A stretch of DNA of 64,000 bases, from contig OZ251539.1 of NCBI GenBank assembly GCA_965243135.1, forward strand, positions 2,880,001 through 2,944,000, written 5' to 3'. Below, one piece after another: positions 1 through 64,000 of this stretch. Position numbers and translations under genes: made by a program. The notes below the pieces were generated by a model that saw only the letters and a list, made by a program, of their open reading frames with translations, had not been told where the DNA came from and made no database searches. Source of the stretch: Alphaproteobacteria bacterium (GTDB lineage: Bacteria; Pseudomonadota; Alphaproteobacteria; MPNO01; UBA830). Position 1 is the stretch's first letter, and each line of letters begins with the position of its first letter.

Positions 1-344
1 GCCCTCGGCGGGAAGGTTGGCCCTTTGGCGCGCGGCATGCCGCCCTTGCGCGGGCTGGCGCCTGCGGCGGTCGCTTTCCTTCCCAAGAGGCATGGACTGT
101 CTCGACATGAACGGAAACGAACGGCGGAATGCCGGAACTTTGGGACCAAAGCAACCGTCCCGCAGCGCGTCCGAACGCCCGCGCCCGTCCGCCCTCCAAG
201 AGTATACCCGTTCCCGCTCGAGCGAGGCGGCGTTATGCGAAGCGGGCGCGAGGTTCCCCGCCCGCCCCTCGCCGTCGCTCCGCCTTCCTGACGAAGGCCA
301 CGTCGCCGACCCCGCTCGTCCATCGGCGGAATCTCGGGCGCAGG

Positions 345-690
345 CCGCGAACGCCGGTCGCAGGCCGGCGCGCCTCTCCGTCGCCGCCAGCTGCCGTTCC
401 ACGAAGTCCGGGGAGTTGCCTCCGCCGAAGCTAAGCCGCGCGACGGCGCGCCGACCAGTCCCGCTTGCCGTGCACGGCGAGGCCCCGGAACGGCTCCTCG
501 CTTCCCAGCTCCTGCAGCGTGTCCACCAGCAAGTTCTTGCCGAACCGGCGCGGACGCGACAGGAAATAGTACTGACCCCCTCTCGACGAGGCGGCGCGCA
601 TGGTCCGTCTTGTCGACGTAGCAGCAGCCCAGCTCCCGGATTTTCCGGAGGGATGTCAAGCCGGTCGGAAGCAAGCGTCTCGTCAGAGGG
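345..690 (-). pseudogene. AAA-ATPase/PD-(D/E)XK paralogue, copy 0 (5' fragment only, frameshifted)
   Basis: Reverse strand reads LLPTGLTSLRKIRELGCCYVDKTDH...YYFLSRPRRFGK, like the intact copies; similarity is lost below about 345. Confidence 0.8.
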
Positions 691-891
691 TAGGCCGCAA
701 TGCCCGTCAAGGAAGGGGCGGAGGCCGCCGGCCCGGAGTTCCCGCGCCGACGCGTCCCGTCGGGCGGTCGGCGCGCAAGGCGGCGACCCGGCGGAAACAA
801 CGGCGGTCCCAGACGAAGGGCATGGCGACCTGCGGCGCGGTCCGCCGACGCCTTTCGCGGAGGCACCGCCTGCGCGGGACGGCTCCCGGCT

Positions 892-2436
892 TCAGACGGT
901 CTCGAACTCGAACCCGACGATGTTGCGCTCCTCCCGGCCGAACTCGATGCCGATCAGGTGAACCGGCACGCCCGGACGCCGGTACTTGTCCGCGTAGCCG
1001 CGCGCCCGAATCTGCGCCAGCGCCCGGCCTTCCGGCTTCCCGTCCGCGACCTTGAACTCGAACAGGTAGACGTTGCCGCCGTACAGGACCGTCAGGTCCG
1101 AGCGGCCGCGCGCCGTGCTCTCCTCGGCGCGGACGTCCATCCCCGCCGCCACGAAGTGCGAGTAGAACACGCTCGCGTAGTGCGCCTCGTAGCCCGCCAT
1201 CCCCGTGTTCGCGTACCACTCGTTCGGAATGCTCGCCAGAAACGCCCGGAACCGCCGCTCGAGGCCCGCGAAGTCGTTCGTCCGCATCAGGCGGCGCAGC
1301 TCCCGGCTCTCCGCCGCGACCGTGATATCCGGCGCCATCGCCTTCAGCAGGAGCGCGTTCAGGCTGCGCTTCACCTCCCGGTTCGGGTAGTCCAGCCGGA
1401 AGAGACGAACGCCCTCGTCCTGCTCTTCGCCGACGATGGTCAGGTAGCCGGTCTGGAACAAAAGCGTCTCGACGGGTATGCGGTCGATATCGATGGCCGA
1501 CAGCAGATCGTCGTCCGCGACCAGGTCCTCCAGGGCCGGCGGCGCGAACCGGCGCCGGGACAGAAGGTCGGCGAGGAAGGTCGGCGTGCCGCTCAGGAAC
1601 CAGTGGTTGCCGAACTCGTGCGTTTCGAAGAGAAGGAGGATGTCGAACGGGTTGTAGACCTTCTCCGCGCCGCGCCAGTTGTAGCCGTTGTACCAGCGCC
1701 GGACTTCGTTCCGGTCCAGGCCCTCGAGTTCCGGAGCGAAGACCGCGTCCAGTTCCGCGTCCGTGTAGCCGCAGATGGCGCCGAACCGCGGATCGAGGGT
1801 GATGTCGCGCAGGTTGTTCAGGCCCGAGAACAGGCCCGCCTGCGAGAACTTGCTCACGCCGGTAAGGAAGGCGAACCGGATATGCGCGTCGCAGTCCTTG
1901 ACGACGCTGTAGAAGCCGCGCAGGAAGTCGCGGTTGGCCAGCGCCCGTTCCCGGTCGCCGAGCGCGTCCAGGATCGGCTTGTCGTACTCGTCCACCAGCA
2001 CGACCACGCGCCGCCCGGACCGCTCGTGCAGTTCGGAGATCAGATGGTGAAGGCGGTCGGAGGCGTCCGGGTAGCCGCATCGGACGCCGGCGCGCTTTTC
2101 GGCGGCGTCGAGCTGCATCATCGCGTTCCTGTGCAGCCGGTCAGGGTCGCCGAGATTGCCGGAACCGAAACTGATCCGCACGACCGGATGGCGCGCCGAC
2201 CAGTCCCACTTGCCGTGCACGGCGAGGCCCCGGAACAGCTCTTCGCTTCCCTCGAATAACTCCTGCAGCGTGTCCACCAGCAAGCTCTTGCCGAACCGGC
2301 GCGGACGCGACAGGAAATAGTACTGACCCCCTTCGACGAGGCGGCGCACATGGTCCGTCTTGTCGACGTAGTAGCAGCCCAGCTCCCGGATTTTGCGGAG
2401 GGAGGTCAAGCCGGTCGGAAGCATGCGTCTCGTCAT
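892..2436 (-). CDS. AAA-ATPase-like (P-loop) + PD-(D/E)XK nuclease (PDDEXK_9/DUF1703-type) protein, copy 1, intact
   Basis: YYVDKT, Walker A SRPRRFGKS, Walker B LVDEYDKP, FLTGVSKF, WYNGY, YNPF, QTGYLT, and C-terminal GRSDL...LFEFK...ALAQI nuclease motifs. The ORF track starts at 2457; the promoter geometry favours ATG 2436. Confidence 0.93.
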   Translation of the reverse strand: MTRRMLPTGLTSLRKIRELGCYYVDKTDHVRRLVEGGQYYFLSRPRRFGKSLLVDTLQELFEGSEELFRGLAVHGKWDWSARHPVVRISFGSGNLGDPDRLHRNAMMQLDAAEKRAGVRCGYPDASDRLHHLISELHERSGRRVVVLVDEYDKPILDALGDRERALANRDFLRGFYSVVKDCDAHIRFAFLTGVSKFSQAGLFSGLNNLRDITLDPRFGAICGYTDAELDAVFAPELEGLDRNEVRRWYNGYNWRGAEKVYNPFDILLLFETHEFGNHWFLSGTPTFLADLLSRRRFAPPALEDLVADDDLLSAIDIDRIPVETLLFQTGYLTIVGEEQDEGVRLFRLDYPNREVKRSLNALLLKAMAPDITVAAESRELRRLMRTNDFAGLERRFRAFLASIPNEWYANTGMAGYEAHYASVFYSHFVAAGMDVRAEESTARGRSDLTVLYGGNVYLFEFKVADGKPEGRALAQIRARGYADKYRRPGVPVHLIGIEFGREERNIVGFEFETV

Positions 2437-2442
2437 CAGAAG

Positions 2443-2471
2443 AGGGTAGGCCGCCATGCCGGAACCGTCAA
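2443..2471 (-). promoter_or_regulatory. sigma70-type promoter of copy 1 (TTGACG-17 nt-TACCCT-6 nt-ATG), leaderless geometry
   Basis: The same spacing is conserved at copies 2, 5, 6 and 7; there is no Shine-Dalgarno between the -10 box and the ATG. Confidence 0.65.
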
Positions 2472-2789
2472 GGAGAGCGTCATTAACGCGTCAGTATGTC
2501 CGGTCCATGTACCAAATGTCTGTGTCCACCTTGCCGCCGGCCTCGGGCGTGTGGTGCCGGTGTGACCGCTCCGACACCCGAACTGACGGCAACCCTAACC
2601 CGGCGCGCGTCCCTTTCCCGCGAATATCCGTGAATTTACGGCGGGTTGCGGCGGACGGCACATCCCTTTTTTCGGGGCGTCGGAGAGAGTTGCGTTCGGG
2701 GAACTTTTCCGCGATACGCCGAACTTGCGCAGCGCTCGTAGCGTTCGCTACCCGGGTGATGGTCCGCATTGAGAACCGTCTTTCAGTCC

Positions 2790-3260
2790 CGCCGCAGGGG
2801 CTTCGGCATCCTTGACCGGCAGCGCGTTTTTCACGTCGAGCTTGCCGCGGCCCTGCGGTTTGCCGACCCGGACCCAGTTGGCTGCGCGGTAGTCAAGTGC
2901 CCGCGAATCGGGGGCTTTCGCAGAAGGTCTCAAGCAGTGCGGGACGCAAGGCGTAACGAAGGTTCCAGTCGTCGGGCAAACATCGTTTGCGCGAAGGGAT
3001 GCAAGATGTTTGATTCTGACCCGGGGCAGTAACCTTGCGTCGTTGACGACGAAAGGTGCACTGGCGGCGCACCGATGAACTTGTCCCGTGGCGCAATCTT
3101 CCACGCGGCGGGCGCGGCCAGCGGTTCGCCCTCTGCGGAGCGGACGAAGTGCTGCGCGCCGGGCATGGGCGTAAAGCCGAGGTAGCGGGAAGGCGGCCCG
3201 ACTCTCGCTGGCGTTGCGGACGGGTGTGCAGCGGACGGACCTGACGTTCGGGAGTTGGGA
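2790..3260 (-). pseudogene. DUF4338-domain (transposase-associated) gene remnant
   Basis: Frameshifted reverse-strand fragments RPALLETFCESPRFAGT and YRAANWVRVGK..GRGKLD are typical of DUF4338. Confidence 0.7.
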
Positions 3261-3879
3261 ACAAGGGCGGTTCGGGAGACTGCGGAACGGCAAACGCGGG
3301 TGGACCGGCGCTGCGACAGCCGCAGAGGCCGTCGCGTTCCAGCAGAAACGCGGGTGCCTTTCAGGCCGCCGTTGGGCTTGCGCCAGTCGAGACGTTCGCG
3401 CGCGCGACAGGTGGGTTCCGTTGCGCGAGCCGGTATGAGCAGTCACGATAATCGGCAGTTTCAGGTGCAAAATAATCAAGGATGCCGCGCTGGGAGGCGT
3501 TTCCGTTTCCTCTCGCGCCTGAGAGTGACGGGGCCGGGAAACGCCATTTTCTTTCAACGCAGCCCCGCAGCGCCATGGCGCGGCCCTGAAGGCAACCGGT
3601 GAACTCGTGGCTGCTGTCAAGAGCCTTTGATCGGGTTCTCCAAATGTCTCATGCCCGTGCACACCCGCCTACGAAGGCTGCGGTTGCGTGGTTGAACGCC
3701 GCCGCTACCGCGTGACCGGAATCGCCCTATGTTATCAACGGATTGATCGTCGCGTTCTCAGCCCCGCTCCTGGCGCGGTCTTCGACGAACAAAAATGGCT
3801 CGCTCGCGCTTCGACCACGAGATTCAGCGCCTCTGGGAAGGGCATTCCGTTGCCAGTTGGCTCAACGTATTCGGTTCTT

Positions 3880-4653
3880 TCAAGGTGTCTAGCCGCAAAA
3901 GATACTCCCCGCTCTTGTGCAGACTACGCCCGAGCTCGGCGTCGCTTCCAGCCGTTGAGGAAAGCGATCTCTTCCGCGATTTTCTGCCTCTGACGCTTCT
4001 CGACGGTCTGCACGAAGCTGGCGGCCTCCAGAAGACTGTCGCTGGTTCCCGTACAGGCGAATCCGCGGCCGAGCAACTCCACATGAAGTTCGCCGCGTTA
4101 ATGCGCGTTGACGTCGGTGATCTCCAGCTCGCCGCGCGCGCTCGGCGCGATTTCGGACGCGACGACCTCGTTGTCGTAGAAATAAAGGCCCGTAACCGCC
4201 CACTGCGACTGGGGGCGGGCGGGCTTCTCGGCGACCGCGCGGCCGGACGCGTCGAGCTCGACCACGCCGTAGCGCTCCCGGAACCCCGTAGCCGAAAACC
4301 GTCGCCCCCTTGCGCCGGGAAGCCGCGTTTCGCAATTTCTCGGTCAGGCCGTGCCCGTAGAATATGTTGTCCCCGAGGGCCAGGGCGCAGGAATCGTCGG
4401 AAGTCCCTGCCGATGAGGAAGGCCTGCGCCAGCCCTTCGGGGCGCGGCTGCACGGCATGGCGAAGCGCGAGGCCCCACTGGCTGCCGTCGCCGAGAAGCC
4501 GCTCGAAGGCCGCGGCGTGCTGCGGCGCGCAAGAATGTCCCGAATTCCCGCCAGCGTGCTCAGCGGATAGCATCGGCTTGTCGTAGACCGGCAGGAGCTG
4601 CTTGCTTACCGCGCTCGTCAGCAGGCGCGTTCCTTCCCGCCGATGCCCTTCAT
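3880..4653 (-). pseudogene. rmlA: glucose-1-phosphate thymidylyltransferase, multiply frameshifted
   Basis: ATG AAG GGC ATC start at 4653; fragments [56 protein letters not shown]. Confidence 0.88.
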
Positions 4654-5340
4654 CGCGGCGCTTCTCCGGGGAACGCGCCGCCCGCCGCCGGCCTGCGGTG
4701 CCCCTTGGCGTAGCGCTCGAGCGCTTCCTGCCGCAGGCCGCCGAACGCGGCCGGGATCCTGGCGTTGTCGAGTGCGCTGTACCGGGGGCGCAGGGCGCGG
4801 GCAGGGCGCTCGTCGCTCGCGCAGGGCGTCACGACGGCTCCGGCGAGGCGGACGATTTCGCGGGCGACCAGGTCGCCGCGCCGTCGTTGACCGCGTGATA
4901 AGGGACGCAGCCGCTCGCGAGAATCCGCAGAACGACGCGCGCCGCGTCCGCGGTGACGGTCGGCGACATGGTCTGGTCGTCGACCACCCGCAGCGCTCTC
5001 TTCCCCCTCCCGGCTATCGTTTCGACGAAATTCCCCCCCCCCCCCTTGCCGCTCGCTCCCGCCGTCCCGAACAGGGACGCCACGCGAAGGATGACGATGT
5101 TCTCGCAGTCCGGCCAGAGTTTCCCCCATCGCCCTGGAGGCGCCGTAGACGTTGACCGGCGCGAACGGATCCCGGTTCGAGGCCGGTGCGCCGGCCTCGC
5201 AGTCGTCGAGCGAGGTGAACCCCTCGGCGGTCCGTTCGGGGATTTCCGGAGGCATGAGGAAGACTCCGCGCGCCGTGAGGTTTTCCGTAAGGGCCGAGGG
5301 CGAACGGCGCGGCCGTCCTTCCCCGGCGGTTCGCGCGCCC
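4650..5340 (-). pseudogene. rmlD: dTDP-4-dehydrorhamnose reductase, multiply frameshifted
   Basis: Fragments PVNVYGASRAMGE, ILRVASLFG...[31 protein letters not shown]; its stop overlaps the rmlA start. Confidence 0.82.
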
Positions 5341-5394
5341 CGACGCCGACCGGTAGATTCCTGCGAGCGGCGGCGGCGTCTTGCCCGCGCCGTT

Positions 5395-5631
5395 CGCGCT
5401 GGCCAGCCCGGCGCGGAAGACTGTTCTCGAGCGAGCGGCTGTCCGCGCCGCAAACGGCCACGGTCGCGGCGTCGAGCCGCAGTTCGGCGCGCGCGACCCG
5501 CCAGGCGCGGTGCATGGCCGGCGTCGCCGCCCGGCTCCAGGAAGCGGCAGTGGCGGCCGCCGCGAGCGCGCGGTCGGTCGGCGCTTTTCGCGGAGGCGCC
5601 GCCTGCGTCCGAACGGCAACGGCTCCCGGCC
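5395..5631. repeat. array spacer type Y (repeated at about 17430-17636)
   Basis: A near-identical stretch gactgttct...gcaaacggccacggtcgcggcgtcgagccgcagttcgg...cgcttttcgcg lies downstream of copies 2 and 7. Confidence 0.8.
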
Positions 5632-7176
5632 TTAGACGGTCTCGAACTCGAACCCGACGATGTTGCGCTCCTCCCGGCCGAACTCGATCCCGATCAGGTG
5701 GATCGGCACGCCCGGACTCCGGTACTTGTCCGCGTAGCCGCGCTCCCGTATCTGCGCCAGCGCCCGGCCTTCCGGCTTCCCGTCCGCGACCTTGAACTCG
5801 AACAGGTAGACGCCGCCGCCGTGCAGGACCGCAAGGTCCGAGCGTCCGCGCGCCGTGCTCTCCTCGGCGCGGACGTCCATCCCCGCCGCCACGAAGTGCG
5901 AGTAGAACACGCTCGCGTAGTGCGCCTCGTAGCCTGCCATGCCCGTGTTCGCGTACCACTCGTTCGGGATGCTCGCCAGGAACGCCCGGAACAGCGCCTC
6001 GAGGCCCGCGAAGTCGTTCGTGCGCATCAGGCGGCGCAGTTTCCGGCTTCCCGCTGCGACCGTGACGTCCGGCGCCATCGCCTCCAGCAGGAGCGCGTTC
6101 AGGCTGCGCTTCACCTCATGGTTCGGGTAGTCCAGCCGGTAAAGAAGCGCGTCGTCGTCCAGTTCCTCGTCGGCGATGGTCAGGTAGCCGGTCTGGAACA
6201 GAAGCGCCTCGACGGGGATGCGGTCGACGTCGATCGCCGACAGCAACGCGTCGTCCGCGATCATGCCCTCCAGGTCCGGCGCCGCGACCTGGCGCCGCGA
6301 CAGAAGGTCGGCGAGAAAGGTCGGCGTGCCGGTCCGGAACCAGTGCGCCTCGAACCGGCGGCGCCGGAAAAGCAGCAGAATATCGTGCGGGTTGTAGACC
6401 CTCTCCGGTCCGAGCCAGTTGTAGCCGTTGTACCAGCGGCGGATCTTGTCCCGGTCCAGGCCCTCGAGTTCCGGGGCGAAGACCGCGTCCAGTTCCGCGT
6501 CCGTGTAGCCGCAGATGGCCGAGAACTCCGGCTCCAGCGTGACGTCGATCAGGTTGTTCAGGCCCGAGAACAGGCCCGCCTGCGAGAACTTGCTCACCCC
6601 CGTCAGGAAAACGAAACGGAGATGCCTGTCGTTGTCCTTGATCATCGCGTAGAAGCCGCGCAGGAAATCGCGGTTGGCCAGCGCCAGTTCCCGGTCGCCG
6701 AGCGCGTCCAGAATCGGCTTGTCGTATTCGTCGACCAGCACGACCGCCTGCTGCCCGGTGCGCTCGTGCAGGGCCTCGATCAATTCCCCGAAACGGTTCG
6801 ACGCCTCGACAGCGCCCGGTTCGAGGCCGGCGCACCTCTCCGCCGCCGCCAGCTGCCGTTCCACGCTTCTCCGAACGAAGTCCGGGGAGTCGAAATTGCC
6901 GCCGCCAAAGCTGATCCGCACGACAGGATGGCGCGCCGACCAGTCCCACCTGCCGTGTACGGCGAGATCACGAAACAGTTCCTCGCTTCCCTCGAACAGT
7001 TCCTGCAGCGTGTCCACCAGCAGGGTCTTGCCGAACCGGCGCGGACGCGACAGGAAATAGTAATCGCCCTCTTCGACGAGGCGGCGCGCATGGTCCGTCT
7101 TGTCGACGTAGTAGCAGTCCCTCGTCCGGATTTTCCGGAGGGAGGTCAAGCCGGTCGGAAGCATGCGTCTCGTCAT
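5632..7176 (-). CDS. AAA-ATPase-like + PD-(D/E)XK nuclease protein, copy 2, intact
   Basis: Same motif set as copy 1 (SRPRRFGKT, LVDEYDKP, GRSDL..LFEFK). The ORF track extends upstream to 7554, but similarity to the other copies starts at MAAYP/MTRRML. Confidence 0.93.
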   Translation of the reverse strand: MTRRMLPTGLTSLRKIRTRDCYYVDKTDHARRLVEEGDYYFLSRPRRFGKTLLVDTLQELFEGSEELFRDLAVHGRWDWSARHPVVRISFGGGNFDSPDFVRRSVERQLAAAERCAGLEPGAVEASNRFGELIEALHERTGQQAVVLVDEYDKPILDALGDRELALANRDFLRGFYAMIKDNDRHLRFVFLTGVSKFSQAGLFSGLNNLIDVTLEPEFSAICGYTDAELDAVFAPELEGLDRDKIRRWYNGYNWLGPERVYNPHDILLLFRRRRFEAHWFRTGTPTFLADLLSRRQVAAPDLEGMIADDALLSAIDVDRIPVEALLFQTGYLTIADEELDDDALLYRLDYPNHEVKRSLNALLLEAMAPDVTVAAGSRKLRRLMRTNDFAGLEALFRAFLASIPNEWYANTGMAGYEAHYASVFYSHFVAAGMDVRAEESTARGRSDLAVLHGGGVYLFEFKVADGKPEGRALAQIRERGYADKYRSPGVPIHLIGIEFGREERNIVGFEFETV

Positions 7177-7182
7177 CCGGAG

Positions 7183-7211
7183 AGGATAGGCCGCCATGCC
7201 GGAACCGTCAA
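7183..7211 (-). promoter_or_regulatory. sigma70-type promoter of copy 2 (TTGACG-17-TATCCT-6-ATG)
   Basis: Seen in the sequence; geometry conserved across copies. Confidence 0.65.
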
Positions 7212-8257
7212 GGAGAGCGTCATTAACGAGCCGTTTGCGCTGTGCCATTTTTTGTCGGCCTGCCGCCCGGCCGGCACCCCGCGAACCGCTCCGCCCGCCC
7301 GCCGGCAGCCCGCAAGGGCCTCGCGGGTGCTCAGTCTTGAGAACAAAAGTCGAATAACCGGTTGCCGCGCCGCAAACCCGGTGCAAGCCGGGCCGTGGCC
7401 TGAACACAGGCGGCCAATCGGGGGGGACGGCGGCTGGCCGGCCGTGGGGTGGAATCTGCGAAAATCGCAGTCCCGGCGCGGAGAATTCGCAGTTTTCCGT
7501 ACCCGAATCGGGGTAAAAAAAATTCCGCACCCCGGAAAGCTGTCCGCATTTCAAGATCTTACGAACAGCGCACGCGGCTCTTAACTCGGTAAGCGTTCGC
7601 TACCCGGGGGACGAAAAAATTCGTCCGGGGACCGGACACGGGATCCTTCGCCCCTCATTTTTGCTTCGAGGCGACCGACAGACAGCGGGTCTTGCTGCTG
7701 CCAACGACCCCCCGGCGGCGGGACGAGGCGCGCCAGGAAGCGGAAACGGCGCACGGAGGCAAGTCGGCAGGCGACGTTCCGGAAAACGCGGCGGGCGCGT
7801 GTCGAGGCGGCGCGCAACGAGCCGCCTGAAGTCGACCTCTTGGCGAACGGGATCGAGCGGGCCGCCCACGGCGGAGTCGAGGGAGCGACTCGACGAACGC
7901 GGCAACGCCCGCGGCGCGCAAGCTTAACAAGTTCGAGAGCGAACGCGCCCGACGCGCGCAGGAGAGCGGCTCGGAACGAGAGGCCCTGCGGCGGGCGATA
8001 GCCCGGGTCGCCGTCGCGCGCGCCGCGCTTGCCGGGTTTCCGGGCTGCTGTCCGCGGCAAGCCTTGCGCCGGAGAAAAGGTCGCTCGTCGAGTTTTGCGC
8101 CTGCAAGCGGCGGCGTCGCCGGCTCCCGTTCGACATGATTGCCGAAGCGGGAGGCGCGCCGGCGCCGCGGTTGGTCGCGAACGACGGCGCCGGGCCTTGC
8201 GCCCCGCGCGACCGCGACAGTCGCTCGACTTCGAGGTCTCGCCGGCGGGGAACGGCG

Positions 8258-8485
8258 TCAGTCGCCCCTTGTTCCCGCCCCGTCGTCCGTCGGCGTCGTT
8301 CGTTCGGCGACAGTTTCCGGCGCGGCGGTCCGGCGGCCGGCTATCAGCGCCTTGAGCGCCGTCATGCTCTCCTCGTGGCGGCGTTCTTCGGCTTCGCGCT
8401 GTTGCTGCATGGCTGCGCTCTGCTGCTGCGTGACCGCGCGCTGTTGTTGCCCGCGTTCGTCGCTGGCGCGGATCATCGCGGCCAT
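8258..8485 (-). CDS. small coiled-coil hypothetical protein (possibly a fragment)
   Basis: MAAMIRASDERGQQQRAVTQQQSAAMQQQREAEERRHEESMTALKALI looks like real protein; start and end are uncertain. Confidence 0.35.
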   Translation of the reverse strand: MAAMIRASDERGQQQRAVTQQQSAAMQQQREAEERRHEESMTALKALIAGRRTAAPETVAERTTPTDDGAGTRGD

Positions 8486-9061
8486 ACGCCGACGGCCGCG
8501 AAACGGCGCGCCGCCGAAAACGGACGGCCGCAACTCCGGAAGAGCCGCGTCACCGCGCAGCATGGCGACCAGCGGGCGGTCGGCGGGGGGTAGGCGTCGA
8601 GGCGCGTCGGCTTCACCCACGCGACCTGCTGTCCTTCCGTTCACGCGGCCTCCCCATTTCCGGCAGACGTAAAGCGGCCAGATCGTCGTAGCGGTGAGAC
8701 GCGAAGGTGAACGGCGAAAGGCAGCTCTCGTCGACGTCGAGTTCCTCCCGAAGCTCCCGGGCCCGGCGTCCCTCCGCCGCCGGCCGCCGGGGAATTCCCC
8801 CGCTCCGCCCTGCGGCCGCCGCGCGACGCGCCCGTCGACGAGGGCCGCCGCGACGGCGAGAACGACCGGTTCTCCCGCCCTGCGGCGCGGGACCCGGAGA
8901 CGCGCCCGGCCCGCGAGCGCCTGCAGGAAGACGCCGCCGGACGCGGCCTCCTCGGCCGGGCGGCTCGTCAAGCCGCGCGACGAACCGGCGGAACCGGCTG
9001 TCGTCGCGGGCCGAACCGCGGGCGGCGTTCTTTCGCGGAGGCGGCCGTGACGGGAAGCCGT

Positions 9062-9577
9062 TCAGGCGGGCTCGCAGCCGACGACGTTGCGCTCCTCGCG
9101 GCTGAACTCCACCAGGTGGACCGAACGCCCGAAGCGGCGGTACTTGTCCGCGTAGCCCTTCTCCCGCAGCTGCGCGAGCGCGGTCCCCTCCCGCCCGCGC
9201 TCCACCACCTTGAACTCGAACAGGTAGACGCGCCCGCCGGCGCGGATCGCCATGTCGGCGCGCCCCCGGCTGCCGCTGTCCTCCGCCACCGGCTCTAGGC
9301 CCTCCATCAGGAAGCAGCTGTGGATGACGCTCGCGTAGTGGGCCTCGTACTTCGCGACCGGGCTGTTCATGTACCACTGGTGCGGGGCGAAGACGCCGCG
9401 GAACAGGGTTTCGAGACGCTCGAAGTCGTTCGCCGCCAGCACCCAGCCGCAGGTTCTCCGTCTCCTCGCGGGCCTCGTCCGGGAGCAGTTCTTCCAGCAG
9501 GGCCTCGCCCAGGCTCTGGCGCACCTCGAGGTTCGGGTAGTCCAGCCGGTAGCGCCCGTCCTCCTCGCCGGCGATGG
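9062..9577 (-). pseudogene. AAA-ATPase/PD-(D/E)XK paralogue copy 3, 3' exon (divergent nuclease domain)
   Basis: YEAHYASVIHSCF, AEDSGSRGRADMAI, YLFEFKVVE, ALAQLREKGYADKY; resumes at CC ATC GCC after the intron; contains frameshifts. Confidence 0.82.
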
Positions 9578-10374
9578 GTAGAGTCGAGGACTGGCGCGTT
9601 AGCTTTAGGGTCCGGGTTCCGTCGCTTTCGCTCCGGGCCTCAGTCCGGCTCCCGTGGCCACGTTTCCAGTCCCCGCTCTCCGAACCGGACGTGCGGATTT
9701 CCCGCGCCTCCAGCCCTCGCCCACGGATGGATTGTCAGCGTTCCCAAAAACGGCCGGTTTTCCGGACCCGGGAGTTGCACCGTCTCCCATATTTTCCGCC
9801 TGTTCTCGCTTTCCAACCCGTCGCCGAACCTGTTTACGCCTCGACGACCCCGGCCTCTCGACCGGGTTCCTTCGCTTGTGACGCTTCCGGGATCTCTGGC
9901 ATGTAGTCGGTTGTTAGGCATAGCCAGATCCCTTCTCCCTTGCGGCGCCCTTCCTCGCGCCCCTTTCCTCCGCCGGCGTTACCCGGCTTCTCCGGTACTA
10001 CGGGCCTCTCCGCCACCCGCCGGCCTGCCCCTCGCGGGGTTCCGGTTGACTCGTGCGCGTCACCGACAGGGCTTCCCGTGTTGCTGCTTCCTTCATCTTC
10101 CATGCGTGCCGACACCCCGGCGGAAACGGTCGGTGCTCTTGTCGTTCTCTTCCCGACCGTCGGCGGCTTTCCCCTAGGAGGGTCAGCTCCCGCATTGACC
10201 GTTTCGAGGCCTGGTTCACTGCTCGTTTCGGCCCGCATGTTCGCTGAGCGGCCTTCGCCGCCCTTTCCCAGAGTGCTTCAGCCTACCCTCCGTAAACCGC
10301 CCTGGCCGCTACCAACCGGAACGACAGTTGTTGGGTGGGATTCGCACCCACGAAAGCGCCTTTCCACGGCGCAC
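9578..10374 (-). mobile_element. group II intron, ORF-less (intron-encoded RT deleted), 797 nt
   Basis: 5' end GTGCG at 10374; 3' end ...CCTCGACTCTAC at 9578; domain V-like GCGGGAAATCCGCACGTCCGGTTCGGAGAGCGGGG; removing it rejoins CTC A|CC ATC (QTGYLTIAGEE). Confidence 0.9.
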
Positions 10375-11335
10375 TGAGGTAGCCGGTCTGGAACAGAAGG
10401 GCCTGGACCGACATCCTGTCCACGTCGAAGGCCGAGAGCAGGCTCTCGCCATGCCGTCCAGGCGAGGAGTGGGCAGGTCGCGGCGCGCCAGCGTCTCCAC
10501 CAGGAAGGTCGGCGTGCCGCTCTCGAACCAGTACGGGCGGAACTCGCGCCGCCGAAACAGCAGCAGGAGGCCGAACGGATTGTAGACCCTCTCCGGCCCG
10601 CGCCAGTTGTAGCCGTTGTACCAGCGACGGACCTCGTCCCGGTCCAGGCCATCGAGTTCCGGGGCGAAGACCGCGTCCAGTTCCGCGTCCGTGCAGCCGC
10701 AGATATCCGAGAATTCCGGCTCCAGCGTGACGCAGGTTGTTCAGGCCCAGAACAGGCCCGCCTTCGAGAATTTGCTCACTCCCGTCAGGAAAACGAAACG
10801 GAGATGCCTGTCGCAGGCCACCCCGTACAGGCTGCGCAGGAAGTCCCGGTTGGCCCGCGCCAGCTCCCGGTCGCCGAGCGCGTCCAGAATCGGCTTGTCG
10901 TACTCGTCCACCAGAACCACCGCCCGCTGCCCGGTGCGTTCGTGCAGGTCCGCGATCAGTTCCCGGAAGCGGACCGAAACTCTGGCGCCGCCCGGCGCCG
11001 GCCCGCCTCTCCGCCGCCTTCAGTTGCGATTCCGTTTCTTCCCGAACTCCGTCCGGGTCGCCGAAATCGCCCCCGCCGAAATCCAGCCGCACGACAGGAT
11101 GACGCATCGACCAGTCCCACCTGCCGTGCACGGCGAGGCCCCGGAACAGCTCCTCGTTTCCCTCGAACAACTCCTGCAGCGTGTCCACCAGCAGGGTCTT
11201 GCCGAACCGGCGCGGACGCGACAGGAAATAGTACTTGCCCCATGAGGCGGCGCGCATGCTCCGTCTTGTCGACGTAGTAGCAGTCCATCCCCCGGATCTC
11301 CCGGAGGGAGGAAAAGCCGAGCATGCGTTTCGTCA
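10375..11335 (-). pseudogene. AAA-ATPase/PD-(D/E)XK paralogue copy 3, 5' exon (frameshifted)
   Basis: FSSLREIRGMDCYYVDKT, YYFLSRPRRFGKTLL, DEYDKP, LLFQTGYL up to the intron junction. Confidence 0.82.
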
Positions 11336-11399
11336 GAGGGTAGGCCGCCGCGCCCGTCAAGAAGTCGGCGGCGGCAGGCCTGTCCGCGTCCCCTGGCGC

Positions 11400-12190
11400 T
11401 GCCTGTGCCCCGTTTTGCTGGACTGACAGTATTCATCTTGAAGTTCCTGAAGGAAAGCCATAGCGGCGAGTTGAGCGTAGCCGACCGGTTGCGAACCTGG
11501 CGGGTTGCGCTTGAAGTGGCCGCCCAAGGCCTGCCTGTCCCCCACAATTTGATGCTGAACGCTACTAACAATATTCATCCCGAAGTTCCTGGTGAAAGGC
11601 CGCGAGTTGGAGGTAGCCGTACCACATCAACTCCGCGCCTGGCGGGTCTCGCTTGCGCTTGAAGTGGCCGCCGAGGGTGGCGACCAGGAAGACAGCCTCT
11701 CCGAGGTTTTTCGGTGCGCTCTTGCGCCGCGGCGAACAGCGTCAGCACCTGGAGTTCGACGTCCGAGAACAGGATCTCGGGCGGCAGGTCAGGTAATTCC
11801 CGTCCGAGGCGTGCCATGAATGCGCCAAGCGACGACCATGGCGGTGGCGCGCTGCAGGCGCTCGGCCGTCCGGTTCTCGAGTTCCTTGCAGCCGGACTTC
11901 AAGACGCGAAAATAATCTTCAATTCTCCAGCGCAGGCCGTACCAGGGCGTTCGGCGTTGTCGGCGCTTTCGACCGGCAGCGTCGTCAACAGGAACCACTC
12001 CAGGCGTTCGGCGCGGGGGAGCTTTCTCGCGGACATGGACGATCGTCACGGGGGCCTTGCGCTTCGCCGGCAATTCGACTTTGAGGTAGCGCAGCCGTGG
12101 CCTGACGCTTTGGTCGCATGGCCCTCGCGGCCTGCTTGCTTGCGCGTGCGCTCAGACGCTTGACCTCGACGACCCGCTTGCCCTGCGCCG
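11400..12190 (-). mobile_element. IS4-family (IS50/Tn5-like) transposase remnant, 3' half, with a duplicated 3' end
   Basis: Fragments PAKRKAPVTIVHVRE, FLLTTLPV, WYGLRWRIEDYFRVLKSGC..ENRTAERLQRA (Y..RW.IE..FR.LKSG signature); homologous to 21038-21700. Confidence 0.8.
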
Positions 12191-13490
12191 GGCTCTCCTC
12201 CGCGCGGACGTCCATGCCCGCCGCCACGAAGTGCGAATAGAACACGCTCGGGTAGTGCGCCCCGGCCATGCCCGTGTTCGCGTACCACTCGTGGCTCGCC
12301 AGGAACGCCCGGAACGGATTCTCGAGGCCCGCAAAGTCGTTCGCCCAGGCGGCGCAACTCCCGGCTCTCCGCCGCGACCGTGACCTCCGGCGCCATCGCC
12401 TTCAGCAGGAGCGCGTTCAGGCTGCGCTTCACCTCCTGGTTCGGGTAGTCCAGCCGGTAGAGGCGCGTGTCCTCGTCCCGCTCCTCGTCGACGATGGTCA
12501 GGTAGCCGGTCTGGAACAGCAGCGCCTCGACGGGAATGCGGTCGACGGCCGACAGCAGCGCGTCGTCCGCGACCAGATCCTCCAGGGCCGGCGGCGCGAA
12601 CCGGCGGCGCGAACCGGCGGCGCGAACCGGCGCCGCGACAGAAGGTCGGCGAGAAAGGTCGGCGTGCCGGTCCGGAACCAGTGCGCCTCGAACTCGCGCG
12701 TTTCGAAAAGAAGGAGGATGTCGAACGGGTTGTAGACCCTCTCCGGCCCGCGCCAGTTGTAGCCGTTGTACCAGCGCCGAACCTTCTCCCGGTCCAGGCC
12801 CTCGAGCTCCGGGGCGAAGACCGCGTCCAGCTCCGCGTCCGTGTAGCCGCAGATGGCGCCGAAACGCGGGTCGAGGGTGATGTCGCGCAGGTTGTTCAGG
12901 CCCGAGAACAGGCCCGCCTGCGAGAACTTGCTTACGCCGGTAAGGAAGGCGAACATGCGCGTCGCAGTCCTTGATCGCCCCGTACAGGCCGCGCAGGAAG
13001 TCGCGGTTGGCCCGCGCCAGTTCCCGGTCGCCGAGCGCGGACCGGCTTGTCGTACTCGTCCACCAGCACGACCGCCTGTTGTCCGGCGCACTCGTGCAGG
13101 ACCAATTCCCCGAAACGGTTCGACGCCTCGACGGATCCCGGTTCGAGGCCGGCGCGCCTCTCCGTCGCCGCCAGTTGCCGTTCCACGGTTATCCGAACCC
13201 CGTCCGGGATTACGAAATTGCCCCCGCCGAAGCTGATCCGCACGAAGGCGCACCGACCAGTCCCGCTTGCCGTGCACGGCGAGGCCCCGGAACAACTCCT
13301 CGCTTCCCAGCTCCTGCAGCGTGTCCACCAGCAGGGTCTTGCCGAACCGGCGCGGACGCGACAGGAAATAATACTGACCACCCTCGACGAGGCGGCGCAC
13401 ATAGTCCGTCTTGTCGACGTAGCAGCAGCCCAGCTCCCGGATTTTCCAGAGGGAGGTCAAGCCGGTCGGAAGCAAGCGTCCCGTCAGAGG
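12190..13490 (-). pseudogene. AAA-ATPase/PD-(D/E)XK paralogue copy 4 (frameshifted, C-terminus replaced by IS4 sequence)
   Basis: SRPRRFGKT, FLTGVSKFSQAGLFSGLNNLRDITLDPRFGAICG; ends at MDVRAEES, fused to transposase sequence. Confidence 0.85.
12589..12630. repeat. 13-bp tandem repeat (ggcggcgcgaacc) x3 inside copy 4
   Basis: Intact copies carry a single unit at the equivalent position. Confidence 0.75.
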
Positions 13491-13511
13491 GTAGGCCGCC
13501 ATGCCCGTCAA

Positions 13512-13863
13512 GGAGAGCGTCGGGCGCGCGTCAATTTCTTTGCATTGACGCCAGGGAGGGCCTGCGCTTTCTACATGTACGCGCCGTGTCCACATCCCAA
13601 GACTTGAAACCATTCTGCGGCCGGCGTCTCCGCCGGTTGTCCTGAGATCTTCGCCGGCGGACCGCCCAATTCCGCAGATGCCCAAACCCAGTTGCAACCG
13701 GGGCATGGGCCGTGCCTTCAACTAACTCGAAAGGTGAACGGCGAGACGGGTCCGCTGCCGCGGAAACGGCCGTTCCCGACGAAGGGCATGGCGACCTGCG
13801 GCGCGGGCGGCCGGCGCCTTTCGCGGAGGCGCCGCCTGCGTCCGAACGGGACGGCTCCCGGCT
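13512..13863. repeat. array spacer type X (also at about 15444-15797 and 19195-19555)
   Basis: Three near-identical ~350-nt intergenic copies containing caagactt(g)gaaaccattctgcggccggcgtctccg...ccgcagatgcccaaaccc and ttcaact(a/g)actcgaaaggtgaacggcgag. Confidence 0.88.
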
Positions 13864-15408
13864 TCAGGCGGTCTCGAACTCGAACCCGACGATGTTGCGC
13901 TCCTCCCGGCCGAACTCGATCCCGATCAGGTGGACCGGCACGCCCGGTCGCCGGTACTTGTCCGCGTAGCCGCGCTCCCGAATCTGCGCCAGCGCCCGGC
14001 CTTCCGGCTTCCCGTCCGCGACCTTGAACTCGAACAGGTAGACGTTGCCGCCGTACAGGACCGCGAGGTCCGAGCGGCCGCGCGCCGTGCTCTCCTCGGC
14101 GCGGACGTCCATCCCCGCCGCCACGAAGTGCGAGTAGAACACGCTCGCGTAGTGCGCCTCGTAGCCTGCCATGCCCGTGTTCGCGTACCACTCGTTCGGA
14201 ATGCTCGCCAGGAACGCCCGGAACAGATTCTCGAGGCCCGCGAAGTCGTTCGCCCGCATCAGGCGGCGCAACTCCCGGCTCTCCGCCGCGACCGTGACCT
14301 CCGGCGCCATCGCCTTCAGCAGGAGCGCGTTCAGGCTGCGTTTCACCTCCTGGTTCGGGTAGTCCAGCCGGTAGAGGCGCGTGTCTTCGTCCCGCTCCTC
14401 GTCGGCGATGGTCAGGTAGCCGGTCTGGAACAACAGCGCCTCGACGGGAATGCGATCGACGTCAATGGCCGACAGCAGGTCGTCGTCCGCGACCAGATCC
14501 TCCAGGGCCGGCGGCGCGAACCGGCGCCGCGACAGAAGGTCGGCGAGGAAGGTCGGCGTGCCGGTCCGGAACCAGTGCGCCTCGAACTGGCGGCGCCGGA
14601 AAAGCAGCAGGACATCGTACGGGTTGTAGAGTTTCTCCGCGCCTCGCCAGTTGTAGCCGTTGTACCAGCGGCGGACCTCGTCCCGGTCCAGGCCGTCGAG
14701 TTCCGGGGCGAAGACCGCGTCCAGCTCCGCGTCCGTGTAGCCGCAGATGGACGAGAACTCCGGCTCCAGCGTGATGTCGATCAGGTTGTTCAGGCCCGAA
14801 AACAGGCCCGCATGCGAGAACTTGCTCACCCCCGTCAGGAAAACGAAACGGAGATGCCTGTCGCAGTCCTTGATCGCCCCGTACAGGCCGCGCAGGAAGT
14901 CGCGATTGGCCCGCGCCAGTTCCCGGTCGCCGAGCGCGTCCAGGATCGGCTTGTCGTACTCGTCCACCAGCACGACCGCCTGTTGTCCGGCGCGCTCGTG
15001 CAGGGCCTCGATCAATTCCCCGAAACGGTTCGACGCCTCGACGGATCCCGGTTCGAGGCCGGCGCGCCTCTCCGTCGCCGCCAGCTGCCGTTCCACGGTT
15101 ATCCGAACCCCGTCCGGGACGACGAAATTGCCCCTGCCGAAGCTGAGCCGCACGACCGGATGGCGCGCCGACCAGTCCCACCCGTCGTGCACGGCGAGGC
15201 CCCGGAACAACTCCTCGCTTCCCTCGAACAGCTCCTGCAGCGTGTCCACCAGCAAGCTCTTGCCGAACCGGCGCGGACGAGACAGAAAATAGTAATCGCC
15301 CCCTTCGACGAGCCGGCGCACATGCTCTGTCTTGTCGACGTAGTAGCAATCCCTCGTCCGGATTTTCCGGAGGGAGGTCAAGCCGGTCGGAAGCATGCGT
15401 CTCGTCAT
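13864..15408 (-). CDS. AAA-ATPase-like + PD-(D/E)XK nuclease protein, copy 5, intact
   Basis: Full motif set; the ORF track gives 13864..15429; the promoter favours ATG 15408. Confidence 0.93.
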   Translation of the reverse strand: MTRRMLPTGLTSLRKIRTRDCYYVDKTEHVRRLVEGGDYYFLSRPRRFGKSLLVDTLQELFEGSEELFRGLAVHDGWDWSARHPVVRLSFGRGNFVVPDGVRITVERQLAATERRAGLEPGSVEASNRFGELIEALHERAGQQAVVLVDEYDKPILDALGDRELARANRDFLRGLYGAIKDCDRHLRFVFLTGVSKFSHAGLFSGLNNLIDITLEPEFSSICGYTDAELDAVFAPELDGLDRDEVRRWYNGYNWRGAEKLYNPYDVLLLFRRRQFEAHWFRTGTPTFLADLLSRRRFAPPALEDLVADDDLLSAIDVDRIPVEALLFQTGYLTIADEERDEDTRLYRLDYPNQEVKRSLNALLLKAMAPEVTVAAESRELRRLMRANDFAGLENLFRAFLASIPNEWYANTGMAGYEAHYASVFYSHFVAAGMDVRAEESTARGRSDLAVLYGGNVYLFEFKVADGKPEGRALAQIRERGYADKYRRPGVPVHLIGIEFGREERNIVGFEFETA

Positions 15409-15414
15409 CTGAAG

Positions 15415-15443
15415 AGGGTAAGCCGCCATGCCGAAGCCGTCAA
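15415..15443 (-). promoter_or_regulatory. sigma70-type promoter of copy 5 (TTGACG-17-TACCCT-6-ATG)
   Basis: Seen in the sequence; conserved geometry. Confidence 0.65.
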
Positions 15444-15797
15444 GGAGAGCGTCGGGCGCGCGTCAATTTCTTGAGATTTGACGCCAGGGAGGGCCGGCGC
15501 TTTCTGCATGTACGCGCCGTGTCCACGTCCCAAGACTTGGAAACCATTCTGCGGCCGGCGTCTCCGCCGGTTGTCCGGAGATCTTCGCCGGCGGACCGCC
15601 CAATTCCGCAGATGCCCAAACCCGGTTGCGACCGGGGCATGGGCCGTGCCTTCAACTAACTCGAAAGGTGAACGGCGAGACGGGTCCGCTGCCGCGGAAA
15701 CGGCCGTTCCCGACGAAGGGCATGGCGACCTGCGGCGCGGGCGGCCGGCGCCTTTCGCGGAGGCGCCGCCTGCGTCCGAACGGGACGGCTCCCGGCT
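15444..15797. repeat. array spacer type X, second copy
   Basis: Near-identical to 13512-13863. Confidence 0.88.
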
Positions 15798-17337
15798 TCA
15801 GGCGGTCTCGAACTCGAACCCGACGATGTTGCGCTCCTCCCGGCCGAACTCCACCCCGATCAGGTGGACCGGCACGCCCGGACGCCGGTACTTGTCCGCG
15901 TAGCCGCGCTCCCGAATCTGCGCCAGCGCCCGACCTTGCGGCTTCCCGTCCGCGACCTTGAACTCGAACAGATAGACGTTGCCGTTGTACAGGAGCGTCA
16001 GGTCCGAGCGGCCGCGCGCCGTGCTCTCCTCCGCACGGACGTCCATGCCCGCCGCCACGAAGTGCGAATAGAACACGCTCGCATAGTGAGCCTCGTAGCC
16101 CGCTATGCCCGTGTTCGCGTACCACTCGTTCGGAATGCTCGCCAGGAACGCCCGGAACAGATTCTCGAGGCCCGCGAAGTCGTTCGCCCGCATCAGGCGG
16201 CGCAACTCCCGGCTCCCCGCCGCGACCGCGACGTCCGGCGCCATCGCCTTCAGCAGAAGCGCGTTCAGGCTGCGCTTCACCTCCTGGTTCGGGTAGTCCA
16301 GCCGGTAGAGGTGCGTGTCCTCGTCCCGCTCCTCGTCGACGATGGTCAGGTAGCCGGTCTGGAACAGCAACGCCTCGACGGGAATGCTGTCGACGTCGAT
16401 GACCGACAGCAGGTCGTCGCCCGCGGCCAGGTCCTCCAGGGCCGGCGGCGCGAACCGGCGCCGCGACAGAAGGTCGGCGAGGAAGGTCGGCGTGCCGGTC
16501 CGGAACCAGTGCTCCTCGAACTCGCGGCGCCGGAAAAGCAGAAGGACATCGTACGGGTTGTAGAGTTTCTCCGCGCCTCGCCAGTTGTAGCCGTTGTACC
16601 AGCGGCGGACCTTGTCCCGGTCCAGGCCCTCGAGTTCCGGGGCGAAGACCGCGTCCAGTTCCGCGTCCGTGTAGCCGCAGATGGACGAGAACTCCGGCTC
16701 CAGCGTGACGTCGATCAGGTTGTTCAGGCCCGAGAACAGGCCCGCATGCGAGAACTTGCTCACCCCCGTCAGGAAAACGAAACGGAGATGCCTGTCGTTG
16801 TCCTTGATCATCGCGTAGAAGCCGCGCAGGAAGTCGCGGTTGGCAAGCGCCAGTTCCCGGTCGCCGAGCGCGTCCAGAATCGGCTTGTCGTATTCGTCCA
16901 CCAGCACGACCACGCGTCGCCCGGCGCGCTCGTGCAGGGCCTCGATCAATTCCCCGAAACGGTTCGACGCCTCGGCAGCGCCCGGTTCGAGGCCGCCGCG
17001 CCTCTCCGCCGCCGCCAGCTGCCGTTCCACGCTTCTCCGAACGAAGTCCGGGGAGTCGAAATTGCCGCCGCCGAAGCTGATCCGCACGACGGCGCGCCGA
17101 CCAGCCCCACCCGTCGTGCACCGCGAGATCACGAAACAGCTCCTCGCTTCCCTCGAACAGTTCCTGCAGCGTGTCCACCAGCAGGGTCTTGCCGAACCGG
17201 CGCGGACGCGACAGGAAATAGTACTGGCCCCCTTCGACGAGGCGGCGCACATGGTCCGTCTTGTCGACGTAGTAGCAGTCCAACTCCCGGATTTTCCGGA
17301 GAGAGGTCAAGCCGGTCGGAAGCATGCGTCTCGTCAT
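15798..17337 (-). pseudogene. AAA-ATPase/PD-(D/E)XK paralogue copy 6 (single frameshift near 17090; possibly intact in vivo)
   Basis: The N-terminus MTRRMLPTG...SRPRRFGKT is in one frame and VVRISFGG...FEFETA in another; a 5-nt deletion relative to copy 2 lies in WSARHPVV. Confidence 0.85.
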
Positions 17338-17343
17338 CTGGAG

Positions 17344-17372
17344 AGGATAGGCCGCCATGCCGGAACCGTCAA
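17344..17372 (-). promoter_or_regulatory. sigma70-type promoter of copy 6 (TTGACG-17-TATCCT-6-ATG)
   Basis: Seen in the sequence. Confidence 0.65.
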
Positions 17373-17429
17373 GGAGGAGGCGGAGTCCGTCGGCCGAACG
17401 TCGGCCCGGAGTTCCCGTGTCGGCGCGGG

Positions 17430-17636
17430 AGACTGTTCTTGAGAGAGCGGCTATCCGTGCCGCAAACGGCCACGGTCGCGGCGTCGAGCCGCAGTTCGGC
17501 GCGCGCGACCCGCCAGGCGCGGTGCATGGCCGGCGTCGCCGCCCGGCTCCAGGAAGCGGCAGTGGCGGCCGCCGCAAGCGCGCGGTCGGTCGGCGCTTTT
17601 CGCGAAGGCGCCGCCTGCGCGGGACGGCTCCCGGCC
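17430..17636. repeat. array spacer type Y, second copy
   Basis: Matches about 5415-5631. Confidence 0.8.
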
Positions 17637-19159
17637 TTAGACGGTCTCGAACTCGAACCCGACGATGTTGCGCTCCTCCCGGCTGAACTCCACCCCGATC
17701 AGGTGGACCGGCACGCCCGGACGCCGGTACTTGTCCGCGTAGCCGCGCTCCCGAATCTGCGCCAGAGCCCGGCCTTCCGGCTTCCCGTCCGCGACCTTGA
17801 ATTCGAACAGGTAGACGCCGCCGCCGTGCAGCACCGCAAGGTCCGAACGGCCGCGCGCCGTGCTCTCCTCCGCGCGGACGTCCATCCCCGCCGCCGCGAA
17901 GTGCGAGCACGCTCGCGTAGTGGACCTCGTAGCCCGCCATGCCCGTGTTCGCGTACCACTCGTTGCTCGCCAGGAACGCCCGGAACCGCCGCTCGAGGCC
18001 CGCGAAGTCGTTCGTCCGCATCAGGCGCCGCAACTCCCGGCTCTCCGTCGCGACCGCGACGTCCGGCGCCATCGCCTCCAGCAGGAGCGCGTTCAGGCTG
18101 CGCTTCACCTCATGGTTCGGGTAGTCCAGCCGGTAGAGGGGCGCGTCCTCGTCCCGCTTCTCGTCGGCGACGGTCAGGTAGCCGGTCTGGAACAGCAGCG
18201 CCTCGACGGGAATGCGGTCGACGGCCGACAGCAGGTCGTCGTCCGCGATCATGCCCTCCAGGGCCGGCGCCGCGACCCGGCGCCGCGCCAGAAGGTCGAC
18301 GAGAAAGGTCGGCGTGCCGCTCTGGAACCAGTACGGGCGGAATCTGCGCTTGTCGAACAGCAGCAGGATGTCGTGCGGATTGTAGACCCTCTCCGGTCCG
18401 AGCCAGTTGTAGCCGTTGTAGCAGCGGCGGACCTTGTCCCGGTCCAGGCCGTCGAGTTCCGGGGCGAAGACCGCGTCCAGCTCCGCGTCGGTGTAGCCGC
18501 ATACGGCGCCGTAGCGCTCGTCCAGCGTGATGTCGTTCAGGTTGTTCAGGCCCGAGAACAGGCCCGCCTGCGAGAACTTGCTCACCCCCGTCAGAAAAAC
18601 GAAGCGGAGATGCTCGTCGCAATCCTTGATCGTTCCGTACAGGCTGCGCAAGAAGTCGCGGTTGGCCCGCGCCAGTTCCCGGTCGCCGAGCGCGTCCAGG
18701 ATCGGCTTGTCGTACTCGTCCACCAGAACGACCGCCCGCTGCCCGGTGCGCTCGTGCAGGGCCTCAATCAATTCCCCGAAACGGTTCGACGCCTCGACGG
18801 ATCCCGGTTCGAGGCCGGCGCGCCTCTCCGCCGCCGCCAGCTGCCTTTCCACGGTTATCCGAACCCCGTCCGGGACGACGAAATTGCCCCTGCCGAAGCT
18901 GAGCCGCACGACGGCGCGCCGACCAGTCCCACTCGCCGTGCACGGCGAGGCCCCGGAACAGTTCCTCGCTTCCCTCGAACAGCTTCTGCAGCGTGTCCAC
19001 CAGAAGAGTCTTGCCGAACCGCCGCGGACGCGACAGGAAATAGTACTTGCCCCTCTCGACGAGGCGGCGCGCATGGTCCGTCTTGTCGACGTAGTAGCAG
19101 TCCATCCCCCGGATCTCCCGGAGGGAGGAAAAGCCGATCGGAAGCATGCGTTTCGTCAT
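17637..19159 (-). pseudogene. AAA-ATPase/PD-(D/E)XK paralogue copy 7 (two frameshifts plus small in-frame deletions)
   Basis: MTKRMLPIGFSSLREIRGMDCYYVDKT...; middle in the 15652..19074 frame; C-terminus MDVRAEES...FEFETV in ORF 17637..17885. Confidence 0.85.
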
Positions 19160-19165
19160 TCGAAG

Positions 19166-19194
19166 AGGGTAGGCCGCCGCGCCGGAGCCGTCAA
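19166..19194 (-). promoter_or_regulatory. sigma70-type promoter of copy 7 (TTGACG-17-TACCCT-6-ATG)
   Basis: The upstream ATG seen in other copies is GCG here, which supports the downstream ATG as the real start. Confidence 0.65.
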
Positions 19195-19555
19195 GGAGAG
19201 CGTCGGGCGCGCGTCAATTTCTTTGCATTGACGCCAGGAAGGGCCTGCGCTTTCTGCATGTACGCGCCGTGTCCGCGTCCCAAGACTTGGAAACCATTCT
19301 GCGGCCGGCGTCTCCGCCGATTGTCCGGAGATCTTCGCCGGCGGACCGCCCAATTCCGCAGATGCCCAAACCCGGTTGCGCAATGGGACCGGGGCATGGG
19401 CCGTGCCTTCAACTGACTCGAAAGGTGAACGGCGAGACGGGTCCGCTGCCGCGGAAACGGCCGTTCCCGACGAAGGGCATGGCGACCTGCGGCGCGGTCG
19501 GCCGGCGCCTTTCGCGGAGGCGCCGCCTGCGCCCGAACGGAACCGGCTCCCGGCT
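19195..19555. repeat. array spacer type X, third copy
   Basis: Near-identical to 13512-13863 and 15444-15797. Confidence 0.88.
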
Positions 19556-20975
19556 TCAGACGGTCTCGAACCCGACGATGTTGCGCTCCTCCCGGCCGAA
19601 CTCGATCAGGTGGACCGGCACGCCCGGACGCCGGTACTTGTCTGCGTAGCCGCGCTCCCGAATCTGCGCCAGCGCCCGGCCTTGCGGCTTCCCGTCCGCG
19701 ACCTTGAACTCGAACAGGTAGACGCCGCCGCCGTACAGGACCGCAAGGTCCGAACGGCCGCGCGCCGTGCTCTCCTCGGCGCGGACGTCTATCCCCGCCG
19801 CCGCGAAGTGCGAGCACGCTCGCGTAGTGCGCCCCCGCCAAGCCCGTGTTCGCGTACCACTCGTTGCTCGCCAGGAACGCCCGGAACAGCCGCTCGAGGC
19901 CCGCGAAGTCGTTCGCCAGGCGGCGCAGCTCCCGGCTCTCCGCCGCGACCGCGACGTCCGGCGCAGCAGGGGCGCGTTCAGGCTGCGCTTCACGGTTCGG
20001 GTAGTCCAGCCGGTAGAGGGGCGCGTCCTCGTCCTGCTCTTCGCCGGCGACGGTCAGGTAGCCGGTCTGGAACGGCAACGCCTCGACGGAAATGCGGTCG
20101 ACGGCCGACAGCAGGTCGTCGTCCGCGAACATGCCCTCCAGGGCCGGCGCCGAGATCCGGCGCCGCGCCAGCGTCTCGACCATGAAGGTCGGCGTACCGC
20201 TCAGGAACCAGTAGTTGCCGAACCCGCGCTCGGCGAGCAGCAGCAGGATGCCGAACGGATTGTAGAGCCTCTCCGGCCCGCGCCAGTTGTAGCCGTTGTA
20301 CCAGCGGCGGATTTTCTCCCGGTCCAGGCCATCGAGTTCTGGAGCGAAGACCGCGTCCAGCTCGTCGTCCATGTAACCGCAAATGTCCGAGAACTCCGGC
20401 GCCAGCGTGATGTCGCGCAGGTTGTTCAAGCCAGAGAACAGGCCCGCCAACTTGCTCACCCCCGTCAGGAAAACGAAACGGAGATGCCTGTCGTTGTCCT
20501 TGATCATTGCGTAGAAGCCGCGCAGGCAGTTGCGGTTCGCCAGTTCCCGGTCGCCGAGCGCGAACCGGCTTGTCGTACTCGTCCACCAGCACGACCGCCC
20601 GCTGCCCGGTGCGCTCGTGCAGGACCAATTCCCCGAAACGGTTCGACGCCTCGACGGGTTCGAGGCCGGCGCGCCTCTCCGTCGCCGCCAGCTGCCGTTC
20701 CACGAGGTCCGGGGAGTTGCCGCCGCCGAAGCTGATCCGCACGACGGCGCGCTGACCAGTCCCACCCGCCGTGCACGGCGAGGCCCCGGAACAACTCCTC
20801 GCTTCCCAGCTCCTGCAGCGTGTCCGCCAGCAAGCTCTTGCCGAACCGGCGCGGACGCGACAGGAAATAGTACTTGCCCCACGAGGCGGCGCGCATGCTC
20901 CGTCTTGTCGACGTAGTAGCAGTCCATCCCCCGGATCTCCCGGAGGGAGGAAAAGCCGAGCATGCGTTTCGTCAG
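19556..20975 (-). pseudogene. AAA-ATPase/PD-(D/E)XK paralogue copy 8 (many small deletions)
   Basis: Motif fragments GMDCYYVDKT, SRPRRFGKS, DEYDKP, WYNGYNW, GRSDL..LFEFK are spread over three frames. Confidence 0.85.
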
Positions 20976-21037
20976 AGAGTAGGCCGCCGCGCCCGTCAAG
21001 AAGTCGGCGGCGGCAGGCCTGTCCGCGTCCCCTGGCG

Positions 21038-23242
21038 CTACCTGTGCCCCGTTTTGCTGGACTGACAGTATTCATCTTGAAGTTCCTGAAGGAAAGCCAT
21101 AGCGGCGAGTTGAGCGTAGCCGACCGGTTGCGAATCTGGCGGGTTGCGCTTGAAGTGGCCGCCCAGGGCGGCGATCAGGGAGACGGCCTCTCCGAGATTT
21201 TTCGGCGCGTGCTTGCGGCGCGGCGAAGATCGCCAGCATCCGGAGTTCGACGTCCGAGAACGGGATCTCGGGCGGCAGGTCGGACAATTCCCGTCCGGGG
21301 CGGGCCCGAATCCGCCAGGCGACGACCATTGCGGCGGCGCGCTGCAGGCGCTCGGCCGTCCGGTTCTCCAGGCAGCCGGACTTCAGGACCCGGAGATAAT
21401 CTTCAATTCCCCAACGCAGGCCGTACCACGGCGTTCGGCGTCGTCGCCATTCTCGACCGGCAGCGTCGTCAACAGGAACCGCCGGTCGGCTTCGGTTGGC
21501 GGGTTTTTCTCGCGGACATGCATGATCGTCACCTCGACGGGCGCCTTGCCCTTCGCCGGCAACTCGACCTTGAGGTAACGCAGCGCGACCGCGGCCTGAC
21601 GGGGCTCTCGCACGGCCTTCGCGGCCTGCTTGCTGGCGCGCGCGCTCAAACGCTTGAGGACGCGCTTGCCCCGCGCCGGGCTCTTCCGCACCTTGTCGAA
21701 CAGCTTGTCGGCATCGTCCTTGCCGAGAACCCGGTTCGTCTTCGCCCACACCAGGAGTTCCACTCCCGGCGTCCGCTCGCGGCACTCGACGAACGGCGAA
21801 GTCCGCCTCCCGGGACGCCGACCGCCTGCACGCCGTCGAGCGCCGCGGCAGCCTCGGCGCTGCGGCAGCCTCGGCGCTGCGGCAGCCTCGGCGCTGCGGC
21901 CCTCGGCCCTTCTTCTTCTCGCGAGGCTTGTCCTTCTCCGCGCCCGGCTGCGGCGCGTCGAACGCCGCCCGCAGAACCCCAAGCGGCAGCCCTTCCGCGT
22001 TCACCGCGGCGTGCAGGTTCAGACCGCGGGCCCCGGCGCCGGTCTGGTCCCCAACCCTTCCCCCACTTCGCGAAGTTCAGCGCGCTGCTGTCCTGCACGC
22101 ACAGCACCGTCCTTTCCCCCTGCCCGCAGCGTCTGGCGCCGGTGCAGGATGTCCTCCACCGTCACCGCTTCGCTGTCCGGCGTGCAGACGGTAGTAAGCC
22201 CTGGCTCGGTTCCCCCTCGCGGCGCCCGTGAATGCCGACGCCTCCGCCTGGCGCCAGGTCACCAGGCGCGCATCCCGGCGCACCGCCGAACTCCTGCTCC
22301 GCCCAGTTCTCCCGACCGGCGCCAACCTCCAACGGCACAAGTGGCGCGCGAGGCTCGCGCGCCCGCCAGTCCGCGTTCGTGACAGCCTTCGGCGTTGCCG
22401 CGTGGCCCTGTCGCCCCCGGCCGGCGGTCTCGCCACGCCGCCGCCCGAAAACTCGTTCCCGCATGCTGGTCTTTGTCTCCGGACGGGCGGTAGCGTTCCT
22501 CGAAATCGCCCCCCACCCTGCGGACCACGCCGCCCAGCACATGCGAGGTGCGGCACTCGACGCCGGGCCGGAAAGCGGCGCAAGCCGGCCGCCCGGTGCA
22601 AATGGGCGCGCCTTCCCGCGTCGTCCCAGCCGAAGGTCGCGGCACTCGAGCCTGTGCGCAGAGGCTGCGAACCCGACGGCCCCCAGCCAGCCATGCGCCG
22701 ACCCTGCCAGGTGCCGCAATTGACAACCGACCAACGGACCGGCGCCGCGCTCCTCCTCCGGCATCGTGTTCCATGCGCCGCTCGTCACCGGCGCCAGCTC
22801 CGGACCCTCGACCGCACCGACTTCCTCCGGTACGCTCTTCGGCGGAGGAACCGGTTCCGCAAGACGCCGCGGGCGCCGTGCGCCGCCGCCCGTCGGCAAC
22901 GGCAGCGAAATCCGCCCCGCCGCCTCGAACTCCGCCAACGCCTTCAGGCAGCCCGCTCGCTGCAGGCGGCCAAGCCCGTCCCGAAACCCGAACGCTACGC
23001 GACCTCGCTGCGACGAGCGAAGACCTCGTTCGCCAGCAAGCCTTGCAAGCGCGTAAAATCGCCCTGAAGGCTTTGCCGAATCTGATTCTGAACCTCCATG
23101 CCGGGCACCGTAGCGAATCGGCTGGCCAGAGTTCAGCAAAACGGGGCAACGGCAGGGCAAGCCGAAGGTCAAGGCCGACGACGACGGCAAGCCGCGGGCG
23201 ACGTCTCCGGAACCTCGCAGCGCGGCTCCCGGGAGCCACAAC
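21038..23242 (-). mobile_element. degenerate IS4-family element with a DUF4338-fused transposase
   Basis: N-terminal DUF4338-like fragments (PLVGCQLRHL, HGWLGAVGFAASAHRL), Tn5-like ENWAEQEFGGA, VLCVQDSSALNF, EGLPLGVLRA, WYGLRWGIEDYLRVLKSGC. Confidence 0.8.
21845..21900. repeat. 17-bp tandem repeat (gcggcagcctcggcgct) x3 inside the IS4 transposase
   Basis: Directly visible in the sequence. Confidence 0.75.
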
Positions 23243-23935
23243 TTCTCCCGGTCCAGGCCCTCGAGTTCCGGGGCGAAGACCGCGTCCAGCTCCGCGTCAG
23301 TGTAGCCGCAGATGGACGAGAACTCCGGCTCCAGCGTGACGCAGGTTGTTCAGGCCCGAGAACAGGCCCGCATGCGAGAACTTGCTCACGCCGGTAAGGA
23401 AGGCGAACATGCGCGTCGCAGTCCTTGACGACGCTGTAGAAGCCGCGCAGGAAGTCGCGGTTGGCCAGCGCCCGTTCCCGGTCGCCGAGCGCGGACCGGC
23501 TTGTCGTACTCGTCCACCAGCACGACCGCACGCCGCCCGGCGCACTCGTGCAGTTCGGAGATGGTGAAGGCGGTCGGAGGCGTCCGGGTAGCCGCATCGG
23601 ACGCCGGCGCGCTTTTCGGCGGCGTCGAGCTGCATCATCGCGTTCCTGTGCAGCCGGTCGGGATCGTCGAGCTTGCCGGAACCGAAGCTGATCCGCACGA
23701 CGGTGCGCCGACCAGTCCCACCCGCCGTGCACGGCGAGGCCCCGGAACAGCCCCTCGCTCCCCTCGAACAGCTCCTGCAGCGTGTCCACCAGCAGGCTCT
23801 TGCCGAACCGGCGCAGACGCGACAGGAAATAGTACTTACCCCCCTTCGACGAGGCGGCGCGCATGGTCCGTCTTGTCGACGCAGTCCATCCCCCGGATCT
23901 CCCGGAGGGAGGAAAAGCCGAGCATGCGTTTCGCC
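23243..23935 (-). pseudogene. AAA-ATPase/PD-(D/E)XK paralogue copy 9 (5' half, truncated by the IS4 element at LDREK)
   Basis: YYFLSRLRRFGKS, PDRLHRNAMMQLDAAEKR (copy 1 type), FLTGVSKFSHAGLFSG; frameshifted. Confidence 0.82.
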
Positions 23936-24079
23936 GCGAGAGTAGGCCGCCCCGCCCGTCAAGGAGGAGGCGGGTCTGCAGGCCGAACGCCGCGCCGGAG
24001 TTCCCACGCCTCCCCTGGCGGCGCGTCCCGTCGTGCCGCCTGCCGAAACGTCCGAACGGGACGTCGGCGGCTCCCGGCT

Positions 24080-25552
24080 TCAGACGGTCTCGAACTCGAA
24101 CCCGACGATGTTGCGCTCCTCCCGGCCGAACTCGATGCCGATCAGGTGGACCGGCACGCCCGGACTCCGGTACTTGTCCGCGTAGCCGCGTTCCCGAATC
24201 TGCGCCAGCGCCCGGCCTTCCGGCTTCCCGTCCGCGACCTTGAACTCGAACAGGTAGACGCTGCCGCCGTACAGGACCGCAAGGTCCGAACGGCCGCGCG
24301 CCGTGCTCTCCTCCGCGCGGACGTCCATCCCCGCCGCCACGAAGTGCGAGTAGAGCACGCTCGCATAGTGCGCCTCGTAGCCCGCCATGCCCGTGTTCGC
24401 GTACCACTCGTTCGGAATGCTCGCCAGGAACGCCCGGAACAGCCGCTCGAGGCCCGCGAAGTCGTTCGCCCGCATCAAGCGGCGCAACTCCCGGCTCCCC
24501 GCCGCGACCGCGACGTCCGGCGCCATTGCCTCCAGCAGAAGCGCGTTCAGGCTGCGCTTCACCTCATGGTTCGGGTAGTCCAGCCGGTAAAGAAGCGCGT
24601 CGTCGTCCAGTTCCTTGTCGGCGATGGTCAGGTAGCCGGTCTGAAACAAAAGCGCCTCGACGGGAATGCGGTCGATGTCGATGGCCGACAGCAGCGCGTC
24701 GTCCGCGATCATGCCCTCCAGGGCCGGCGCCGAGACCCGGCGCCGCGACAGAAGGTCGGCGAGGAAGGTCGGCGTGCCGGTCCGGAACCAGTGCGCCTCG
24801 AACTGGCGGCGCCGGAAAAGCAGCAGGATGTCGTGCGGGTTGTAGACCCTCTCCGATCCGAGCCAGTTGTAGCCGTTGTACCAGCGCCGGACCTTGTCCC
24901 GGTCCAGGCCATCGAGTTCCGGAGCGAAGACCGCGTCCAGCTCCGCATCCGTGTAGCCGCAGATGGCCGAGAACTCCGGCTCCAGCGTGACATCGATCAG
25001 GTTGTTCAGGCCCGAGAACAGGCCCGCCTGCGAGAACTTGCTCACCCCCGTCAGAAAAACGAAACGGAGCTGCCTGTCGCAGGCCTTGATCGCCCCGTAC
25101 AGGCTGCGCAGGAAGTCGCGGTTGGCCAGCGCCAGTTCCCGGTCGCCGAGCGCGTCCAGAATCGGCTTGTCGTATTCGTCGACCAGAACGACCGCCCGCT
25201 GCCCGGTGCGCTCGTGCAGCGCCTCGATCAATTCGTGGAAACGGACCGCCGCCCCGGCGGGGCCCGGTTCGAGGCCGGCGCGCCTCTCCGCCGTCGCCAG
25301 CTGCCTTTCCACGGTTCCCCGAACTCCGTCCGGGCCGTCGAAGCGGCCCACGCCGCTGAAATCCAGCCGCACGACCGGGTGGCGTGCCGACCAATCCCAC
25401 CTGCCGTGCACGGCGAGGCCCCGGAACAGCTCCTCGCTCCCCTCGAACAACTCCTGCAGCGTGTCCACCAGCAGGCTCTTGCCGAACCGGCGCGGACGCG
25501 ACAGGAAATAGTACATAAGGCACGGGCAGTCGTAGCGCCGACCAACGTTCAC
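24080..25552 (-). CDS. AAA-ATPase-like + PD-(D/E)XK nuclease protein, copy 10, open frame with a replaced N-terminus
   Basis: All motifs from YYFLSRPRRFGKS to FEFETV are present; the usual first ~35 aa (LPTG..YYVDKT) are replaced by MNVGRRYDCPCLM. Confidence 0.85.
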   Translation of the reverse strand: MNVGRRYDCPCLMYYFLSRPRRFGKSLLVDTLQELFEGSEELFRGLAVHGRWDWSARHPVVRLDFSGVGRFDGPDGVRGTVERQLATAERRAGLEPGPAGAAVRFHELIEALHERTGQRAVVLVDEYDKPILDALGDRELALANRDFLRSLYGAIKACDRQLRFVFLTGVSKFSQAGLFSGLNNLIDVTLEPEFSAICGYTDAELDAVFAPELDGLDRDKVRRWYNGYNWLGSERVYNPHDILLLFRRRQFEAHWFRTGTPTFLADLLSRRRVSAPALEGMIADDALLSAIDIDRIPVEALLFQTGYLTIADKELDDDALLYRLDYPNHEVKRSLNALLLEAMAPDVAVAAGSRELRRLMRANDFAGLERLFRAFLASIPNEWYANTGMAGYEAHYASVLYSHFVAAGMDVRAEESTARGRSDLAVLYGGSVYLFEFKVADGKPEGRALAQIRERGYADKYRSPGVPVHLIGIEFGREERNIVGFEFETV

Positions 25553-25558
25553 GCCGCC

Positions 25559-25587
25559 AAAGTGAACGGAGTTCGGCCAGGTGTCAA
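25559..25587 (-). promoter_or_regulatory. candidate promoter for copy 10 (TTGACA-17-CACTTT-6-GTG), overlapping the pilN start
   Basis: Same spacing as the other array promoters although the sequence is unrelated. Confidence 0.4.
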
Positions 25588-27110
25588 GACCGTTCGCGGC
25601 GATTCTGCCGTTCCTGCCCGTCCTGCTGGCGGCCTGCGGTCAACCGGAGCTTCGAACCGCCGACCGGGCGGCGGCGGAGGCCGGCCGCGCGATCGCGGAA
25701 CGGCTCGAGGCGCCGCCGGACCGCTATTCGTCGATTCGCGTCGCTGACCGTCCCTGGGTCGGCATGACGGCGCTTCCGGAGGACCGGCAGCGCCGCGATC
25801 TCCTCTCCGCCGAGCCGGTTACGCTGCCGCTGCGCGGCGACGAGACGGACGGGGTGCTGGCGCGGCGGCTCGAGGCCGCGCTCGACGGAATGCGGATTTC
25901 GTTCGCGGGTTCCGCGCCCGAAGGAGTTTCCCCGGCGATCGGGGTTTCGCGGGACGCGCTGTCGCCGGCGGGCGATCTGTGGACCGGCCCCCCGGCGGAC
26001 CTGCTCGACGCCTGGACGGCGGCGCGCGGCTACGAATGGCGCTACGATCCCGACGGAATGCGGATCGCCGTCCTGCGCTCGCGAACCGTGGTGTTCCGGA
26101 TCGCCGCCCTTGCCGGCGTACAGACATGGGCGGTGAGTTCGTCGGCCCGGGACCGGGAAGGCCAGGACGGCAGCGCCAATCTCACCAGTCAGCAGGTTTC
26201 GGCGGAGGCCCGGTACGAGCCGTGGCAGGAGATCGCGGCGCAGCTGAAGACGCTGGCCGGCGAGGGGACGCGCATCTCGGTGGCGCCGTCCTCGGCGTCG
26301 GTCACGGTGCGCGGCCTGCCGCGCGAGATCGCGCGCGTGCGGAACTTCCTGGCGCATCTCAACCGGGAAGTCCTGCGCCCGGTGACGATTACGGCGCACG
26401 TCTACACCGTGCGCTACGAGCGGTCGGCCGACTACGAACTCGGCATGCTCGCCGCGCTGCAAAGGATCGGCACTGGCGCCGGCGGCGGCTTCGACGTCGA
26501 GGTCGGCCAGGGCCGGATCGGGATCGTCAAGCCGGGGACCGGCGCCGAGGACACCCTGCAGGCGACTCTGCGGGCGCTGTCGCAGGCGGGCACGGCGTCG
26601 CGGGTGCTGAGCGCCGACGTGCCGAGTCTGAACGGGAGGCCGGCGCAGTTCTTCGAGCTGTTCCGCGAGAGCTACCTGAAGGAGATCCGCACCACGGTTT
26701 CGGACGGCGCGCCCCAGACCCAGCTCATTCCCGGCACGATCTCCTCCGGCTTCTCCCTGTCCTACCTGCCGCGGATCACGGCCTCCGACGAAGTGCTGGT
26801 CCGGCTGTTCGCCTCGCTGCAGGACCGCCCCGCGTTCACGGAGTTCGCGTCGGCGTCGCAGCGCATCCAGCTGCCGGCCTACGCCGCCCGCGCCGTCCAG
26901 GTGACGCAGCGAGTGCGGCACGGCGAGACGCTGGTGATCACCGGGTTTCGCGACCGCGCCGCGTCGTCGGAACGGGCGGGCACGTTCCTGTCCGCGCTGC
27001 CGTTTCCCGAGGGCAAGCGCGAAGCCGGGCAGCGGCGCTTCGAGCAGGTCCTTCTCGTCACGGCGCGGATCGGCGATCCGCTCGGGATTTCCGAGGGAGA
27101 AGAGCTGTGA
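25581..27110 (+). CDS. pilN: type IVb pilus secretin lipoprotein PilN/BfpB-like
   Basis: Lipobox LLAAC; secretin features SVAPSSASVTVRG, LNGRPAQF..ESYL, PGTISSGFSL, VRHGETLVITGF; first gene of the pil cluster. Confidence 0.85.
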   Translation: MSRPFAAILPFLPVLLAACGQPELRTADRAAAEAGRAIAERLEAPPDRYSSIRVADRPWVGMTALPEDRQRRDLLSAEPVTLPLRGDETDGVLARRLEAALDGMRISFAGSAPEGVSPAIGVSRDALSPAGDLWTGPPADLLDAWTAARGYEWRYDPDGMRIAVLRSRTVVFRIAALAGVQTWAVSSSARDREGQDGSANLTSQQVSAEARYEPWQEIAAQLKTLAGEGTRISVAPSSASVTVRGLPREIARVRNFLAHLNREVLRPVTITAHVYTVRYERSADYELGMLAALQRIGTGAGGGFDVEVGQGRIGIVKPGTGAEDTLQATLRALSQAGTASRVLSADVPSLNGRPAQFFELFRESYLKEIRTTVSDGAPQTQLIPGTISSGFSLSYLPRITASDEVLVRLFASLQDRPAFTEFASASQRIQLPAYAARAVQVTQRVRHGETLVITGFRDRAASSERAGTFLSALPFPEGKREAGQRRFEQVLLVTARIGDPLGISEGEEL

Positions 27111-28318
27111 GCGTCGTCGTTCTCGCGGGCGAACGCTACGCGGCCGGCCTCGACTGGATGGATCGCCGCGGCGACGCGGAAACCGCGCGCCGCGCCCGCG
27201 AGTACGACCGGCCCTACGTCGTGCACTGGCGCTCGCAGACCGGCTACGGTCCCGGCGAGCCGGAAAGCGCGGAGGGCCTGCCGAGTCTGGCGGCGGCGCT
27301 GTCGGCCCATCTCGACGCGGCGTCCTTCGTGGCGCTGGTCGAGGGCCAGGGCGGCCGCTTCGCGCTGGTGCGCTCCCGCAACGGGCTGATCCTGGCCGAC
27401 GGCGACGAGACGTTCGACGCCCGCGAGGCGGCGATCGCCGCCTTCGAGCGCGCCCGCCAGGCGGGCGGCTGGGGGCTCCACGCCACGCCGGGCCTGGTCG
27501 AGGGAGCGGTCGATCTGGACCGTCCACCGCCTGCGGAGGAACACCGGTTGTCCGCGGCGCCGCGGGTCCGGTCGCCCGCCGCGCCGCTCGCCGCGGGCGG
27601 CCTCCTCGTTCTGCTTCTGGCGGCCGGCGCCGCCTGGCACTGGCAGGAGACCCTGCGGCGCTGGTACGCGGGGCCGCCGCCCGTTCCTCCGAAGCAGGCG
27701 CCGGCGCCGGAGCCGCAAGTCCTCGCCGCGTTCGATCCGGTCGCCCTGATCGAAGGCTGCCGAAGGGAGATCGAACGCCGCCCGCCCTGGCTGCCGGCCT
27801 GGCAGCTGCACAGCCTGACCTGCGAGGCGGCGTTCGCCGACGCCGGGCTGGCGCCGTTGCACCCGGAAATCCGCGGCCGGCCGGCGCTGGCGGCGCGGTG
27901 GACGCTTCCGGGGGATCGCCCGCGGCCGCTGCACCGGCAGATCGCCGAGGCCCGCCTCGCCGACTGGCCCTCGGCGGCGGTGGTCGACGCCACCGCCTGG
28001 GCGCTGGCCTCGCTTTCCCCGGTGCTGCGGATCGCGGCGGAGGAGCCGCCGACCTTCCGCCAGCTGCGGCGCGCCCTCGACCGCAGGCTGGGCACGGCGG
28101 GAGTGGAGCTCCGCTACGCCCCGAAGGAGCGCCGCGTGACGCTGCGCACCGGGCATCCGCTGCCGCGGATCGCCGCGCTCGCCGCCGCCGTTCCGGGCCT
28201 GGAAATCACGAGCCTTTCTCGCGAGGGCGGCGGCTGGCGGCTGGAAGGCCGCCCGCTCCGGCCGGCCTCGCTGCCCGAATCGCGGTTCCGCGAACTGACA
28301 GGGGAGACCCTCCGATGA
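27107..28318 (+). CDS. pilO: type IVb pilus accessory protein PilO2-like
   Basis: GTG overlaps the pilN stop; YAAGLDW N-terminus, GLPSLAAAL, one central TM helix; position after pilN. Confidence 0.7.
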   Translation: MSVVVLAGERYAAGLDWMDRRGDAETARRAREYDRPYVVHWRSQTGYGPGEPESAEGLPSLAAALSAHLDAASFVALVEGQGGRFALVRSRNGLILADGDETFDAREAAIAAFERARQAGGWGLHATPGLVEGAVDLDRPPPAEEHRLSAAPRVRSPAAPLAAGGLLVLLLAAGAAWHWQETLRRWYAGPPPVPPKQAPAPEPQVLAAFDPVALIEGCRREIERRPPWLPAWQLHSLTCEAAFADAGLAPLHPEIRGRPALAARWTLPGDRPRPLHRQIAEARLADWPSAAVVDATAWALASLSPVLRIAAEEPPTFRQLRRALDRRLGTAGVELRYAPKERRVTLRTGHPLPRIAALAAAVPGLEITSLSREGGGWRLEGRPLRPASLPESRFRELTGETLR

Positions 28319-29667
28319 CCTTCCGCGCCGTCCTTCTTTCCGGCGCCGTCCTGGCCGCGGCGGCCTCCGCGGCGGCGGCGCAAACCCCGGATCTGCGGGT
28401 CTTTCGCGAAGAGGCGCTGGCCCATGCGCTGGCGCTGGAGAACGCCTTTCGCCGTCTCGAGGAGCACATTCTCGCCCGGTCCGCCGCCGCGACCGCGTGG
28501 ACCGGCTCGACGCCGCCGGCCTCGACCGGCTGGAGGGACGCGTGGACCGCGCGCGGCCTGCGGGCGCGGTACTGCGGCGACGTGCTGCTGGTCTACTACG
28601 AGCCGGCGCGCCTGAAGGGGGTGGGGACCGACCACGGCGCGGTGCGGGCGGCCCCGTGGACGTACGCTCCGCGGACGCAACGCGCGCCGGCGCTGCACCG
28701 GCTCGACGGCAACGTCGCCCGCGGCGGCGTCGGGCGCGGCGACACGGCCCTCCCCGCCTGCCTTTCGGGCGCGGCTTTCGGCGGCGCGCTGCCCTCGGGG
28801 CGCGCGGCGCGCGCGGGACGGGTGCTCGATCCGTTCGTGCACACCCGCACCCGCGCGGCCTTCGAGACTCGCGTGCAGCCCTGCCCGGCGGGCTTCCATG
28901 CGTCGCACGCCGCAGGGGCGGGACGGACGGTCGGACGATCGCAGATCCGCGAGGTCCGGCAGACCGTGACCCGGCGGGGCGTCGACGTCGGCGGTCCGGT
29001 CCGCGGCGCCTGGCGAACCGTCGCCGACAACTGCCGCGCGGACTACGCGGTCGAGGAGACCGGCACGCAGGCCTGTCCGGCGCCGGCGGGCTGGCAGGGC
29101 GGCGAGGCGGAACTGCCGCAGCGCGTCCGGCGGCGGACCGGGACGGTCACGGCGTCGGGAACGGCATGGGGCGCATGGCGGATCGTGGAGGACAACTGCT
29201 GGGTCGCCACGGCGGCGGCCGATCCGTCCGCGACGGTGACGGTTCGGGCGGGCGCGCGGGAGACGCGGGCGATACCGTGCCCGCCGGGCTGGCCGGGGAC
29301 CCCGGGACTGGAAGCGCGGACGGGGCCGGGCAGCCGGAAGATCGATTATTCGTTCGGCGGAAGTTCGACCGGGACGATCGCAGCCGCCCCGTGGGCGACG
29401 ATCCGCGCCGCGAACTGCTCGCGGCCGCCGCTGCCGCCCGCTTCCTCCGGGCCAGGAAGTTCCGGAAGCGCGTCGTCCGGCGGCGCGGGCGGGCCGGGAG
29501 GTTCCGGAAGCGCGTCGTCCGGCAGCGGCCCGATGGGCGGGCCCGGCGGCGTCGACGCCGGCTACGACTACGACACCGGCGGCAGCAACGCGGACGACGG
29601 GGACGACGGCGGCGACTCGCCGGACGACTCGGGAGACGACGCCGGCATGGGCGGAGAGGACGTTTAG
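28315..29667 (+). CDS. secreted Cys-rich pilus-associated/adhesin-like protein with a Gly/Ser/Asp-rich tail
   Basis: Signal peptide MTFRAVLLSG...AAAAQ; repeated CP.G...W....NC modules; acidic low-complexity C-terminus. Confidence 0.6.
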   Translation: MTFRAVLLSGAVLAAAASAAAAQTPDLRVFREEALAHALALENAFRRLEEHILARSAAATAWTGSTPPASTGWRDAWTARGLRARYCGDVLLVYYEPARLKGVGTDHGAVRAAPWTYAPRTQRAPALHRLDGNVARGGVGRGDTALPACLSGAAFGGALPSGRAARAGRVLDPFVHTRTRAAFETRVQPCPAGFHASHAAGAGRTVGRSQIREVRQTVTRRGVDVGGPVRGAWRTVADNCRADYAVEETGTQACPAPAGWQGGEAELPQRVRRRTGTVTASGTAWGAWRIVEDNCWVATAAADPSATVTVRAGARETRAIPCPPGWPGTPGLEARTGPGSRKIDYSFGGSSTGTIAAAPWATIRAANCSRPPLPPASSGPGSSGSASSGGAGGPGGSGSASSGSGPMGGPGGVDAGYDYDTGGSNADDGDDGGDSPDDSGDDAGMGGEDV

Positions 29668-29687
29668 GAAGCGCGGGAGGAAGGAAC

Positions 29688-30269
29688 ATGACCGGATTGC
29701 CCGGCGTCCGGCCGGCGACGCTTCTCTTTTTTCTCGGGGCGCTTGCGGTTCCGGCCGGCGAGACCCGGGCGGCGGATCCGCCGACGCCCGCGCGGGACGC
29801 GCCCGCAGCCCGGGAGGGGATGGCCGCGCCGGCTTCCGGCGGCGCGCCATGTCCGATGGCGCTTCTGCGCGAGATGCTCGGGTCGGCGGCCGAAGGCGGC
29901 GGGGTGGTTTCGGCGCTGGCGATCGAGCGCGAGGCGCTGATCCTGTGCGCGCGGCGCGAGGAGGCGGCGAAGCGCGTGCTGGAACTGGAGAGCGAACTCC
30001 GCGCCTTCCTGCCGCGACCCGAGGCTCCCGCGCCGGCCGCGCGGCCGGAGCGGCCGGAGCGCTCGGCGCCGAACTACGGCTGGTTCTCGATCCTCGGTTC
30101 CGGCGACCGTCTGCGGGCCGGGGTGACCGACGGACGGCGCAACTGGTTCGTGCGCCCCGGCGACCGGTTGCCGGGCGGCGCGCGCATCGGCGCGGTCCGT
30201 CCGTCCGGAGTGAGCCTGTCGGGGGGCGGCCTCCTGCCGTACCGGGCGCCGCCGGGACGGGCGCCGTGA
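29688..30269 (+). CDS. pilP: type IVb pilus PilP-like protein
   Basis: RBS ggaggaagg; signal peptide; C-terminal SILGSGDRLRA...VRPGDRLPGGARIGAV typical of PilP. Confidence 0.65.
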   Translation: MTGLPGVRPATLLFFLGALAVPAGETRAADPPTPARDAPAAREGMAAPASGGAPCPMALLREMLGSAAEGGGVVSALAIEREALILCARREEAAKRVLELESELRAFLPRPEAPAPAARPERPERSAPNYGWFSILGSGDRLRAGVTDGRRNWFVRPGDRLPGGARIGAVRPSGVSLSGGGLLPYRAPPGRAP

Positions 30270-31813
30270 ACTTCCGCCGCAGGAAGCCGGCGGCCGGCCC
30301 GCCGCGGCTGGCGGCGGCGCTGGATCCCGCGCTGCGGCCGCATTGCGCGCTGTGGACGGACGGGCGGTGCAAGATCGCCGCCGGCCACGAATACGATCCG
30401 GCGCTGCGGACGGCGCTGCTGGAATTGCGGCGCTCGGGCGCGGTCGCGGGAGATCTCGTCGAGGAAACCGCCGCCCCCGGGGAGATCGCGGCCGCATGGC
30501 GCGGCTTGCAGGCCGCCGACGGCGCCGACCCGGCGATCCTCGACCGGGTGCGGTCCCTGTTCTCGGCCGCCGCCCGCGCGCGCGCCTCGGACGTGGCGTT
30601 CGAGCTCGCCGCCGGCGAGTGCCGGGTCTACGCCATCGTCAACGACCGCAAGCTGCCGCTGGCCGCGCCGCTGGCGCCGGAAACCGGCCGGCGGGCGATG
30701 GGTTACCTCTTCCACTCGAAGGACGAGGGCTCGGGGCAGACCAGCTACCAGCGCCACTCGTTCCAGGGGTTCTCGATCCGCGGCGACGGCCCCGTTCCGC
30801 TGCCGGAGGAGGTGTCGGCCCTGCGCTGCCAGCGCGGTCCGCACGAACCGGACGGCGACCACCTGTTCGCGCGCATCTTCTACCGCGACACCCTGGCGTC
30901 GAACGCCACCCTGGAGCAGCTGGGGTTCTCCGGCGAGGAGGCGGCGGCGTTCGCCGGCATCCGGGCCGCGCTGCAAGGCGGCGTGTTCATCGGCGGCTCG
31001 ACCGGCGACGGCAAGTCGACGACCCTCGCGACCAACCTCGCCCTGCAGATGGCGGAGACCGGCGGCGCCCTCAACATGGTGACGCTGGAAGACCCGGTGG
31101 AGTATCCGATTCCCGGCGCGGTGCAGATCGCGGTGCCGACGTCGGGTTCGGGCGAGGAGCGGTCGCGCCATTACAAGGAGGCGCTGTCGCATTTCTGCCG
31201 GGTGCACCCGGCGTCGGGCATGGTGTCGGAGATCCGCGACGCCGAGGGCGCGCGCCAGGTCCTGCAGTTCGTCGACACCGGCCACCAGATCTGGACCACC
31301 ATCCACGTCGACAACGCGAACGCGATCCTGTTCCGGCTGCTCGACCTCGGCGTGTCGGCGGCCGAGGTCTGCAAGCCGGGCAACATCGCGCTGCTGATGA
31401 AGCAGACGCTGCTTCCCGAGTTGTGCCCGTCCTGCGCGCTGGCGGAGCCGACGGGTCCGCTGCCGCCCCTGCCGGGGCTGCGCTCGCGGCCGCAGGTGCG
31501 GTTCCGCAACCCGGCGGGCTGCGAACGCTGCAGCCGCGCCGCCGACGGCGAGATCGCCGAGAAGGCGTGGAACGGCTACGCCGGGCAGACCGCGCTGGCC
31601 GAGTCCATCCGTCCCGACGACGGCTATCTCGACCTGGTGCGGCGGGCGGAGCCGGGCGCCGCCAGGCGGTACTGGACCGGGGAGCTCGGCGGCGTGCCGA
31701 TCGGCCGGAAGATCTGGGAGCGGGTGGCGCAGGGCCGCGCCGACCCGCGCGACGCGCTGCTCAAGGGCGCGCGTCCGGAGCGGACCGGCCTGCGGGCGGC
31801 GGACGCGGCATGA
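30266..31813 (+). CDS. pilQ: type IVb pilus assembly ATPase PilQ (GspE/PilB family)
   Basis: ASDVAF, Walker A GSTGDGKSTT, VTLEDPVEY, SEIRD, TGHQIWTTIH, C..C Zn motifs. Confidence 0.9.
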   Translation: MNFRRRKPAAGPPRLAAALDPALRPHCALWTDGRCKIAAGHEYDPALRTALLELRRSGAVAGDLVEETAAPGEIAAAWRGLQAADGADPAILDRVRSLFSAAARARASDVAFELAAGECRVYAIVNDRKLPLAAPLAPETGRRAMGYLFHSKDEGSGQTSYQRHSFQGFSIRGDGPVPLPEEVSALRCQRGPHEPDGDHLFARIFYRDTLASNATLEQLGFSGEEAAAFAGIRAALQGGVFIGGSTGDGKSTTLATNLALQMAETGGALNMVTLEDPVEYPIPGAVQIAVPTSGSGEERSRHYKEALSHFCRVHPASGMVSEIRDAEGARQVLQFVDTGHQIWTTIHVDNANAILFRLLDLGVSAAEVCKPGNIALLMKQTLLPELCPSCALAEPTGPLPPLPGLRSRPQVRFRNPAGCERCSRAADGEIAEKAWNGYAGQTALAESIRPDDGYLDLVRRAEPGAARRYWTGELGGVPIGRKIWERVAQGRADPRDALLKGARPERTGLRAADAA

Positions 31814-32850
31814 TCCGGTTGCTGGGAGCGCTGGCGCTGCCGCGGTCGGCGCGCATCGACGCCTACCGCACGATCGCGGGGCTGCTGGAGGCGGGCCGGG
31901 ATCTGGAATCGGCGCTCCTGGCCGCCTCGCGTTCGGCGCGGGGCCAGGGGCAGCGGCTGCGCGCCCTGGCGCTGGAACGCTGGCGGCGGGCGCTGAGGGA
32001 CGGGCGATTCGCGGAGGCCGTCTCGGCCTGGGCGCCGGCCTCCGAAGCGATGGTCCTGCACGGCTACGGCGGGCCGAACGCCCTGGCGCTGTTCGCCGCG
32101 GCGGCGCGGGTGGCGGAGTTGCGCGAGCGCCAGGCGGCGGCGGTCGCGAAGGCGCTGGCGATGCCGTCGCTGCTGGCGCTCGCCGTGGTGGCGCTGCTGT
32201 GGGCGGCGGGCGGGCATTTCGTGCCGGTGCTGGAGACGATCTCGCCCCCGGAGAGCTGGACGGCGCATGCGCAGGTCTTTCGCGGCGTCTCCGTCTGGCT
32301 CTACGCCAACCCCGGCACGTTTCTCGCCGCGGCGGCCGCGCTCGCCGCCGCGCTGACGGCGGCGACGCTGCTGTGGACCGGGCCCGGACGGACGGCGCTC
32401 GACCGGCTGCCGCCGTTCAACCTGTACCGGATGCTGGTCGGGAGCGCGTTCCTGTTCGTCGTGCTGGAGTTCCCCAAGGCGGGGATCGACCTGAACGACC
32501 GGACGTTCGAGACGCTGCGCCGCAACGCCGCTCCCTACGCGCGCCACCGCATCCGGGCGATCCAGCGCGGCATGCGCGCCGGCATGGGGATCGGCCGGGC
32601 GATGGTGGCGGCCGGCCACAATTTTCCGGACCCGGCGCTGGTGCACTACATCGCCGCGCTCGAGGAGGACAGGACGTGGGCGGAGAAGACGGCCGACTTC
32701 GTCGACCGCTGGGTGGCGCGGTCGGACCGGACGATGCGGGGCCGGGCGGCGGCGCTCAACGCCCTGCTGCTGTGCCTCGTGACCCTGGTGACGGGCGTGG
32801 CGATGGACTCGATGTTCCGGATCCTCGACGCCGCCGGCGCCGGGCTCTGA
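31810..32850 (+). CDS. pilR: type IVb pilus inner-membrane platform PilR (GspF family)
   Basis: Multi-TM protein with WTGPGRTALDRLPPFNLYR and AGHNFPD motifs; follows pilQ. Confidence 0.85.
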   Translation: MIRLLGALALPRSARIDAYRTIAGLLEAGRDLESALLAASRSARGQGQRLRALALERWRRALRDGRFAEAVSAWAPASEAMVLHGYGGPNALALFAAAARVAELRERQAAAVAKALAMPSLLALAVVALLWAAGGHFVPVLETISPPESWTAHAQVFRGVSVWLYANPGTFLAAAAALAAALTAATLLWTGPGRTALDRLPPFNLYRMLVGSAFLFVVLEFPKAGIDLNDRTFETLRRNAAPYARHRIRAIQRGMRAGMGIGRAMVAAGHNFPDPALVHYIAALEEDRTWAEKTADFVDRWVARSDRTMRGRAAALNALLLCLVTLVTGVAMDSMFRILDAAGAGL

Positions 32851-32862
32851 GAGGAGGTCGCG

Positions 32863-33456
32863 ATGGGAAAGTTCCGCCGCCGGGCGCGCCGCGGCAACGC
32901 CGTGTTCAGCGTCATGCTCGGCATGGCGCTGGTGGCGGTGGCGATCGCCGGCGCGATCGCCTGGTACAACACGGCGCGGGAGACCGCCAACCGCACCCAG
33001 GCGATCGCGTTGCTGAACGCGCTGCGGTCGGGGATCGAGGCGGTGTATTCGGGTTCGCCCAGCTTCGGCAACGGCGCGAACCTGATCGCGACGCTCGACC
33101 GCCGCGGCCACATTCCCGATTCGGCGCGGGTGCGGATCGCCGCGGCGGGAACGTCGGGGACGCCCGGCTTCCAGGCGGCGCGCACCGAGATCCGCCACCC
33201 CTTCGGCGGCCTGGTGACCGTGACCGGCGGGCCCGGCGGCAACGTCAACCAGTTCCGCGTCACCTTCGAGAGCGTCGACGACGAAGTGTGCGCGGCGATG
33301 GCCGACGCCTACGCCGACCGCACCCGCGGGCGGAGCGGCATCGTCAACCTCGTGATCAACGGGACGACGCTGGCGGCGCCGGTCACCATCGCCCAGGTGA
33401 CGGCGAACTGCGACGACGGCGCCGCCGCCAACGACATCGGGTTCACCTTCGGATGA
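32863..33456 (+). CDS. pilS: type IVb major prepilin PilS-like
   Basis: RBS gaggagg; basic leader + G + hydrophobic helix; IRHPFGGLVTV, F..V...C and a terminal Cys pair, as in PilS. Confidence 0.8.
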   Translation: MGKFRRRARRGNAVFSVMLGMALVAVAIAGAIAWYNTARETANRTQAIALLNALRSGIEAVYSGSPSFGNGANLIATLDRRGHIPDSARVRIAAAGTSGTPGFQAARTEIRHPFGGLVTVTGGPGGNVNQFRVTFESVDDEVCAAMADAYADRTRGRSGIVNLVINGTTLAAPVTIAQVTANCDDGAAANDIGFTFG

Positions 33457-34577
33457 CGGCCCGCCGCGCCCGCCGGGGCGCCGCCTCCCTTCTCGGCGCG
33501 CTGCTGGCCGCGGCCCTGGCCGGGACGTGGCTCGCGGCCTGGCACGCGGCGCGCGACGGGGAGCGGCGCCAGGCGATCGACCGCGCCGGCGGCCGCGCGT
33601 TCGGAACCTGGGTGCTGGCCGTCCACCGGGCGTCCCAGGAGGGCGGCGCCGCCTCGCGCCTCGGGCGGGCGCTTCCCGCGGTTCTCGCCCCGGCCGATCT
33701 GCGCGGCCTCGGCGCGGCGGTTCCGCCGGGCCTGCCGGACGCCCCGGGGGGCGCTTTTCTCGGGACGATCGACGACGGCCGCGGCGTCGAAACCGCGTTC
33801 GGGGTGCTGGAGCCCGGGCCGAACGCCTCGGCCGCCGATCTGCGGGCGGGCGCGCTGGCGGCCGGCCTCGCCGGCGTCGGGGAGGTCGGAATCGCGTCGT
33901 CGATGTCCGGACATCTTCCGGCGATCGCGGCGGCGATGGGACGGCAGCCGGCGGCCGGGGCGCTCTACGTCACGGCCGATCTCGGCCTTCGCTACCGCGA
34001 AGGACGGCTGCACCGCAGGCGGCAGCCGGGGCGGCCGCATCTGAACCGCATGGAGACGGCGCTCGACCTGAACGGCGACGCCGCCGCGACGCCGCCGGTC
34101 GCCGGACAGGCCGTGACCAACGCCGGCGCGCTGGCCGGCGACGCGGCGGAAGCGTCCGGCGCGGTTTCGGCCGGCGGCGCGGTCTCCGTCGCCGGCGACG
34201 CGCTGGCGAGGGGCGATCTCGCGGCGGCATCCCTCTCCGCCGGACAGGCGGGAGCCGCCTCCCTCGCCGTCGCGCGCGAACTGACGGCCGGCAGCCTCGG
34301 CGTGCCGGGCGCGGCGAGCGCGGCCGGGGTCCGGATTTCGGGCCGGTTGCGCGCCGCCTCCGTCGGCCTGACCGGCGCGCTCTTCGCCGCCGACCTGGTT
34401 ATCGGCGAGGGCTTCGACGTCGCGGGCACGGCCGGATCGGCGGTTCTGAACGCCGCGTCCTTCCGGGCGGGCGGGCGGTTGACCGCGGGCGGCGTCCGGG
34501 CCGCGGTCGCGGCGGGGACCCCCTCCGCCGCGATCTCCGGAACCGTGTCCGCCGGTTCCTGCGCCGGGTGCAAGTAG
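33453..34577 (+). CDS. PilV-like minor pilin/adhesin, paralogue 1
   Basis: Prepilin-like leader RRGAASLLG; LHRRRQPGRPHLNRMETALDLNG shufflon-PilV N-domain motif; Ala/Gly-rich beta repeats; ends CAGCK. Confidence 0.7.
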   Translation: MTARRARRGAASLLGALLAAALAGTWLAAWHAARDGERRQAIDRAGGRAFGTWVLAVHRASQEGGAASRLGRALPAVLAPADLRGLGAAVPPGLPDAPGGAFLGTIDDGRGVETAFGVLEPGPNASAADLRAGALAAGLAGVGEVGIASSMSGHLPAIAAAMGRQPAAGALYVTADLGLRYREGRLHRRRQPGRPHLNRMETALDLNGDAAATPPVAGQAVTNAGALAGDAAEASGAVSAGGAVSVAGDALARGDLAAASLSAGQAGAASLAVARELTAGSLGVPGAASAAGVRISGRLRAASVGLTGALFAADLVIGEGFDVAGTAGSAVLNAASFRAGGRLTAGGVRAAVAAGTPSAAISGTVSAGSCAGCK

Positions 34578-35672
34578 ATGGGCCTGTTCGCCGCCTTGCT
34601 GGCCGCGGCGCTGACGGCGATCCTCGCCGCCGGCGGCTTCGAGTGGCTGTCGGCGCGGGCGATGGACGAACGCGTCCGCCTCGCCGGGCGGCAACATGCG
34701 GCGCTCGCCGACGCCGTGGCGGCCTACGTCGACGGCAATTTCCCGGCGCTGCTCGCCGCGGCGCAGGGCGGCCCGTCGCGGATCGCGATCGCCGATCTCC
34801 GCGCCGCCGGCGTCCTGCCGGCCGGCTGGCCGCAGGTCGACGCGCTCAGGCGCCGGCCCGAGATCCTGATGCTGGCCGACGGCGCGAACGCGGTCCGCGT
34901 CCTCGTCGCCCAGCGGGTGCCGGCGGGCGACGCCGTCGATCCTTCGGCGGCGCTGTTCCAGGACTCCGGCGGCATCCGGCTGGGCCTCGTTCCCCCCGAG
35001 GCGGCGACCCGGCTGCGGGGACCGTTGATCGATCTCGACGTCTCCGGGTTTCAGGGGGCGTTCTCCGGCGCGCCCGCCGCGCGGGCGCTCGCCGCCTTCA
35101 GCCGCCACGACCACCGGACCGTCTACGGCGACGCGCTCTACCGCACCGCCGTGCCGGGGTTTCCGGAGGCGAACCGCATGGAGACCGCGCTCGACATGAA
35201 CGGCAACGACATCACGGGCGCCGGCGAGATCTCGGCGCAGTCGCTGGCGATCGCGCAGGAGCTGACCGTGCAGGGCGACCTCACGGCGGCGGCCGGGCTC
35301 TCGGTCGGAGCCGGGCTGACCGTCGCCGGCGCGGCCTCGGTCGCCGGGTCGCTGACGGCCGGCGACGCCGCGGTGACCGGACGGGCGACGAGCGCCACGC
35401 TCTCGGTCGCGGGCGACGCGACGATGGGAACCCTGACCGCGACCGGCGCCGTGCGGGCGCCGTCGGCGCGGATCTCCGGGACGGCGGCGGCCGGTTCCGC
35501 ACGGGCGACGCGGCTGTCGGCCGACAGCGTCACGGCCCGGACGGTGCACGCCTCGGCCTCGGCGCGGGTCGCGGGAACCGTCCAGGCGCGCAGCGTCCTC
35601 GCGACGGGCTCGATCGGCGCCGCCTCCGGCGTCTTCCGGAGGCTCACGGTCGGGAGATGCTACGGATGCTGA
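34578..35672 (+). CDS. pilV: PilV-like tip adhesin, paralogue 2
   Basis: LYRTAVPGFPEANRMETALDMNGNDI motif of the PilV constant region; beta-repeat stalk; ends CYGC. Confidence 0.75.
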   Translation: MGLFAALLAAALTAILAAGGFEWLSARAMDERVRLAGRQHAALADAVAAYVDGNFPALLAAAQGGPSRIAIADLRAAGVLPAGWPQVDALRRRPEILMLADGANAVRVLVAQRVPAGDAVDPSAALFQDSGGIRLGLVPPEAATRLRGPLIDLDVSGFQGAFSGAPAARALAAFSRHDHRTVYGDALYRTAVPGFPEANRMETALDMNGNDITGAGEISAQSLAIAQELTVQGDLTAAAGLSVGAGLTVAGAASVAGSLTAGDAAVTGRATSATLSVAGDATMGTLTATGAVRAPSARISGTAAAGSARATRLSADSVTARTVHASASARVAGTVQARSVLATGSIGAASGVFRRLTVGRCYGC

Positions 35673-35923
35673 GAATTCTCGCCTTCCTTTTCCTGGCGTT
35701 TCCCGCCGCCGCCCAGCCGCCGCCCGCCCAGCGGGCCGCGCTCGCGGCCATGGAACGGCTGCGCGCCGATATCGTCGTGCTCGACGGGCTGGCCGCGGCG
35801 CAGGAGGCGCTGCTCGCCCGCAACCGGGGGCTGGAGCGGGCCGAGGCGCTGCCCGGGGAGATCTGCCGCGATCTCGGCGACTGGTGCCGGCTTCTCCCCG
35901 CCACTTTCGGAGCCGAACGATGA
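35657..35923 (+). CDS. small secreted hypothetical protein
   Basis: Signal peptide MLRILAFLFLAFPAAAQ; overlaps both neighbours in the operon. Confidence 0.55.
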   Translation: MLRMLRILAFLFLAFPAAAQPPPAQRAALAAMERLRADIVVLDGLAAAQEALLARNRGLERAEALPGEICRDLGDWCRLLPATFGAER

Positions 35924-36990
35924 CGGACGCGCTCGCCTTCGCCGGCATCGCCGGTTGCCTCTCGTGGATCGCCGCGCGGGACGCGCGGCGCTTCAGGATA
36001 GATCCGTTGGCGGTGTCGCTCCTGGCCGCGATCGGGGCGATCTGGCGGCTCGCGGCGCCCGGCCCCCTGACCGCGAGCCTGGTCGACGCGGGTCTCGGCG
36101 CGGCGCTCGGACTCGCTTTCGCCGCGCTGCCGATCGCCGCCGCGCAGGCGCTCGGACGGCGCTGGCCGGTGATGCCCGGCGACGGCCTGCTTCTCGGCGC
36201 GGCCGGCATTCCGCTCGGCCCCCTCGGCGTCGCCTGGGCGACGGCTGCCGGCTGCCTCTGCGCCGTCGTTCACCGGGTTTGCGTGCAGCGCCGCCGCCGC
36301 CGGCCCGTCGCTTCCGGCTACGCGCCGCTCGCGCCCGGGCTCGCGGTCGGCGCCATGATCGCGCTGTCGGGAGGGCCGCTCGCCCAGGGAATCGCGGCGA
36401 CCGAGATTCGGACGCCGCCCCCGGCGCTGCCCGCGGAATTCGCCCGAAGGGAGGCTTCCCTCGCGGTGCTCGAGCCGGTTTCCTTTCCGGAACTGGCGCG
36501 GCGGATTTCCGGGGCCGCGGGGGTTCCCGTCGAGATCGAGGAGCGTCCCTCCCGGATCGCGGGCGGCGCCGCCGACCTGCCCGATCCGCCGCCGATCGCG
36601 CTTTCCTTCGAGGGGGCGCTGCCCGGACTGCTGCGCCTCGCCGCGCGGCGCTCCGGCTACGACTGGACCTGGCGCGGCGGCGCGGTCGTCTTCTACCGGC
36701 ATCGCGACGCCGCGCAGCGCGCGCCCGAAAAATCCCCGGACGCCGCCCCCGCCTGGCTGGTCGATTCGTCCCGCCACGGGACGCTGCGGGCGGTGCTGGA
36801 GGCGTGGGCGGAGCGGGCGGGATGGCGGATCGTCTGGCGCGCCGCCGGCCGCTACGCGATCGACGCCGACGCGGCGTTCGACCGGCCGGATTTCCTGGCG
36901 GCGGTGGACGCGCTGCTCGCCGACGCGCCGCGCGGGCTCACCGCCACCGCGTGGAGGGGCAACCGGCATCTGGTGATCGACGACCGATGA
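35920..36990 (+). CDS. prepilin peptidase (A24, PilU-like) fused to a PilL/TcpQ-like domain
   Basis: N-terminal TM domain with the Asp motifs ARDARRFRID and PGDGLL; C-terminal GTLRAVLEAWAERAGWRIVW TcpQ-like motif. Confidence 0.7.
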   Translation: MTDALAFAGIAGCLSWIAARDARRFRIDPLAVSLLAAIGAIWRLAAPGPLTASLVDAGLGAALGLAFAALPIAAAQALGRRWPVMPGDGLLLGAAGIPLGPLGVAWATAAGCLCAVVHRVCVQRRRRRPVASGYAPLAPGLAVGAMIALSGGPLAQGIAATEIRTPPPALPAEFARREASLAVLEPVSFPELARRISGAAGVPVEIEERPSRIAGGAADLPDPPPIALSFEGALPGLLRLAARRSGYDWTWRGGAVVFYRHRDAAQRAPEKSPDAAPAWLVDSSRHGTLRAVLEAWAERAGWRIVWRAAGRYAIDADAAFDRPDFLAAVDALLADAPRGLTATAWRGNRHLVIDDR

Positions 36991-37442
36991 GAGCCGCGGC
37001 CCTCCTCCTCCTGCTTCTTCCGGGCGCCTGCGCGCCGCCGCCGGAACCGCCCCCCGATCCCGCCGAGCTGCGCCTGACCGAAGCGGCGGTGCGCGCGGAA
37101 GCCTCGCTCGCGGCGCTGGCGCGGACGTCCGGGACCGAGCCCGCGCCGGCGCCCCGCATCGTGCCCGAGCCGTTGTTGCGGCGGGTCACGGCGGACTGGA
37201 CCGGCCCTCTGGAGACCCTGGCGGCGCGGCTGGCCGGGCAGGCGGGCTACGCGTTCGCGGCGGCGGGACCGCGGCCCGTCCGTCCGCCGATCGTCGAGCT
37301 GCGGGCGAAGGCGCAGCCGTTGATCCTCGTCTTCCGCGATCTCGGCCTCCAGGCCGGAAGCGCCGCCGCGCTCACCGTCGACGCCGACCGCGGGCGGGTC
37401 CAGCTCGACTGGCTGCCGCCGTCCCGGGAGGAGGACCCGTGA
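36987..37442 (+). CDS. dotD: T4BSS lipoprotein DotD/TraH
   Basis: Lipobox LPGAC; VTADWTGPLETLAARLAGQAGY, RDLGLQAG; precedes dotC-dotB. Confidence 0.85.
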   Translation: MRAAALLLLLLPGACAPPPEPPPDPAELRLTEAAVRAEASLAALARTSGTEPAPAPRIVPEPLLRRVTADWTGPLETLAARLAGQAGYAFAAAGPRPVRPPIVELRAKAQPLILVFRDLGLQAGSAAALTVDADRGRVQLDWLPPSREEDP

Positions 37443-38239
37443 AGCGGCCGGCCCTGCTTTTCCTGGCGCTCAGCCTTCCGGCCCGGGCCGCCGACCCGCC
37501 CCCGTCGCTGGAGGCGCTGCACGACGCCCGCCCCGCCCGCGAGCTGGCGGCGGAATTCGCGGAGGAGAAGCGCCGCGCCGCGATGCGGACGGCCGCCCGC
37601 TCCTTCGGATCCCGCGCCGGGCTGGCCCGGCGGACCTGGGAGATCGGGCGCATGCTGGGGCGGTTCGCTCCCGCCCTCGACGGCGTCTACCGCTTTCGCC
37701 GCCTGATGCTGCGGCGCGAGGGGTTCCTGCTGCATCCGCCGGTCCTCGCCGCGACCTCGGACGCTTTCCGGCTGGACCGCGAGGGCGGCCGGGCGGCGGC
37801 GGCGCGCCGCGTGATCCGGATCGTCTCGCCGGCGCGCATCGTCCCGGCGCCGCCGTCGTGGCGCGGCTATCTGGTCCGCTCGTGGCGGCCGGCCGAGCCC
37901 CCGGTCTCGCCGCTGTTCCCGAGGGACGCCGCCGAGAAGGCGGATTGGCGCCGCTGGCTGGCCGAGGGGTGGCGAGCCGGCCGGACGCTTGCCGACGACG
38001 TGTTCGCCGCCGACCTCGACCGGCTCAACCGCGACTTCGAAGGCGCCGTGCTGTGGCGGCGCCTGCACGCCGCCCGGATGGTCACCGCGCCCTCGGTCGA
38101 GGCGGCGCGCGCCGGCGTCGCCGGCCACGAAAAGCTGATGCGGATCGGCGAGACGACGGTGACGCTCGGCGCGCCGGCCCGTCTCGAACTCGACGCCGCC
38201 CGCTGGCGTCCGGCAGTGGAAGGAGAGAAGAATGACTGA
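37439..38239 (+). CDS. dotC: T4BSS DotC/TraI
   Basis: ARSFGSRAGL, LDGVYRFRRLM, PPSWRGYL, LFPRD..E...W...GW..G, RLNRDFEG motifs. Confidence 0.88.
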   Translation: MKRPALLFLALSLPARAADPPPSLEALHDARPARELAAEFAEEKRRAAMRTAARSFGSRAGLARRTWEIGRMLGRFAPALDGVYRFRRLMLRREGFLLHPPVLAATSDAFRLDREGGRAAAARRVIRIVSPARIVPAPPSWRGYLVRSWRPAEPPVSPLFPRDAAEKADWRRWLAEGWRAGRTLADDVFAADLDRLNRDFEGAVLWRRLHAARMVTAPSVEAARAGVAGHEKLMRIGETTVTLGAPARLELDAARWRPAVEGEKND

Positions 38240-39350
38240 AGCGTTCTGGGATCCCGCGGAATTCGCGTTTCCGGCGGAGCGGCTGGACGAATTCCTGCTC
38301 TGGGCCCGCGACCGCGGCGCCTCCGACATCTCCTTCCAGACCCGGCAGCCGGCCTTCGTCGAGATCGACGGCGCGCTGCGCCGCGCCACCGCCTGCGTCC
38401 TCGACGGCCCGGCCATGGGCCGCCTCGCCGACCTCGTGCACGGCGCCACGGCCGAGGGCGTCCTGCGGTCGGGGAAGGCGCTCGACGGCTCGCGCGCGGT
38501 GCCCGTCGACAGGATCGGCTCGCGGCGGTTCCGCTACAACCTCGCGCCGGTGCAGGCCGCGGAGGCGTTCGGCATCAACCTCACCCTGCGCGCCCTGCCG
38601 GACGCCGTGCCGGAACTGGCCGATCTCGGCGTCGACGGGGAGATCGCGTCCGCGTGGGAGGACTGCCGCGGCCTGACCCTGGTGACCGGGGTTCCGGGCA
38701 GCGGCAAGTCGACGCTGCTCGCCGCCGGCACGCGGCGGCTGCTGGAGCGCGGCGCCGGACGGATCCAGTCCTACGAAAGCCCGATCGAGTTCGCCTTCGA
38801 CGGCATCGGCGGCGCCGGGGCGCAGATGTCGTCGTCCGAGATCCCGAAGCACTTCGCCACCTTCGCCGAAGGGTTGCGCTCCTCGTTGCGCCGCCGCCCG
38901 GCCGCCGTGATCGTCGGCGAGGCGCGCGACCGGGAGACCGTGGAGGCGGTGGTCCGCGCCGCCGACTTCGGCATCGCCGTCTACTCCACCGCCCACACGC
39001 TGGGCGTCGCCTCGGCGATCCGCCGCATGATCGCGGAATTCCCGGCGGAGGAACGGGCGGAGCGCGGCGCCGCGCTGCTCGACGTGCTCCACCTTGTGGT
39101 CGCCCAGATGCTGCTGCCGAATCCCGAGGGCGGCCGCACCGCGATCCGCGAGTGGCTGATCTTCGACGCCGCCTTCAAGGCGCGGCTGATGGAAGCGCCG
39201 CCCGCCGAGTGGGCGCCGCGCATCGCCCGCGAACTGGAGAACCGCGGCAACGGCATCGCCAGGGCCGCCGCCGGCGCGCATCTCGACGGGCGGATCTCCG
39301 ACAGGGATCTGGGGCGCGTCCAGGCGCTCGCGCCCGGGACGGACCCGTGA
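38232..39350 (+). CDS. dotB: T4BSS ATPase DotB/TraJ (PilT-like)
   Basis: GASDISFQT, RFRYN, Walker A GVPGSGKST, YESPIEF, VGEARD, YSTAH. Confidence 0.9.
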   Translation: MTEAFWDPAEFAFPAERLDEFLLWARDRGASDISFQTRQPAFVEIDGALRRATACVLDGPAMGRLADLVHGATAEGVLRSGKALDGSRAVPVDRIGSRRFRYNLAPVQAAEAFGINLTLRALPDAVPELADLGVDGEIASAWEDCRGLTLVTGVPGSGKSTLLAAGTRRLLERGAGRIQSYESPIEFAFDGIGGAGAQMSSSEIPKHFATFAEGLRSSLRRRPAAVIVGEARDRETVEAVVRAADFGIAVYSTAHTLGVASAIRRMIAEFPAEERAERGAALLDVLHLVVAQMLLPNPEGGRTAIREWLIFDAAFKARLMEAPPAEWAPRIARELENRGNGIARAAAGAHLDGRISDRDLGRVQALAPGTDP

Positions 39351-39607
39351 AGGAAGTCCAGTGGAGGGATTCGATGCGTCCGGTCCGCGCCTTCGGCTTC
39401 GACGCGCGCCTGCTGTTCCTGTTCGCTCCCTGGCTGTTCTTTCCCGGGTGGTGGACGACCGCGGCGCTGCTGCTCGCGATCGCCGCGCTCAGAATCGCGG
39501 AAGCCCGCGGCTACCGCCTCGGCACGGCGCTGCGGGCGGTCCGCGCCGCCGCCGCCGGGCGGCGGCCGGCGCTCTACGCCGTCCGGCGCTTCGTGGATTA
39601 CGGCTGA
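39347..39607 (+). CDS. icmT: IcmT/TraK family protein
   Basis: WRDSMRPVRAFGFDAR followed by TM helices; position after dotB. Confidence 0.8.
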   Translation: MKEVQWRDSMRPVRAFGFDARLLFLFAPWLFFPGWWTTAALLLAIAALRIAEARGYRLGTALRAVRAAAAGRRPALYAVRRFVDYG

Positions 39608-40185
39608 TGGCGGCGGCAGCCCTTCTCCTCGCCGCCCCGCCGGCGCCGGCGGAATTCCGCTACGTCGCGCCGCCCGGCGTCCGGCCCAGCCTCGCGGTCG
39701 CCGGCGACACGCTCGCGCAGGTCCTGCGGCGCATGGTTCCGCATCTCGCGCCGCGGTTCGACCGGCGCGTCGACGCCGGCCGCCGCGTCGCGCGCGACTA
39801 TCCGGACTGGCAGGCGCTGTTGTGGGGCGAGGGCCTCGCCTGGAGCCGCCGCGGCGAGGAGCTTCACGTCCGCCCGGCCGGGATCGCGGCGGGGGACGCG
39901 GATCTGGCGGCGCCCGGAAGCGCCCTGTGGAGGATCGCCGCGGGCGAGACCCTGCAGGCCGCCCTCGAACGCTGGGCGGCCCGCGCCGGGGCGCATGTCG
40001 TCTGGCTCACCGACCGGCAGTGGCGGCTGCACGAGACCCGCGTTCTGCGCGGCACCTTCGCCGAGGCGGTCCGTTCCCTCCTGTTCGGGTTGAGCCATCT
40101 CCCGCATCCGCCCGCGGGAGAACTCCGCGAGCGCTCCCTCGCCGTCATGCACCGGTTGCGGACGCGCGGGAGAGACGAACGATGA
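39607..40185 (+). CDS. PilL/TcpQ-like periplasmic protein
   Basis: Signal peptide; WRIAAGETLQAALERWAARAG..VVW TcpQ-domain motif. Confidence 0.65.
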   Translation: MAAAALLLAAPPAPAEFRYVAPPGVRPSLAVAGDTLAQVLRRMVPHLAPRFDRRVDAGRRVARDYPDWQALLWGEGLAWSRRGEELHVRPAGIAAGDADLAAPGSALWRIAAGETLQAALERWAARAGAHVVWLTDRQWRLHETRVLRGTFAEAVRSLLFGLSHLPHPPAGELRERSLAVMHRLRTRGRDER

Positions 40186-40985
40186 AGCGCTCGGCCGGCG
40201 GACGACGCGGACGGGTCGCGGGCCGGGCGGGGCTCCTTCTCCTGCCGGCGCTGTTCGGACCCGCCGCGGGACAGGACGTGATTTCCGCGCTGAAGGAGAA
40301 GGGCGCTTCGATCCGTCCGCTCGGCGAGCGCGGCGGACTCGCCGGCCATCTGGTGACCCTGTCCGGAGGGGAAAGCTACACCCTCTATCTGACGCCGGAC
40401 GGCCACGCGGTCGCCGGCCTGCTTTACGATCCCGGAGGCGGGCTGGTGACGTCGCGCCAGCTCGCCGCTTCGCCCCCGGCGACCGCCGCGCCGCGGGACG
40501 TCGCGCGGCCGGCCGCGCCGGGATCCGCCGCGGCCCTGTTCCGCGACACCCTCTCGGCCTTCGGCTTCACGATCGGCGACCGCGGCCCGACAGTGGCCGT
40601 CTTCGCCGATCCCGGTTGCCGCTGGTCGAACGCGACCGTCGCCGCGCTCGCCGGCGAGGCGCGGCGGGGCGAGATCCGCCTCCGCGTCCTCCCGCTCGGC
40701 CTCCTCGGCGGGATGTCCGCGGCCCGCGCCGCCGCGATCGCGTCGAGCTCCGATCCCGCCGCCGCCTGGTTCGATCCGGCGCAGGCTCCGGAACCCCGCC
40801 CGGACGGCGCGCTGGCCGTCGAACGCAACGACTGGATCTTCGACCGCTGGCGAAAGGGCGGGGTGCCGCTGATTCTCTGGAGGCGGCCGGCGGACGGGCG
40901 CATCGGCTGGCGGGTCGGCGACGTCGGCGACGCGCGCCGCTGGCTGCGGCGGACGTTCCGCCCGGGGGACGGACATGGCGGTTGA
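40182..40985 (+). CDS. DsbC/DsbG-like thioredoxin-fold protein (TrbB-like) with a CxxS active site
   Basis: YLTPDGHAVAGLLYD N-domain, VAVFADPGCRWS, VLPLGLL, GGVP cis-Pro loop. Confidence 0.75.
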   Translation: MKRSAGGRRGRVAGRAGLLLLPALFGPAAGQDVISALKEKGASIRPLGERGGLAGHLVTLSGGESYTLYLTPDGHAVAGLLYDPGGGLVTSRQLAASPPATAAPRDVARPAAPGSAAALFRDTLSAFGFTIGDRGPTVAVFADPGCRWSNATVAALAGEARRGEIRLRVLPLGLLGGMSAARAAAIASSSDPAAAWFDPAQAPEPRPDGALAVERNDWIFDRWRKGGVPLILWRRPADGRIGWRVGDVGDARRWLRRTFRPGDGHGG

Positions 40986-41610
40986 TCCGGCGATCGAGGC
41001 GGCGGGCCGCAACGTCCTCTACCAGACGGACCAGCACCGCGCCTGGCGCCGCGCGGCGCTCGGCATGCTGGCCGGCTGGCTGGTCACCGCCGCCGCCTTC
41101 GCCCTCTACCTCGCCGGCCACGACACCGTCTACGTCGCGGTCGCGGCGACGCCCGACGGCCGGCTGGTCGAGCTCACGCCGCTCTCCGAGCCGATCATGT
41201 CCGACGCCGCCCTGAAGAACTGGACCGTCGCGGCGGTGACCGAAGCGTTCACCCTCGGCCATCACGACTGGCGGATGCGGTTGTCGGCGATCCGCGAGCA
41301 TTTCACGGACGACGGCTACGACGGCTTTCTGGAGGGTCTGGAGAAGTCGCAGTTCCTGACCCGGCTTCGCGACAACCTCCAGGTCGCCTCGACCGTGGCG
41401 CGGGGCGCGCCGGTCATCACCGACACCCGGCTGTTCGGCGGCCGGGTCGGCTGGCAGATGGAATTCCCGATCCTCGTCACCTTCCAGGCCGGCCGCCGCC
41501 GCGTCGACCAGGATCTCGTCGCCCGCGTCCTCGTCCTCCGCGTGCCGCTGTCCGAACGGTTCCGCGGCATCGGCATCGCCCAGCTGATCGCCGCCAGGGG
41601 GAGCGGATGA
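40975..41610 (+). CDS. dotI: T4BSS DotI/IcmL/TraM
   Basis: N-terminal TM, PLSEP, AFTL..HDWRMRL, HFTDDGY..F, WQMEFP, GIGIAQLI. Confidence 0.9.
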   Translation: MAVDPAIEAAGRNVLYQTDQHRAWRRAALGMLAGWLVTAAAFALYLAGHDTVYVAVAATPDGRLVELTPLSEPIMSDAALKNWTVAAVTEAFTLGHHDWRMRLSAIREHFTDDGYDGFLEGLEKSQFLTRLRDNLQVASTVARGAPVITDTRLFGGRVGWQMEFPILVTFQAGRRRVDQDLVARVLVLRVPLSERFRGIGIAQLIAARGSG

Positions 41611-42485
41611 GGGCGCCGCTCGCGGTCGCCGCGCTCCTCGCCGCCGCGCCGGCCGCGGCCCAGGCGCCCGAGGTCTGGCCGGATCACGCCGCGCCGGACG
41701 GCGAGGTCGCCCGCCAGGGACGCGCCGCGCTGCCCTTCACCCGCGACCAGATCGAGCGGCTCGGCCGGCTGCTCCGGCAGACCCGCCGCGCCGCGGCCGG
41801 CGCGCAGGGCGATCCGCCCGCCGGCCGCATCCGCCGCGTCCGGCTGGAAGACGGCGCCGTCCCCGAGATCCGCGTCGCCCGCGGCTACGCCACGGCGATC
41901 TCCTTCGCCGACCTGACCGGCGCGCCGTGGCCGGTCGCCGAGGCCCTGGTCGACGCCCGCTTCCTGCCCGGCGAGGACGCCCGCCCGCCTGGCAGCGAGC
42001 ACCTGCTGTTCCTCGTGCCGCAACGCCATTTCCTTTCGGGCAACGCGGCCGTCAAGCTCAGAGACCGCGACGATCCCGTCATGCTGATGCTGCGCGACGC
42101 CGGCGGCGCGGCGGATTTCCGCGTGGAGATCCGGCTCGGGATCCCCGGCCCGAACGCCGATCCCGCCGCGCTCGCCCGGCCGGAGGCGTTCCACGCCGGC
42201 GATCCCGCGCTGTTCGGCCTGCTCGCCGGCGCGATCCCGCCCGGCGCCGCCCGGCTCGAAGTGGGCGGGGGCGGGCGCGGCGACCGCGCCTGGCGCCTCG
42301 GCGGCGACCTGCTTCTCGTCACCCGGCTGCACCTCCTGTCGCCCGGTCCGCTGGCCGCCGAACGCGGTTCGGACGGGCGCTGGGCCTACCGGCTGCCCGA
42401 CACGCCCTTCGCCCTGGTCTCGGACGCCGGCGCCGTCGCGCGCCTCGCGTTCCGCGCCCCCCGGGAGGTCGCCGATGCGGATTGA
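41607..42485 (+). CDS. dotH: T4BSS DotH/IcmK/TraN
   Basis: PFTRDQI, IRVARGYATAISFADLTGAPWP, GNAAVKL...PV, PGPNA, LLSP motifs. Confidence 0.9.
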   Translation: MRAPLAVAALLAAAPAAAQAPEVWPDHAAPDGEVARQGRAALPFTRDQIERLGRLLRQTRRAAAGAQGDPPAGRIRRVRLEDGAVPEIRVARGYATAISFADLTGAPWPVAEALVDARFLPGEDARPPGSEHLLFLVPQRHFLSGNAAVKLRDRDDPVMLMLRDAGGAADFRVEIRLGIPGPNADPAALARPEAFHAGDPALFGLLAGAIPPGAARLEVGGGGRGDRAWRLGGDLLLVTRLHLLSPGPLAAERGSDGRWAYRLPDTPFALVSDAGAVARLAFRAPREVADAD

Positions 42486-43590
42486 CGCTCTCCGGGCGGG
42501 CCTCGCCGCTCTCCTTATCGTTCCCGCCGCCGCCGCGCAGCACGGCGTGCCGGGCAACGCCGCGCCGAAGCTCGATCCCACGGAAGACGTGCCGCCGGCC
42601 TACGGCGAGACGCTGCGGCAGCGCGCCGGCCAGCAGCTGGAACGCGCCAGAAGGGAAGGGCGGTCGTTCATCGCGCCGCTGCAGGGAAGCGGCGCCGCTC
42701 CCGCCGAGCTTCCGCCGGCCGCCGATTTCTCCGCCCGCCCGCCGCCGCCGGCGAGGCCGGCGCCGGAACCCCCGCCTCCGCCGCCCTACGAGACGATCCG
42801 GGAGGCGGCCGGGACCGGGAATCTCGCGGACCTGCTCGCCGCGCTTCTCGAGGCCTGGAACGAGCCGCCGTCCTTCGCGCGCCTGCGCTACCCCGAGCCG
42901 GACGCCGGGCCGCCGCCTGCCCGACCTCCGCCGCCCGCGCCGCCCGGAGCGGCGCCGCCGGAAATCCGGCCCGGAGCCGCGCTGTTCGCCCGCGCGCTGT
43001 ACGAGATCAATTCCGACTATCCGGGTCCGGTCGTGCTCGAGATCCTCGAGCCGCCGCTCGCCGGCGCGGTCGCGACCGGCGGCTTCGAGACCGTCCGCGA
43101 CCGCATGACGCTGCGCCTGACGAGCCTGTCCTTCCGCGGCGCGCGGTTCCCGGTCGACGCCTGGGCGGTCGGTCTCGACTGCGCCTGCTTCGGCGTCGAC
43201 GCCGAGCGCGACCGCCACTGGATCTCGCGGGCGCTCCTTCCCGCCGCCTTCCGTTTCGCGGAGGGCTTCCTGACGTCCCGCGCCCGTCCGGACGAGACCG
43301 TCCACCTGCCGGGCGGCGACGTCGTCGCGGTGCGCGGCGCCGCGACCGCCCGCGACGACCTGTACGCCGGGCTCGGGCGGTCCGCGCGGTCGGTCGGCGA
43401 CATCCTGCTGGAGGACGCGCCGAAACGCCCGACGGTCCGCATCCCGCGCAATACCGAGCTCGCCGTTATGTTCGCGTCGCCGCCGGCGTCCGCCCGCGCC
43501 GGAGCTTCCCGCCGCCCCGCCCCGGCGCCGTCCGGCGGCCCGGAGCTTCCGCGCGCCGGCAGCGCCGCCGGGCCCGGAGAACGGCGATGA
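42475..43590 (+). CDS. dotG: T4BSS DotG/IcmE/TraO (VirB10-like), short form
   Basis: Pro-rich linker then IRPGAALFARALYEINSDYPGPV..., DRHW, PTVRIP TrbI-like domain. Confidence 0.8.
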   Translation: MRIDALRAGLAALLIVPAAAAQHGVPGNAAPKLDPTEDVPPAYGETLRQRAGQQLERARREGRSFIAPLQGSGAAPAELPPAADFSARPPPPARPAPEPPPPPPYETIREAAGTGNLADLLAALLEAWNEPPSFARLRYPEPDAGPPPARPPPPAPPGAAPPEIRPGAALFARALYEINSDYPGPVVLEILEPPLAGAVATGGFETVRDRMTLRLTSLSFRGARFPVDAWAVGLDCACFGVDAERDRHWISRALLPAAFRFAEGFLTSRARPDETVHLPGGDVVAVRGAATARDDLYAGLGRSARSVGDILLEDAPKRPTVRIPRNTELAVMFASPPASARAGASRRPAPAPSGGPELPRAGSAAGPGERR

Positions 43591-44159
43591 TCCGCCGCTT
43601 CGCCTTCCTCGCGGCGCTCGCCGCGCCTTCCGCCGCTTCCGCGCAGAACCCCGGCGCCGCCCTCGTCTCGCTCGCCCGCGACCTCGATCCCGGCCTCTCG
43701 GCCCTCGTCTCCGGCGTCTGCTACCTGCTGGCCTTCGTCGCCCTGGCCCAGGGGCTGTTGCGCCTCCTCAAGACCTCCGAGGACAAGTTCCACGCCCCGT
43801 CCCTCGCCGGCACCGCGCTGTGCTTCCTGATTTGCGCCGTCCTCGCCGCCTTTCCCTCGTGGATCGACGCCGCCGGGGAGACGCTGTTCGGCGCCTCCCG
43901 CCGACCCTCGGCCGTCCTCGCGTACGCGAACGCCCGGGACGGCAGGTGGAACGACCTGATCCTCGCCGCCTTCTGGGCGGTGTCGTGGGTCGGGCTGTTC
44001 GCCTTCCTGCGCGGCGTTTTCATGATGCGCGCGGCCGCCGACGGGCGCGCCGGCGCCACCGCCGGGCGCGCCGCGATGCACATGTTCGGCGGCGTCCTCG
44101 CCTGGCACATGGCCGCGTTCGTCGACGCCGTCCGGTCCTCCCTCGGTATCTTGCAGTGA
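43587..44159 (+). CDS. TraQ/IcmC(DotE)-like membrane protein
   Basis: Four TM helices; VGLFAFLRG and HMFGGVLAWH motifs; position between dotG and icmB. Confidence 0.65.
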   Translation: MIRRFAFLAALAAPSAASAQNPGAALVSLARDLDPGLSALVSGVCYLLAFVALAQGLLRLLKTSEDKFHAPSLAGTALCFLICAVLAAFPSWIDAAGETLFGASRRPSAVLAYANARDGRWNDLILAAFWAVSWVGLFAFLRGVFMMRAAADGRAGATAGRAAMHMFGGVLAWHMAAFVDAVRSSLGILQ

Positions 44160-44173
44160 AAGGAGAAATCGCC

Positions 44174-44536
44174 ATGAAAAAGACGAAGCGGACGTTCGGG
44201 CGCGCCGGCATCGCGCTCGCCGGCCTCGCCGCCGGCATCCTGCCCGCCGCCGCGAAGACCCTCGGAGAGATGGCCGAGGAGGCCGAGGAGTCGGTCGAGG
44301 GCATCGCCACCCTGATGTCGGGCGCCTTCTGGGTGGTCGGCCTCGGCATCGTCGGATTCGGCCTTCTGAAGCTCAAGAAGCATATCGAGCAGCCGCAGCA
44401 GACCACGGTCGGGGCCGGGGTGATCGCGCTCGTCGTCGGCGCCGCGCTGATCGCCGCGCCGGCCGTCGTCGACGGCATCCTCGAGACCTTCGACCTCGAT
44501 CCCGAGACCGAAGTTCCCAGGCCGAAGCTGAACTGA
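44174..44536 (+). CDS. TraR/IcmD(DotP)-like pilin-type membrane protein
   Basis: RBS aaggag; signal peptide; two TM helices with GLLKLKKHIEQPQQ. Confidence 0.7.
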   Translation: MKKTKRTFGRAGIALAGLAAGILPAAAKTLGEMAEEAEESVEGIATLMSGAFWVVGLGIVGFGLLKLKKHIEQPQQTTVGAGVIALVVGAALIAAPAVVDGILETFDLDPETEVPRPKLN

Positions 44537-44539
44537 GCC

Positions 44540-47461
44540 GTGCTGCTTTCCGCGGTCGAGGACGTGCAGCGCCTGCTCTGGACGGCGCGCCGCAAGCCGC
44601 TCGAGGCGTTCATGCTGCCCGCCTGCGTCCTCCCCGGCGGCGTCCTGCTCGCCCGGGACGCTTCGCTCTGCAGCCTGTTCCGCATCGACGGCGCCCGCGC
44701 CATGACCGGCGCCGCCGAACTCGACCGCTTCGTCGAACTCGGCGCGCGGGCGCTGACCTCCCGCTTCGCCGAGCGCGGGCATGCGCTGCACGTCGTCCTG
44801 GAACGCGCTCCCGACGAGGCGGACCTCGCCGTCGCGACGGCCGGCGACCGCCTGCGCCGCCAGGCCGCGCGGCTCGGCCTCGATCTCGACGACCTGATCG
44901 CCGAGCGCGCCCGCCGCCTCGCGCCTCTTCTGGCGGCCGAGACCGCGATCGCCGCCTGCTGGACGCGGCCGTCGGTCCTGTCCGGCGCCTTGCAGAAACG
45001 CGACCGCCGGCGCGCCGCGCTGCGGATGAAGGACTGGTTGCCGGGTCCGTCGGAGAGCCAGTGCCCGGCGGCCTCCTGGGACGGCCTCGCGCCGCGCCAC
45101 GACGCGTTGTGCGACGCGCTTGCGGCGCTGTTCGCCGACGTCGGCATCGCGGCCGAACGCCTCGGCGGCGACGAAGCCGTCCGCGTCATGCGCGGTCTCG
45201 TCAACGGCCCCGACTCGACGGCGCCGGACTGGCGCCCGGCCACCCCGGCCGACCCGCCGCGAATCCCTCCGGGCGCGTTCCCGCCGCCGCTGGCGCCGCA
45301 GCTGCTGGTCCGCGATCCGGAACGCGCGGGCGGGACGCTGCGCGTCGGCTCCCGGCTCTACGCGCCGCTCGACATGACCCTGGGCCCGCGCCGCGCGCGC
45401 CCCTTCTCCGAACTGATGGACCGGGTTTCCGGGGCGGGATTGCCCTTCCGCTTCTCGATCTTCATCGAAGGCGGCGGCCTCGCCGGCCCGCGCCCCGCCG
45501 CCGCGCGCATCGCCTCCTCCTTTCTCGCCTTCGGCAGCGACGACAGCTTCGCCGTGCGCAACGCCATGGCCGGGCTGCACGAACTCCGCGCCGACGCCGC
45601 GGCGATCGTCCGCCTGCGTCTCGGCCTGCTCACCTGGACGGGCGGCGACGGCGACGCGCTGCAGCGCCGCGCCGCCCGCCTGCAGCAGATCGCGGAGGGC
45701 TGGGGCGAGACCTCGTTCTCGCCGCTCACCGGCGATCCCCTCGAAGCCTTCGCCGGATCGATCCCAGGCTTCGCCTGCGGCGCGACCGCGCCCGCCGCCG
45801 CCGCGCCGCTCTCCGAGGCGTTGCGGTTGCTGCCCGCCGGACGTCCCGCGCCGCCCGCCCGCCTCGACGCCGCCAACCACCTGTTCCGCAGCCCCGACGG
45901 CAAGCTGCTGCCGTTCAGCTACGAGGAGGGCGAGGATTACGGCTTCGAGCTGATCTACGGCATCCCCGGGCGCGGCAAGAGCGTTCTCATGAACTCGCTC
46001 ACCCTCGCCCACGTCCTCCAGTCGGGCCACGACCGCCTGCCGCTCGCCGCCGTGATCGACATCGGTCCCTCGTCGTCCGGGCTGATCTCGCTTCTCCGCG
46101 AAGCGCTGCCGAACGGGCGGCGGCACGAGGCCGGCTGGTTCCGGCTGCGCATGGAGCGCGACTGCGCGATCAACCCCTTCGACACCCGGCTCGGCTGCCG
46201 GCGGCCGCTGCCGTCCGAGCGCGCCTTCCTCGCCAATCTCCTCGGGCTCGTCCTGACGCCGGCCGGCGCGCAGGGCGTTCCCGACGGCATGCGCGAGCTG
46301 ATCGGCCCGACGATCGCCCAGGCCTACGACATGCGCGCCGACGGCGTCCCCGGCGCCGAGCCGCGCGCGTACGCGCCGGGCCTCGATCCCGTGATCGACG
46401 CCGCCCTCGCGCTGCACGACTGCCACCTGCCGACGAACCCGTTGTGGTGGGACGCGGTCGACGCGCTGTTCGCGGCCGGCGCCGTCGAGGCGGCGGAGCG
46501 CGCCCAGCGCCATGCCGTCCCGGTGATGGCCGACCTGCTCTCGGCCGTCCGCCAGCCCGCCGTCCAGGGCCTGATCGGCGAGGCCCGCCACGGCGCCGGC
46601 GGCGAAACCGTCACCGAAGCCTTCAACCGCATCCTCACGTCGCTGACCGGCGACTGGCCGGTGATGTGCGCGCCGACCGCCTTCGACACCGATCAGGCGC
46701 GGGTCGCCGCCATCGACCTGCGCGAGGTCGCGCCGCAGGGTTCGCCCGAGGCCGATCGCCAGACCGCCGCGATGTACCTCCTCGCCCGCCACGCCCTGAC
46801 CCGCGGCTGGTGGCTCGACGAGGACGACCTCGGCGAGATCCCCGAGCGCTACCGCGCCTGGCACGCCGACCGTCTGCGCGACTTCCGCGAGACGCCGAAG
46901 CGCCTCGCCTACGACGAATTCCACCGCACCGGCGCCGTGCCGGCCGCCCGCGCCCAGGTCGAACGCGACGTGCGCGAGGCGAGGAAACTGCGCGTGCGCC
47001 TCTGCCTCGCGTCGCAGAGGATCGAGGATTTCGGCGAGGCGCTGGTCGAGCTCGCCACCCGTTACTGGGTGCTCGGCGCCGGCGGCAAGCGCCAGGAGAT
47101 CGAGGCGCTGTCGAAGGTCTTCGACCTCAACGAGACCGCCACCGAAGCCGTCTCCTTCCGGCTGACCGGGCCGGGCCGCGACGGCGCTCCGGCGCTGCTG
47201 GTCTCGGCCGATCCCCGAGCCGAGCGCATCGTCGTCAACACGCCCGGCCCGGTGGAGCTCTGGGCTCTGAACACCAGCCCGCGCGACGCCGCGCTGCGCG
47301 ACCGCCTCTACCGGCGCTTGCCGCCCGCCGCCGCCCGCGCCGCGCTCGCCCGGCGCTTTCCCGCCGGCACCGCCCGGGACGCGATCGACGCCGAACTCCG
47401 GCGCGGCGGCGCGGAAACGGCGGTCCTCGACCGCCTTGCGGACGAGCTCGCCGCGCCGTGA
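44540..47461 (+). CDS. icmB: T4BSS ATPase IcmB/DotO/TraU (VirB4-like)
   Basis: FRSPDGK, Walker A GIPGRGKSVLMN, IDIGPSSSG, INPFDTRLG, YDEFHR, VREARK, ASQ, GPVELWALNT. Confidence 0.92.
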   Translation: MLLSAVEDVQRLLWTARRKPLEAFMLPACVLPGGVLLARDASLCSLFRIDGARAMTGAAELDRFVELGARALTSRFAERGHALHVVLERAPDEADLAVATAGDRLRRQAARLGLDLDDLIAERARRLAPLLAAETAIAACWTRPSVLSGALQKRDRRRAALRMKDWLPGPSESQCPAASWDGLAPRHDALCDALAALFADVGIAAERLGGDEAVRVMRGLVNGPDSTAPDWRPATPADPPRIPPGAFPPPLAPQLLVRDPERAGGTLRVGSRLYAPLDMTLGPRRARPFSELMDRVSGAGLPFRFSIFIEGGGLAGPRPAAARIASSFLAFGSDDSFAVRNAMAGLHELRADAAAIVRLRLGLLTWTGGDGDALQRRAARLQQIAEGWGETSFSPLTGDPLEAFAGSIPGFACGATAPAAAAPLSEALRLLPAGRPAPPARLDAANHLFRSPDGKLLPFSYEEGEDYGFELIYGIPGRGKSVLMNSLTLAHVLQSGHDRLPLAAVIDIGPSSSGLISLLREALPNGRRHEAGWFRLRMERDCAINPFDTRLGCRRPLPSERAFLANLLGLVLTPAGAQGVPDGMRELIGPTIAQAYDMRADGVPGAEPRAYAPGLDPVIDAALALHDCHLPTNPLWWDAVDALFAAGAVEAAERAQRHAVPVMADLLSAVRQPAVQGLIGEARHGAGGETVTEAFNRILTSLTGDWPVMCAPTAFDTDQARVAAIDLREVAPQGSPEADRQTAAMYLLARHALTRGWWLDEDDLGEIPERYRAWHADRLRDFRETPKRLAYDEFHRTGAVPAARAQVERDVREARKLRVRLCLASQRIEDFGEALVELATRYWVLGAGGKRQEIEALSKVFDLNETATEAVSFRLTGPGRDGAPALLVSADPRAERIVVNTPGPVELWALNTSPRDAALRDRLYRRLPPAAARAALARRFPAGTARDAIDAELRRGGAETAVLDRLADELAAP

Positions 47462-47531
47462 CCGGCGCGGTCCTTCGGGCGCCCGTCGCGGGCGCCGCAG
47501 CCGCCCCGGCGGGGCAGAAAGGAGGGCGCCC

Positions 47532-48095
47532 ATGCCCGGCATGAACGAAGCCAGGGGCCGCAGATTCGCGCCCGGCGGCGGACGTCGCCGGGTTCGTCGT
47601 CGACGGCGGCGAGGGCCAACGTCCGGGCGGCCCGCAGCGAGGCTCAGGGCGGCAGCGGCGGCGCTTCTCCTTCAGGCGCCGCAGGCTTTCGCCGCGGCCT
47701 GCGACCCGCAGGTCGCGGCCGCCCTCGCCGAAGCCGCGCAACGCGGCGTCGAGCGCGACGTGGCCATCGTCCGTCACCCGGACCAGGGGATCCGCAATCC
47801 GGAGAGCATCCTCGAATTCTCCTGCGCCGGCGAGATGTTCGACTACGGGAAGTTCGACCTGTTTTACAACCCGGGACGCGCCGCGAGCGACCTTCTCGGC
47901 CTCGTCCGCCGCCAGGTTTGCGACGCCGCCCGGCGCGCCTACGGGCGCTACGTCGGGCGGGCGCTCGACGCCGCGGTCTACGCCGCTCCCCGGCTGCCCG
48001 GCCTCGAAGCGCGCCCGCGGAGTCCGCCGGAGCCGCGTCCTGCGCCCGGAGCGGGCGACCGCTTCCGCGAGTTGATCGGCGGAGAGCGGCGATGA
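47532..48095 (+). CDS. Cys-containing secreted conjugation protein (TraV-position hypothetical)
   Basis: RBS aaggagg; AFAAACDPQV; conserved-looking Cys residues; position between icmB and traW. Start uncertain. Confidence 0.55.
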   Translation: MPGMNEARGRRFAPGGGRRRVRRRRRRGPTSGRPAARLRAAAAALLLQAPQAFAAACDPQVAAALAEAAQRGVERDVAIVRHPDQGIRNPESILEFSCAGEMFDYGKFDLFYNPGRAASDLLGLVRRQVCDAARRAYGRYVGRALDAAVYAAPRLPGLEARPRSPPEPRPAPGAGDRFRELIGGERR

Positions 48096-49399
48096 CCCGC
48101 CTGACGGCGCTGCGGACGATCGTCCGCGGACTCGTCCGCTCGGGGGCCGGAAAGGAAGCGGGCGGCCTCGGGCGGCCGCGCGACGGGCGACGCGGGGGAG
48201 CCGGCGAGAAAGCGCGAGAAACCGATCCGGCGGGAACGGCCGGCGATCGCCGGGCGGCCGCTCGCAGACGCCGGGGCGGGTCTCTCGCGAGACCGGCCGC
48301 CCTCGTCGTTCTCGGCGTCGCCGCCGCCGGCGGCGCGGACGCCCACCGCTGCGATCCGACCGACAACGACCGCAGGGAGGCGATGCGGGTCATCTCGCGC
48401 ATCGCCGCCCGCATCGACGCGATGGAGGAGCGGGTCGTCGAGGCGCTGCGCCTCCAGACCGCCCAGCAGACCGGCTACCAGGCGCAGTCGGCGAAGGCGC
48501 TGACCCAGGCGCTCGACGCCCAGACCCGGCTCCAGGCGCAGACCGCGCGCGAGGTCGAGGAGACCCGCGCCATGCGCGCCCGCGCCCCGTCGGCCAACGC
48601 CTGCGCGACGGCGACCGGGGCCGCCGGCCTCCGCGCCGCCCGCGACGCCGCGGAAAACGCCCGCCGGGAGGCCGGCCGGATCGAGACCGGCCGCATCGCC
48701 AACGACCGCGCCGTCGCGCCGTTCCCCGGAGCGGCCGCCGACGCCGACGCGCGCTTCGGCGCCGTGACCTCCACGTGGTGCTCCGCCGCCCGCGCCGGCG
48801 ACGCCGCCTGCAAGGGAGAGGACGACCGGCACGCGGCCGACCTCAAGGCCGGCGAGACCCTGTTCGACCGCCGCACGATCGCCTCGCGGGACGAACTGCG
48901 CGCCGCCGTCGAGCTGGCCCGCAACCTCGCCGCGCCGGTGATCCACGACCCGCCGCCCCTCGCTTCGGCCGAGACCGCCGAGGAGCGGCGCCTGGTGCTG
49001 CTCGGCCGCTCCGCCGACGCCCGGTCGGCCCTTGCCGCCGACTACTTCGCGGCGCTGCGGGCGCTCCGCGCTCCGGCCGCCGGCCTCGGCGCCTGGGCCG
49101 AAGCGGTCGCTCCCGGCGCCCGCGACCCGGCGAAACCGGTCAGCCGGTACGAACTGCTCGAACTGCTCGCTTCCCGCCGCCGCGAGGATCCGGCCTGGAC
49201 GGTCGGGTTGCAGGCCATGGGCACGGAGAACCTGTTGCGCGAGATCGCGGTTCTGCTGAGCCTCCAGCTGCAGCTCGACTGGCAGCGGTTCCGCCTCGAC
49301 GAGCGCCGCGGCGCGCTCGCCGCCGCCCGCCTCGCCCTCGGCGCCGAGGAAATGCGCCGCCTGCCGGGGCTCGACAACCCCGCCGCCGCCGCGAACTGA
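48092..49399 (+). CDS. TraW-like secreted conjugation protein
   Basis: Cys motifs, HAADLKAG.TLF, ARSALA, PVSRYELL..LASRR...PAW...L, LLREIA; precedes dotA/traY as in IncI. Confidence 0.6.
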   Translation: MTRLTALRTIVRGLVRSGAGKEAGGLGRPRDGRRGGAGEKARETDPAGTAGDRRAAARRRRGGSLARPAALVVLGVAAAGGADAHRCDPTDNDRREAMRVISRIAARIDAMEERVVEALRLQTAQQTGYQAQSAKALTQALDAQTRLQAQTAREVEETRAMRARAPSANACATATGAAGLRAARDAAENARREAGRIETGRIANDRAVAPFPGAAADADARFGAVTSTWCSAARAGDAACKGEDDRHAADLKAGETLFDRRTIASRDELRAAVELARNLAAPVIHDPPPLASAETAEERRLVLLGRSADARSALAADYFAALRALRAPAAGLGAWAEAVAPGARDPAKPVSRYELLELLASRRREDPAWTVGLQAMGTENLLREIAVLLSLQLQLDWQRFRLDERRGALAAARLALGAEEMRRLPGLDNPAAAAN

Positions 49400-49402
49400 G
49401 CC

Positions 49403-51640
49403 GTGCGCGCCGTCCTCCGGCTTCTCTTCCTGCCCGAACTCGGTCGGTCCTTCCGCGACCTCCGGAGATCGGCCGCGAGGCTGTCCGGTCTGGCGAAGGC
49501 GCTCGCCCCCGTGCCGCAGCGGGCATTGCGCAACCCGTTCGCCCCCGGCCTGCGCGCCCGCGCCCTCGCCGGCGCCGCGGTCGCGCTGCTCGGCGCCGCG
49601 CTGCTGGTCCTCTTCGCCGCCGGCGTCCTCGCTTCCGCGGCGGCGCAGACGGTCGACCTGTTCGCCGAGGAGGACGCGGGCACGCGCCGGCTGCTCGCCT
49701 TCCTCGCCGATCTGCGGACCGAGCGCGACTCGGCCCTCGGCGGCATGCTCTTCGTCTACAACGCCGCGGTCCTCGTCCTCTCCGGCTTCCTCCTGATCTG
49801 GCACGTCGCCGCCGGCGCCGTCGACACCGCCCGCGAGGGACGGCTCGGCCTCGGCGGCTGGGAGATCCTGCGCATCGTCCTCGCCGTCGCCGCCATGGCG
49901 CCCCTTCCCGGCGGCATGAACGCCGCCCAGCACGCCGTCGTCGGCCTCGCTCATCTCGGCGGCGACTTCGCCACCGCCGTCTGGCGGCCGTTCTCCGCCG
50001 AGGCGCTGCGCGGCGGCAAGCCGATCGCTCCCCGACCCCGCGCCGCCGCCTGGCGCGCCGCCGTCTCGCGCGTCCTGATCGCCGAAACCTGCATGCACGT
50101 CGCCAACGCCGCCGCCCGAGCGCCGCTCGTCGTCGTCCGCGCCGCCGACGAGAAGACCGCCCGCGTCGTCCGCTACGACGGCGATCGCCGCGGCCTGCCC
50201 AGGGAAATGTGCGGCGCCGTCCGCTACCGCGGACTCCATGTCCGCAAGATACGGCCCGACCGGTCTTCCGCCTTCGGCTTCGACATGCTCAACCAGACCG
50301 AATACGTTCCCGCCGAAGGCCCGCGCGGCGACGCCGCGCGGGCGCACTACGCGGCGCTCGAGGGGCTGCGCCCGCATCTCCGCCTGCGCGCCGTCCGCCT
50401 CGGCGACCGCTTCGTGCCCGGAAACGCGGCCTACGGCCGCCCGCTGCCCGACCTCGACGCCTTCCTCGCCGGCCTCGCGGACGATTACGCCCGAGCGCTC
50501 GACGCGGCGCTGCGCAGCGCCGCGGCCGACGAGCGCGACGCCCTCGAAAAGGCGGTCGCCGACGACGCCGAAAGGCGGGGCTGGCTGTCGGCCGCCGCCT
50601 TCTTCAACACCGTCGCCCGCCGCACCGGGGCGTTCCAGACGTCGGCCTGGAACCTGCCCGACGCGGCGCTTCCCGCCGGCAGCCTCGAGGGCGCCTCGAA
50701 GCCGGCCGCCGCCGCCGTGCAGGCGCTCACCGTCGCCCTCGCCCAGACCCGCGGCTGGAAGCCCGTCCTGTTCGGCGGCGGCGCGCTGCCCTCGTCGGGC
50801 GGCGACGGCGGCGTCGGCGCCGGGTTGTGGGACTGGCTGTCGATCGACGCCGCGTCCCTTCCCGACAGCGGCAACCCGATCGCCGATCTCGCCGGATACG
50901 GCCACGACCTCCTGTTCAACGCCATGACCGCCATCGGCGCCCTCGCCGCCGCCGCGACCGTCTCCGGCGGCTTCCGGTCCGTCCCCTTCGTCGGCAGGGG
51001 CCTCGACCTGTTCGGGCACGGCTGGCAGGTCGCCGACAGCTTCGTCTCCACCATCCTCGGCATCTTCCTCGTCGCCGGCGCGATCCTCGCCTACCTCCTG
51101 CCCGCCGTCCCCTTCCTCCGCTTCCTGTTCGCCGTCCTCGCATGGGCGATCGACGTCGTGGCCGCCGTCCTCGCCGTCACCGCGTTCGCCGCCGCCCACG
51201 TCACCCGCGGCGACGGCAACGCCCTCGCCACGCAGGCCACCCGCCAGGGCTGGCTGTTCCTGCCCGGCCTGATCCTGCGCCCGCCCCTGACGCTGTTCGG
51301 CCTCGTCGCGGGCTACTTCGTCTTCCTCGCCGCCATGGACCTCTTCAACGAGGTCTGGAAGCCGCATCTGCGCGACGCCAACGCCTCCGACGGCCTCGGC
51401 ATCGTCGGATACCTCGCCTACCTCGCGATCTACGTCATGACCGCCTGGGCCCTTCTGAACGCCGCCTTCAAGCTCGTCGACGGCCTGCCCGCCGCCGCCG
51501 TCGAATGGATCGGCGGCCGCGCCGGAGCGCAGGGCGTCGACGCCGACCGTCTCGGCGGCGCCGTCACCGCCGGCATCGGCCGCATGTCCGGACTCCGCGT
51601 CGGGTCGCTCCGCACCGGCGGCGCCCGCCCGCCGCCCTGA
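49403..51640 (+). CDS. dotA: T4BSS inner-membrane protein DotA/TraY
   Basis: YNAAVL, DTAREG..G, W..LRIV, P.PGG.NAAQ, GWLSAAAFF, LAYLLPAVPF, LRPPLTLFGL, LP..AVEWIG. Confidence 0.9.
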   Translation: MRAVLRLLFLPELGRSFRDLRRSAARLSGLAKALAPVPQRALRNPFAPGLRARALAGAAVALLGAALLVLFAAGVLASAAAQTVDLFAEEDAGTRRLLAFLADLRTERDSALGGMLFVYNAAVLVLSGFLLIWHVAAGAVDTAREGRLGLGGWEILRIVLAVAAMAPLPGGMNAAQHAVVGLAHLGGDFATAVWRPFSAEALRGGKPIAPRPRAAAWRAAVSRVLIAETCMHVANAAARAPLVVVRAADEKTARVVRYDGDRRGLPREMCGAVRYRGLHVRKIRPDRSSAFGFDMLNQTEYVPAEGPRGDAARAHYAALEGLRPHLRLRAVRLGDRFVPGNAAYGRPLPDLDAFLAGLADDYARALDAALRSAAADERDALEKAVADDAERRGWLSAAAFFNTVARRTGAFQTSAWNLPDAALPAGSLEGASKPAAAAVQALTVALAQTRGWKPVLFGGGALPSSGGDGGVGAGLWDWLSIDAASLPDSGNPIADLAGYGHDLLFNAMTAIGALAAAATVSGGFRSVPFVGRGLDLFGHGWQVADSFVSTILGIFLVAGAILAYLLPAVPFLRFLFAVLAWAIDVVAAVLAVTAFAAAHVTRGDGNALATQATRQGWLFLPGLILRPPLTLFGLVAGYFVFLAAMDLFNEVWKPHLRDANASDGLGIVGYLAYLAIYVMTAWALLNAAFKLVDGLPAAAVEWIGGRAGAQGVDADRLGGAVTAGIGRMSGLRVGSLRTGGARPPP

Positions 51641-51655
51641 CGGAAAGGAAACCCC

Positions 51656-51850
51656 GTGCCGTTCGTCCCGCTCCTCGCGGCGCCCGCCGCGGCGCAGCTC
51701 CCCGCCCCCGGGGCCGCCGCCCTCCGGACGGACGACGACGACCTCGCCCGGCGCGCCGCCGCCTTCCGCAACGGGGCGCTCGCCGGGCGCAACGGGAACC
51801 CCGAGACCGGCAACGCGGCGCCGCGCCGCAGGATCCTCGAGTGCCGGTGA
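51656..51850 (+). CDS. small hypothetical protein
   Basis: RBS aaagga; its stop overlaps the virD4 start. Confidence 0.35.
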   Translation: MPFVPLLAAPAAAQLPAPGAAALRTDDDDLARRAAAFRNGALAGRNGNPETGNAAPRRRILECR

Positions 51851-53748
51851 CCGCCCGCGCCGCCGCCCTCCTGCCGGCCGCCGCCGGCTTCGCGTGGTCG
51901 GCCCGGCTCCTCGCCGGCGATCCCCCGGCCGACGTCGCCGCGATCGTCCTCGCGGCGGCGCTCGCCGTCTCGCTCGCCGCCTTCGTCGCGATTCCCCGCA
52001 GGACGGCGCCCGTCTGGCGCCTCTCGCTGCACACCGCGGCCCTCGCGGTTTCCGCGACCGTCGCATGGATCGCCGTCCTGCCGGCGCTTCTCTCGCGTCC
52101 AGCCGCCTGGCTGTCCTCCCTGCACCGCTTCGACGCCGCCGGGCTCGTCCTCGCCGCCTCGCCGGTCGCCGCGGCGCTCGCGCTGTGGCTGTGGACCGAC
52201 GCGCTGGCCGCGGCCGCCGTCCGCGGGCGGGACGGGAAACGCAAGCGCGCGAAATCCGTGCTCTACGGCAAGGCCCGGCTGCTCGGGCCGTCCCACGTGC
52301 GGGCCCTGTCGCGCCGCAGCGGCATCCTGCTCGGCCAGCGCGGCCCGGGAAGGGCCTCGCCTCTGATTGCGTGGAACCTCGAAGGCTGCGCCGTCACCGT
52401 CGCGCCGCCCCGCACCGGCAAGGGCGCCGTCATCGCCCTCAACTACCTGTCGCCCGGCGGCAGGGGCTTCTCCGGCTCGACCGTCCTCGTCGACCCCCGC
52501 GGCGAGACCTTCTGCGTCGTCGCCCGCAGGCGCCGCGAAATGGGCAGGCGCGTCGTCCTCCTCGATCCCTTCGGGGTGGCGGCGCAGCACGCGGAACAGT
52601 TCGGCGGCGCGGTCCATTTGCCGGACGCGGAGTCCGCCCGCTACAACCCTTTCGACTTCATCCGCGACGACGAGGCCCGCGCCGTCCGCGACATAAACGT
52701 GCTGCTCGACGCGCTGCTGACGCCGCCGGAAAGCAACGCCCACGCGAACTCGCGGCATTTCCACGAGAGCGCCCGCTCGCTGATCGCCGGATACATGGCC
52801 TGGATCCGCTTCCGCGAGCCGCCGCGCAAGCGGAATCTCGCGTTCCTCCACGAACAGCTCTCGAAGGGCGCGAAGGAGCAGGAGCTGTTCGCCCGACGCG
52901 TGGCGGCGACCGACCGCTTCTGCAGCGGCCTCGCGCATCTCGCCGTCGAACGCCAGTCGCGGGTCGGCAAGGAGGAGGGCGGCTCGAACTTCACGACGAT
53001 CGCCAACCAGCTCGCCTTCATGACCTATCCGGAGCTCGCGGCCCACACCGCCGCCTCGACCTTCGACCCGGTCGACATCGCCGCCGGCGACATGGACCTG
53101 TTCGTGGTCGCGCCGGAGGAGCTGCTCGACCACGTGCGCGGCTGGATCCGGCTGTGGATAACGATCCCGAACGCGGTTCCCGCCCGCCGCGCCCTCGAGC
53201 GCGACCTGCTCGTCGTCCTCGACGAGATGCCGCGGCTCGGCTACCTGAAGCCCGTCATGGACGGCTACAACATGGCGGCGGGAAAGGGGATCCACTTCTG
53301 GTCCTTCGCGCAGTCGATCTCGGCGCTCGACGCCACCTGGGGCAAGGAGCGCCGGACGACCCTCACGCATCTCGCCGAGGTCGTGCAGGTGCTGGGGTTT
53401 CCGCGGATGGACGCCGACGGCGCCGAGGAGTTGTCGAAGGCGATCGGCAGCGCGACCTGGGAGTCGCGGTCGGAGAACGTCTCCGGCACCGTCCAGGAGG
53501 GCCGCCTGATGGCATCGTCGCAGTCGCAGGCCGGCGAGACGGTGTCGACCGTGAAGGAACGACTGGTGACGCCCGACGACCTCATGACCATGGGCCCCGA
53601 CGAGCAGTACGTCGTCGCGACCGCGAAGGACATGCCGCGGGACGCGCTCCACCTCCGCCACGCGCGCTACTGGGCGCGGCCGGATTCGCGGCGGCTCGCC
53701 GACCCCAACCCGTTCGTGCTGCGGAAGCGGGCTGCCGCCGGCGCCTGA
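51847..53748 (+). CDS. virD4: type IV coupling protein, VirD4/TraG family
   Basis: N-terminal TM helices, LYGKARL, VAPPRTGKG, VDPRGE, LDPFG, YNPFD, VLDEMPRLG, RLVTPDDL: VirD4/TraG signature. Confidence 0.88.
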   Translation: MTARAAALLPAAAGFAWSARLLAGDPPADVAAIVLAAALAVSLAAFVAIPRRTAPVWRLSLHTAALAVSATVAWIAVLPALLSRPAAWLSSLHRFDAAGLVLAASPVAAALALWLWTDALAAAAVRGRDGKRKRAKSVLYGKARLLGPSHVRALSRRSGILLGQRGPGRASPLIAWNLEGCAVTVAPPRTGKGAVIALNYLSPGGRGFSGSTVLVDPRGETFCVVARRRREMGRRVVLLDPFGVAAQHAEQFGGAVHLPDAESARYNPFDFIRDDEARAVRDINVLLDALLTPPESNAHANSRHFHESARSLIAGYMAWIRFREPPRKRNLAFLHEQLSKGAKEQELFARRVAATDRFCSGLAHLAVERQSRVGKEEGGSNFTTIANQLAFMTYPELAAHTAASTFDPVDIAAGDMDLFVVAPEELLDHVRGWIRLWITIPNAVPARRALERDLLVVLDEMPRLGYLKPVMDGYNMAAGKGIHFWSFAQSISALDATWGKERRTTLTHLAEVVQVLGFPRMDADGAEELSKAIGSATWESRSENVSGTVQEGRLMASSQSQAGETVSTVKERLVTPDDLMTMGPDEQYVVATAKDMPRDALHLRHARYWARPDSRRLADPNPFVLRKRAAAGA

Positions 53749-53964
53749 AACTGCTGCGGGAGCGTTCGCCTCCGCCGCCCCGGCACCTTGACTTACCAGC
53801 CAACCCATCCCCATACTGCCTTGGTGACAAAGATTGCCAACCGTCGGCGTTGCGCTTCGGAGTTGAATAAGGGGCTTCACCTGATTCCAACCTGACCGGG
53901 CCAAATAGAACAACTCTACAGCAGGATAGTCTAAGAGCGACGCAACCAACCTAAGAATCGAGCG

Positions 53965-55158
53965 ATGTCAAATTATTTACACTTGAATAAAAACGTAACT
54001 CTTTCGTCTTTGGAGGAACAAATGCGCTCCGACACCTTCGGACGCAAAACCCTGTTCTTGTCGCACAACATAAAAGAAGGAGGCACTCTTGGTCGATCAT
54101 CAGCCGTAGCGCAGTTTATTGTAACATGGGCTCATTCCTCATCATCCCCGTGTATCAGAACATATGTTGATAATAGAACGGAAAATGAAAAACTCACTGA
54201 GAATATTTACACTGTAGCCGCCATATTTTTGGCTCAAGAAGTTTTCCCAAGAAAAACGGAAAGAAACTTGCGCGATGAGTTGTTGAGCGCAACACAAGAA
54301 CGAATAAAAAATATGTACATAGGAAACTTGAAATCCCTTGTTCGAGGCAGAAGAATTGAATTCATCTTCTTGGAAGGAAACGCAAATGAATTCCACATTC
54401 CGTTGTACGTAGAAATGCCAAAACGTTCCGATTTGCTAAATCGCCAGCGACATGGAGACATGGTAAATAATCCTTCAAGAATGAACAGTTTTATCGACAA
54501 ATGCTTGCAGGCAATAGAAATCAGAGGAGCCGCTGAAGGGACAGTTTTTTTGCAGAAATACCTTCACACACCTAAACAACCGCTTGGCCGTTTTCTCTAT
54601 GAATCGTTCCGTAACACCGCCGAGCATGCGTACCTTTCTGACGACGGAAAATTCACTGGAAATAGCTTACGGGCGATCACAATAGCACTTCGACCATCGA
54701 GCCCAGATCAGTTCGCTGAGACCTCTATATTGAGCGCTAACCACAAAAATGAAAAAAAATACCTCGAAACAATACTGGATAAATTTCGCGAAAAAGGTCA
54801 AAGACAACTCATCGGCATGCTAGAGATATCAATTCTGGATTCGGGACCTGGGTTCGCTCGAACCATCGAGGGAAAAAACAAAACCAATTCTAGCGACCAT
54901 GATCTCGTCGCTAAATGTTTTCATAAAAACATATCTGCAAAACATAACTCATCTGCAGGTTTAGGATTGAGTCGCATTTTGGAAGTAGTTAGAGATCTTA
55001 ACGGCTACCTTCGGGTCCGTACCGCAACGACGGAATTTTTTCTACCAGGAACAGACCCTTTGAATTTCGATCAATTTGATGCGAAGCGTCATATTCAATC
55101 TGGACTTCCAAAAATTCGAGGCACGCTGCTCACAGCATGCTTTCCACTTCTCTATTGA
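53965..55158 (+). CDS. GHKL/histidine-kinase-like ATPase (stand-alone HATPase_c)
   Basis: N-box YESFRNTAEHAY, G1 EISILDSGPGF, G2 AGLGL, C-terminal GTLL; AT-rich composition. Confidence 0.8.
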   Translation: MSNYLHLNKNVTLSSLEEQMRSDTFGRKTLFLSHNIKEGGTLGRSSAVAQFIVTWAHSSSSPCIRTYVDNRTENEKLTENIYTVAAIFLAQEVFPRKTERNLRDELLSATQERIKNMYIGNLKSLVRGRRIEFIFLEGNANEFHIPLYVEMPKRSDLLNRQRHGDMVNNPSRMNSFIDKCLQAIEIRGAAEGTVFLQKYLHTPKQPLGRFLYESFRNTAEHAYLSDDGKFTGNSLRAITIALRPSSPDQFAETSILSANHKNEKKYLETILDKFREKGQRQLIGMLEISILDSGPGFARTIEGKNKTNSSDHDLVAKCFHKNISAKHNSSAGLGLSRILEVVRDLNGYLRVRTATTEFFLPGTDPLNFDQFDAKRHIQSGLPKIRGTLLTACFPLLY

Positions 55159-57320
55159 TGCTCATGTCGATTTTTTTTACATCATTCGATCATAATATTG
55201 ACGGAAGATCCGAAAGAATTTCTGTCGTTTACCCGTCGGCGACAGTTAAATGGGAGCAAGAAATTGTCGATATTATAGACGATTTGACGAGGGGGCCATA
55301 TCCGCCTCGCAGATGCGTTTTTGTTTCACCGTTATGCCACTACAACGACATCGTGTCGGGGGTCCGGAACCGTTTTTCGGATATCAAGGATCGCTTAGGT
55401 GCGACGACGCATATTGTCGTCGCACCATATAAAAAGAACGGTCGCCTTTCGATAAATGATGTCGCTCAACCATACCAGGCCAGTGGTAGATGGCGGTTGA
55501 CCGACGAACATTTGACGGAATTCGCTCAGAAGTACGCCGCGGCAATATATGAAGAATCGAAGAGCAAATTGGTGGCGCCGCATGGTTATCAATTCCGTAA
55601 GCCGTCCGGACGTGCACGAACAGTATTCTTACGTGCGGAGAATATGCTGCACGAGCTAGATTCCGTAAACGTGTTCAATCATCTTCTTCTTCAAAAATGG
55701 ACAGATGAAATGAATACAATATATATTGACAGCTTCACGATTTCTTCTTTTGCGATGGGTCTGCAGCTACTAATATCACATTTTGAGGAAAATAACATCA
55801 GTAGAGTTCCAACGATCCAAAATTTTCGTTCCTATCAAAAAGTTAGTGACTTCAACTTTCCGATGCATGAAAATTATCTCGTCATTATATCAGCCTCTAC
55901 GAGTGGAGGTCTTGCAAGAAATTTGATTGAAAATCACGGTGCCGCGGAGAAGCGAATAGTACATTTAGTCGGTGCTGCCCCCGGCTCGGTTGCACCTAGC
56001 ACGGTTAAACAGTGGTTTCGTACGTCCTGTTTGTTTTTCGATGAACTCCCGGAGGAGACAACCCCTGCTGGCCCACAGCTCCAGGATATCAATATCCCAA
56101 CCGAGAAGTTCGTCGTTACTCCACCCGTGAGAGTGCGCATCACACAAAGACATGTCGAGGAAGCAAAGACATCAATGTTGGCGGACTCATTCTATAATGA
56201 TCATTTACATATAAAACAGTCGGGTCGGGATGCGGGCTATGGAAGATATCATTTGTTTTCAACCGTGCCGGATAAGGTAGAAATTTCTCCCGGTCTCAAT
56301 AAATGGATGAGTGCCGAATTAGTACATCAAGTACCAGGAAGTGCAAAAACAATTGTATACGGGAATGATAGTATTTCAAAAATTTTGGCAAATGAACTTA
56401 AACAAATCATCTCATGTAAAAAGATGATTTCAAGATTAAATCTTAAAAAATCTCGGATAAATTATAATGATAGTGACTCCATTGTTGTGGTCGTATATGA
56501 AGACTCTGAACTTGACGAACTAGCGGCCATATGTCAGACACTCCGTAAATGGCCTGAAACCTTTAAGCATTATGTTGTTTGTTATTCATTTCCGCAAACA
56601 AAGACAAAGTTTGAGGCCGTCCGCCAAGATTTGATTAAAGGAGAGAAAGAGAGGAAGTATGGTTGGTCTTCGTATTTAATCATGCCTATGGGATCAATGG
56701 ATATACATGATTCATGGCTGTCCGATTATCCTAAATTCACGTCGGAGAAAGTGAGTAACCTTTCAAGAGATTTGCCCAAGAAACTCCGAAAGTCCTTACT
56801 TGATAGGATCAGTGATTCTGATCGATTGCCCATTTTCTTTCCAAATATAAATGGAGACAGACTTATACTAAGAGATGGTTCCGTTTTTTTCCCAAATTCC
56901 GGAATGGAACACTCGCATGAATCGGTATACTTGGCTGTTTCGACGACTATCCAAGTTGCTCGGGAGGGAAAATTTGAAGATGGATTACGTTTTGATGATG
57001 ATCCTTTTTCCAACACCGTAATTGATCCGAGAATGTTTTCTCGTTACAATGACGGTATTCTCCAAGCGTCGTTACTTCGTGCCTTGAGGCCATCGGAACT
57101 CGATTTTTCGGGTGACGCCTTGATTAGCGGCGAGTTTACGGCCATTATTTTAAACATCATACAACATGCTCAAGAGACCATAGGGGAGGCAGCGTTGGAG
57201 TTTTTGGCGGCGCTAGCGACGAGAAAAATAGCGCTCAGAATGGAAGATTTTGATCGCGTGATAAATACCATTAAAGAGGATTTTATATTGAACGAAATTT
57301 GGAATTTGTTTCAGAAGTAG
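55158..57320 (+). CDS. large protein with degenerate phosphoribosyltransferase (PRTase)-like folds
   Basis: TGATG coupling to the upstream gene; APHGYQFRKPSGRARTVFLRAENML hood motif; LVIISASTSGGL PRPP-loop-like motif; second VVVVYED segment; RYNDGILQASLLRA C-terminus. Confidence 0.65.
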   Translation: MLMSIFFTSFDHNIDGRSERISVVYPSATVKWEQEIVDIIDDLTRGPYPPRRCVFVSPLCHYNDIVSGVRNRFSDIKDRLGATTHIVVAPYKKNGRLSINDVAQPYQASGRWRLTDEHLTEFAQKYAAAIYEESKSKLVAPHGYQFRKPSGRARTVFLRAENMLHELDSVNVFNHLLLQKWTDEMNTIYIDSFTISSFAMGLQLLISHFEENNISRVPTIQNFRSYQKVSDFNFPMHENYLVIISASTSGGLARNLIENHGAAEKRIVHLVGAAPGSVAPSTVKQWFRTSCLFFDELPEETTPAGPQLQDINIPTEKFVVTPPVRVRITQRHVEEAKTSMLADSFYNDHLHIKQSGRDAGYGRYHLFSTVPDKVEISPGLNKWMSAELVHQVPGSAKTIVYGNDSISKILANELKQIISCKKMISRLNLKKSRINYNDSDSIVVVVYEDSELDELAAICQTLRKWPETFKHYVVCYSFPQTKTKFEAVRQDLIKGEKERKYGWSSYLIMPMGSMDIHDSWLSDYPKFTSEKVSNLSRDLPKKLRKSLLDRISDSDRLPIFFPNINGDRLILRDGSVFFPNSGMEHSHESVYLAVSTTIQVAREGKFEDGLRFDDDPFSNTVIDPRMFSRYNDGILQASLLRALRPSELDFSGDALISGEFTAIILNIIQHAQETIGEAALEFLAALATRKIALRMEDFDRVINTIKEDFILNEIWNLFQK

Positions 57321-57333
57321 TGAGCGGCCACTC

Positions 57334-57630
57334 TAGTGTTGTGTCCCTTAAATAGATATTATATATCGGCGTGGGAAATTTTCAGGAGGAGGTCACCATG
57401 CCGAAAGGGAGGCCTGTCACGCCGCTCGTTCTCACTCAGGAAGCGCAACTGTGCAGCATTGCGAATGCAACGTCGCTGCCCTGATTCTGCGCGCCAGGAT
57501 CGTTCTGGAGTGCGCCTCGGGAATGTCGAACAGGGCGGTTGCCGAAAAGTTCGACGTTTCGCCGCTGACCGTGGGCAGATGGCGAAAGCGGTTTGTGGAA
57601 GGCGGGACCGAAGGACTGCACGACGAATGG
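57334..57630 (+). mobile_element. IS630-family remnant (left end + N-terminal HTH of the transposase)
   Basis: TA-GTGTTGTGTCC end; ATG 57398 MPKGRPVTPLVL, RARIVLECASGMSNRAVAEKFDVSPLTVGRWRKRFVEGGTEGLHDE. Confidence 0.8.
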
Positions 57631-58300
57631 GTGCAAATCTGATATGGCTAAATCGAAGATTACATAAAACGTTGATTTTCAATGATTATCCAAGTCCGTG
57701 TCGCGGCGCTTCGGGGCCGAAATCAGCGATTTCGTGACAAAACGTCGTTCCGGGGGCGGATTTTGTCGCGATAGGGGAGTTGGAGAGCAAAAAAAGGAAT
57801 GCTCCAAGTGCGCGGCAGAATGTTGGCAGCAATACACAACATCATTCCCATGTCAGCATCACAGCCTTCGACCGGTTTGTCCTTCTCGGACCTTCCCGCG
57901 ACGACCGCCGAGGCGCTTCGGTCAGCCGCAACCTTCATCTGCAAAGAAATCGAACGACGGGAACAGGGTTCCGAGGCGTTCGCCGGTTTCGAGGCTGAGG
58001 GAGCATGCCTTCCTGTCGTGCGGCCGTAGGCGATTACATTGAAGCGCGGGACGACGAAGAAGGTCCGATTCACCGGGAGGGTCAGGTCTTCTACCGGGCT
58101 GCGCCGATGCCAAAAACCATCAATACGTTGTTCGGTCCGGTCACGTATTGCCGTTCTCGGTACCGCACCCGAAACTCATGATCATGCCCGTCACAGCTTT
58201 TCATGTTTTTACTTTTTGACGAGGGTATCCGAAGCCGTTTGGACGCAGGGAACTGCGCCCGTGGCGAAAGCCGACCCGTATCGGTCGAAAAACACCGACT
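57630..58300 (+). mobile_element. ISKra4-like transposase remnant (N-terminal part, frameshifted)
   Basis: Fragment FYRAAPMPKTINTLFGPVTYCRSRYRT resembles ISKra4-family transposases. Confidence 0.5.
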
Positions 58301-58386
58301 AGGGCGGCGCAAAGGCTCGTCGACGAGTCGGGGGCGAACCGGTTTTCGGGCGGCGGCAGGCTTCGATAGCCTCGTTTGTCGCTTCG

Positions 58387-59100
58387 TCAGGCATGCAAAT
58401 CCTCTCCGCGAAGGCGTTCGATTTCTTCCTGCTTTCGTTTCCGGGCACCGCTCTTGCGGTCGTGCCTGCCGATGGGCACGGGAATCCGCCAGTACTGCGC
58501 CGCTTCGGACATGTCCATTCGCAGAAGTGCACAGTCTCCCGGTTCGAGCGCATCGCCGGAAAGAAGCGGCGAGATGCCGAGAGCGCGGAAGATTTACGCA
58601 GCGACAGCGCGGCCCAGAGGCGGAGACACGGCGTTGCCGATCTGCCTCGCGCCACGCTACTTGGTTGGATGGAACCGGAACCAGTCGGGGAAGTCGGGGA
58701 AGCCGTGCAACCTCGCCATTTCGCGCACGGTGACGCAACTCGTGCGCTCGTAATGGATCGGCCGGGGCCTGGTGAAAGCGCCGCGCTCGCCGCTCTCCGG
58801 CCCTCAAGGTGTTGGACACGCCGTCTCGCGGCAGACGGTGAAACAGCGAGATAAGCTCGACCGGTCCCGGAAGAGTCTCGGCGAAGCGGTTGCGCGGAAT
58901 GTCGGTGTGCCTGATGCGTGCGCTCGAAGTCAGCTGGCCGGGATCCCAGATGCGCGGATGCCCGAACGCCCATGCTTCGTTGTCAAGGCACCTCACCTCG
59001 CGAGCGTATGCCGGAGGCGGTCCCCATTCGTCGCTGCGGACGATATCGTCTTCCAGTAGTTCTGGATAGTCCTCGGCTTCGGGGAGATTCTCGAGCGCCT
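58387..59100 (-). pseudogene. DNA (cytosine-5) methyltransferase, C-terminal half, with a frameshift and internal stops
   Basis: Reverse strand: GVSNTLRAG / RGAFTRPRPIHY, motif IX VTVREMARLHGFPD(FPD)WFRF, motif X QIGNAVSPPLGRAVA, tail MDMSEAAQYW..PIGRHDRKSGARKRKQ. Confidence 0.85.
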
Positions 59101-59145
59101 CGGTGCAGGAAGGTCAAGGCGGACCGAGTCAAAACCTGGTATCCG

Positions 59146-62100
59146 CTAATCGTCTTTCACGTCATCGGCTCGCTCAAACCAGGACTGGTCGTCTCTGACG
59201 GTTTTTCTCAGATCCGGGCGGCTGAGGTAGCCGGCCAACCTGCGAAAGTGCCTTGTCATGGCCTTTAGATCGTTGAGGTCGCTTGCAGCGATTTCAATCA
59301 CTTCGCATCCTGTGTCGTTTCTCAAAAAATCGCGGATCAAGCGGTCGCGTTCCGCAGTCTCCGGGTTTCCATGCAGGTGTCGGCTTAGTCCGTCAAGATA
59401 AATGCAAACTCCCTCGTCTTCCTCGTCGCCAGGGTAGAATACGTCGGGCGTCGTCGTGCCGATCGCCCGGTCAAGACGGATCTGACGGCCGCGCACGCCT
59501 TCTTCGAAACCGGCCGCCAGAAGAAGCTGACGGAGCGTTCGTTCCGCCTGGTTCACGGGATACGACCCTTCCCGCGGTTCCTCGGAAGGCTGCCTGGACG
59601 GGATATCGTGCGATAATTCGAGAGCCGCCCCATAAGCCTCAAGCCGCAGGAGCGCCTCCCCCCGGTTCAAATGCTTGTGATAGTAGGCGTTGCGGAAGGT
59701 CTGGAGACAATCCACGCACGAACTCTCGCAAACGGAAGGGCAATCCTCCACCACTTCCCGCGCGACGTTGACCACCTCGCCGAAACGTTCCACGATCTGG
59801 GAGAGAAGGCCCGATCCTCCGGGCATCGGATCCCAGAGCAGGGCGTCGACCTCGTCGCGCTCCACGTACCCGACAACCAGGATCTGCAGATCGTCCATGT
59901 GCATGTCGAGAACCCGGGCCGCGGCGAAGCGAAGCGCCTCGAGCACGCTGAAAGCTACCGTCTGGTTTTCGCATGCCGGCAGCGACAGGACATCCGCGAC
60001 CACGTCTGCATAAAAACCGACCGGTGCGCATCTCTTTCCGCAACGCTCCTCGTGAGAGGCGACGAACCGGTCGTATTGGACACCCGAAGCAAGCGGAGAG
60101 ACGCTCTGGCCGCACACCGTGCACAGGGGGTATCCAAGACGGGCGAAACTCCCGATAGCGGAAGTTGCGCCGACATTGACCAACCGCAGGCGAACGCCGC
60201 GTCTGAGATGCAGGCTTTGTCCTCCCCAGTCGAAGGCGGTCCCCCCGTTGTGCTGGCCGCGCTCCAGACCGTGAACGGCCACTCCGAGCTGAAAGCGGAG
60301 TTCCTCCTCGTCGGAAATATGCGACCGATGGACCAGATCCACGTCGCAGACCGAAATGGTTCTCAAACGGCCGGCGCTCAATCCGGAGAGCTCCGTTCCG
60401 GCCTCGGTCTCCTTTACCGCCTGCCTTTCGGTCGATACCTCGAAGACCGGCATGTCGACCCGTTCCTCGTCGACATTCAGATGGAAACGCCGCGGGACGA
60501 ACCGGTGACCGTTCGCGTAAACGAGATTGCCCGGCACGTATTCCCGCAGCGCCAGACTCGGCGGCCGCGGCAACGCGAATTCCCCCACTCCGCTTTGCCA
60601 AAACGGGATCTCGGCCGTACCGAGGACCGAACCGATCTCAAGCCCGTAACCGGGAAGGAATCCTTCCGCGGCGAGAACTCCAAAGGTGTAGGCATCCTCG
60701 TAGCCTTCGGCCTCGTGCCGCATGCGCCGCCTTGTCTCCTTGAGGCGTTTGACGAGGCGATCGCAGCGCCGGAACAGGGCATCGTCCTCGGGTTCAAGAG
60801 CGCCGCGCTTCTCGCGCAGAACGTTCAGCCGCCGGATCTGGGTCATGGCCCACGCCAGCCGCCGGCGCAATCGGGCGATTACGTTTTCGAGTTGGTCCAC
60901 CATTCCGGCGACGTGGCCGCGCAACGCTTCCGGACTCGTCACTTCCGCGTCGGCATCCGGCCAGTTGCGGGAAAACGCCTTCTCCATGTACGCGACGAGA
61001 TCTTCGAGATCACGCTCGATCAATTTCCGCAGGGGCGACAAATCGAACGGCTCGGAACGGACGGCCTCGCCTTCGAACAGGTAGGCGCCGACCCGCGGCG
61101 GCAGGGCCTGGCCCAGCGCGGCCTCGATTCGCTCCCTGTCGGGCCGCGAGGGATCTCGCGCCCGTTGGTAAAGCCTGGTGATCGTTGCGGCGTGAACATG
61201 CTTGGCCACCATCAATTCGTTTCGCAGGTTGAACGCGGGCGGATCGACGCGGCCGGCCAGCATCTTGAGGGGCTCCGCGAAGTACGCGCGATCATGGGAA
61301 ACGGAACGGCAATAGGCCAGGTCCACGGCCATGCGGTGACGCCGTCCGGCCCGTCCGGCCCGCTGCCAATAGTTGGCCGGGAGCGGGGGCACGTTCCGCA
61401 TGAGCACCGCGTCGAGTTTGCCGATGTCCACGCCCAGTTCGAGCGTCGGCGTACAGACGAAGGCGTTGACGGCGTCCGATTCTCCCTTGAACAGGTTTTC
61501 GAGGCGTTCTCGCTCCTCGTTGGGGACCATCGCCGTGTGCTCCTCGGGGCGGAGCATCGAATAACCCTCGTCCAGAACCTGCAGGTCGTAGTTGTCCGGA
61601 TCTTCCGGGACGAATTCGATTTCGCCTTCGCAGCGCCATGCGGGGCATTTCCGAAGGGGCGTTCGACGGACTGTGCGGCGCCGGCAACTCCTGCAACGCC
61701 AAACGCCCTGATTGCCGCGCAGGCGGAGCCGGTCCGCATCCACCTGGTAAACCCGGCTGACGCCCGACAGAGATCTACCCTTGGCTCCCTTGAGCCGAAC
61801 GGGCTTGAGCACGCCGAACTCCGCGAGACAGCCGAACAACTCCTCAAGGAACTTTTCGGCGTTCTCCGGCAGTACGCCCCACTTCCTCGCCATCTGCCGG
61901 ATCGTCGTATCGCCCCGGTCGCTGAGCCACTGGGTCACGAGTTGAGGCTTTTCGTCGCGCTCGCGACGCAGCTTGGTTCCCGTGGGGTTGCCGAAGCGAG
62001 GCAGGTACCCCTGCTGTATCTCTAGGTCGCCTTCCAACCAATACCTGGAAAAAATCTCCTGTTCCGGGTCGTGCAGGACGCGCTTGCGGCGGAGGTAATC

Positions 62101-64000
62101 GAGCAGGCTGGCCACTCCTTCGTGGAATTCCTCGGGAGCGAGAGCCAATCGATCCGCCGTCGCCCGGGATAACGCAGCGGTCAGGCCCTCGTATTCGACC
62201 TTCATGCGCCCCCAAGGCTCGAGCCCCACCGGCTGGCGGGCGGACTGGGTTACTTCGCGCAGCACCTGAATGCGCAGGAATTTTCGGCGTTCCTGCCCGT
62301 GCCTTCCGCCCCCGCCTTCCTTGCGGACGACCTGCCATACTTCGGGCACGAGCGCGCGCGACAGCGTTTCGTCCCGCTCCAGAACGTCATCCATGTACAG
62401 GGCGAGGTCGCCGACGGAAACCGGACCATCCTTCATTCCCTCGGCCATCAGGGAACGCAAGCGGTAGCGGCGGGCGTGGTCCTTCATCCACCCCGCCTGG
62501 AAAGCGGCATCCTGCCGATTGTCGCAAAAGACCAGCAGCCGGGGCCGTTCGGAGTGGTGCACCATGTCCTGGGCGAGAACGTGCACGTCGGCCACGTGAG
62601 TGGCGCGAACCGGCCGAGCCGGCTCCCGGTACCGCCCGTTGATCCTCCTTCCGGTCGCTCCGCATGAAAGACAACTCGCGAGGAAGCCCGGGTTGTCCTT
62701 CTTTTGCCGCACCGCGAACAATTCGACGCTCTCGCCTGTCCGTCCGCATCCGCGGCACCGGGTCACGGCGTCGGGATGAGCCGTTCCGCAGCGACGGCAA
62801 AAGTAAAGGGGACTGGTGCGGTCGTGCCGGTCGATGTCCTCGTCGGCGCTGCCCCCGACGATTCTGTCCGTCAGGACGACGCGGCGGCCGCCATGGGTTT
62901 CCTCCAGAGGCTTCCAGTAGGTCGCCTCGCCGGCCGCCTCGCCGCCGCCCGGCGCCTTGCCGTCGAATTCGAAGTCCTTGAGGAAGGCGACGAAATAGTG
63001 CTGACCGCAGGTGGTGCACGTCGTCACCGGAAAATGCGCGTGCGCGTTCTCTTCGGCGGCCGCCTCGTCTTCCGCGGCCAGCCACAGCCTGGGGCCGTTG
63101 CCCTCCTCGGGAAAGCTCGCCACCGCTCCGCCGATGCCCCTCACGAAGCCGTGCAGCACCGGACGAAGAAGCGGCCTGCCCGCCGCGCTCGCCGCCGCTC
63201 CGAGAGTCAGCCAGCAGAGGATCTCGGCTTCGTCCACGGACCGGCCGATAACGGGCTCAAGTTCCGGGGGCAGCTCGTTCAGCGCGCACGGAGAAGCCAG
63301 CGCCTCGTTGAGCCGATAGACAAGTTCGTTGCCGGACAAGGCGGCGTACAGCGCGTCCTGCCAATTGCCGGCGGGAAGCGGCGCGCCGGACAGGTCTTCG
63401 AGCGCGCCGCCGACGGCCGTTCCCGGATCGGTCTCGTCGTCCACGGCGCGGACGCAACGGGCGAGGAGTTCGGCCGGATCGATCGCCGGAGCCGGCGGCA
63501 GAGAGCGGGCTTCCGTCCAGATCTCGGGTTCGTAGGACTCGTTCACCGTAACGACTTCGTCCTTCGGGACGCCGAAGAACCGCGCCGCGAAATCCCGCGC
63601 GGCGTCGGGACTGGACCGGTCCGCGATGGTCGCCGATGTCGCGACGCAGACCGTTTCGTTCGCCCCGCAAAAGGTTCTCAGCCGGCGGATCAGGCAGGCC
63701 GTCTCGGCGCCCTGGGCGCCGGTGAACGTGTGAGCTTCGTCGAAGACGAGGAAATCGAGGCGGGCGTCGGCGAACAGGCCGATATCCTGCTGCCGGGTCA
63801 GCAACAACTCCAGTTGCTTGACGTTGGTCAGGAGGACGCGGGGCTGCCGGCCCGGCGCGCGCATGATCTCGCGGGAGCAGACCTCCTCCGGCGGATAGAC
63901 GGTTTCGCTGCGTTTCTCTTTCCTCACCTTGGCGAGCTCGGCCTCGTAATCGGCCTGCGACGCCCCGGCGGGCAGGCGGATGCCGGCCACCTGTTTCTCC
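59146..64000 (-). CDS. large DEAD/DEAH-box SF2 helicase with DUF1998 (MrfA-type Zn) and a C-terminal PD-(D/E)XK/Vsr-like nuclease; 5' end outside the window
   Basis: LLTNVKQLELLLTR, VFDEAH, ATSATI, CTPTLELGVDIG, QRAGRAGRR, DPMPGGSG...CESSCVDCL, TTPDVFY..IYLDG..H; Walker A not within the window. Confidence 0.9.
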   Translation of the reverse strand, partial: EKQVAGIRLPAGASQADYEAELAKVRKEKRSETVYPPEEVCSREIMRAPGRQPRVLLTNVKQLELLLTRQQDIGLFADARLDFLVFDEAHTFTGAQGAETACLIRRLRTFCGANETVCVATSATIADRSSPDAARDFAARFFGVPKDEVVTVNESYEPEIWTEARSLPPAPAIDPAELLARCVRAVDDETDPGTAVGGALEDLSGAPLPAGNWQDALYAALSGNELVYRLNEALASPCALNELPPELEPVIGRSVDEAEILCWLTLGAAASAAGRPLLRPVLHGFVRGIGGAVASFPEEGNGPRLWLAAEDEAAAEENAHAHFPVTTCTTCGQHYFVAFLKDFEFDGKAPGGGEAAGEATYWKPLEETHGGRRVVLTDRIVGGSADEDIDRHDRTSPLYFCRRCGTAHPDAVTRCRGCGRTGESVELFAVRQKKDNPGFLASCLSCGATGRRINGRYREPARPVRATHVADVHVLAQDMVHHSERPRLLVFCDNRQDAAFQAGWMKDHARRYRLRSLMAEGMKDGPVSVGDLALYMDDVLERDETLSRALVPEVWQVVRKEGGGGRHGQERRKFLRIQVLREVTQSARQPVGLEPWGRMKVEYEGLTAALSRATADRLALAPEEFHEGVASLLDYLRRKRVLHDPEQEIFSRYWLEGDLEIQQGYLPRFGNPTGTKLRRERDEKPQLVTQWLSDRGDTTIRQMARKWGVLPENAEKFLEELFGCLAEFGVLKPVRLKGAKGRSLSGVSRVYQVDADRLRLRGNQGVWRCRSCRRRTVRRTPLRKCPAWRCEGEIEFVPEDPDNYDLQVLDEGYSMLRPEEHTAMVPNEERERLENLFKGESDAVNAFVCTPTLELGVDIGKLDAVLMRNVPPLPANYWQRAGRAGRRHRMAVDLAYCRSVSHDRAYFAEPLKMLAGRVDPPAFNLRNELMVAKHVHAATITRLYQRARDPSRPDRERIEAALGQALPPRVGAYLFEGEAVRSEPFDLSPLRKLIERDLEDLVAYMEKAFSRNWPDADAEVTSPEALRGHVAGMVDQLENVIARLRRRLAWAMTQIRRLNVLREKRGALEPEDDALFRRCDRLVKRLKETRRRMRHEAEGYEDAYTFGVLAAEGFLPGYGLEIGSVLGTAEIPFWQSGVGEFALPRPPSLALREYVPGNLVYANGHRFVPRRFHLNVDEERVDMPVFEVSTERQAVKETEAGTELSGLSAGRLRTISVCDVDLVHRSHISDEEELRFQLGVAVHGLERGQHNGGTAFDWGGQSLHLRRGVRLRLVNVGATSAIGSFARLGYPLCTVCGQSVSPLASGVQYDRFVASHEERCGKRCAPVGFYADVVADVLSLPACENQTVAFSVLEALRFAAARVLDMHMDDLQILVVGYVERDEVDALLWDPMPGGSGLLSQIVERFGEVVNVAREVVEDCPSVCESSCVDCLQTFRNAYYHKHLNRGEALLRLEAYGAALELSHDIPSRQPSEEPREGSYPVNQAERTLRQLLLAAGFEEGVRGRQIRLDRAIGTTTPDVFYPGDEEDEGVCIYLDGLSRHLHGNPETAERDRLIRDFLRNDTGCEVIEIAASDLNDLKAMTRHFRRLAGYLSRPDLRKTVRDDQSWFERADDVKDD

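Follow-up and report, generated by a model that had tools for sequence, protein, structure and literature searches.

The present study shows that the array of related genes in the 64,000-nucleotide stretch of DNA analyzed here (the window) is an old, largely decayed cluster of stand-alone DUF1703 cassettes that belongs to a lineage-specific expansion. The locus is not special within its genome, being one array among 36: a sponge-associated bacterium retains about 100 working copies of the cassette (97 are intact, and splicing of a group II intron would restore 4 others), which makes the expansion roughly fourfold larger than the largest published one found, the 25 paralogues of Cardinium. The best explanation of the cluster and of the dynamics of the family, which we favor with moderate confidence, is a repertoire of ATP-gated nucleases deployed in genetic conflict.

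The array comprises 11 minus-strand copies, or 12 homologous pieces, of one gene of 514–521 aa at window positions 452–25516 (Table 1). A preliminary description had proposed at least 11 AAA-ATPase/PD-(D/E)XK paralogues over 25 kb of the minus strand, assigned to the AAA-ATPase_like/PDDEXK_9 family, and both proposals were borne out. A tblastn search of the window with P0001, the 521-aa product of copy 2, gave 22 high-scoring segment pairs (HSPs), all on the minus strand, with matches at all 11 places noted earlier (345, matched at 452–701; 892; 5632; 9062; 12190, matched from 12162; 13864; 15798; 17637; 19556, matched from 19562; 23243, matched from 23200; and 24080). It also revealed an additional homologous piece, 10373–11348, which is exon 1 of the gene whose exon 2 lies at 9071–9577. 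PF09820 was found in 9 of 10 tested frames, and PF09820 and PF08011 together exceeded the curated Pfam cut-offs in 5 of the 10 (for P0001, E values of 1.1e-59 and 1.4e-18, respectively); chance is ruled out as the source of these matches. Three of the 11 copies are intact. Of the other eight, copy 7 has suffered only a 5-nt deletion, copy 11 is missing its 5′ end, and copy 4 is interrupted by a group II intron; decay has gone further in the remaining five. The copies differ from one another by 7–14% at the nucleotide level and are not all contiguous, since decayed IS remnants, rml pseudogenes, and repeated spacers interrupt them.

Table 1. Features of the array and its surroundings (window coordinates)
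Feature	Position	Strand	Catalogue row	Description
Copy 1	452..701	-		5′ fragment, P0001 residues 1–87, frameshifted; 2 tblastn HSPs in different frames, 79–89% identity
Copy 1, Pfam basis	frame 3–866			PF09820 profile positions 1–35
Copy 2 (P0001)	892..2457	-		Intact; conserved ATG at 2436 is the probable start
Promoter-like element, copy 2	2443..2471	-		TTGACG (2471–2466), 17-nt spacer, TACCCT (2448–2443), 6 nt, ATG at 2436
rml-type pseudogenes	3824..5959	-		NTP_transferase, RmlD; duplicated genes, between copies 2 and 3; Pfam fragments
Copy 3	5632..7197	-		Intact; 81% aa identity to copy 2; Pfam, tblastn
Copy 4, exon 2 (nuclease part)	9071..9577	-		tblastn residues 390–517
Group II intron	9578..10374	-		ORF-less, 797 nt; starts GUGCG, ends AC
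Copy 4, exon 1 (ATPase part)	10375..11348	-	b2890373m	Six 5–7-nt deletions; 3 tblastn frames
Partial IS	11350–12160			Partial copy of the decayed IS at 21030..23160
Copy 5	12162..13502	-	b2892162m	Residues 1–457, nine 5–7-nt deletions, 3′ end missing
Repeated spacer	13505..13865, 15430–15800, 19180–19560	-		Mutually 94–97% identical
Copy 6	13864..15429	-		Intact; 84% aa identity to copy 2; Pfam, tblastn
Copy 7	15798..17358	-	b2895801m	Full length; one 5-nt deletion at nt 269 (residue ~90), the killing lesion
Copy 8	17637..19177	-	b2897640m	Full length; four 5–6-nt deletions, two of 5 nt
Copy 9	19562..20987	-	b2899565m	Full length; eighteen 5–7-nt deletions, most decayed of the array
Decayed IS	21030..23160			DruA-like, Tnp_DNA_bind, DDE_Tnp_1 transposase; between copies 9 and 10
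Copy 10	23200..23940	-	b2903200m	Fragment, residues 7–267; seven short deletions
Copy 11	24080..25516	-		Open frame, 5′-truncated (132-nt gap), adjoins 75%-GC island; tblastn residues 45–521; lacks promoter and residues 1–44 including invariant D32-K33-T34; PF09820 match begins at profile position 33
PDC-M65A/B	53965–57320			PADLOC
DruE-like helicase	59146–63990			PADLOC

Each copy of the family is a compact cassette, consisting of a conserved upstream promoter-like element and the protein-coding gene; 97 of the 98 full-length copies retain the start ATG. Read from the sequence, the consensus of the element is TTGACG, 17 nt, TAC(T/C)CT, 6 nt, and ATG; TTGACGG lies upstream of 75 of the 98 copies, and a σ70 scanner made no call at the element of copy 2. 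The shortest spacer between cassettes is 93 nt. An AlphaFold2 model (pLDDT 93.8, pTM 0.91) predicts an ORC/STAND-like P-loop NTPase (residues ~11–370, with nucleotide-binding, helical, and winged-helix parts) followed by a three-helix linker and a C-terminal, CidB-like PD-(D/E)XK nuclease. The family motifs of Knizewski 2007 are retained: of the 97 intact copies, no fewer than 95% have each of RPRRFGK, DEYD, FLTGVS, YNP, and E-F-K, and no fewer than 80% have the motif II Asp. None of the three intact window copies matched any of 5027 PADLOC models, and P0001 matched neither NCBIfam nor, by sequence, any solved structure.

The Pfam search and paralogue count proposed in the preliminary description place this array in a family of 166 loci (97 intact, 29 broken but full length, and 40 fragments) at 78 sites of the 6.1-Mb genome, with 28 of the 36 arrays on one strand. 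These loci amount to 219,698 bp, or 3.6% of the genome, and the genome search returned 236 HSPs and 152 PF09820 matches. Relatives hold 0–23 matches each (36 of the 41 genomes searched hold none), and five metagenome-assembled genomes (MAGs) of other phyla have 7–30 matches each. In a tree that also included 18 copies from a genome of the same genus (G004), 7 from genome G036, and 87 from other phyla, 95 of the 97 intact copies form one clade apart from these (support 1.0), which indicates a lineage-specific expansion, although concerted evolution rather than recent birth could account for part of this single clade. Cross-phylum identities of 64–95% and the nonmonophyly of copies within single MAGs indicate horizontal transfer. 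The nearest relative of 81 of the 97 intact copies is more than 100 kb distant, so local tandem duplication alone is insufficient to explain the family, which has grown by duplication of both single cassettes and multigene blocks. Paralogues share a median identity of 71%; identical or near-identical copies are absent (closest pair, dN 0.014 and dS 0.055), so there has been no recent burst. Runs labeled sponge metagenome hold 24–32% of the sampled words of the stretch, and their contigs align on it.

The intact copies are held open by selection. Compared with their intact parent just upstream of the window, the rml pseudogenes have acquired 16 gaps of 5–7 nt at only ~4.6% substitution divergence; cassettes that remain open at a median pairwise dS of 0.35 therefore require selection. 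Gaps of 5 nt number 0 in intact copies vs. 69 in 44 broken copies, and gaps of 6 nt 59 vs. 116; unneeded copies die mostly through 5- to 6-nt deletions, a genome-wide bias. The earlier characterization of the window as a birth-and-death locus agrees with the three intact copies standing beside a graded series with 1, 4, 9, and 18 short deletions and truncated copies. Across the genome, 69 of 166 loci (42%) are dead, and thus many copies are dispensable. dN/dS is ~0.2 in the ATPase core and ~0.5 overall, not above 1, and a 20-codon window from residue 368 has a pN/pS of 1.19 (1.26 after Jukes–Cantor correction), values that a strong GC3 bias (0.90) may raise by lowering dS. A short helical patch is hypervariable, and the ATPase and nuclease motifs are conserved. 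The window copies are mosaics in which blocks of 98% identity lie beside blocks of 80% identity, as patches have been exchanged between paralogues through gene conversion.

The intron of copy 4 interrupts the Thr codon of FQTGYLTI, a conserved motif. It matches Rfam RF02003 with 66 bits (gathering threshold 49) at 10221–10353 and, below gathering, RF02005 (30.1 bits) and RF00029 (27.5 bits), and contigs joining 9577 to 10375/10377 are present in four runs. Its boundaries are identical in the six widely separated loci at which they were checked, and one 5-nt deletion site is common to nine copies; dead copies have thus been duplicated or spread too, and the product of a copy is unnecessary for its own spread. 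IS elements and group II introns abound in this genome.

The setting of the array is in part suggestive of defense. The nearby defense island described earlier is supported by PADLOC calls (Table 1), which place candidate and known defense genes 28–34 kb from the array. The adjoining 75%-GC island (25.6–53 kb) had been described as conjugative, a description that gained no support: its secretin, two T2SSE ATPases, PilV/shufflon N-terminal domain, and TcpQ identify it as a type IV pilus or secretion cluster, and 10 frames scanned there yielded no relaxase or coupling protein. In the mechanism that we propose, the NTPase would serve as a switch that depends on ATP and allows the nuclease to cleave nucleic acid, and target choice would reside in the variable surface of the winged helix and linker. 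The ~100 diversified paralogues would then constitute a defensive repertoire in a genetic conflict with phages, plasmids, or transposons, paralleling NLR/Avs receptor clusters both in architecture and in how the locus evolves. An immune function of the family is plausible.

The most serious alternative, which we regard as possible but doubtful, is a selfish gene family whose cassettes persist and multiply without host benefit, either because the nuclease cuts rival or empty sites and repair copies the cassette in, or because the genes are simply carried along by segmental duplications where selection is weak, in a symbiont genome full of repeats. Independent within-genome expansions (in the present genome, in G004, in G036, and, according to the available part of PMC6387759, in Cardinium) are consistent with it, as are the horizontal transfer, the scattered nearest paralogues, the mosaic conversion, the dead loci, and the abundant mobile elements; catalytic motifs are likewise conserved in transposases, where the element itself is under selection. 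Product-independent spread fits a selfish element as well, but it also means that the product is not needed in cis. Moreover, a search of the flanks of 97 copies detected no terminal repeats, target duplications, or clean empty sites (it left 18 candidate pairs with inconsistent boundaries), near-identical copies are absent, and the GC content of the family (0.662) equals that of the genome (0.650).

A second alternative, suggested earlier for the DUF1703 expansion of Cardinium, is improbable: the proteins would be secreted nucleases acting as effectors on the animal host or on microbial competitors. The expansion in host-associated bacteria, the sponge metagenome runs, the precedents of Cardinium and Rickettsia (in the available part of PMC6387759, 10 of the 25 Cardinium paralogues have a predicted signal peptide), and the structural proximity of the nuclease to Wolbachia CidB/CinB modules all point in its direction. 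However, the conserved N terminus leads directly into the first strand of the NTPase and the D-K-T motif, without an extension, and the closely spaced cassettes lack a cognate immunity or antidote gene. Finally, although the family is highly repetitive and short-read-type contigs from four runs cover the stretch in pieces of 110–902 nt, none spanning a unit, it is scarcely credible that scattered copies, or several strains, were wrongly joined into this array during assembly; the genome is a single contig (completeness 98.8%), similar arrays occur at 35 other sites and also in other genomes, and assembly concatenation is unlikely because the copies differ as described and the unique intercopy segments 11370–11772, 12008–12250, and 21933–22834 recur with 0 differences in contigs from two studies.

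Several known systems share parts of this design. PF09820 is given for RADAR RdrA in a review table (PMC10952713, available in part), and Foldseek pairs the model weakly with the RdrA ring (8hr8_F, E 3.7e-3, probability 0.60), but there is no PADLOC RdrA match, no RdrB-like deaminase was seen beside the cassettes, and the effector in the family is a fused nuclease. The nuclease modules of the Wolbachia CI factors CidB and CinB (7fiv and 7et0) are the best VIA-align matches of residues 305–521 (Z 12.2 and 10.9, rmsd 2.8–2.9); these proteins, however, lack the NTPase and act with cognate CidA/CinA, whereas the cassettes here have no partner gene. Residues 11–368 are matched best by the archaeal PF01637-type AAA+ ATPases SSO1545 (2fna) and PAB2304 (2qen) (Z 15.9, rmsd 3.8–4.0, 279–282 residues aligned), which lack a nuclease domain and share only 12% identity. 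The DUF1703 N terminus had already been linked to PF01637 (Knizewski 2007).

The NTPase–helical–winged-helix fold is also that of STAND/NLR proteins, including Avs3 (8dgc), Avs5 (9jap), plant resistosomes (9h2l and 9cc9), and CED-4/Apaf-1 (Z 10.7–13.9; resistosomes 13.3–13.9, CED-4 13.1, Avs3 11.3), with BrxC at 11.4. The likeness extends to locus behavior, which is clustered, birth-and-death, and gene-converted, with a hypervariable patch, and some Avs proteins carry a nuclease effector too. In contrast, the modeled protein shows no TPR, LRR, or WD40 repeat-type sensor of the kind that defines Avs/NLR receptors, its nuclease is C-terminal rather than N-terminal, its Walker A motif is an unusual RPRRFGK(S/T), its total length is only ~515 aa, and no PADLOC Avs or NLR model matches the three intact copies.

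The closest parallel is Cardinium hertigii cCpun (Siozios et al. 2019, PMC6387759), described in the available part of that paper as having 25 DUF1703 paralogues, among the largest numbers known. There, mean identity is 39%, compared with a median of 71% here, and the genome is that of a reduced endosymbiont; group II introns and decay by 5- to 6-nt deletions go unmentioned in the same part, and the present genome also differs in its tandem arrays, on one strand, of copies that share a conserved promoter-like element. The two expansions nevertheless share the same two Pfam domains and architecture (AAA-ATPase_like plus PDDEXK_9, or DUF1703), and in both many divergent paralogues per genome cluster by genome and recombine.

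The preliminary description had read from the window eleven minus-strand copies of one ATPase-plus-nuclease gene, and tblastn with P0001, the 521-aa product of copy 2, recovers every one of its coordinates (22 HSPs, minus strand throughout, spanning 452–25516, in 12 pieces that make up 11 genes). Pfam confirms the family as DUF1703: P0001 matches AAA-ATPase_like (PF09820) over the full profile (E 1.1e-59; 202 bits against a cut-off of 26.1) and PDDEXK_9 (PF08011; E 1.4e-18; 67.2 bits against 25.5), and both domains score above gathering, in N-to-C order, in P0001 and four further window frames. The window copies are 85.7–93.3% identical to one another in nucleotides, and thus the array is not one sequence collapsed or duplicated in assembly; contigs from public sequencing runs that match the window are 110–902 nt long, and none spans a whole unit. 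The window covers 2.880–2.944 Mb of the single 6.10-Mb contig of its genome (G000), and its array is no special locus there. Paralogue counting by HMM, which the same description had proposed for this genome and its relatives, returned 152 PF09820 matches in G000 (236 HSPs by tblastn) and found PF09820 in 5 of the 41 related genomes searched, G000 included. The resulting catalogue holds 166 loci, comprising 97 intact open reading frames (505–522 aa, measured from the conserved ATG), 29 broken full-length copies and 40 fragments, distributed over 78 sites as 42 singletons and 36 arrays, 28 of which lie on one strand. The window array is second in size to one of 16 loci at 1.906–1.953 Mb. Family DNA amounts to 219,698 bp, or 3.6% of G000, with a GC content (0.662) that we treat as equal to that of the genome (0.650); the compositional outliers are not the array but the DNA to its right (26–52 kb, GC ~0.75) and an islet at 54–58 kb (GC 0.44). 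The largest DUF1703 expansion found in print is one of 25 paralogues in Cardinium cCpun, called "among the largest" (PMC6387759), and Methanospirillum has 9 DUF1703 (Steczkiewicz 2012); a search of a limited literature collection found nothing on a DUF1703 expansion in sponge symbionts or on the 5–6-nt deletion bias discussed below.

Coordinates of the DUF1703 copies and other features, in window nucleotides unless another genome or Mb is named
Feature	Coordinates	Strand	Description
Copy 1	452–701	−	5′ fragment (tblastn)
Copy 2	892–2457	−	Intact
Copy 2 promoter-like element	Hexamers 2471–2466 and 2448–2443, ATG 2436	−	Read from sequence
NTP-transferase duplicate	3891–4838		Dead
Copy 3	5632–7197	−	Intact
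Copy 4	9071–9577 + 10375–11348	−	Two exons around intron; exon 1 broken
Copy 4 insert	9578–10374	−	Group II intron
IS copy	11350–12160		Heavily decayed
Copy 5	12162–13502	−	Broken, 3′-truncated
Copy 6	13864–15429	−	Intact
Copy 7	15798–17358	−	Single 5-nt deletion
Copy 8	17637–19177	−	tblastn
Copy 9	19562–20987	−	tblastn
IS copy	21030–23160		Heavily decayed
Copy 10	23200–23940	−	Fragment
Copy 11	24080–25516	−	Open frame without promoter and without residues 1–44
Secretion/pilus-type genes	25581–39350		Secretin, two T2SSE (PilB-type) ATPases, Shufflon_N (PilV-like) protein, TcpQ (Pfam)
PADLOC candidate	53965–57320		PDC-M65A (E 3.8e-25) and PDC-M65B (E 3.5e-60); 44% GC; both without Pfam match
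Helicase	59146–63990	−	1614 aa (DEAD, Helicase_C, MZB/DUF1998); DruE (Druantia) profiles, E 1.5e-79; partner genes would lie past the window end
Intact IS copies	G000 4.2035–4.2059, 4.6154–4.6177, 5.0086–5.0109 Mb		
Boundary-checked intron loci	Window and G000 1.150, 1.934, 2.665–2.669, 3.619, 4.120 Mb		
Intron-like locus	G000 1.924 Mb		5′ domain match only
G002 split loci	C2 309124–309710, 2658627–2659213, 2761232–2761818; C1 665825–666411		

Within the genus, PF09820 matches number 23 in the genome G004, 9 in G002 (four loci, all broken) and 1 in G003 (broken), with none in G001, whose assembly is in 220 contigs; G036, a member of a different family in the same order, has 9. The four G002 loci are all split at one place, positions 70/85 of the PF09820 profile, which corresponds to the commonest 5-nt deletion hot spot in G000 (nt 269–297). 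The flanks of one singleton locus (L081) have no DNA match in G001–G004 beyond the gene itself. Further afield, DUF1703 proteins are widespread: 17,345 clusters (50% identity) match P0001 at E ≤ 0.001, and species-representative genomes yielded 394 stretches that encode such a protein. Identity is 57–63% for the best 80 of these 394, whose source MAGs carry the labels Gammaproteobacteria, Latescibacterota, Vicinamibacterales, Binatia, Gemmatimonadota and others and frequently contribute several stretches each; five such MAGs have 7–30 PF09820 matches each. In a FastTree phylogeny of 209 full-length proteins (rows shorter than 480 aa excluded), 95 of the 97 intact G000 copies form one clade (support 1.0), and the sequences of G004, of G036 and of other phyla fall into separate clades. 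The other two G000 copies, adjacent at 1.565–1.569 Mb (1565071–1568752) and 41% identical to P0001, are a separate lineage outside the 95-copy clade; this two-copy lineage also lacks the promoter-like element conserved upstream of the other copies. Identity is 59–98% (median 71%) within G000 and 50–67% between G000 and others. Copies from different phyla are 64–95% identical and those of single MAGs are non-monophyletic, which indicates horizontal transfer among those organisms. The DUF1703 proteins of a Thermodesulfobacteriota MAG (L010) and a Binatia MAG (L014) are 95% identical, a likeness pointing to what would be a very recent horizontal transfer of the gene. Runs labelled as sponge metagenomes, from studies other than that of the best holder, contain 24–32% of the sampled words of window 11500–21400, and their contigs align there.

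The catalytic core is nearly constant across this diversity. Each of the motifs RPRRFGK (Walker A variant), DEYD (Walker B), FLTGVS, YNP and nuclease E-F-K is retained by 95% or more of the 97 intact copies, and the Asp of motif II by 80% or more; the Walker A variant here, RPRRFGK(S/T), is atypical. Of the residues that make up motifs I–III of PD-(D/E)XK nucleases, E445 is invariant in 108 sequences, and conservation of D454, E467 and K469 is 90% or more. The same family motifs appear in the 2007 description of the family (Knizewski et al. 2007, PMC1913061). We infer an ATP-gated nuclease mechanism. Over 4656 pairs the median dN is 0.20, dS 0.35 and dN/dS 0.53, the ratio being ~0.2 in windows of the ATPase core, and the strong GC3 bias of the family genes (0.90) may lower dS and so inflate dN/dS. 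The 20-codon window from residue 368, which in the AlphaFold2 model sits in the helical linker before the nuclease, has a pN/pS of 1.19 (1.26 with Jukes–Cantor correction). Pairs of window copies are mosaics in which blocks of ~98% and ~80% identity alternate, a pattern characteristic of gene conversion. Judged by dN, 81 of the 97 intact copies have their nearest paralogue at a distance of over 100 kb, and thus the arrays are not simply local tandem duplicates; one block duplication is present as twin stretches at 1.9108–1.9140 and 1.9209–1.9241 Mb.

Conservation extends beyond the reading frame. An ATG aligned with Met8 of P0001 is present in 97 of 98 full-length copies, and the ~45 nt upstream are conserved as DNA (TTGACG, 17 nt, TAC(T/C)CT, 6 nt, ATG), with TTGACGG in 75 of the 98 upstream regions. 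This element would be each cassette's own promoter, and the message would be leaderless or nearly so; conservation is the sole ground of the promoter reading, the −10 hexamer agreeing with TATAAT at 3 of 6 positions, and a sigma-70 promoter/terminator scan of window 700–2700 returned 0 promoters and 0 terminators. Past the stop codon, 55–130 nt are conserved within subfamilies, and the smallest gap between adjacent cassettes is 93 nt. Plus-strand frames over each copy (e.g., 700–2259) were rejected as an antisense overlapping gene: they represent a shadow frame, stop-free in 69 of 97 copies and in 104 of 131 comparably long control genes.

What such a family does can be argued from these properties. 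The overall reading is one that we hold to be slightly more probable than its converse, and within it a role in conflict or defence is favoured, tentatively and at a little short of an even chance, because a switch NTPase is joined to a nuclease, a constant catalytic core is paired with a variable patch, and the dynamics resemble those of receptor clusters. The main rival, that these genes are a selfish family, is in our estimation unlikely. Horizontal transfer fits it, as do the dispersal of dead copies and a mortality of 42% of loci, but a search of the flanks brought out no clear element ends or empty sites: pairing the upstream and downstream flanks of the 97 copies elsewhere in the genome yielded 322 raw pairs, every one of them confounded by tandem neighbours, and the 18 flank pairs left after masking have boundaries 73–570 nt from the gene and no common end. 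Nor are there recent copies, the closest of the 4656 pairs having a dN of 0.014 and a dS of 0.055 (median dS, 0.35).

The copies die in a particular way. When the broken window copies are set against intact copy 6, nearly every difference is a deletion of exactly 5 or 6 nt, and the positions recur; copy 7 carries just one such deletion. Genome-wide, the gaps in 44 broken copies comprise 69 of 5 nt, 116 of 6 nt, 11 of 7 nt and 8 of 1–3 nt, with at least one such deletion in 42 of the 44; among the 97 intact copies there are 59 gaps of 6 nt and no 5-nt gap. The spectrum recurs in five unrelated repeat families within the window. The dead NTP-transferase duplicate, compared with its intact parent just upstream of the window (~4.6% substitution divergence), has 16 gaps, all of 5–7 nt and all in the dead copy, and a decayed IS copy has ~28 gaps in 980 nt. 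Scar density in dead DNA reaches one per 35–60 nt, with 1–3-nt indels nearly absent, as is also seen at 11350–12260 and 21909–22890. Over the deletion-bearing IS sequence at 21933–22924, contigs of the public runs X1 and X5 have 0 differences from the window and those of X6 and X7 have 2–3 substitutions and no gaps. The scars are reproduced by contigs from runs of at least three studies, so they did not arise as a consensus artefact in this assembly. Microhomology is not in excess at the deletions (54 unique sites against 5000 random placements), 1142 contexts contain no sequence motif, the deleted words being only mildly enriched in A/T, and no Ku gene was found in the genome, which makes classical end-joining unlikely. 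Gaps of 5–6 nt are absent in 19 G004 copies and 7 G036 copies, and a few are present in 5 broken G002/G003 copies. Because such deletions build up fast in dead DNA, we infer that the 97 open frames are held open by selection. A far less probable proposal, to which we attach very little weight, links the two oddities as cause and effect: the DUF1703 nucleases would themselves make double-strand cuts staggered by 5–6 nt, and repair of those cuts would have left the thousands of scars found in dead genes, IS copies, introns and dead family members. If this were true, the family would police the genome by disabling DNA that is duplicated or invading, as a bacterial analogue of repeat-induced mutation acting through deletions. 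The bias is a mutational signature that may be the mark of a new activity in DNA cutting or repair.

Some copies are interrupted by an intron. In the copy 4 insert, domains D1–D4 of a group II intron score above threshold (Rfam group-II-D1D4-4, RF02003, 66 bits against a gathering score of 49, with a weaker D1D4-6 match) and D5–D6 below it (RF00029, 27.5 bits against 40, over the full model length). Boundaries are identical at six loci (GUGCG...AC, or GUGUG...AC in the 2.67-Mb copy), the intron, lying in the sense strand, interrupts the Thr codon of FQTGYLTI, a conserved motif, and exon joining restores FQTGYL/TI at all six. The site, FQ[TS]GY, is kept in 93 of the 97 intact copies; for a bacterial gene present in many copies, a group II intron lodged in a conserved coding motif is unusual. 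The intron measures 797 nt in the window and 861–868 nt at four more loci; the 2.67-Mb copy, which contains a maturase remnant, is 3571 nt long. Most intron copies are ORF-less, and the genome has ~12–15 copies of the 5′ domain and four GIIM (maturase) matches, one inside the 3571-nt copy and one beside an intron 5′ end at 4.81 Mb. Splicing would give frames of 534 aa at 1.93 Mb and 540 aa at 4.12 Mb, and at 1.15 and 3.62 Mb the exons are open and in frame with each other, so that four further genes may be functional through splicing. Contigs joining 9577 to 10375/10377 are present in all four runs compared and most likely derive from intron-less paralogues.

To the right of the array lies an island (25581–53000) of ~75% GC, against 65% for the genome, which encodes several large proteins without a Pfam match and, among the frames scanned, no relaxase. 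Copy 11 breaks off exactly where this island starts, so the island has probably either landed within an array that already existed or taken the place of part of it. The window contains no tRNA genes. The IS represented by decayed copies within the array is ~2.4 kb long and encodes a transposase with DruA-like, Tnp_DNA_bind and DDE_Tnp_1 domains in two overlapping frames. The three intact IS copies align identically to the window copy, which suggests that the IS may have been active recently.

G000 offers ~100 naturally diversified, selectively maintained paralogues with clear constant and variable parts, and, with graded dead copies and a high-confidence structural model also on hand, the function of DUF1703 is directly testable. 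The three intact window copies have no match among 5027 PADLOC models at E ≤ 0.01/0.001, and NCBIfam and PDB-by-sequence searches with P0001 returned none. An AlphaFold2 model built on a diverse 108-row alignment (pLDDT 93.8, pTM 0.91), which supersedes a 31-row run (pLDDT 67.9), and its domain-wise matches contain the four parts of DUF1703: an AAA+ base, a lid/helical part, a helical linker and a restriction-endonuclease-like fold. In a VIA-align comparison over Foldseek's top 1000 chains, the archaeal PF01637-type ATPases SSO1545 (2fna) and PAB2304 (2qen) rank first (Z 15.9, residues 11–368), followed by plant NLR resistosomes (Z 13.3–13.9), CED-4 (13.1), ORC2 (12.5), Apaf-1 (12.4), BrxC (11.4), Avs3 (11.3) and Avs5 (10.7). 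The module resembles STAND-type Avs/NLR-type proteins at Z 10.7–13.9, but the ORC-like PF01637 proteins match equally well or better (15.9), and the fold alone cannot separate the two classes. The repeat sensor (TPR, LRR or WD40-like) of Avs and NLR proteins is absent from the Pfam matches and from the 521-aa model, which ends in the nuclease. Residues 305–521 match the PD-(D/E)XK module of Wolbachia CidB (Z 12.2, rmsd 2.9) and that of CinB (Z 10.9), with Foldseek in agreement. On the SSO1545/PAB2304, NLR and CidB fold matches, the protein is an ORC/STAND-like switch NTPase that includes a winged-helix part and is connected through a helical linker to a nuclease at its C-terminus. If the copies are a receptor-like defence repertoire, they would constitute the largest immune-type paralogue set in a bacterium known to us, organised like the NLR clusters of plants.

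Follow-up and report, generated by a model that had tools for sequence, protein, structure and literature searches.

A chromosome-wide family of recombining DUF1703 genes in an alphaproteobacterium, with its largest cluster in a mosaic array

A 64,000-nucleotide stretch of an alphaproteobacterial chromosome (hereafter the window) carries an array of genes that, to judge from their sequences, belong to DUF1703 and code for a PF09820 ATPase joined to a PF08011 nuclease. The copies in this array are true mosaics: paralogues have exchanged segments across conserved anchors, by recombination or gene conversion. The explanation we favor, with a probability of about 0.7, is that the array is the largest local cluster of a recombining DUF1703 family spread over the whole genome, for which a role in conflict is suggested.

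Gene copies in the window and their domain architecture

The ten copies numbered in the earlier note were mapped to window coordinates. All of them lay on the minus strand, and an eleventh fragment was located at 356-685. The features were as follows.

356..685, minus strand: family fragment, 5' part (profile positions 2-359), frameshifted (nhmmer; tblastn in two frames)
892..2457, minus strand: copy 1, intact predicted DUF1703 gene (P0001), likely start Met8 at 2436 (Pfam and nhmmer)
2437..2475, minus strand: promoter-like motif of copy 1, TTGACG, 17 nt, TACCCT, about 6 nt, ATG (coordinates from motif spacing)
5635..7197, minus strand: copy 2, intact (nhmmer)
9071..9581, minus strand: copy 3, 3' half (profile 994-1533), belonging to the other main sequence group (nhmmer)
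9582..10374, no strand assigned: 0.79-kb repeat element interrupting copy 3, with 9-19 further genomic copies (repeat comparison)
10375..11335, minus strand: copy 3, 5' half (profile 2-997), with frameshifts (nhmmer)
12181..13486, minus strand: copy 4, pseudogene, truncated at the 3' end and carrying nine deletions of 5 or 6 nt (nhmmer)
13864..15429, minus strand: copy 5, intact (P0002; Pfam)
15802..17337, minus strand: copy 6, complete apart from a single 5-nt deletion (profile column 247, codon 90; between 17091 and 17090); a mosaic among window copies
17640..19159, minus strand: copy 7, pseudogene; deletions of 5 nt at columns 247 and 1273, plus two of 6 nt
19562..20974, minus strand: copy 8, pseudogene with seventeen 5- or 6-nt deletions, promoter and start codon also affected
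21030..23150, no strand assigned: decayed insertion sequence of 2.1 kb that separates copy 8 from copy 9 and does not belong to the family
23240..23935, minus strand: copy 9, present only as a frameshifted 5' half (profile 3-734), hypervariable block of the copy-1 type (nhmmer, motifs)
24083..25552, minus strand: copy 10, open frame of 490 aa with a GTG start; family part from aa 45 on, conserved 5' end and promoter missing (nhmmer)

The 2.1-kb insertion sequence had about 10 genomic copies at 70-76% identity, and a fuller copy contained ORFs that were DruA-like plus Tnp_DNA_bind and DDE_Tnp_1.

P0001 matched Pfam PF09820 (AAA-ATPase_like) over aa 14-210 (E 1.1e-59, 202 bits against a cut-off of 26.1) and PF08011 (PDDEXK_9) at its C-terminus, aa 423-514 (E 1.4e-18, 67.2 bits against 25.5). 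The family genes each encode a predicted protein of 514-521 aa. The motifs by which Knizewski et al. (2007, PMC1913061) defined DUF1703, namely Walker A RPRRFGK[ST], Walker B DEYD and nuclease motifs I-IV (E, D, ExK, Q), were all present, as was the four-part architecture, with no structural difference from the description in the accessible portion of that paper; copy number and recombination are not treated in that portion. Among the 94 intact copies in the genome, Walker A GK[ST] and residues R51, P52, R53, F55, G56 and K57 were kept in 94 and R54 in 93; Walker B D156 was kept in 94, and E157, Y158 and D159 in 93 each. The predicted nuclease residues were almost as constant (E445 and E467 in 94/94, K469 in 93/94, Q482 in 90/94, D454 in 89/94). 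P0001 had no match in PADLOC (0 families at E<=0.01), NCBIfam or PDB sequences, and we found no experiments on ATPase or nuclease activity of any DUF1703 member in the literature searched. PF09820 is listed for RdrA, PARIS and Old-tin proteins in the table consulted of a review (PMC10952713).

Mosaic structure of the copies

The earlier note had described variable blocks that assort independently among the copies, and a motif search found all nine motifs in exactly the copies it had stated. After Walker A, the insert PDRLHRNAMM...DASDRL occurred in copies 1 and 9, NFDSPDFVRRSVERQ in copies 2 and 6, and NFV[VI]PDGVRITVERQ in copies 4, 5 and 7; copies 3 and 10 had none of the three, and neither did copy 8, which carries a deletion there. 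Further along, FYAMIKDNDRH (copies 2, 6 and 8) alternated with FYSVVKDCDAH (1 and 9), WRGAEKLYNPYDVLL (5 and 6) with WLG.ERVYNPHDILL (2, 7 and 10), and LDDDALLYRLDYPNHE (2 and 10) with RDEDT.LYRLDYPNQE (4, 5 and 6). Copy 6 had been read as copy-1-like, then copy-2-like, then copy-5-like, and in 150-nt windows this was true among the window copies. Most 150-nt segments of the window copies, however, had their closest relative elsewhere on the chromosome. The nearest neighbor switched from window to window among dispersed copies at 93-100% identity, although whole copies were only 85-93% alike.

Recombination was tested with PHI, as the earlier note had proposed. For six window copies (135 informative sites) the observed value was 0.393 against a permuted 0.516 +/- 0.014, and 0/1000 permutations were as low. 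The result was 0/1000 with eight window copies and 3/1000 with the four open copies alone. Three sequence groups persisted among the intact genes of the genome (49, 33 and 11 genes), and each gave 0/300, both on all sites (z of -11 to -13) and when only third codon positions were used (z of -5 to -8). Within the group of 33 genes, every third of the sequence rejected the trees of the other two thirds and of the whole gene (AU p<=5e-5; delta lnL 200-1220), which rules out a single tree for all segments. Segmental gene conversion between conserved anchors, as the note had proposed, was thus borne out by PHI, AU and block reassortment, but the array is not its unit, with 173 matches to the family genome-wide. 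Among 93 intact genes, 15 hairpin types (the hypervariable block, below) and 3 nuclease types formed 31 combinations, with 9 of the 15 hairpin types found on more than one nuclease group; when four further blocks of 8-18 types were considered, 70 distinct five-block combinations were counted. These data come from one assembly, from which the direction and rate of transfer between copies cannot be read.

Variable blocks, selection and predicted fold

The nuclease part had been called near-invariant. It was indeed more conserved than the rest, but at a mean pairwise DNA identity of 94.1% (90.4-97.7) among eight window copies, versus 87.6-87.7% in the first two parts of the gene, the term was too strong. 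In outline, diversification was concentrated in the ATPase region (aa 98-146) and in the middle domain (aa 259-360), with the nuclease conserved. In the nuclease part pN was 0.02-0.05 and dN/dS 0.13-0.4. In aa 96-153 pN rose to 0.20-0.25, and pS was raised as well. Windowed dN/dS was about 0.67 in the block that varied most, and only at aa 286-329 was it at least 1; the combinatorial specificity proposed earlier goes further than these values. Old alleles kept by recombination explain the hypervariable pattern as well as positive selection does.

When the variable blocks were mapped onto a predicted structure (mean pLDDT 72.4), the hypervariable block appeared as a two-helix hairpin in the ATPase domain, its confidently modeled helices flanked by strand 92-96 on one side and by the Walker B strand (151-156) on the other. 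In the model the hairpin follows strand 2 and precedes the Walker B strand. In Orc1/Cdc6 and DnaA, the initiator-specific motif sits between these same two strands and touches DNA. The best Foldseek matches were Apaf-1, ORC4, Cdc6/Orc1, Avs3 and CED-4 (E 1e-5 to 1e-3); STAND-type proteins (Apaf-1, CED-4, Avs3, MalT) and ORC/Cdc6 were matched equally, with a TM of only 0.18-0.34. STAND/Avs and ORC/Cdc6 NTPases (3j2t, 7jpq, 1fnn, 2qby, 8dgc, 8jns) appear to share with the model a P-loop core followed by helical or winged-helix-like parts, and some Avs proteins, like this family, carry their nuclease effector in the same polypeptide. Unlike STAND/Avs-type proteins, the family lacks a long repeat sensor domain, for which 521 aa leave no room, has its nuclease at the C-terminus, and shows no PADLOC match. 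Each predicted protein has a P-loop ATPase of ORC/Cdc6- or STAND-like type, followed by a helical and beta-hairpin region in the middle and a PD-(D/E)XK nuclease at the C-terminus.

Extent of the family in the genome

The 173 nhmmer matches on the 6.1-Mb chromosome summed to 217,546 bp, or 3.56%. A protein-level search gave 158 matches, with 63-88% aa identity to P0001. At the DNA level 124 copies were full length, 94 were intact (open from Met8, with an ATG start in 93), and 79/173 were broken. The copies formed 84 clusters, 46 of them solitary, and the window array was the largest with 12 matches. Four same-genus genomes had 21, 11, 2 and 0 family matches; the expansions are lineage-specific. 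In a search for empty sites, the flanks of two of six solitary copies were compared with four genomes of the same genus; the distance between the mapped flanks ranged from about 10 kb, in inverted orientation, to about 150 kb, with DNA only 66-82% alike. The nearest relatives (57-64% identity) came from MAGs with titles that refer to a wide range of unrelated phyla.

These counts bear on an alternative in which the gene is selfish and self-propagating: its nuclease would cut DNA, and repair would carry all or part of the gene into new or paralogous sites, with mosaics and dead copies as by-products instead of an adaptive repertoire. The scatter of the copies, the lineage-specific expansions and the distribution of the nearest relatives speak for it, as does a conserved unit of only the promoter-like motif, the ORF and about 30-75 nt; the broken copies also fit a decaying selfish family. 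On the other hand, terminal repeats and target duplications were not visible at the boundaries in an ungapped alignment and consensus of every third of the 124 full-length copies, nor were inverted repeats. The identity to P0001 argues against a recent burst, and 30 of the 38 multi-copy clusters were same-strand tandem arrays with common spacers, as unequal crossing-over would give. The catalytic residues are kept in nearly all intact copies, although a selfish element would need them likewise. We consider the selfish alternative unlikely.

A full-length copy shared a putative promoter, TTGACG-N17-TACCCT, with a mean of about 100 of the other 123, pseudogenes included, and the motif stood in front of about 100 of all 124. 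While about 100 copies were still homologous in the 5' flank at -50, the number was down to about 14 at -75; the 5' boundary was sharp at the -35 box, and the 3' boundary decayed gradually. pilE/pilS, vlsE and VSG are gene-conversion variation systems with silent cassettes, and the earlier note had proposed pseudogenes as possible donor cassettes. Like these systems, the family has numerous paralogues, broken ones included, that undergo conversion in segments and yield combinatorial variants. Broken copies share 99-100% identical stretches of 150 nt with intact ones (for copy 1, a pseudogene at 2.77 Mb that has a single lesion; for copy 7, a fragment at 3.02 Mb), and deletion alleles recur in many combinations. 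Both observations would suit a system in which promoterless or broken donors supply new sequence to one or a few expressed genes. Such a system is nevertheless very improbable here, since 94 intact genes exist, most full-length copies carry their own conserved promoter-like motif, and no distinct expression locus was seen. The products also look like cytoplasmic enzymes, in contrast to the surface antigens of the known systems.

Comparison with the Cardinium expansion

A recombining DUF1703 expansion has already been published for Cardinium hertigii cCpun (Siozios et al. 2019, PeerJ, PMC6387759), and the family here is an extreme further case; the comparison draws on the accessible portion of that paper. 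In both genomes PF09820 is joined to PF08011 in many paralogues of unexplained function, the expansions are independent and lineage-specific, and intragenic recombination is detected (by PHI and RDP methods there, by PHI and AU here) without homogenization, as the persistence of three groups shows here. The Cardinium genome has 25 copies, which ranked among the largest expansions; only 9.8% of species reached the at least 10 paralogues per genome used there, a number that the present genome exceeds with its 173 matches and 94 intact genes. Mean paralogue identity is 39% in Cardinium, and the closer copies here make discrete block types countable. The present family also differs in its roughly 80 broken copies and in its host genome, which is large and GC-rich and not reduced. 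That paper predicts secretion for the Cardinium paralogues, and words of the window array occur in runs labelled sponge metagenome, as might be expected if the proteins were effectors secreted towards a host. The N-terminus MTRRMLPTGLTSLRKIRELGCYYVDKT, however, has no hydrophobic signal-like stretch when judged by eye, and in architecture, with ATPase and nuclease coupled, the proteins are similar to intracellular enzymes; we consider secretion very improbable.

Public sequencing data

Words of a 9-kb stretch of the array were found in 16 public runs of 6 studies (share 0.06-0.53). In 4 runs compared in detail all 30 bins were covered with few differences, and unique spacers were matched by public contigs of 139-304 nt from three studies. 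The array is highly repetitive and public contigs on it reach at most 309 nt, none spanning a gene or bridging a mosaic junction on single molecules, but a chimeric consensus is a very improbable account of the mosaics, given these matches, the same block reassortment across 93 open genes dispersed on a single 6.1-Mb contig, and copies that differ by 7-15% in DNA, which makes collapse unlikely.

Discussion

In this genome-wide family, paralogues swap segments by homologous recombination (gene conversion) across conserved stretches, chiefly aa 199-258, wherever in the genome they lie. About 15 hairpin types (aa 98-146) and 8-18 types of each of four further blocks are thereby combined with only 3 nuclease types. 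Broken copies join the exchange, and silent cassettes are very probably not copied into one expression site. The proteins may act as ATP-dependent nuclease sensors in some conflict, either in defense against mobile DNA or phages or in an addictive or selfish role, a tentative proposal to which we give slightly less than even odds. The variable hairpin and the variable beta-hairpin region would then set the recognition target, and recombination would keep the repertoire broad.

Lesions in broken copies of the family were almost only 5-6-nt deletions at AT dinucleotides, and the same excess was found in other repeats of this genome. Fifteen of 17 single-lesion copies had one 5-nt deletion and nothing else wrong, and an in-frame stop was found only once among 31 full-length broken copies. 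A dedicated process in this lineage that removes 5-6 nt at AT dinucleotides in repeated DNA could act as an off-switch for DUF1703 genes, which conversion from intact paralogues could re-activate; we think this rather improbable. If it were true, the roughly 170 copies would form a switchable, recombining repertoire of nuclease sensors and not simply a decaying family.

The DUF1703 array and its genome-wide family

The array region (892-25552 plus a fragment at 356-685) comprised 11 copies of one gene, which were recovered as 12 nhmmer matches, every one on the minus strand. Copy 1 encodes P0001 (521 aa when read from its upstream ATG), with the Pfam domains AAA-ATPase_like at aa 14-210 (PF09820, E 1.1e-59) and PDDEXK_9 at aa 423-514 (PF08011, E 1.4e-18), which is the domain layout described for DUF1703 by Knizewski et al. 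2007 (PMC1913061). Three copies were intact, and those not listed below were truncated or contained several frameshifting deletions.

Family copies and the interrupting element (profile positions are coordinates of the family DNA profile)
892-2457, minus: intact copy (copy 1)
5635-7197, minus: intact copy
9071-9581, minus: 3' part of copy 3, profile positions 994-1533
9582-10374: 0.79-kb repeat element interrupting copy 3 at profile position ~995, with 9-19 further genomic copies
10375-11335, minus: 5' part of copy 3, profile positions 2-997
13864-15429, minus: intact copy
15802-17337, minus: copy 6, complete but for one 5-nt deletion
24083-25552, minus: copy 10, open frame lacking the upstream motif and codons 1-44

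No clear target duplication could be read at the 0.79-kb element. Copy 3 was nearest to members of a different sequence group than the intact copies of the window. Spacers of 280-377 nt were common to tandem copies 4-8, as expected from unequal crossing-over, and 8 of 10 spacer ORFs had no Pfam match.

Other features of the window
2740-3400 and 7198-9070: spacers made of other repeats with 20-40 genomic occurrences, not always adjoining family copies; ORFs in these spacers lack Pfam matches
4829-5959: RmlD-like fragment within the array, the match being limited to aa 284-364
21030-23150: decayed 2.1-kb insertion sequence; a fuller copy at locus L105 encodes a DruA-like (PF14236) plus Tnp_DNA_bind ORF and a DDE_Tnp_1 ORF
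25581-27110: secretin gene (PF00263, PF03958) directly after copy 10, where G+C climbs from ~0.68 to 0.75
53965-57737: AT-rich island (G+C 0.44-0.46 vs 0.69-0.77 in the preceding stretch) with three ORFs, none with a Pfam match; the first two match PADLOC defence candidate PDC-M65 A (E 3.8e-25) and B (E 3.5e-60)

The window sits 2.88 Mb along one contig of 6,103,318 bp with 65% G+C. Protein search gave 158 family matches in this genome, and the DNA profile gave 173, amounting to 217,546 bp or 3.56% of the genome (124 full length, 17 more than half, and 32 fragments). The profile matches formed 84 clusters, of which 46 were solitary; the window's cluster of 12 was the largest, and all copies lay on the same strand in 30 of the 38 multi-copy clusters. 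The set of intact genes was obtained from 98 full-length tblastn matches by removing 4 with end or stop problems. All 94 were open from Met8, the likely start, and 93 began with ATG. By sequence they split into three groups (49, 33, and 11 genes) with one outlier, and the intact copies of the window all belonged to the group of 33.

Recombination among family members

The earlier note had described the array copies as block mosaics, and every motif distribution it listed proved exact when checked against the window copies. The mosaic pattern exceeded chance in the PHI recombination test, with none of 1000 permutations as low for six copies (135 informative sites, z about -8.5), none of 1000 for eight window copies, and 3 of 1000 for the four open ones. 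PHI was likewise significant in the genome-wide groups of 49, 33, and 11 (0 of 300 permutations each; z -11.9, -13.1, and -11.1). Convergent selection on amino acids might have produced similar mosaics, but PHI on third codon positions alone was also significant in the three groups (z -6.1, -7.7, and -5.3), which rules out convergent protein evolution as the explanation. Nor did one tree fit all gene segments, the outcome that the note had named as refuting its reading. When genes of the 33-member group were divided into thirds, each third rejected the whole-gene tree and the trees of both other thirds (delta lnL 200-1223, AU p between 5e-5 and 1e-74). In 150-nt windows, the nearest relative of each window copy switched repeatedly, and was usually a copy at another chromosomal location (93-100% identity). 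The proposal of segmental gene conversion was thus supported by PHI and the trees, but its frame must widen from the array to a genome-wide family.

Variable blocks were clustered at 85% amino-acid identity in 93 intact genes, the outlier being excluded.

Block types among 93 intact genes
aa 98-146 (hypervariable hairpin of the ATPase domain): 15 types
aa 173-198: 8 types
aa 259-300: 13 types
aa 303-322: 18 types
aa 338-360: 17 types
aa 413-517 (nuclease): 3 types

Nine of the 15 hairpin types were found on more than one nuclease group, and the 93 genes displayed 31 hairpin-by-nuclease combinations and 70 distinct five-block combinations. Linkage was tight between the hairpin and aa 173-198, and the three middle blocks were in linkage with one another and with the nuclease; this linkage on either side places the main exchange point in the very conserved aa 199-258. 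The nuclease, which had been called near-invariant, was indeed more conserved among the window copies (mean identity 94.1%, range 90.4-97.7, vs 87.6-87.7% elsewhere), though not invariant.

By Nei-Gojobori counts in the groups of 33 and 49, overall dN/dS was 0.45 and 0.44 respectively. The nuclease showed pN of 0.02-0.05 and dN/dS of 0.13-0.4. At aa 96-153, pN rose to 0.20-0.25, but pS was elevated there as well (about 0.3), so that dN/dS came to about 0.67, and values of 1.0-1.5 were reached only at aa 286-329. Catalytic residues of both domains were retained in 89-94 of the 94 intact copies. Judged from these counts, the pattern would fit the long-term maintenance and reshuffling of alleles, and alone is no proof of positive selection.

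Homology between copies began sharply ~50 nt ahead of Met8 and faded over 30-100 nt past the stop. The upstream piece common to the copies, CTTGACGGCTCCGGCGCGGCGGCCTACCCTCTTCGgATG, comprised TTGACG, 17 nt, TACCCT, about 6 nt, and the ATG, from which we infer a putative sigma-70-like promoter with a nearly leaderless start. Since this promoter-like motif is shared, each copy would constitute a self-contained expression unit, and the idea that pseudogenes act as donor cassettes found no support.

Short deletions in broken copies

Copies were broken almost exclusively by deletions of 5-6 nt. Relative to the profile, the 79 non-intact copies showed 5-nt gaps 85 times, 6-nt gaps 146 times, and 7-nt gaps 13 times, and gaps of 1, 2, and 4 nt numbered only 8, 2, and 1. 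Exactly one lesion was present in 17 of 31 full-length broken copies, a 5-nt deletion in 15 of these 17, and an in-frame stop occurred in only one of the 31. The deletions recurred at fixed columns of the profile in many copies and many combinations (column 247 in 17 copies, 450 in 12, 1272 in 9, 466 in 7, and 627 in 6). Forty-three of 62 deletion events could be exactly reconstructed; on the coding strand, 24 could be read with AT at their start and 13 with AT at their end, a dinucleotide occupying only 27 of the 1544 dinucleotide positions of the family consensus.

Deletions in window copies
17090/17091: junction, copy 6
17906/17907 and 18912/18913: junctions, copy 7
Copy 4: nine deletion sites
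Copy 8: 17 deletion sites

When the genome was compared with itself, the excess at 5-6 nt appeared also in unrelated repeats outside the family, with 397 distinct indel sites for 4 nt, 1149 for 5 nt, 776 for 6 nt, and 126 for 7 nt. The piece typically deleted there was AT plus three or four bases, preceded by C and followed by G (such as ATCGA, ATTCG, ATCAG, and ATCCG), and these deletions showed no replichore bias (243 vs 254, and 193 vs 193). Four copies from a sister species of the genus (L085-L088) had a net 5-nt deletion at column 247, as in the 17 copies of the source genome, and two of the four remained open in both of the frames that result. The shared deletion might reflect a hotspot, an allele of long standing, or a split form that is translated. 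Ku (PF02735) and the TnpB/Cas12f-type TNB domain (PF07282), sought as possible causes of staggered breaks or end joining, were not found in the genome, and a search-level screen of the literature for 5-bp deletion hotspots returned nothing relevant.

It seems unlikely that the deletions read from the assembly are an artefact, because dozens of intact copies retain the same local sequence. Words from window 12100-21100 were present in 16 public runs of 6 studies. In contigs from 4 of these runs (4 studies) the longest listed piece was 309 nt, and none of the 32 pieces listed among ~3,970 bridged a gene or spanned any of 31 deletion junctions. The exact 29-nt junction of copy 6 had no match in metagenome_contigs. 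A degenerate 22-nt junction pattern hit 7 loci, none of which carried the family, and these were regarded as chance matches.

Predicted fold of the variable blocks

The alignment used for the AlphaFold model contained 41 sequences: 4 window sequences, 36 taken from the 80 related loci, and a single copy from the same genus, with one row in the wrong frame left out. The model had a mean pLDDT of 72.4 and a pTM of 0.60. In this model, the hypervariable block formed a confident helix pair (107-123 and 132-147, pLDDT 81-94) placed between the strand at 92-96 and the Walker B strand at 151-156, and block aa 338-360 formed a beta-hairpin with strands 340-347 and 350-356. Foldseek matched the model to ORC/Cdc6 and STAND ATPases (Apaf-1, ORC4, Cdc6, Orc1-DNA, Avs3, CED-4, and MalT) with E values of 1e-5 to 2e-3 and TM scores of only 0.18-0.34. 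Orc1/Cdc6 proteins contact DNA through a helical insertion at the hairpin's place, the initiator-specific motif, and through the winged-helix hairpin. By this analogy, we favour a role in nucleic-acid recognition for the variable blocks. P0001 itself had no match in PADLOC, NCBIfam, or PDB sequences, and PF09820 is tabulated among the domains of RdrA, PARIS, and Old-tin proteins in a table of the review PMC10952713.

Relatives and published precedent

Of 40 related genomes searched, three of the four others in the same genus had matches (21, 11, and 2), none above 59% identity, one genome of the same order had 9, and the remaining 36 had none. Flanks of 2 of 6 fetched solitary copies were compared with the four same-genus genomes, where the loci were rearranged and too diverged to show empty sites. 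In the species-representative collection, 394 stretches encoded a relative. The best 80 of these (L005-L084) shared 57-64% identity, and the titles of their MAGs named Gammaproteobacteria, Latescibacterota, Vicinamibacterales, Gemmatimonadota, Binatia, Thermodesulfobacteriota, Spirochaetia, and others. These MAGs contained several copies each, and five of these genomes had 7-34 matches each; the expansion in the source genome was the largest among 46 genomes examined. Words from the array were present in runs labelled sponge metagenome, and a search-level screen of the literature for sponge-symbiont reports of the DUF1703 family gave nothing relevant. The distribution suggests horizontal spread of the subfamily within one kind of community. 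Since the MAGs with the closest relatives bear titles naming many unrelated phyla, and array words occur in sponge-metagenome runs, the family appears to move among members of a community, each lineage undergoing its own expansion.

Recombining DUF1703 expansions as such are already known. In Siozios et al. 2019 (PMC6387759), Cardinium cCpun is described as having 25 DUF1703 paralogues with recombination by RDP4 and PHI and without homogenisation, DUF1703 as having expanded independently in several lineages, and at least 10 copies as occurring in only 9.8% of species. The present case is an extreme new example of this published pattern, and its novelty lies in the scale, in blocks that resemble cassettes and can be counted, in a unit bounded by the putative promoter, and in the high proportion of pseudogenes.

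DUF1703 is among the larger bacterial protein families without known function, and the 94 intact copies here, which have recombined recently, make this genome a natural experiment. Variation marks the parts that vary freely, the two-helix hairpin in the ATPase domain and the beta-hairpin region, and conservation marks those that are fixed, the catalytic residues and the three nuclease types; together these show exactly where swap experiments could aim. If borne out at the read level, the spectrum of 5-6-nt deletions would represent an unusual bacterial mutation process that touches all repeats of the source genome.
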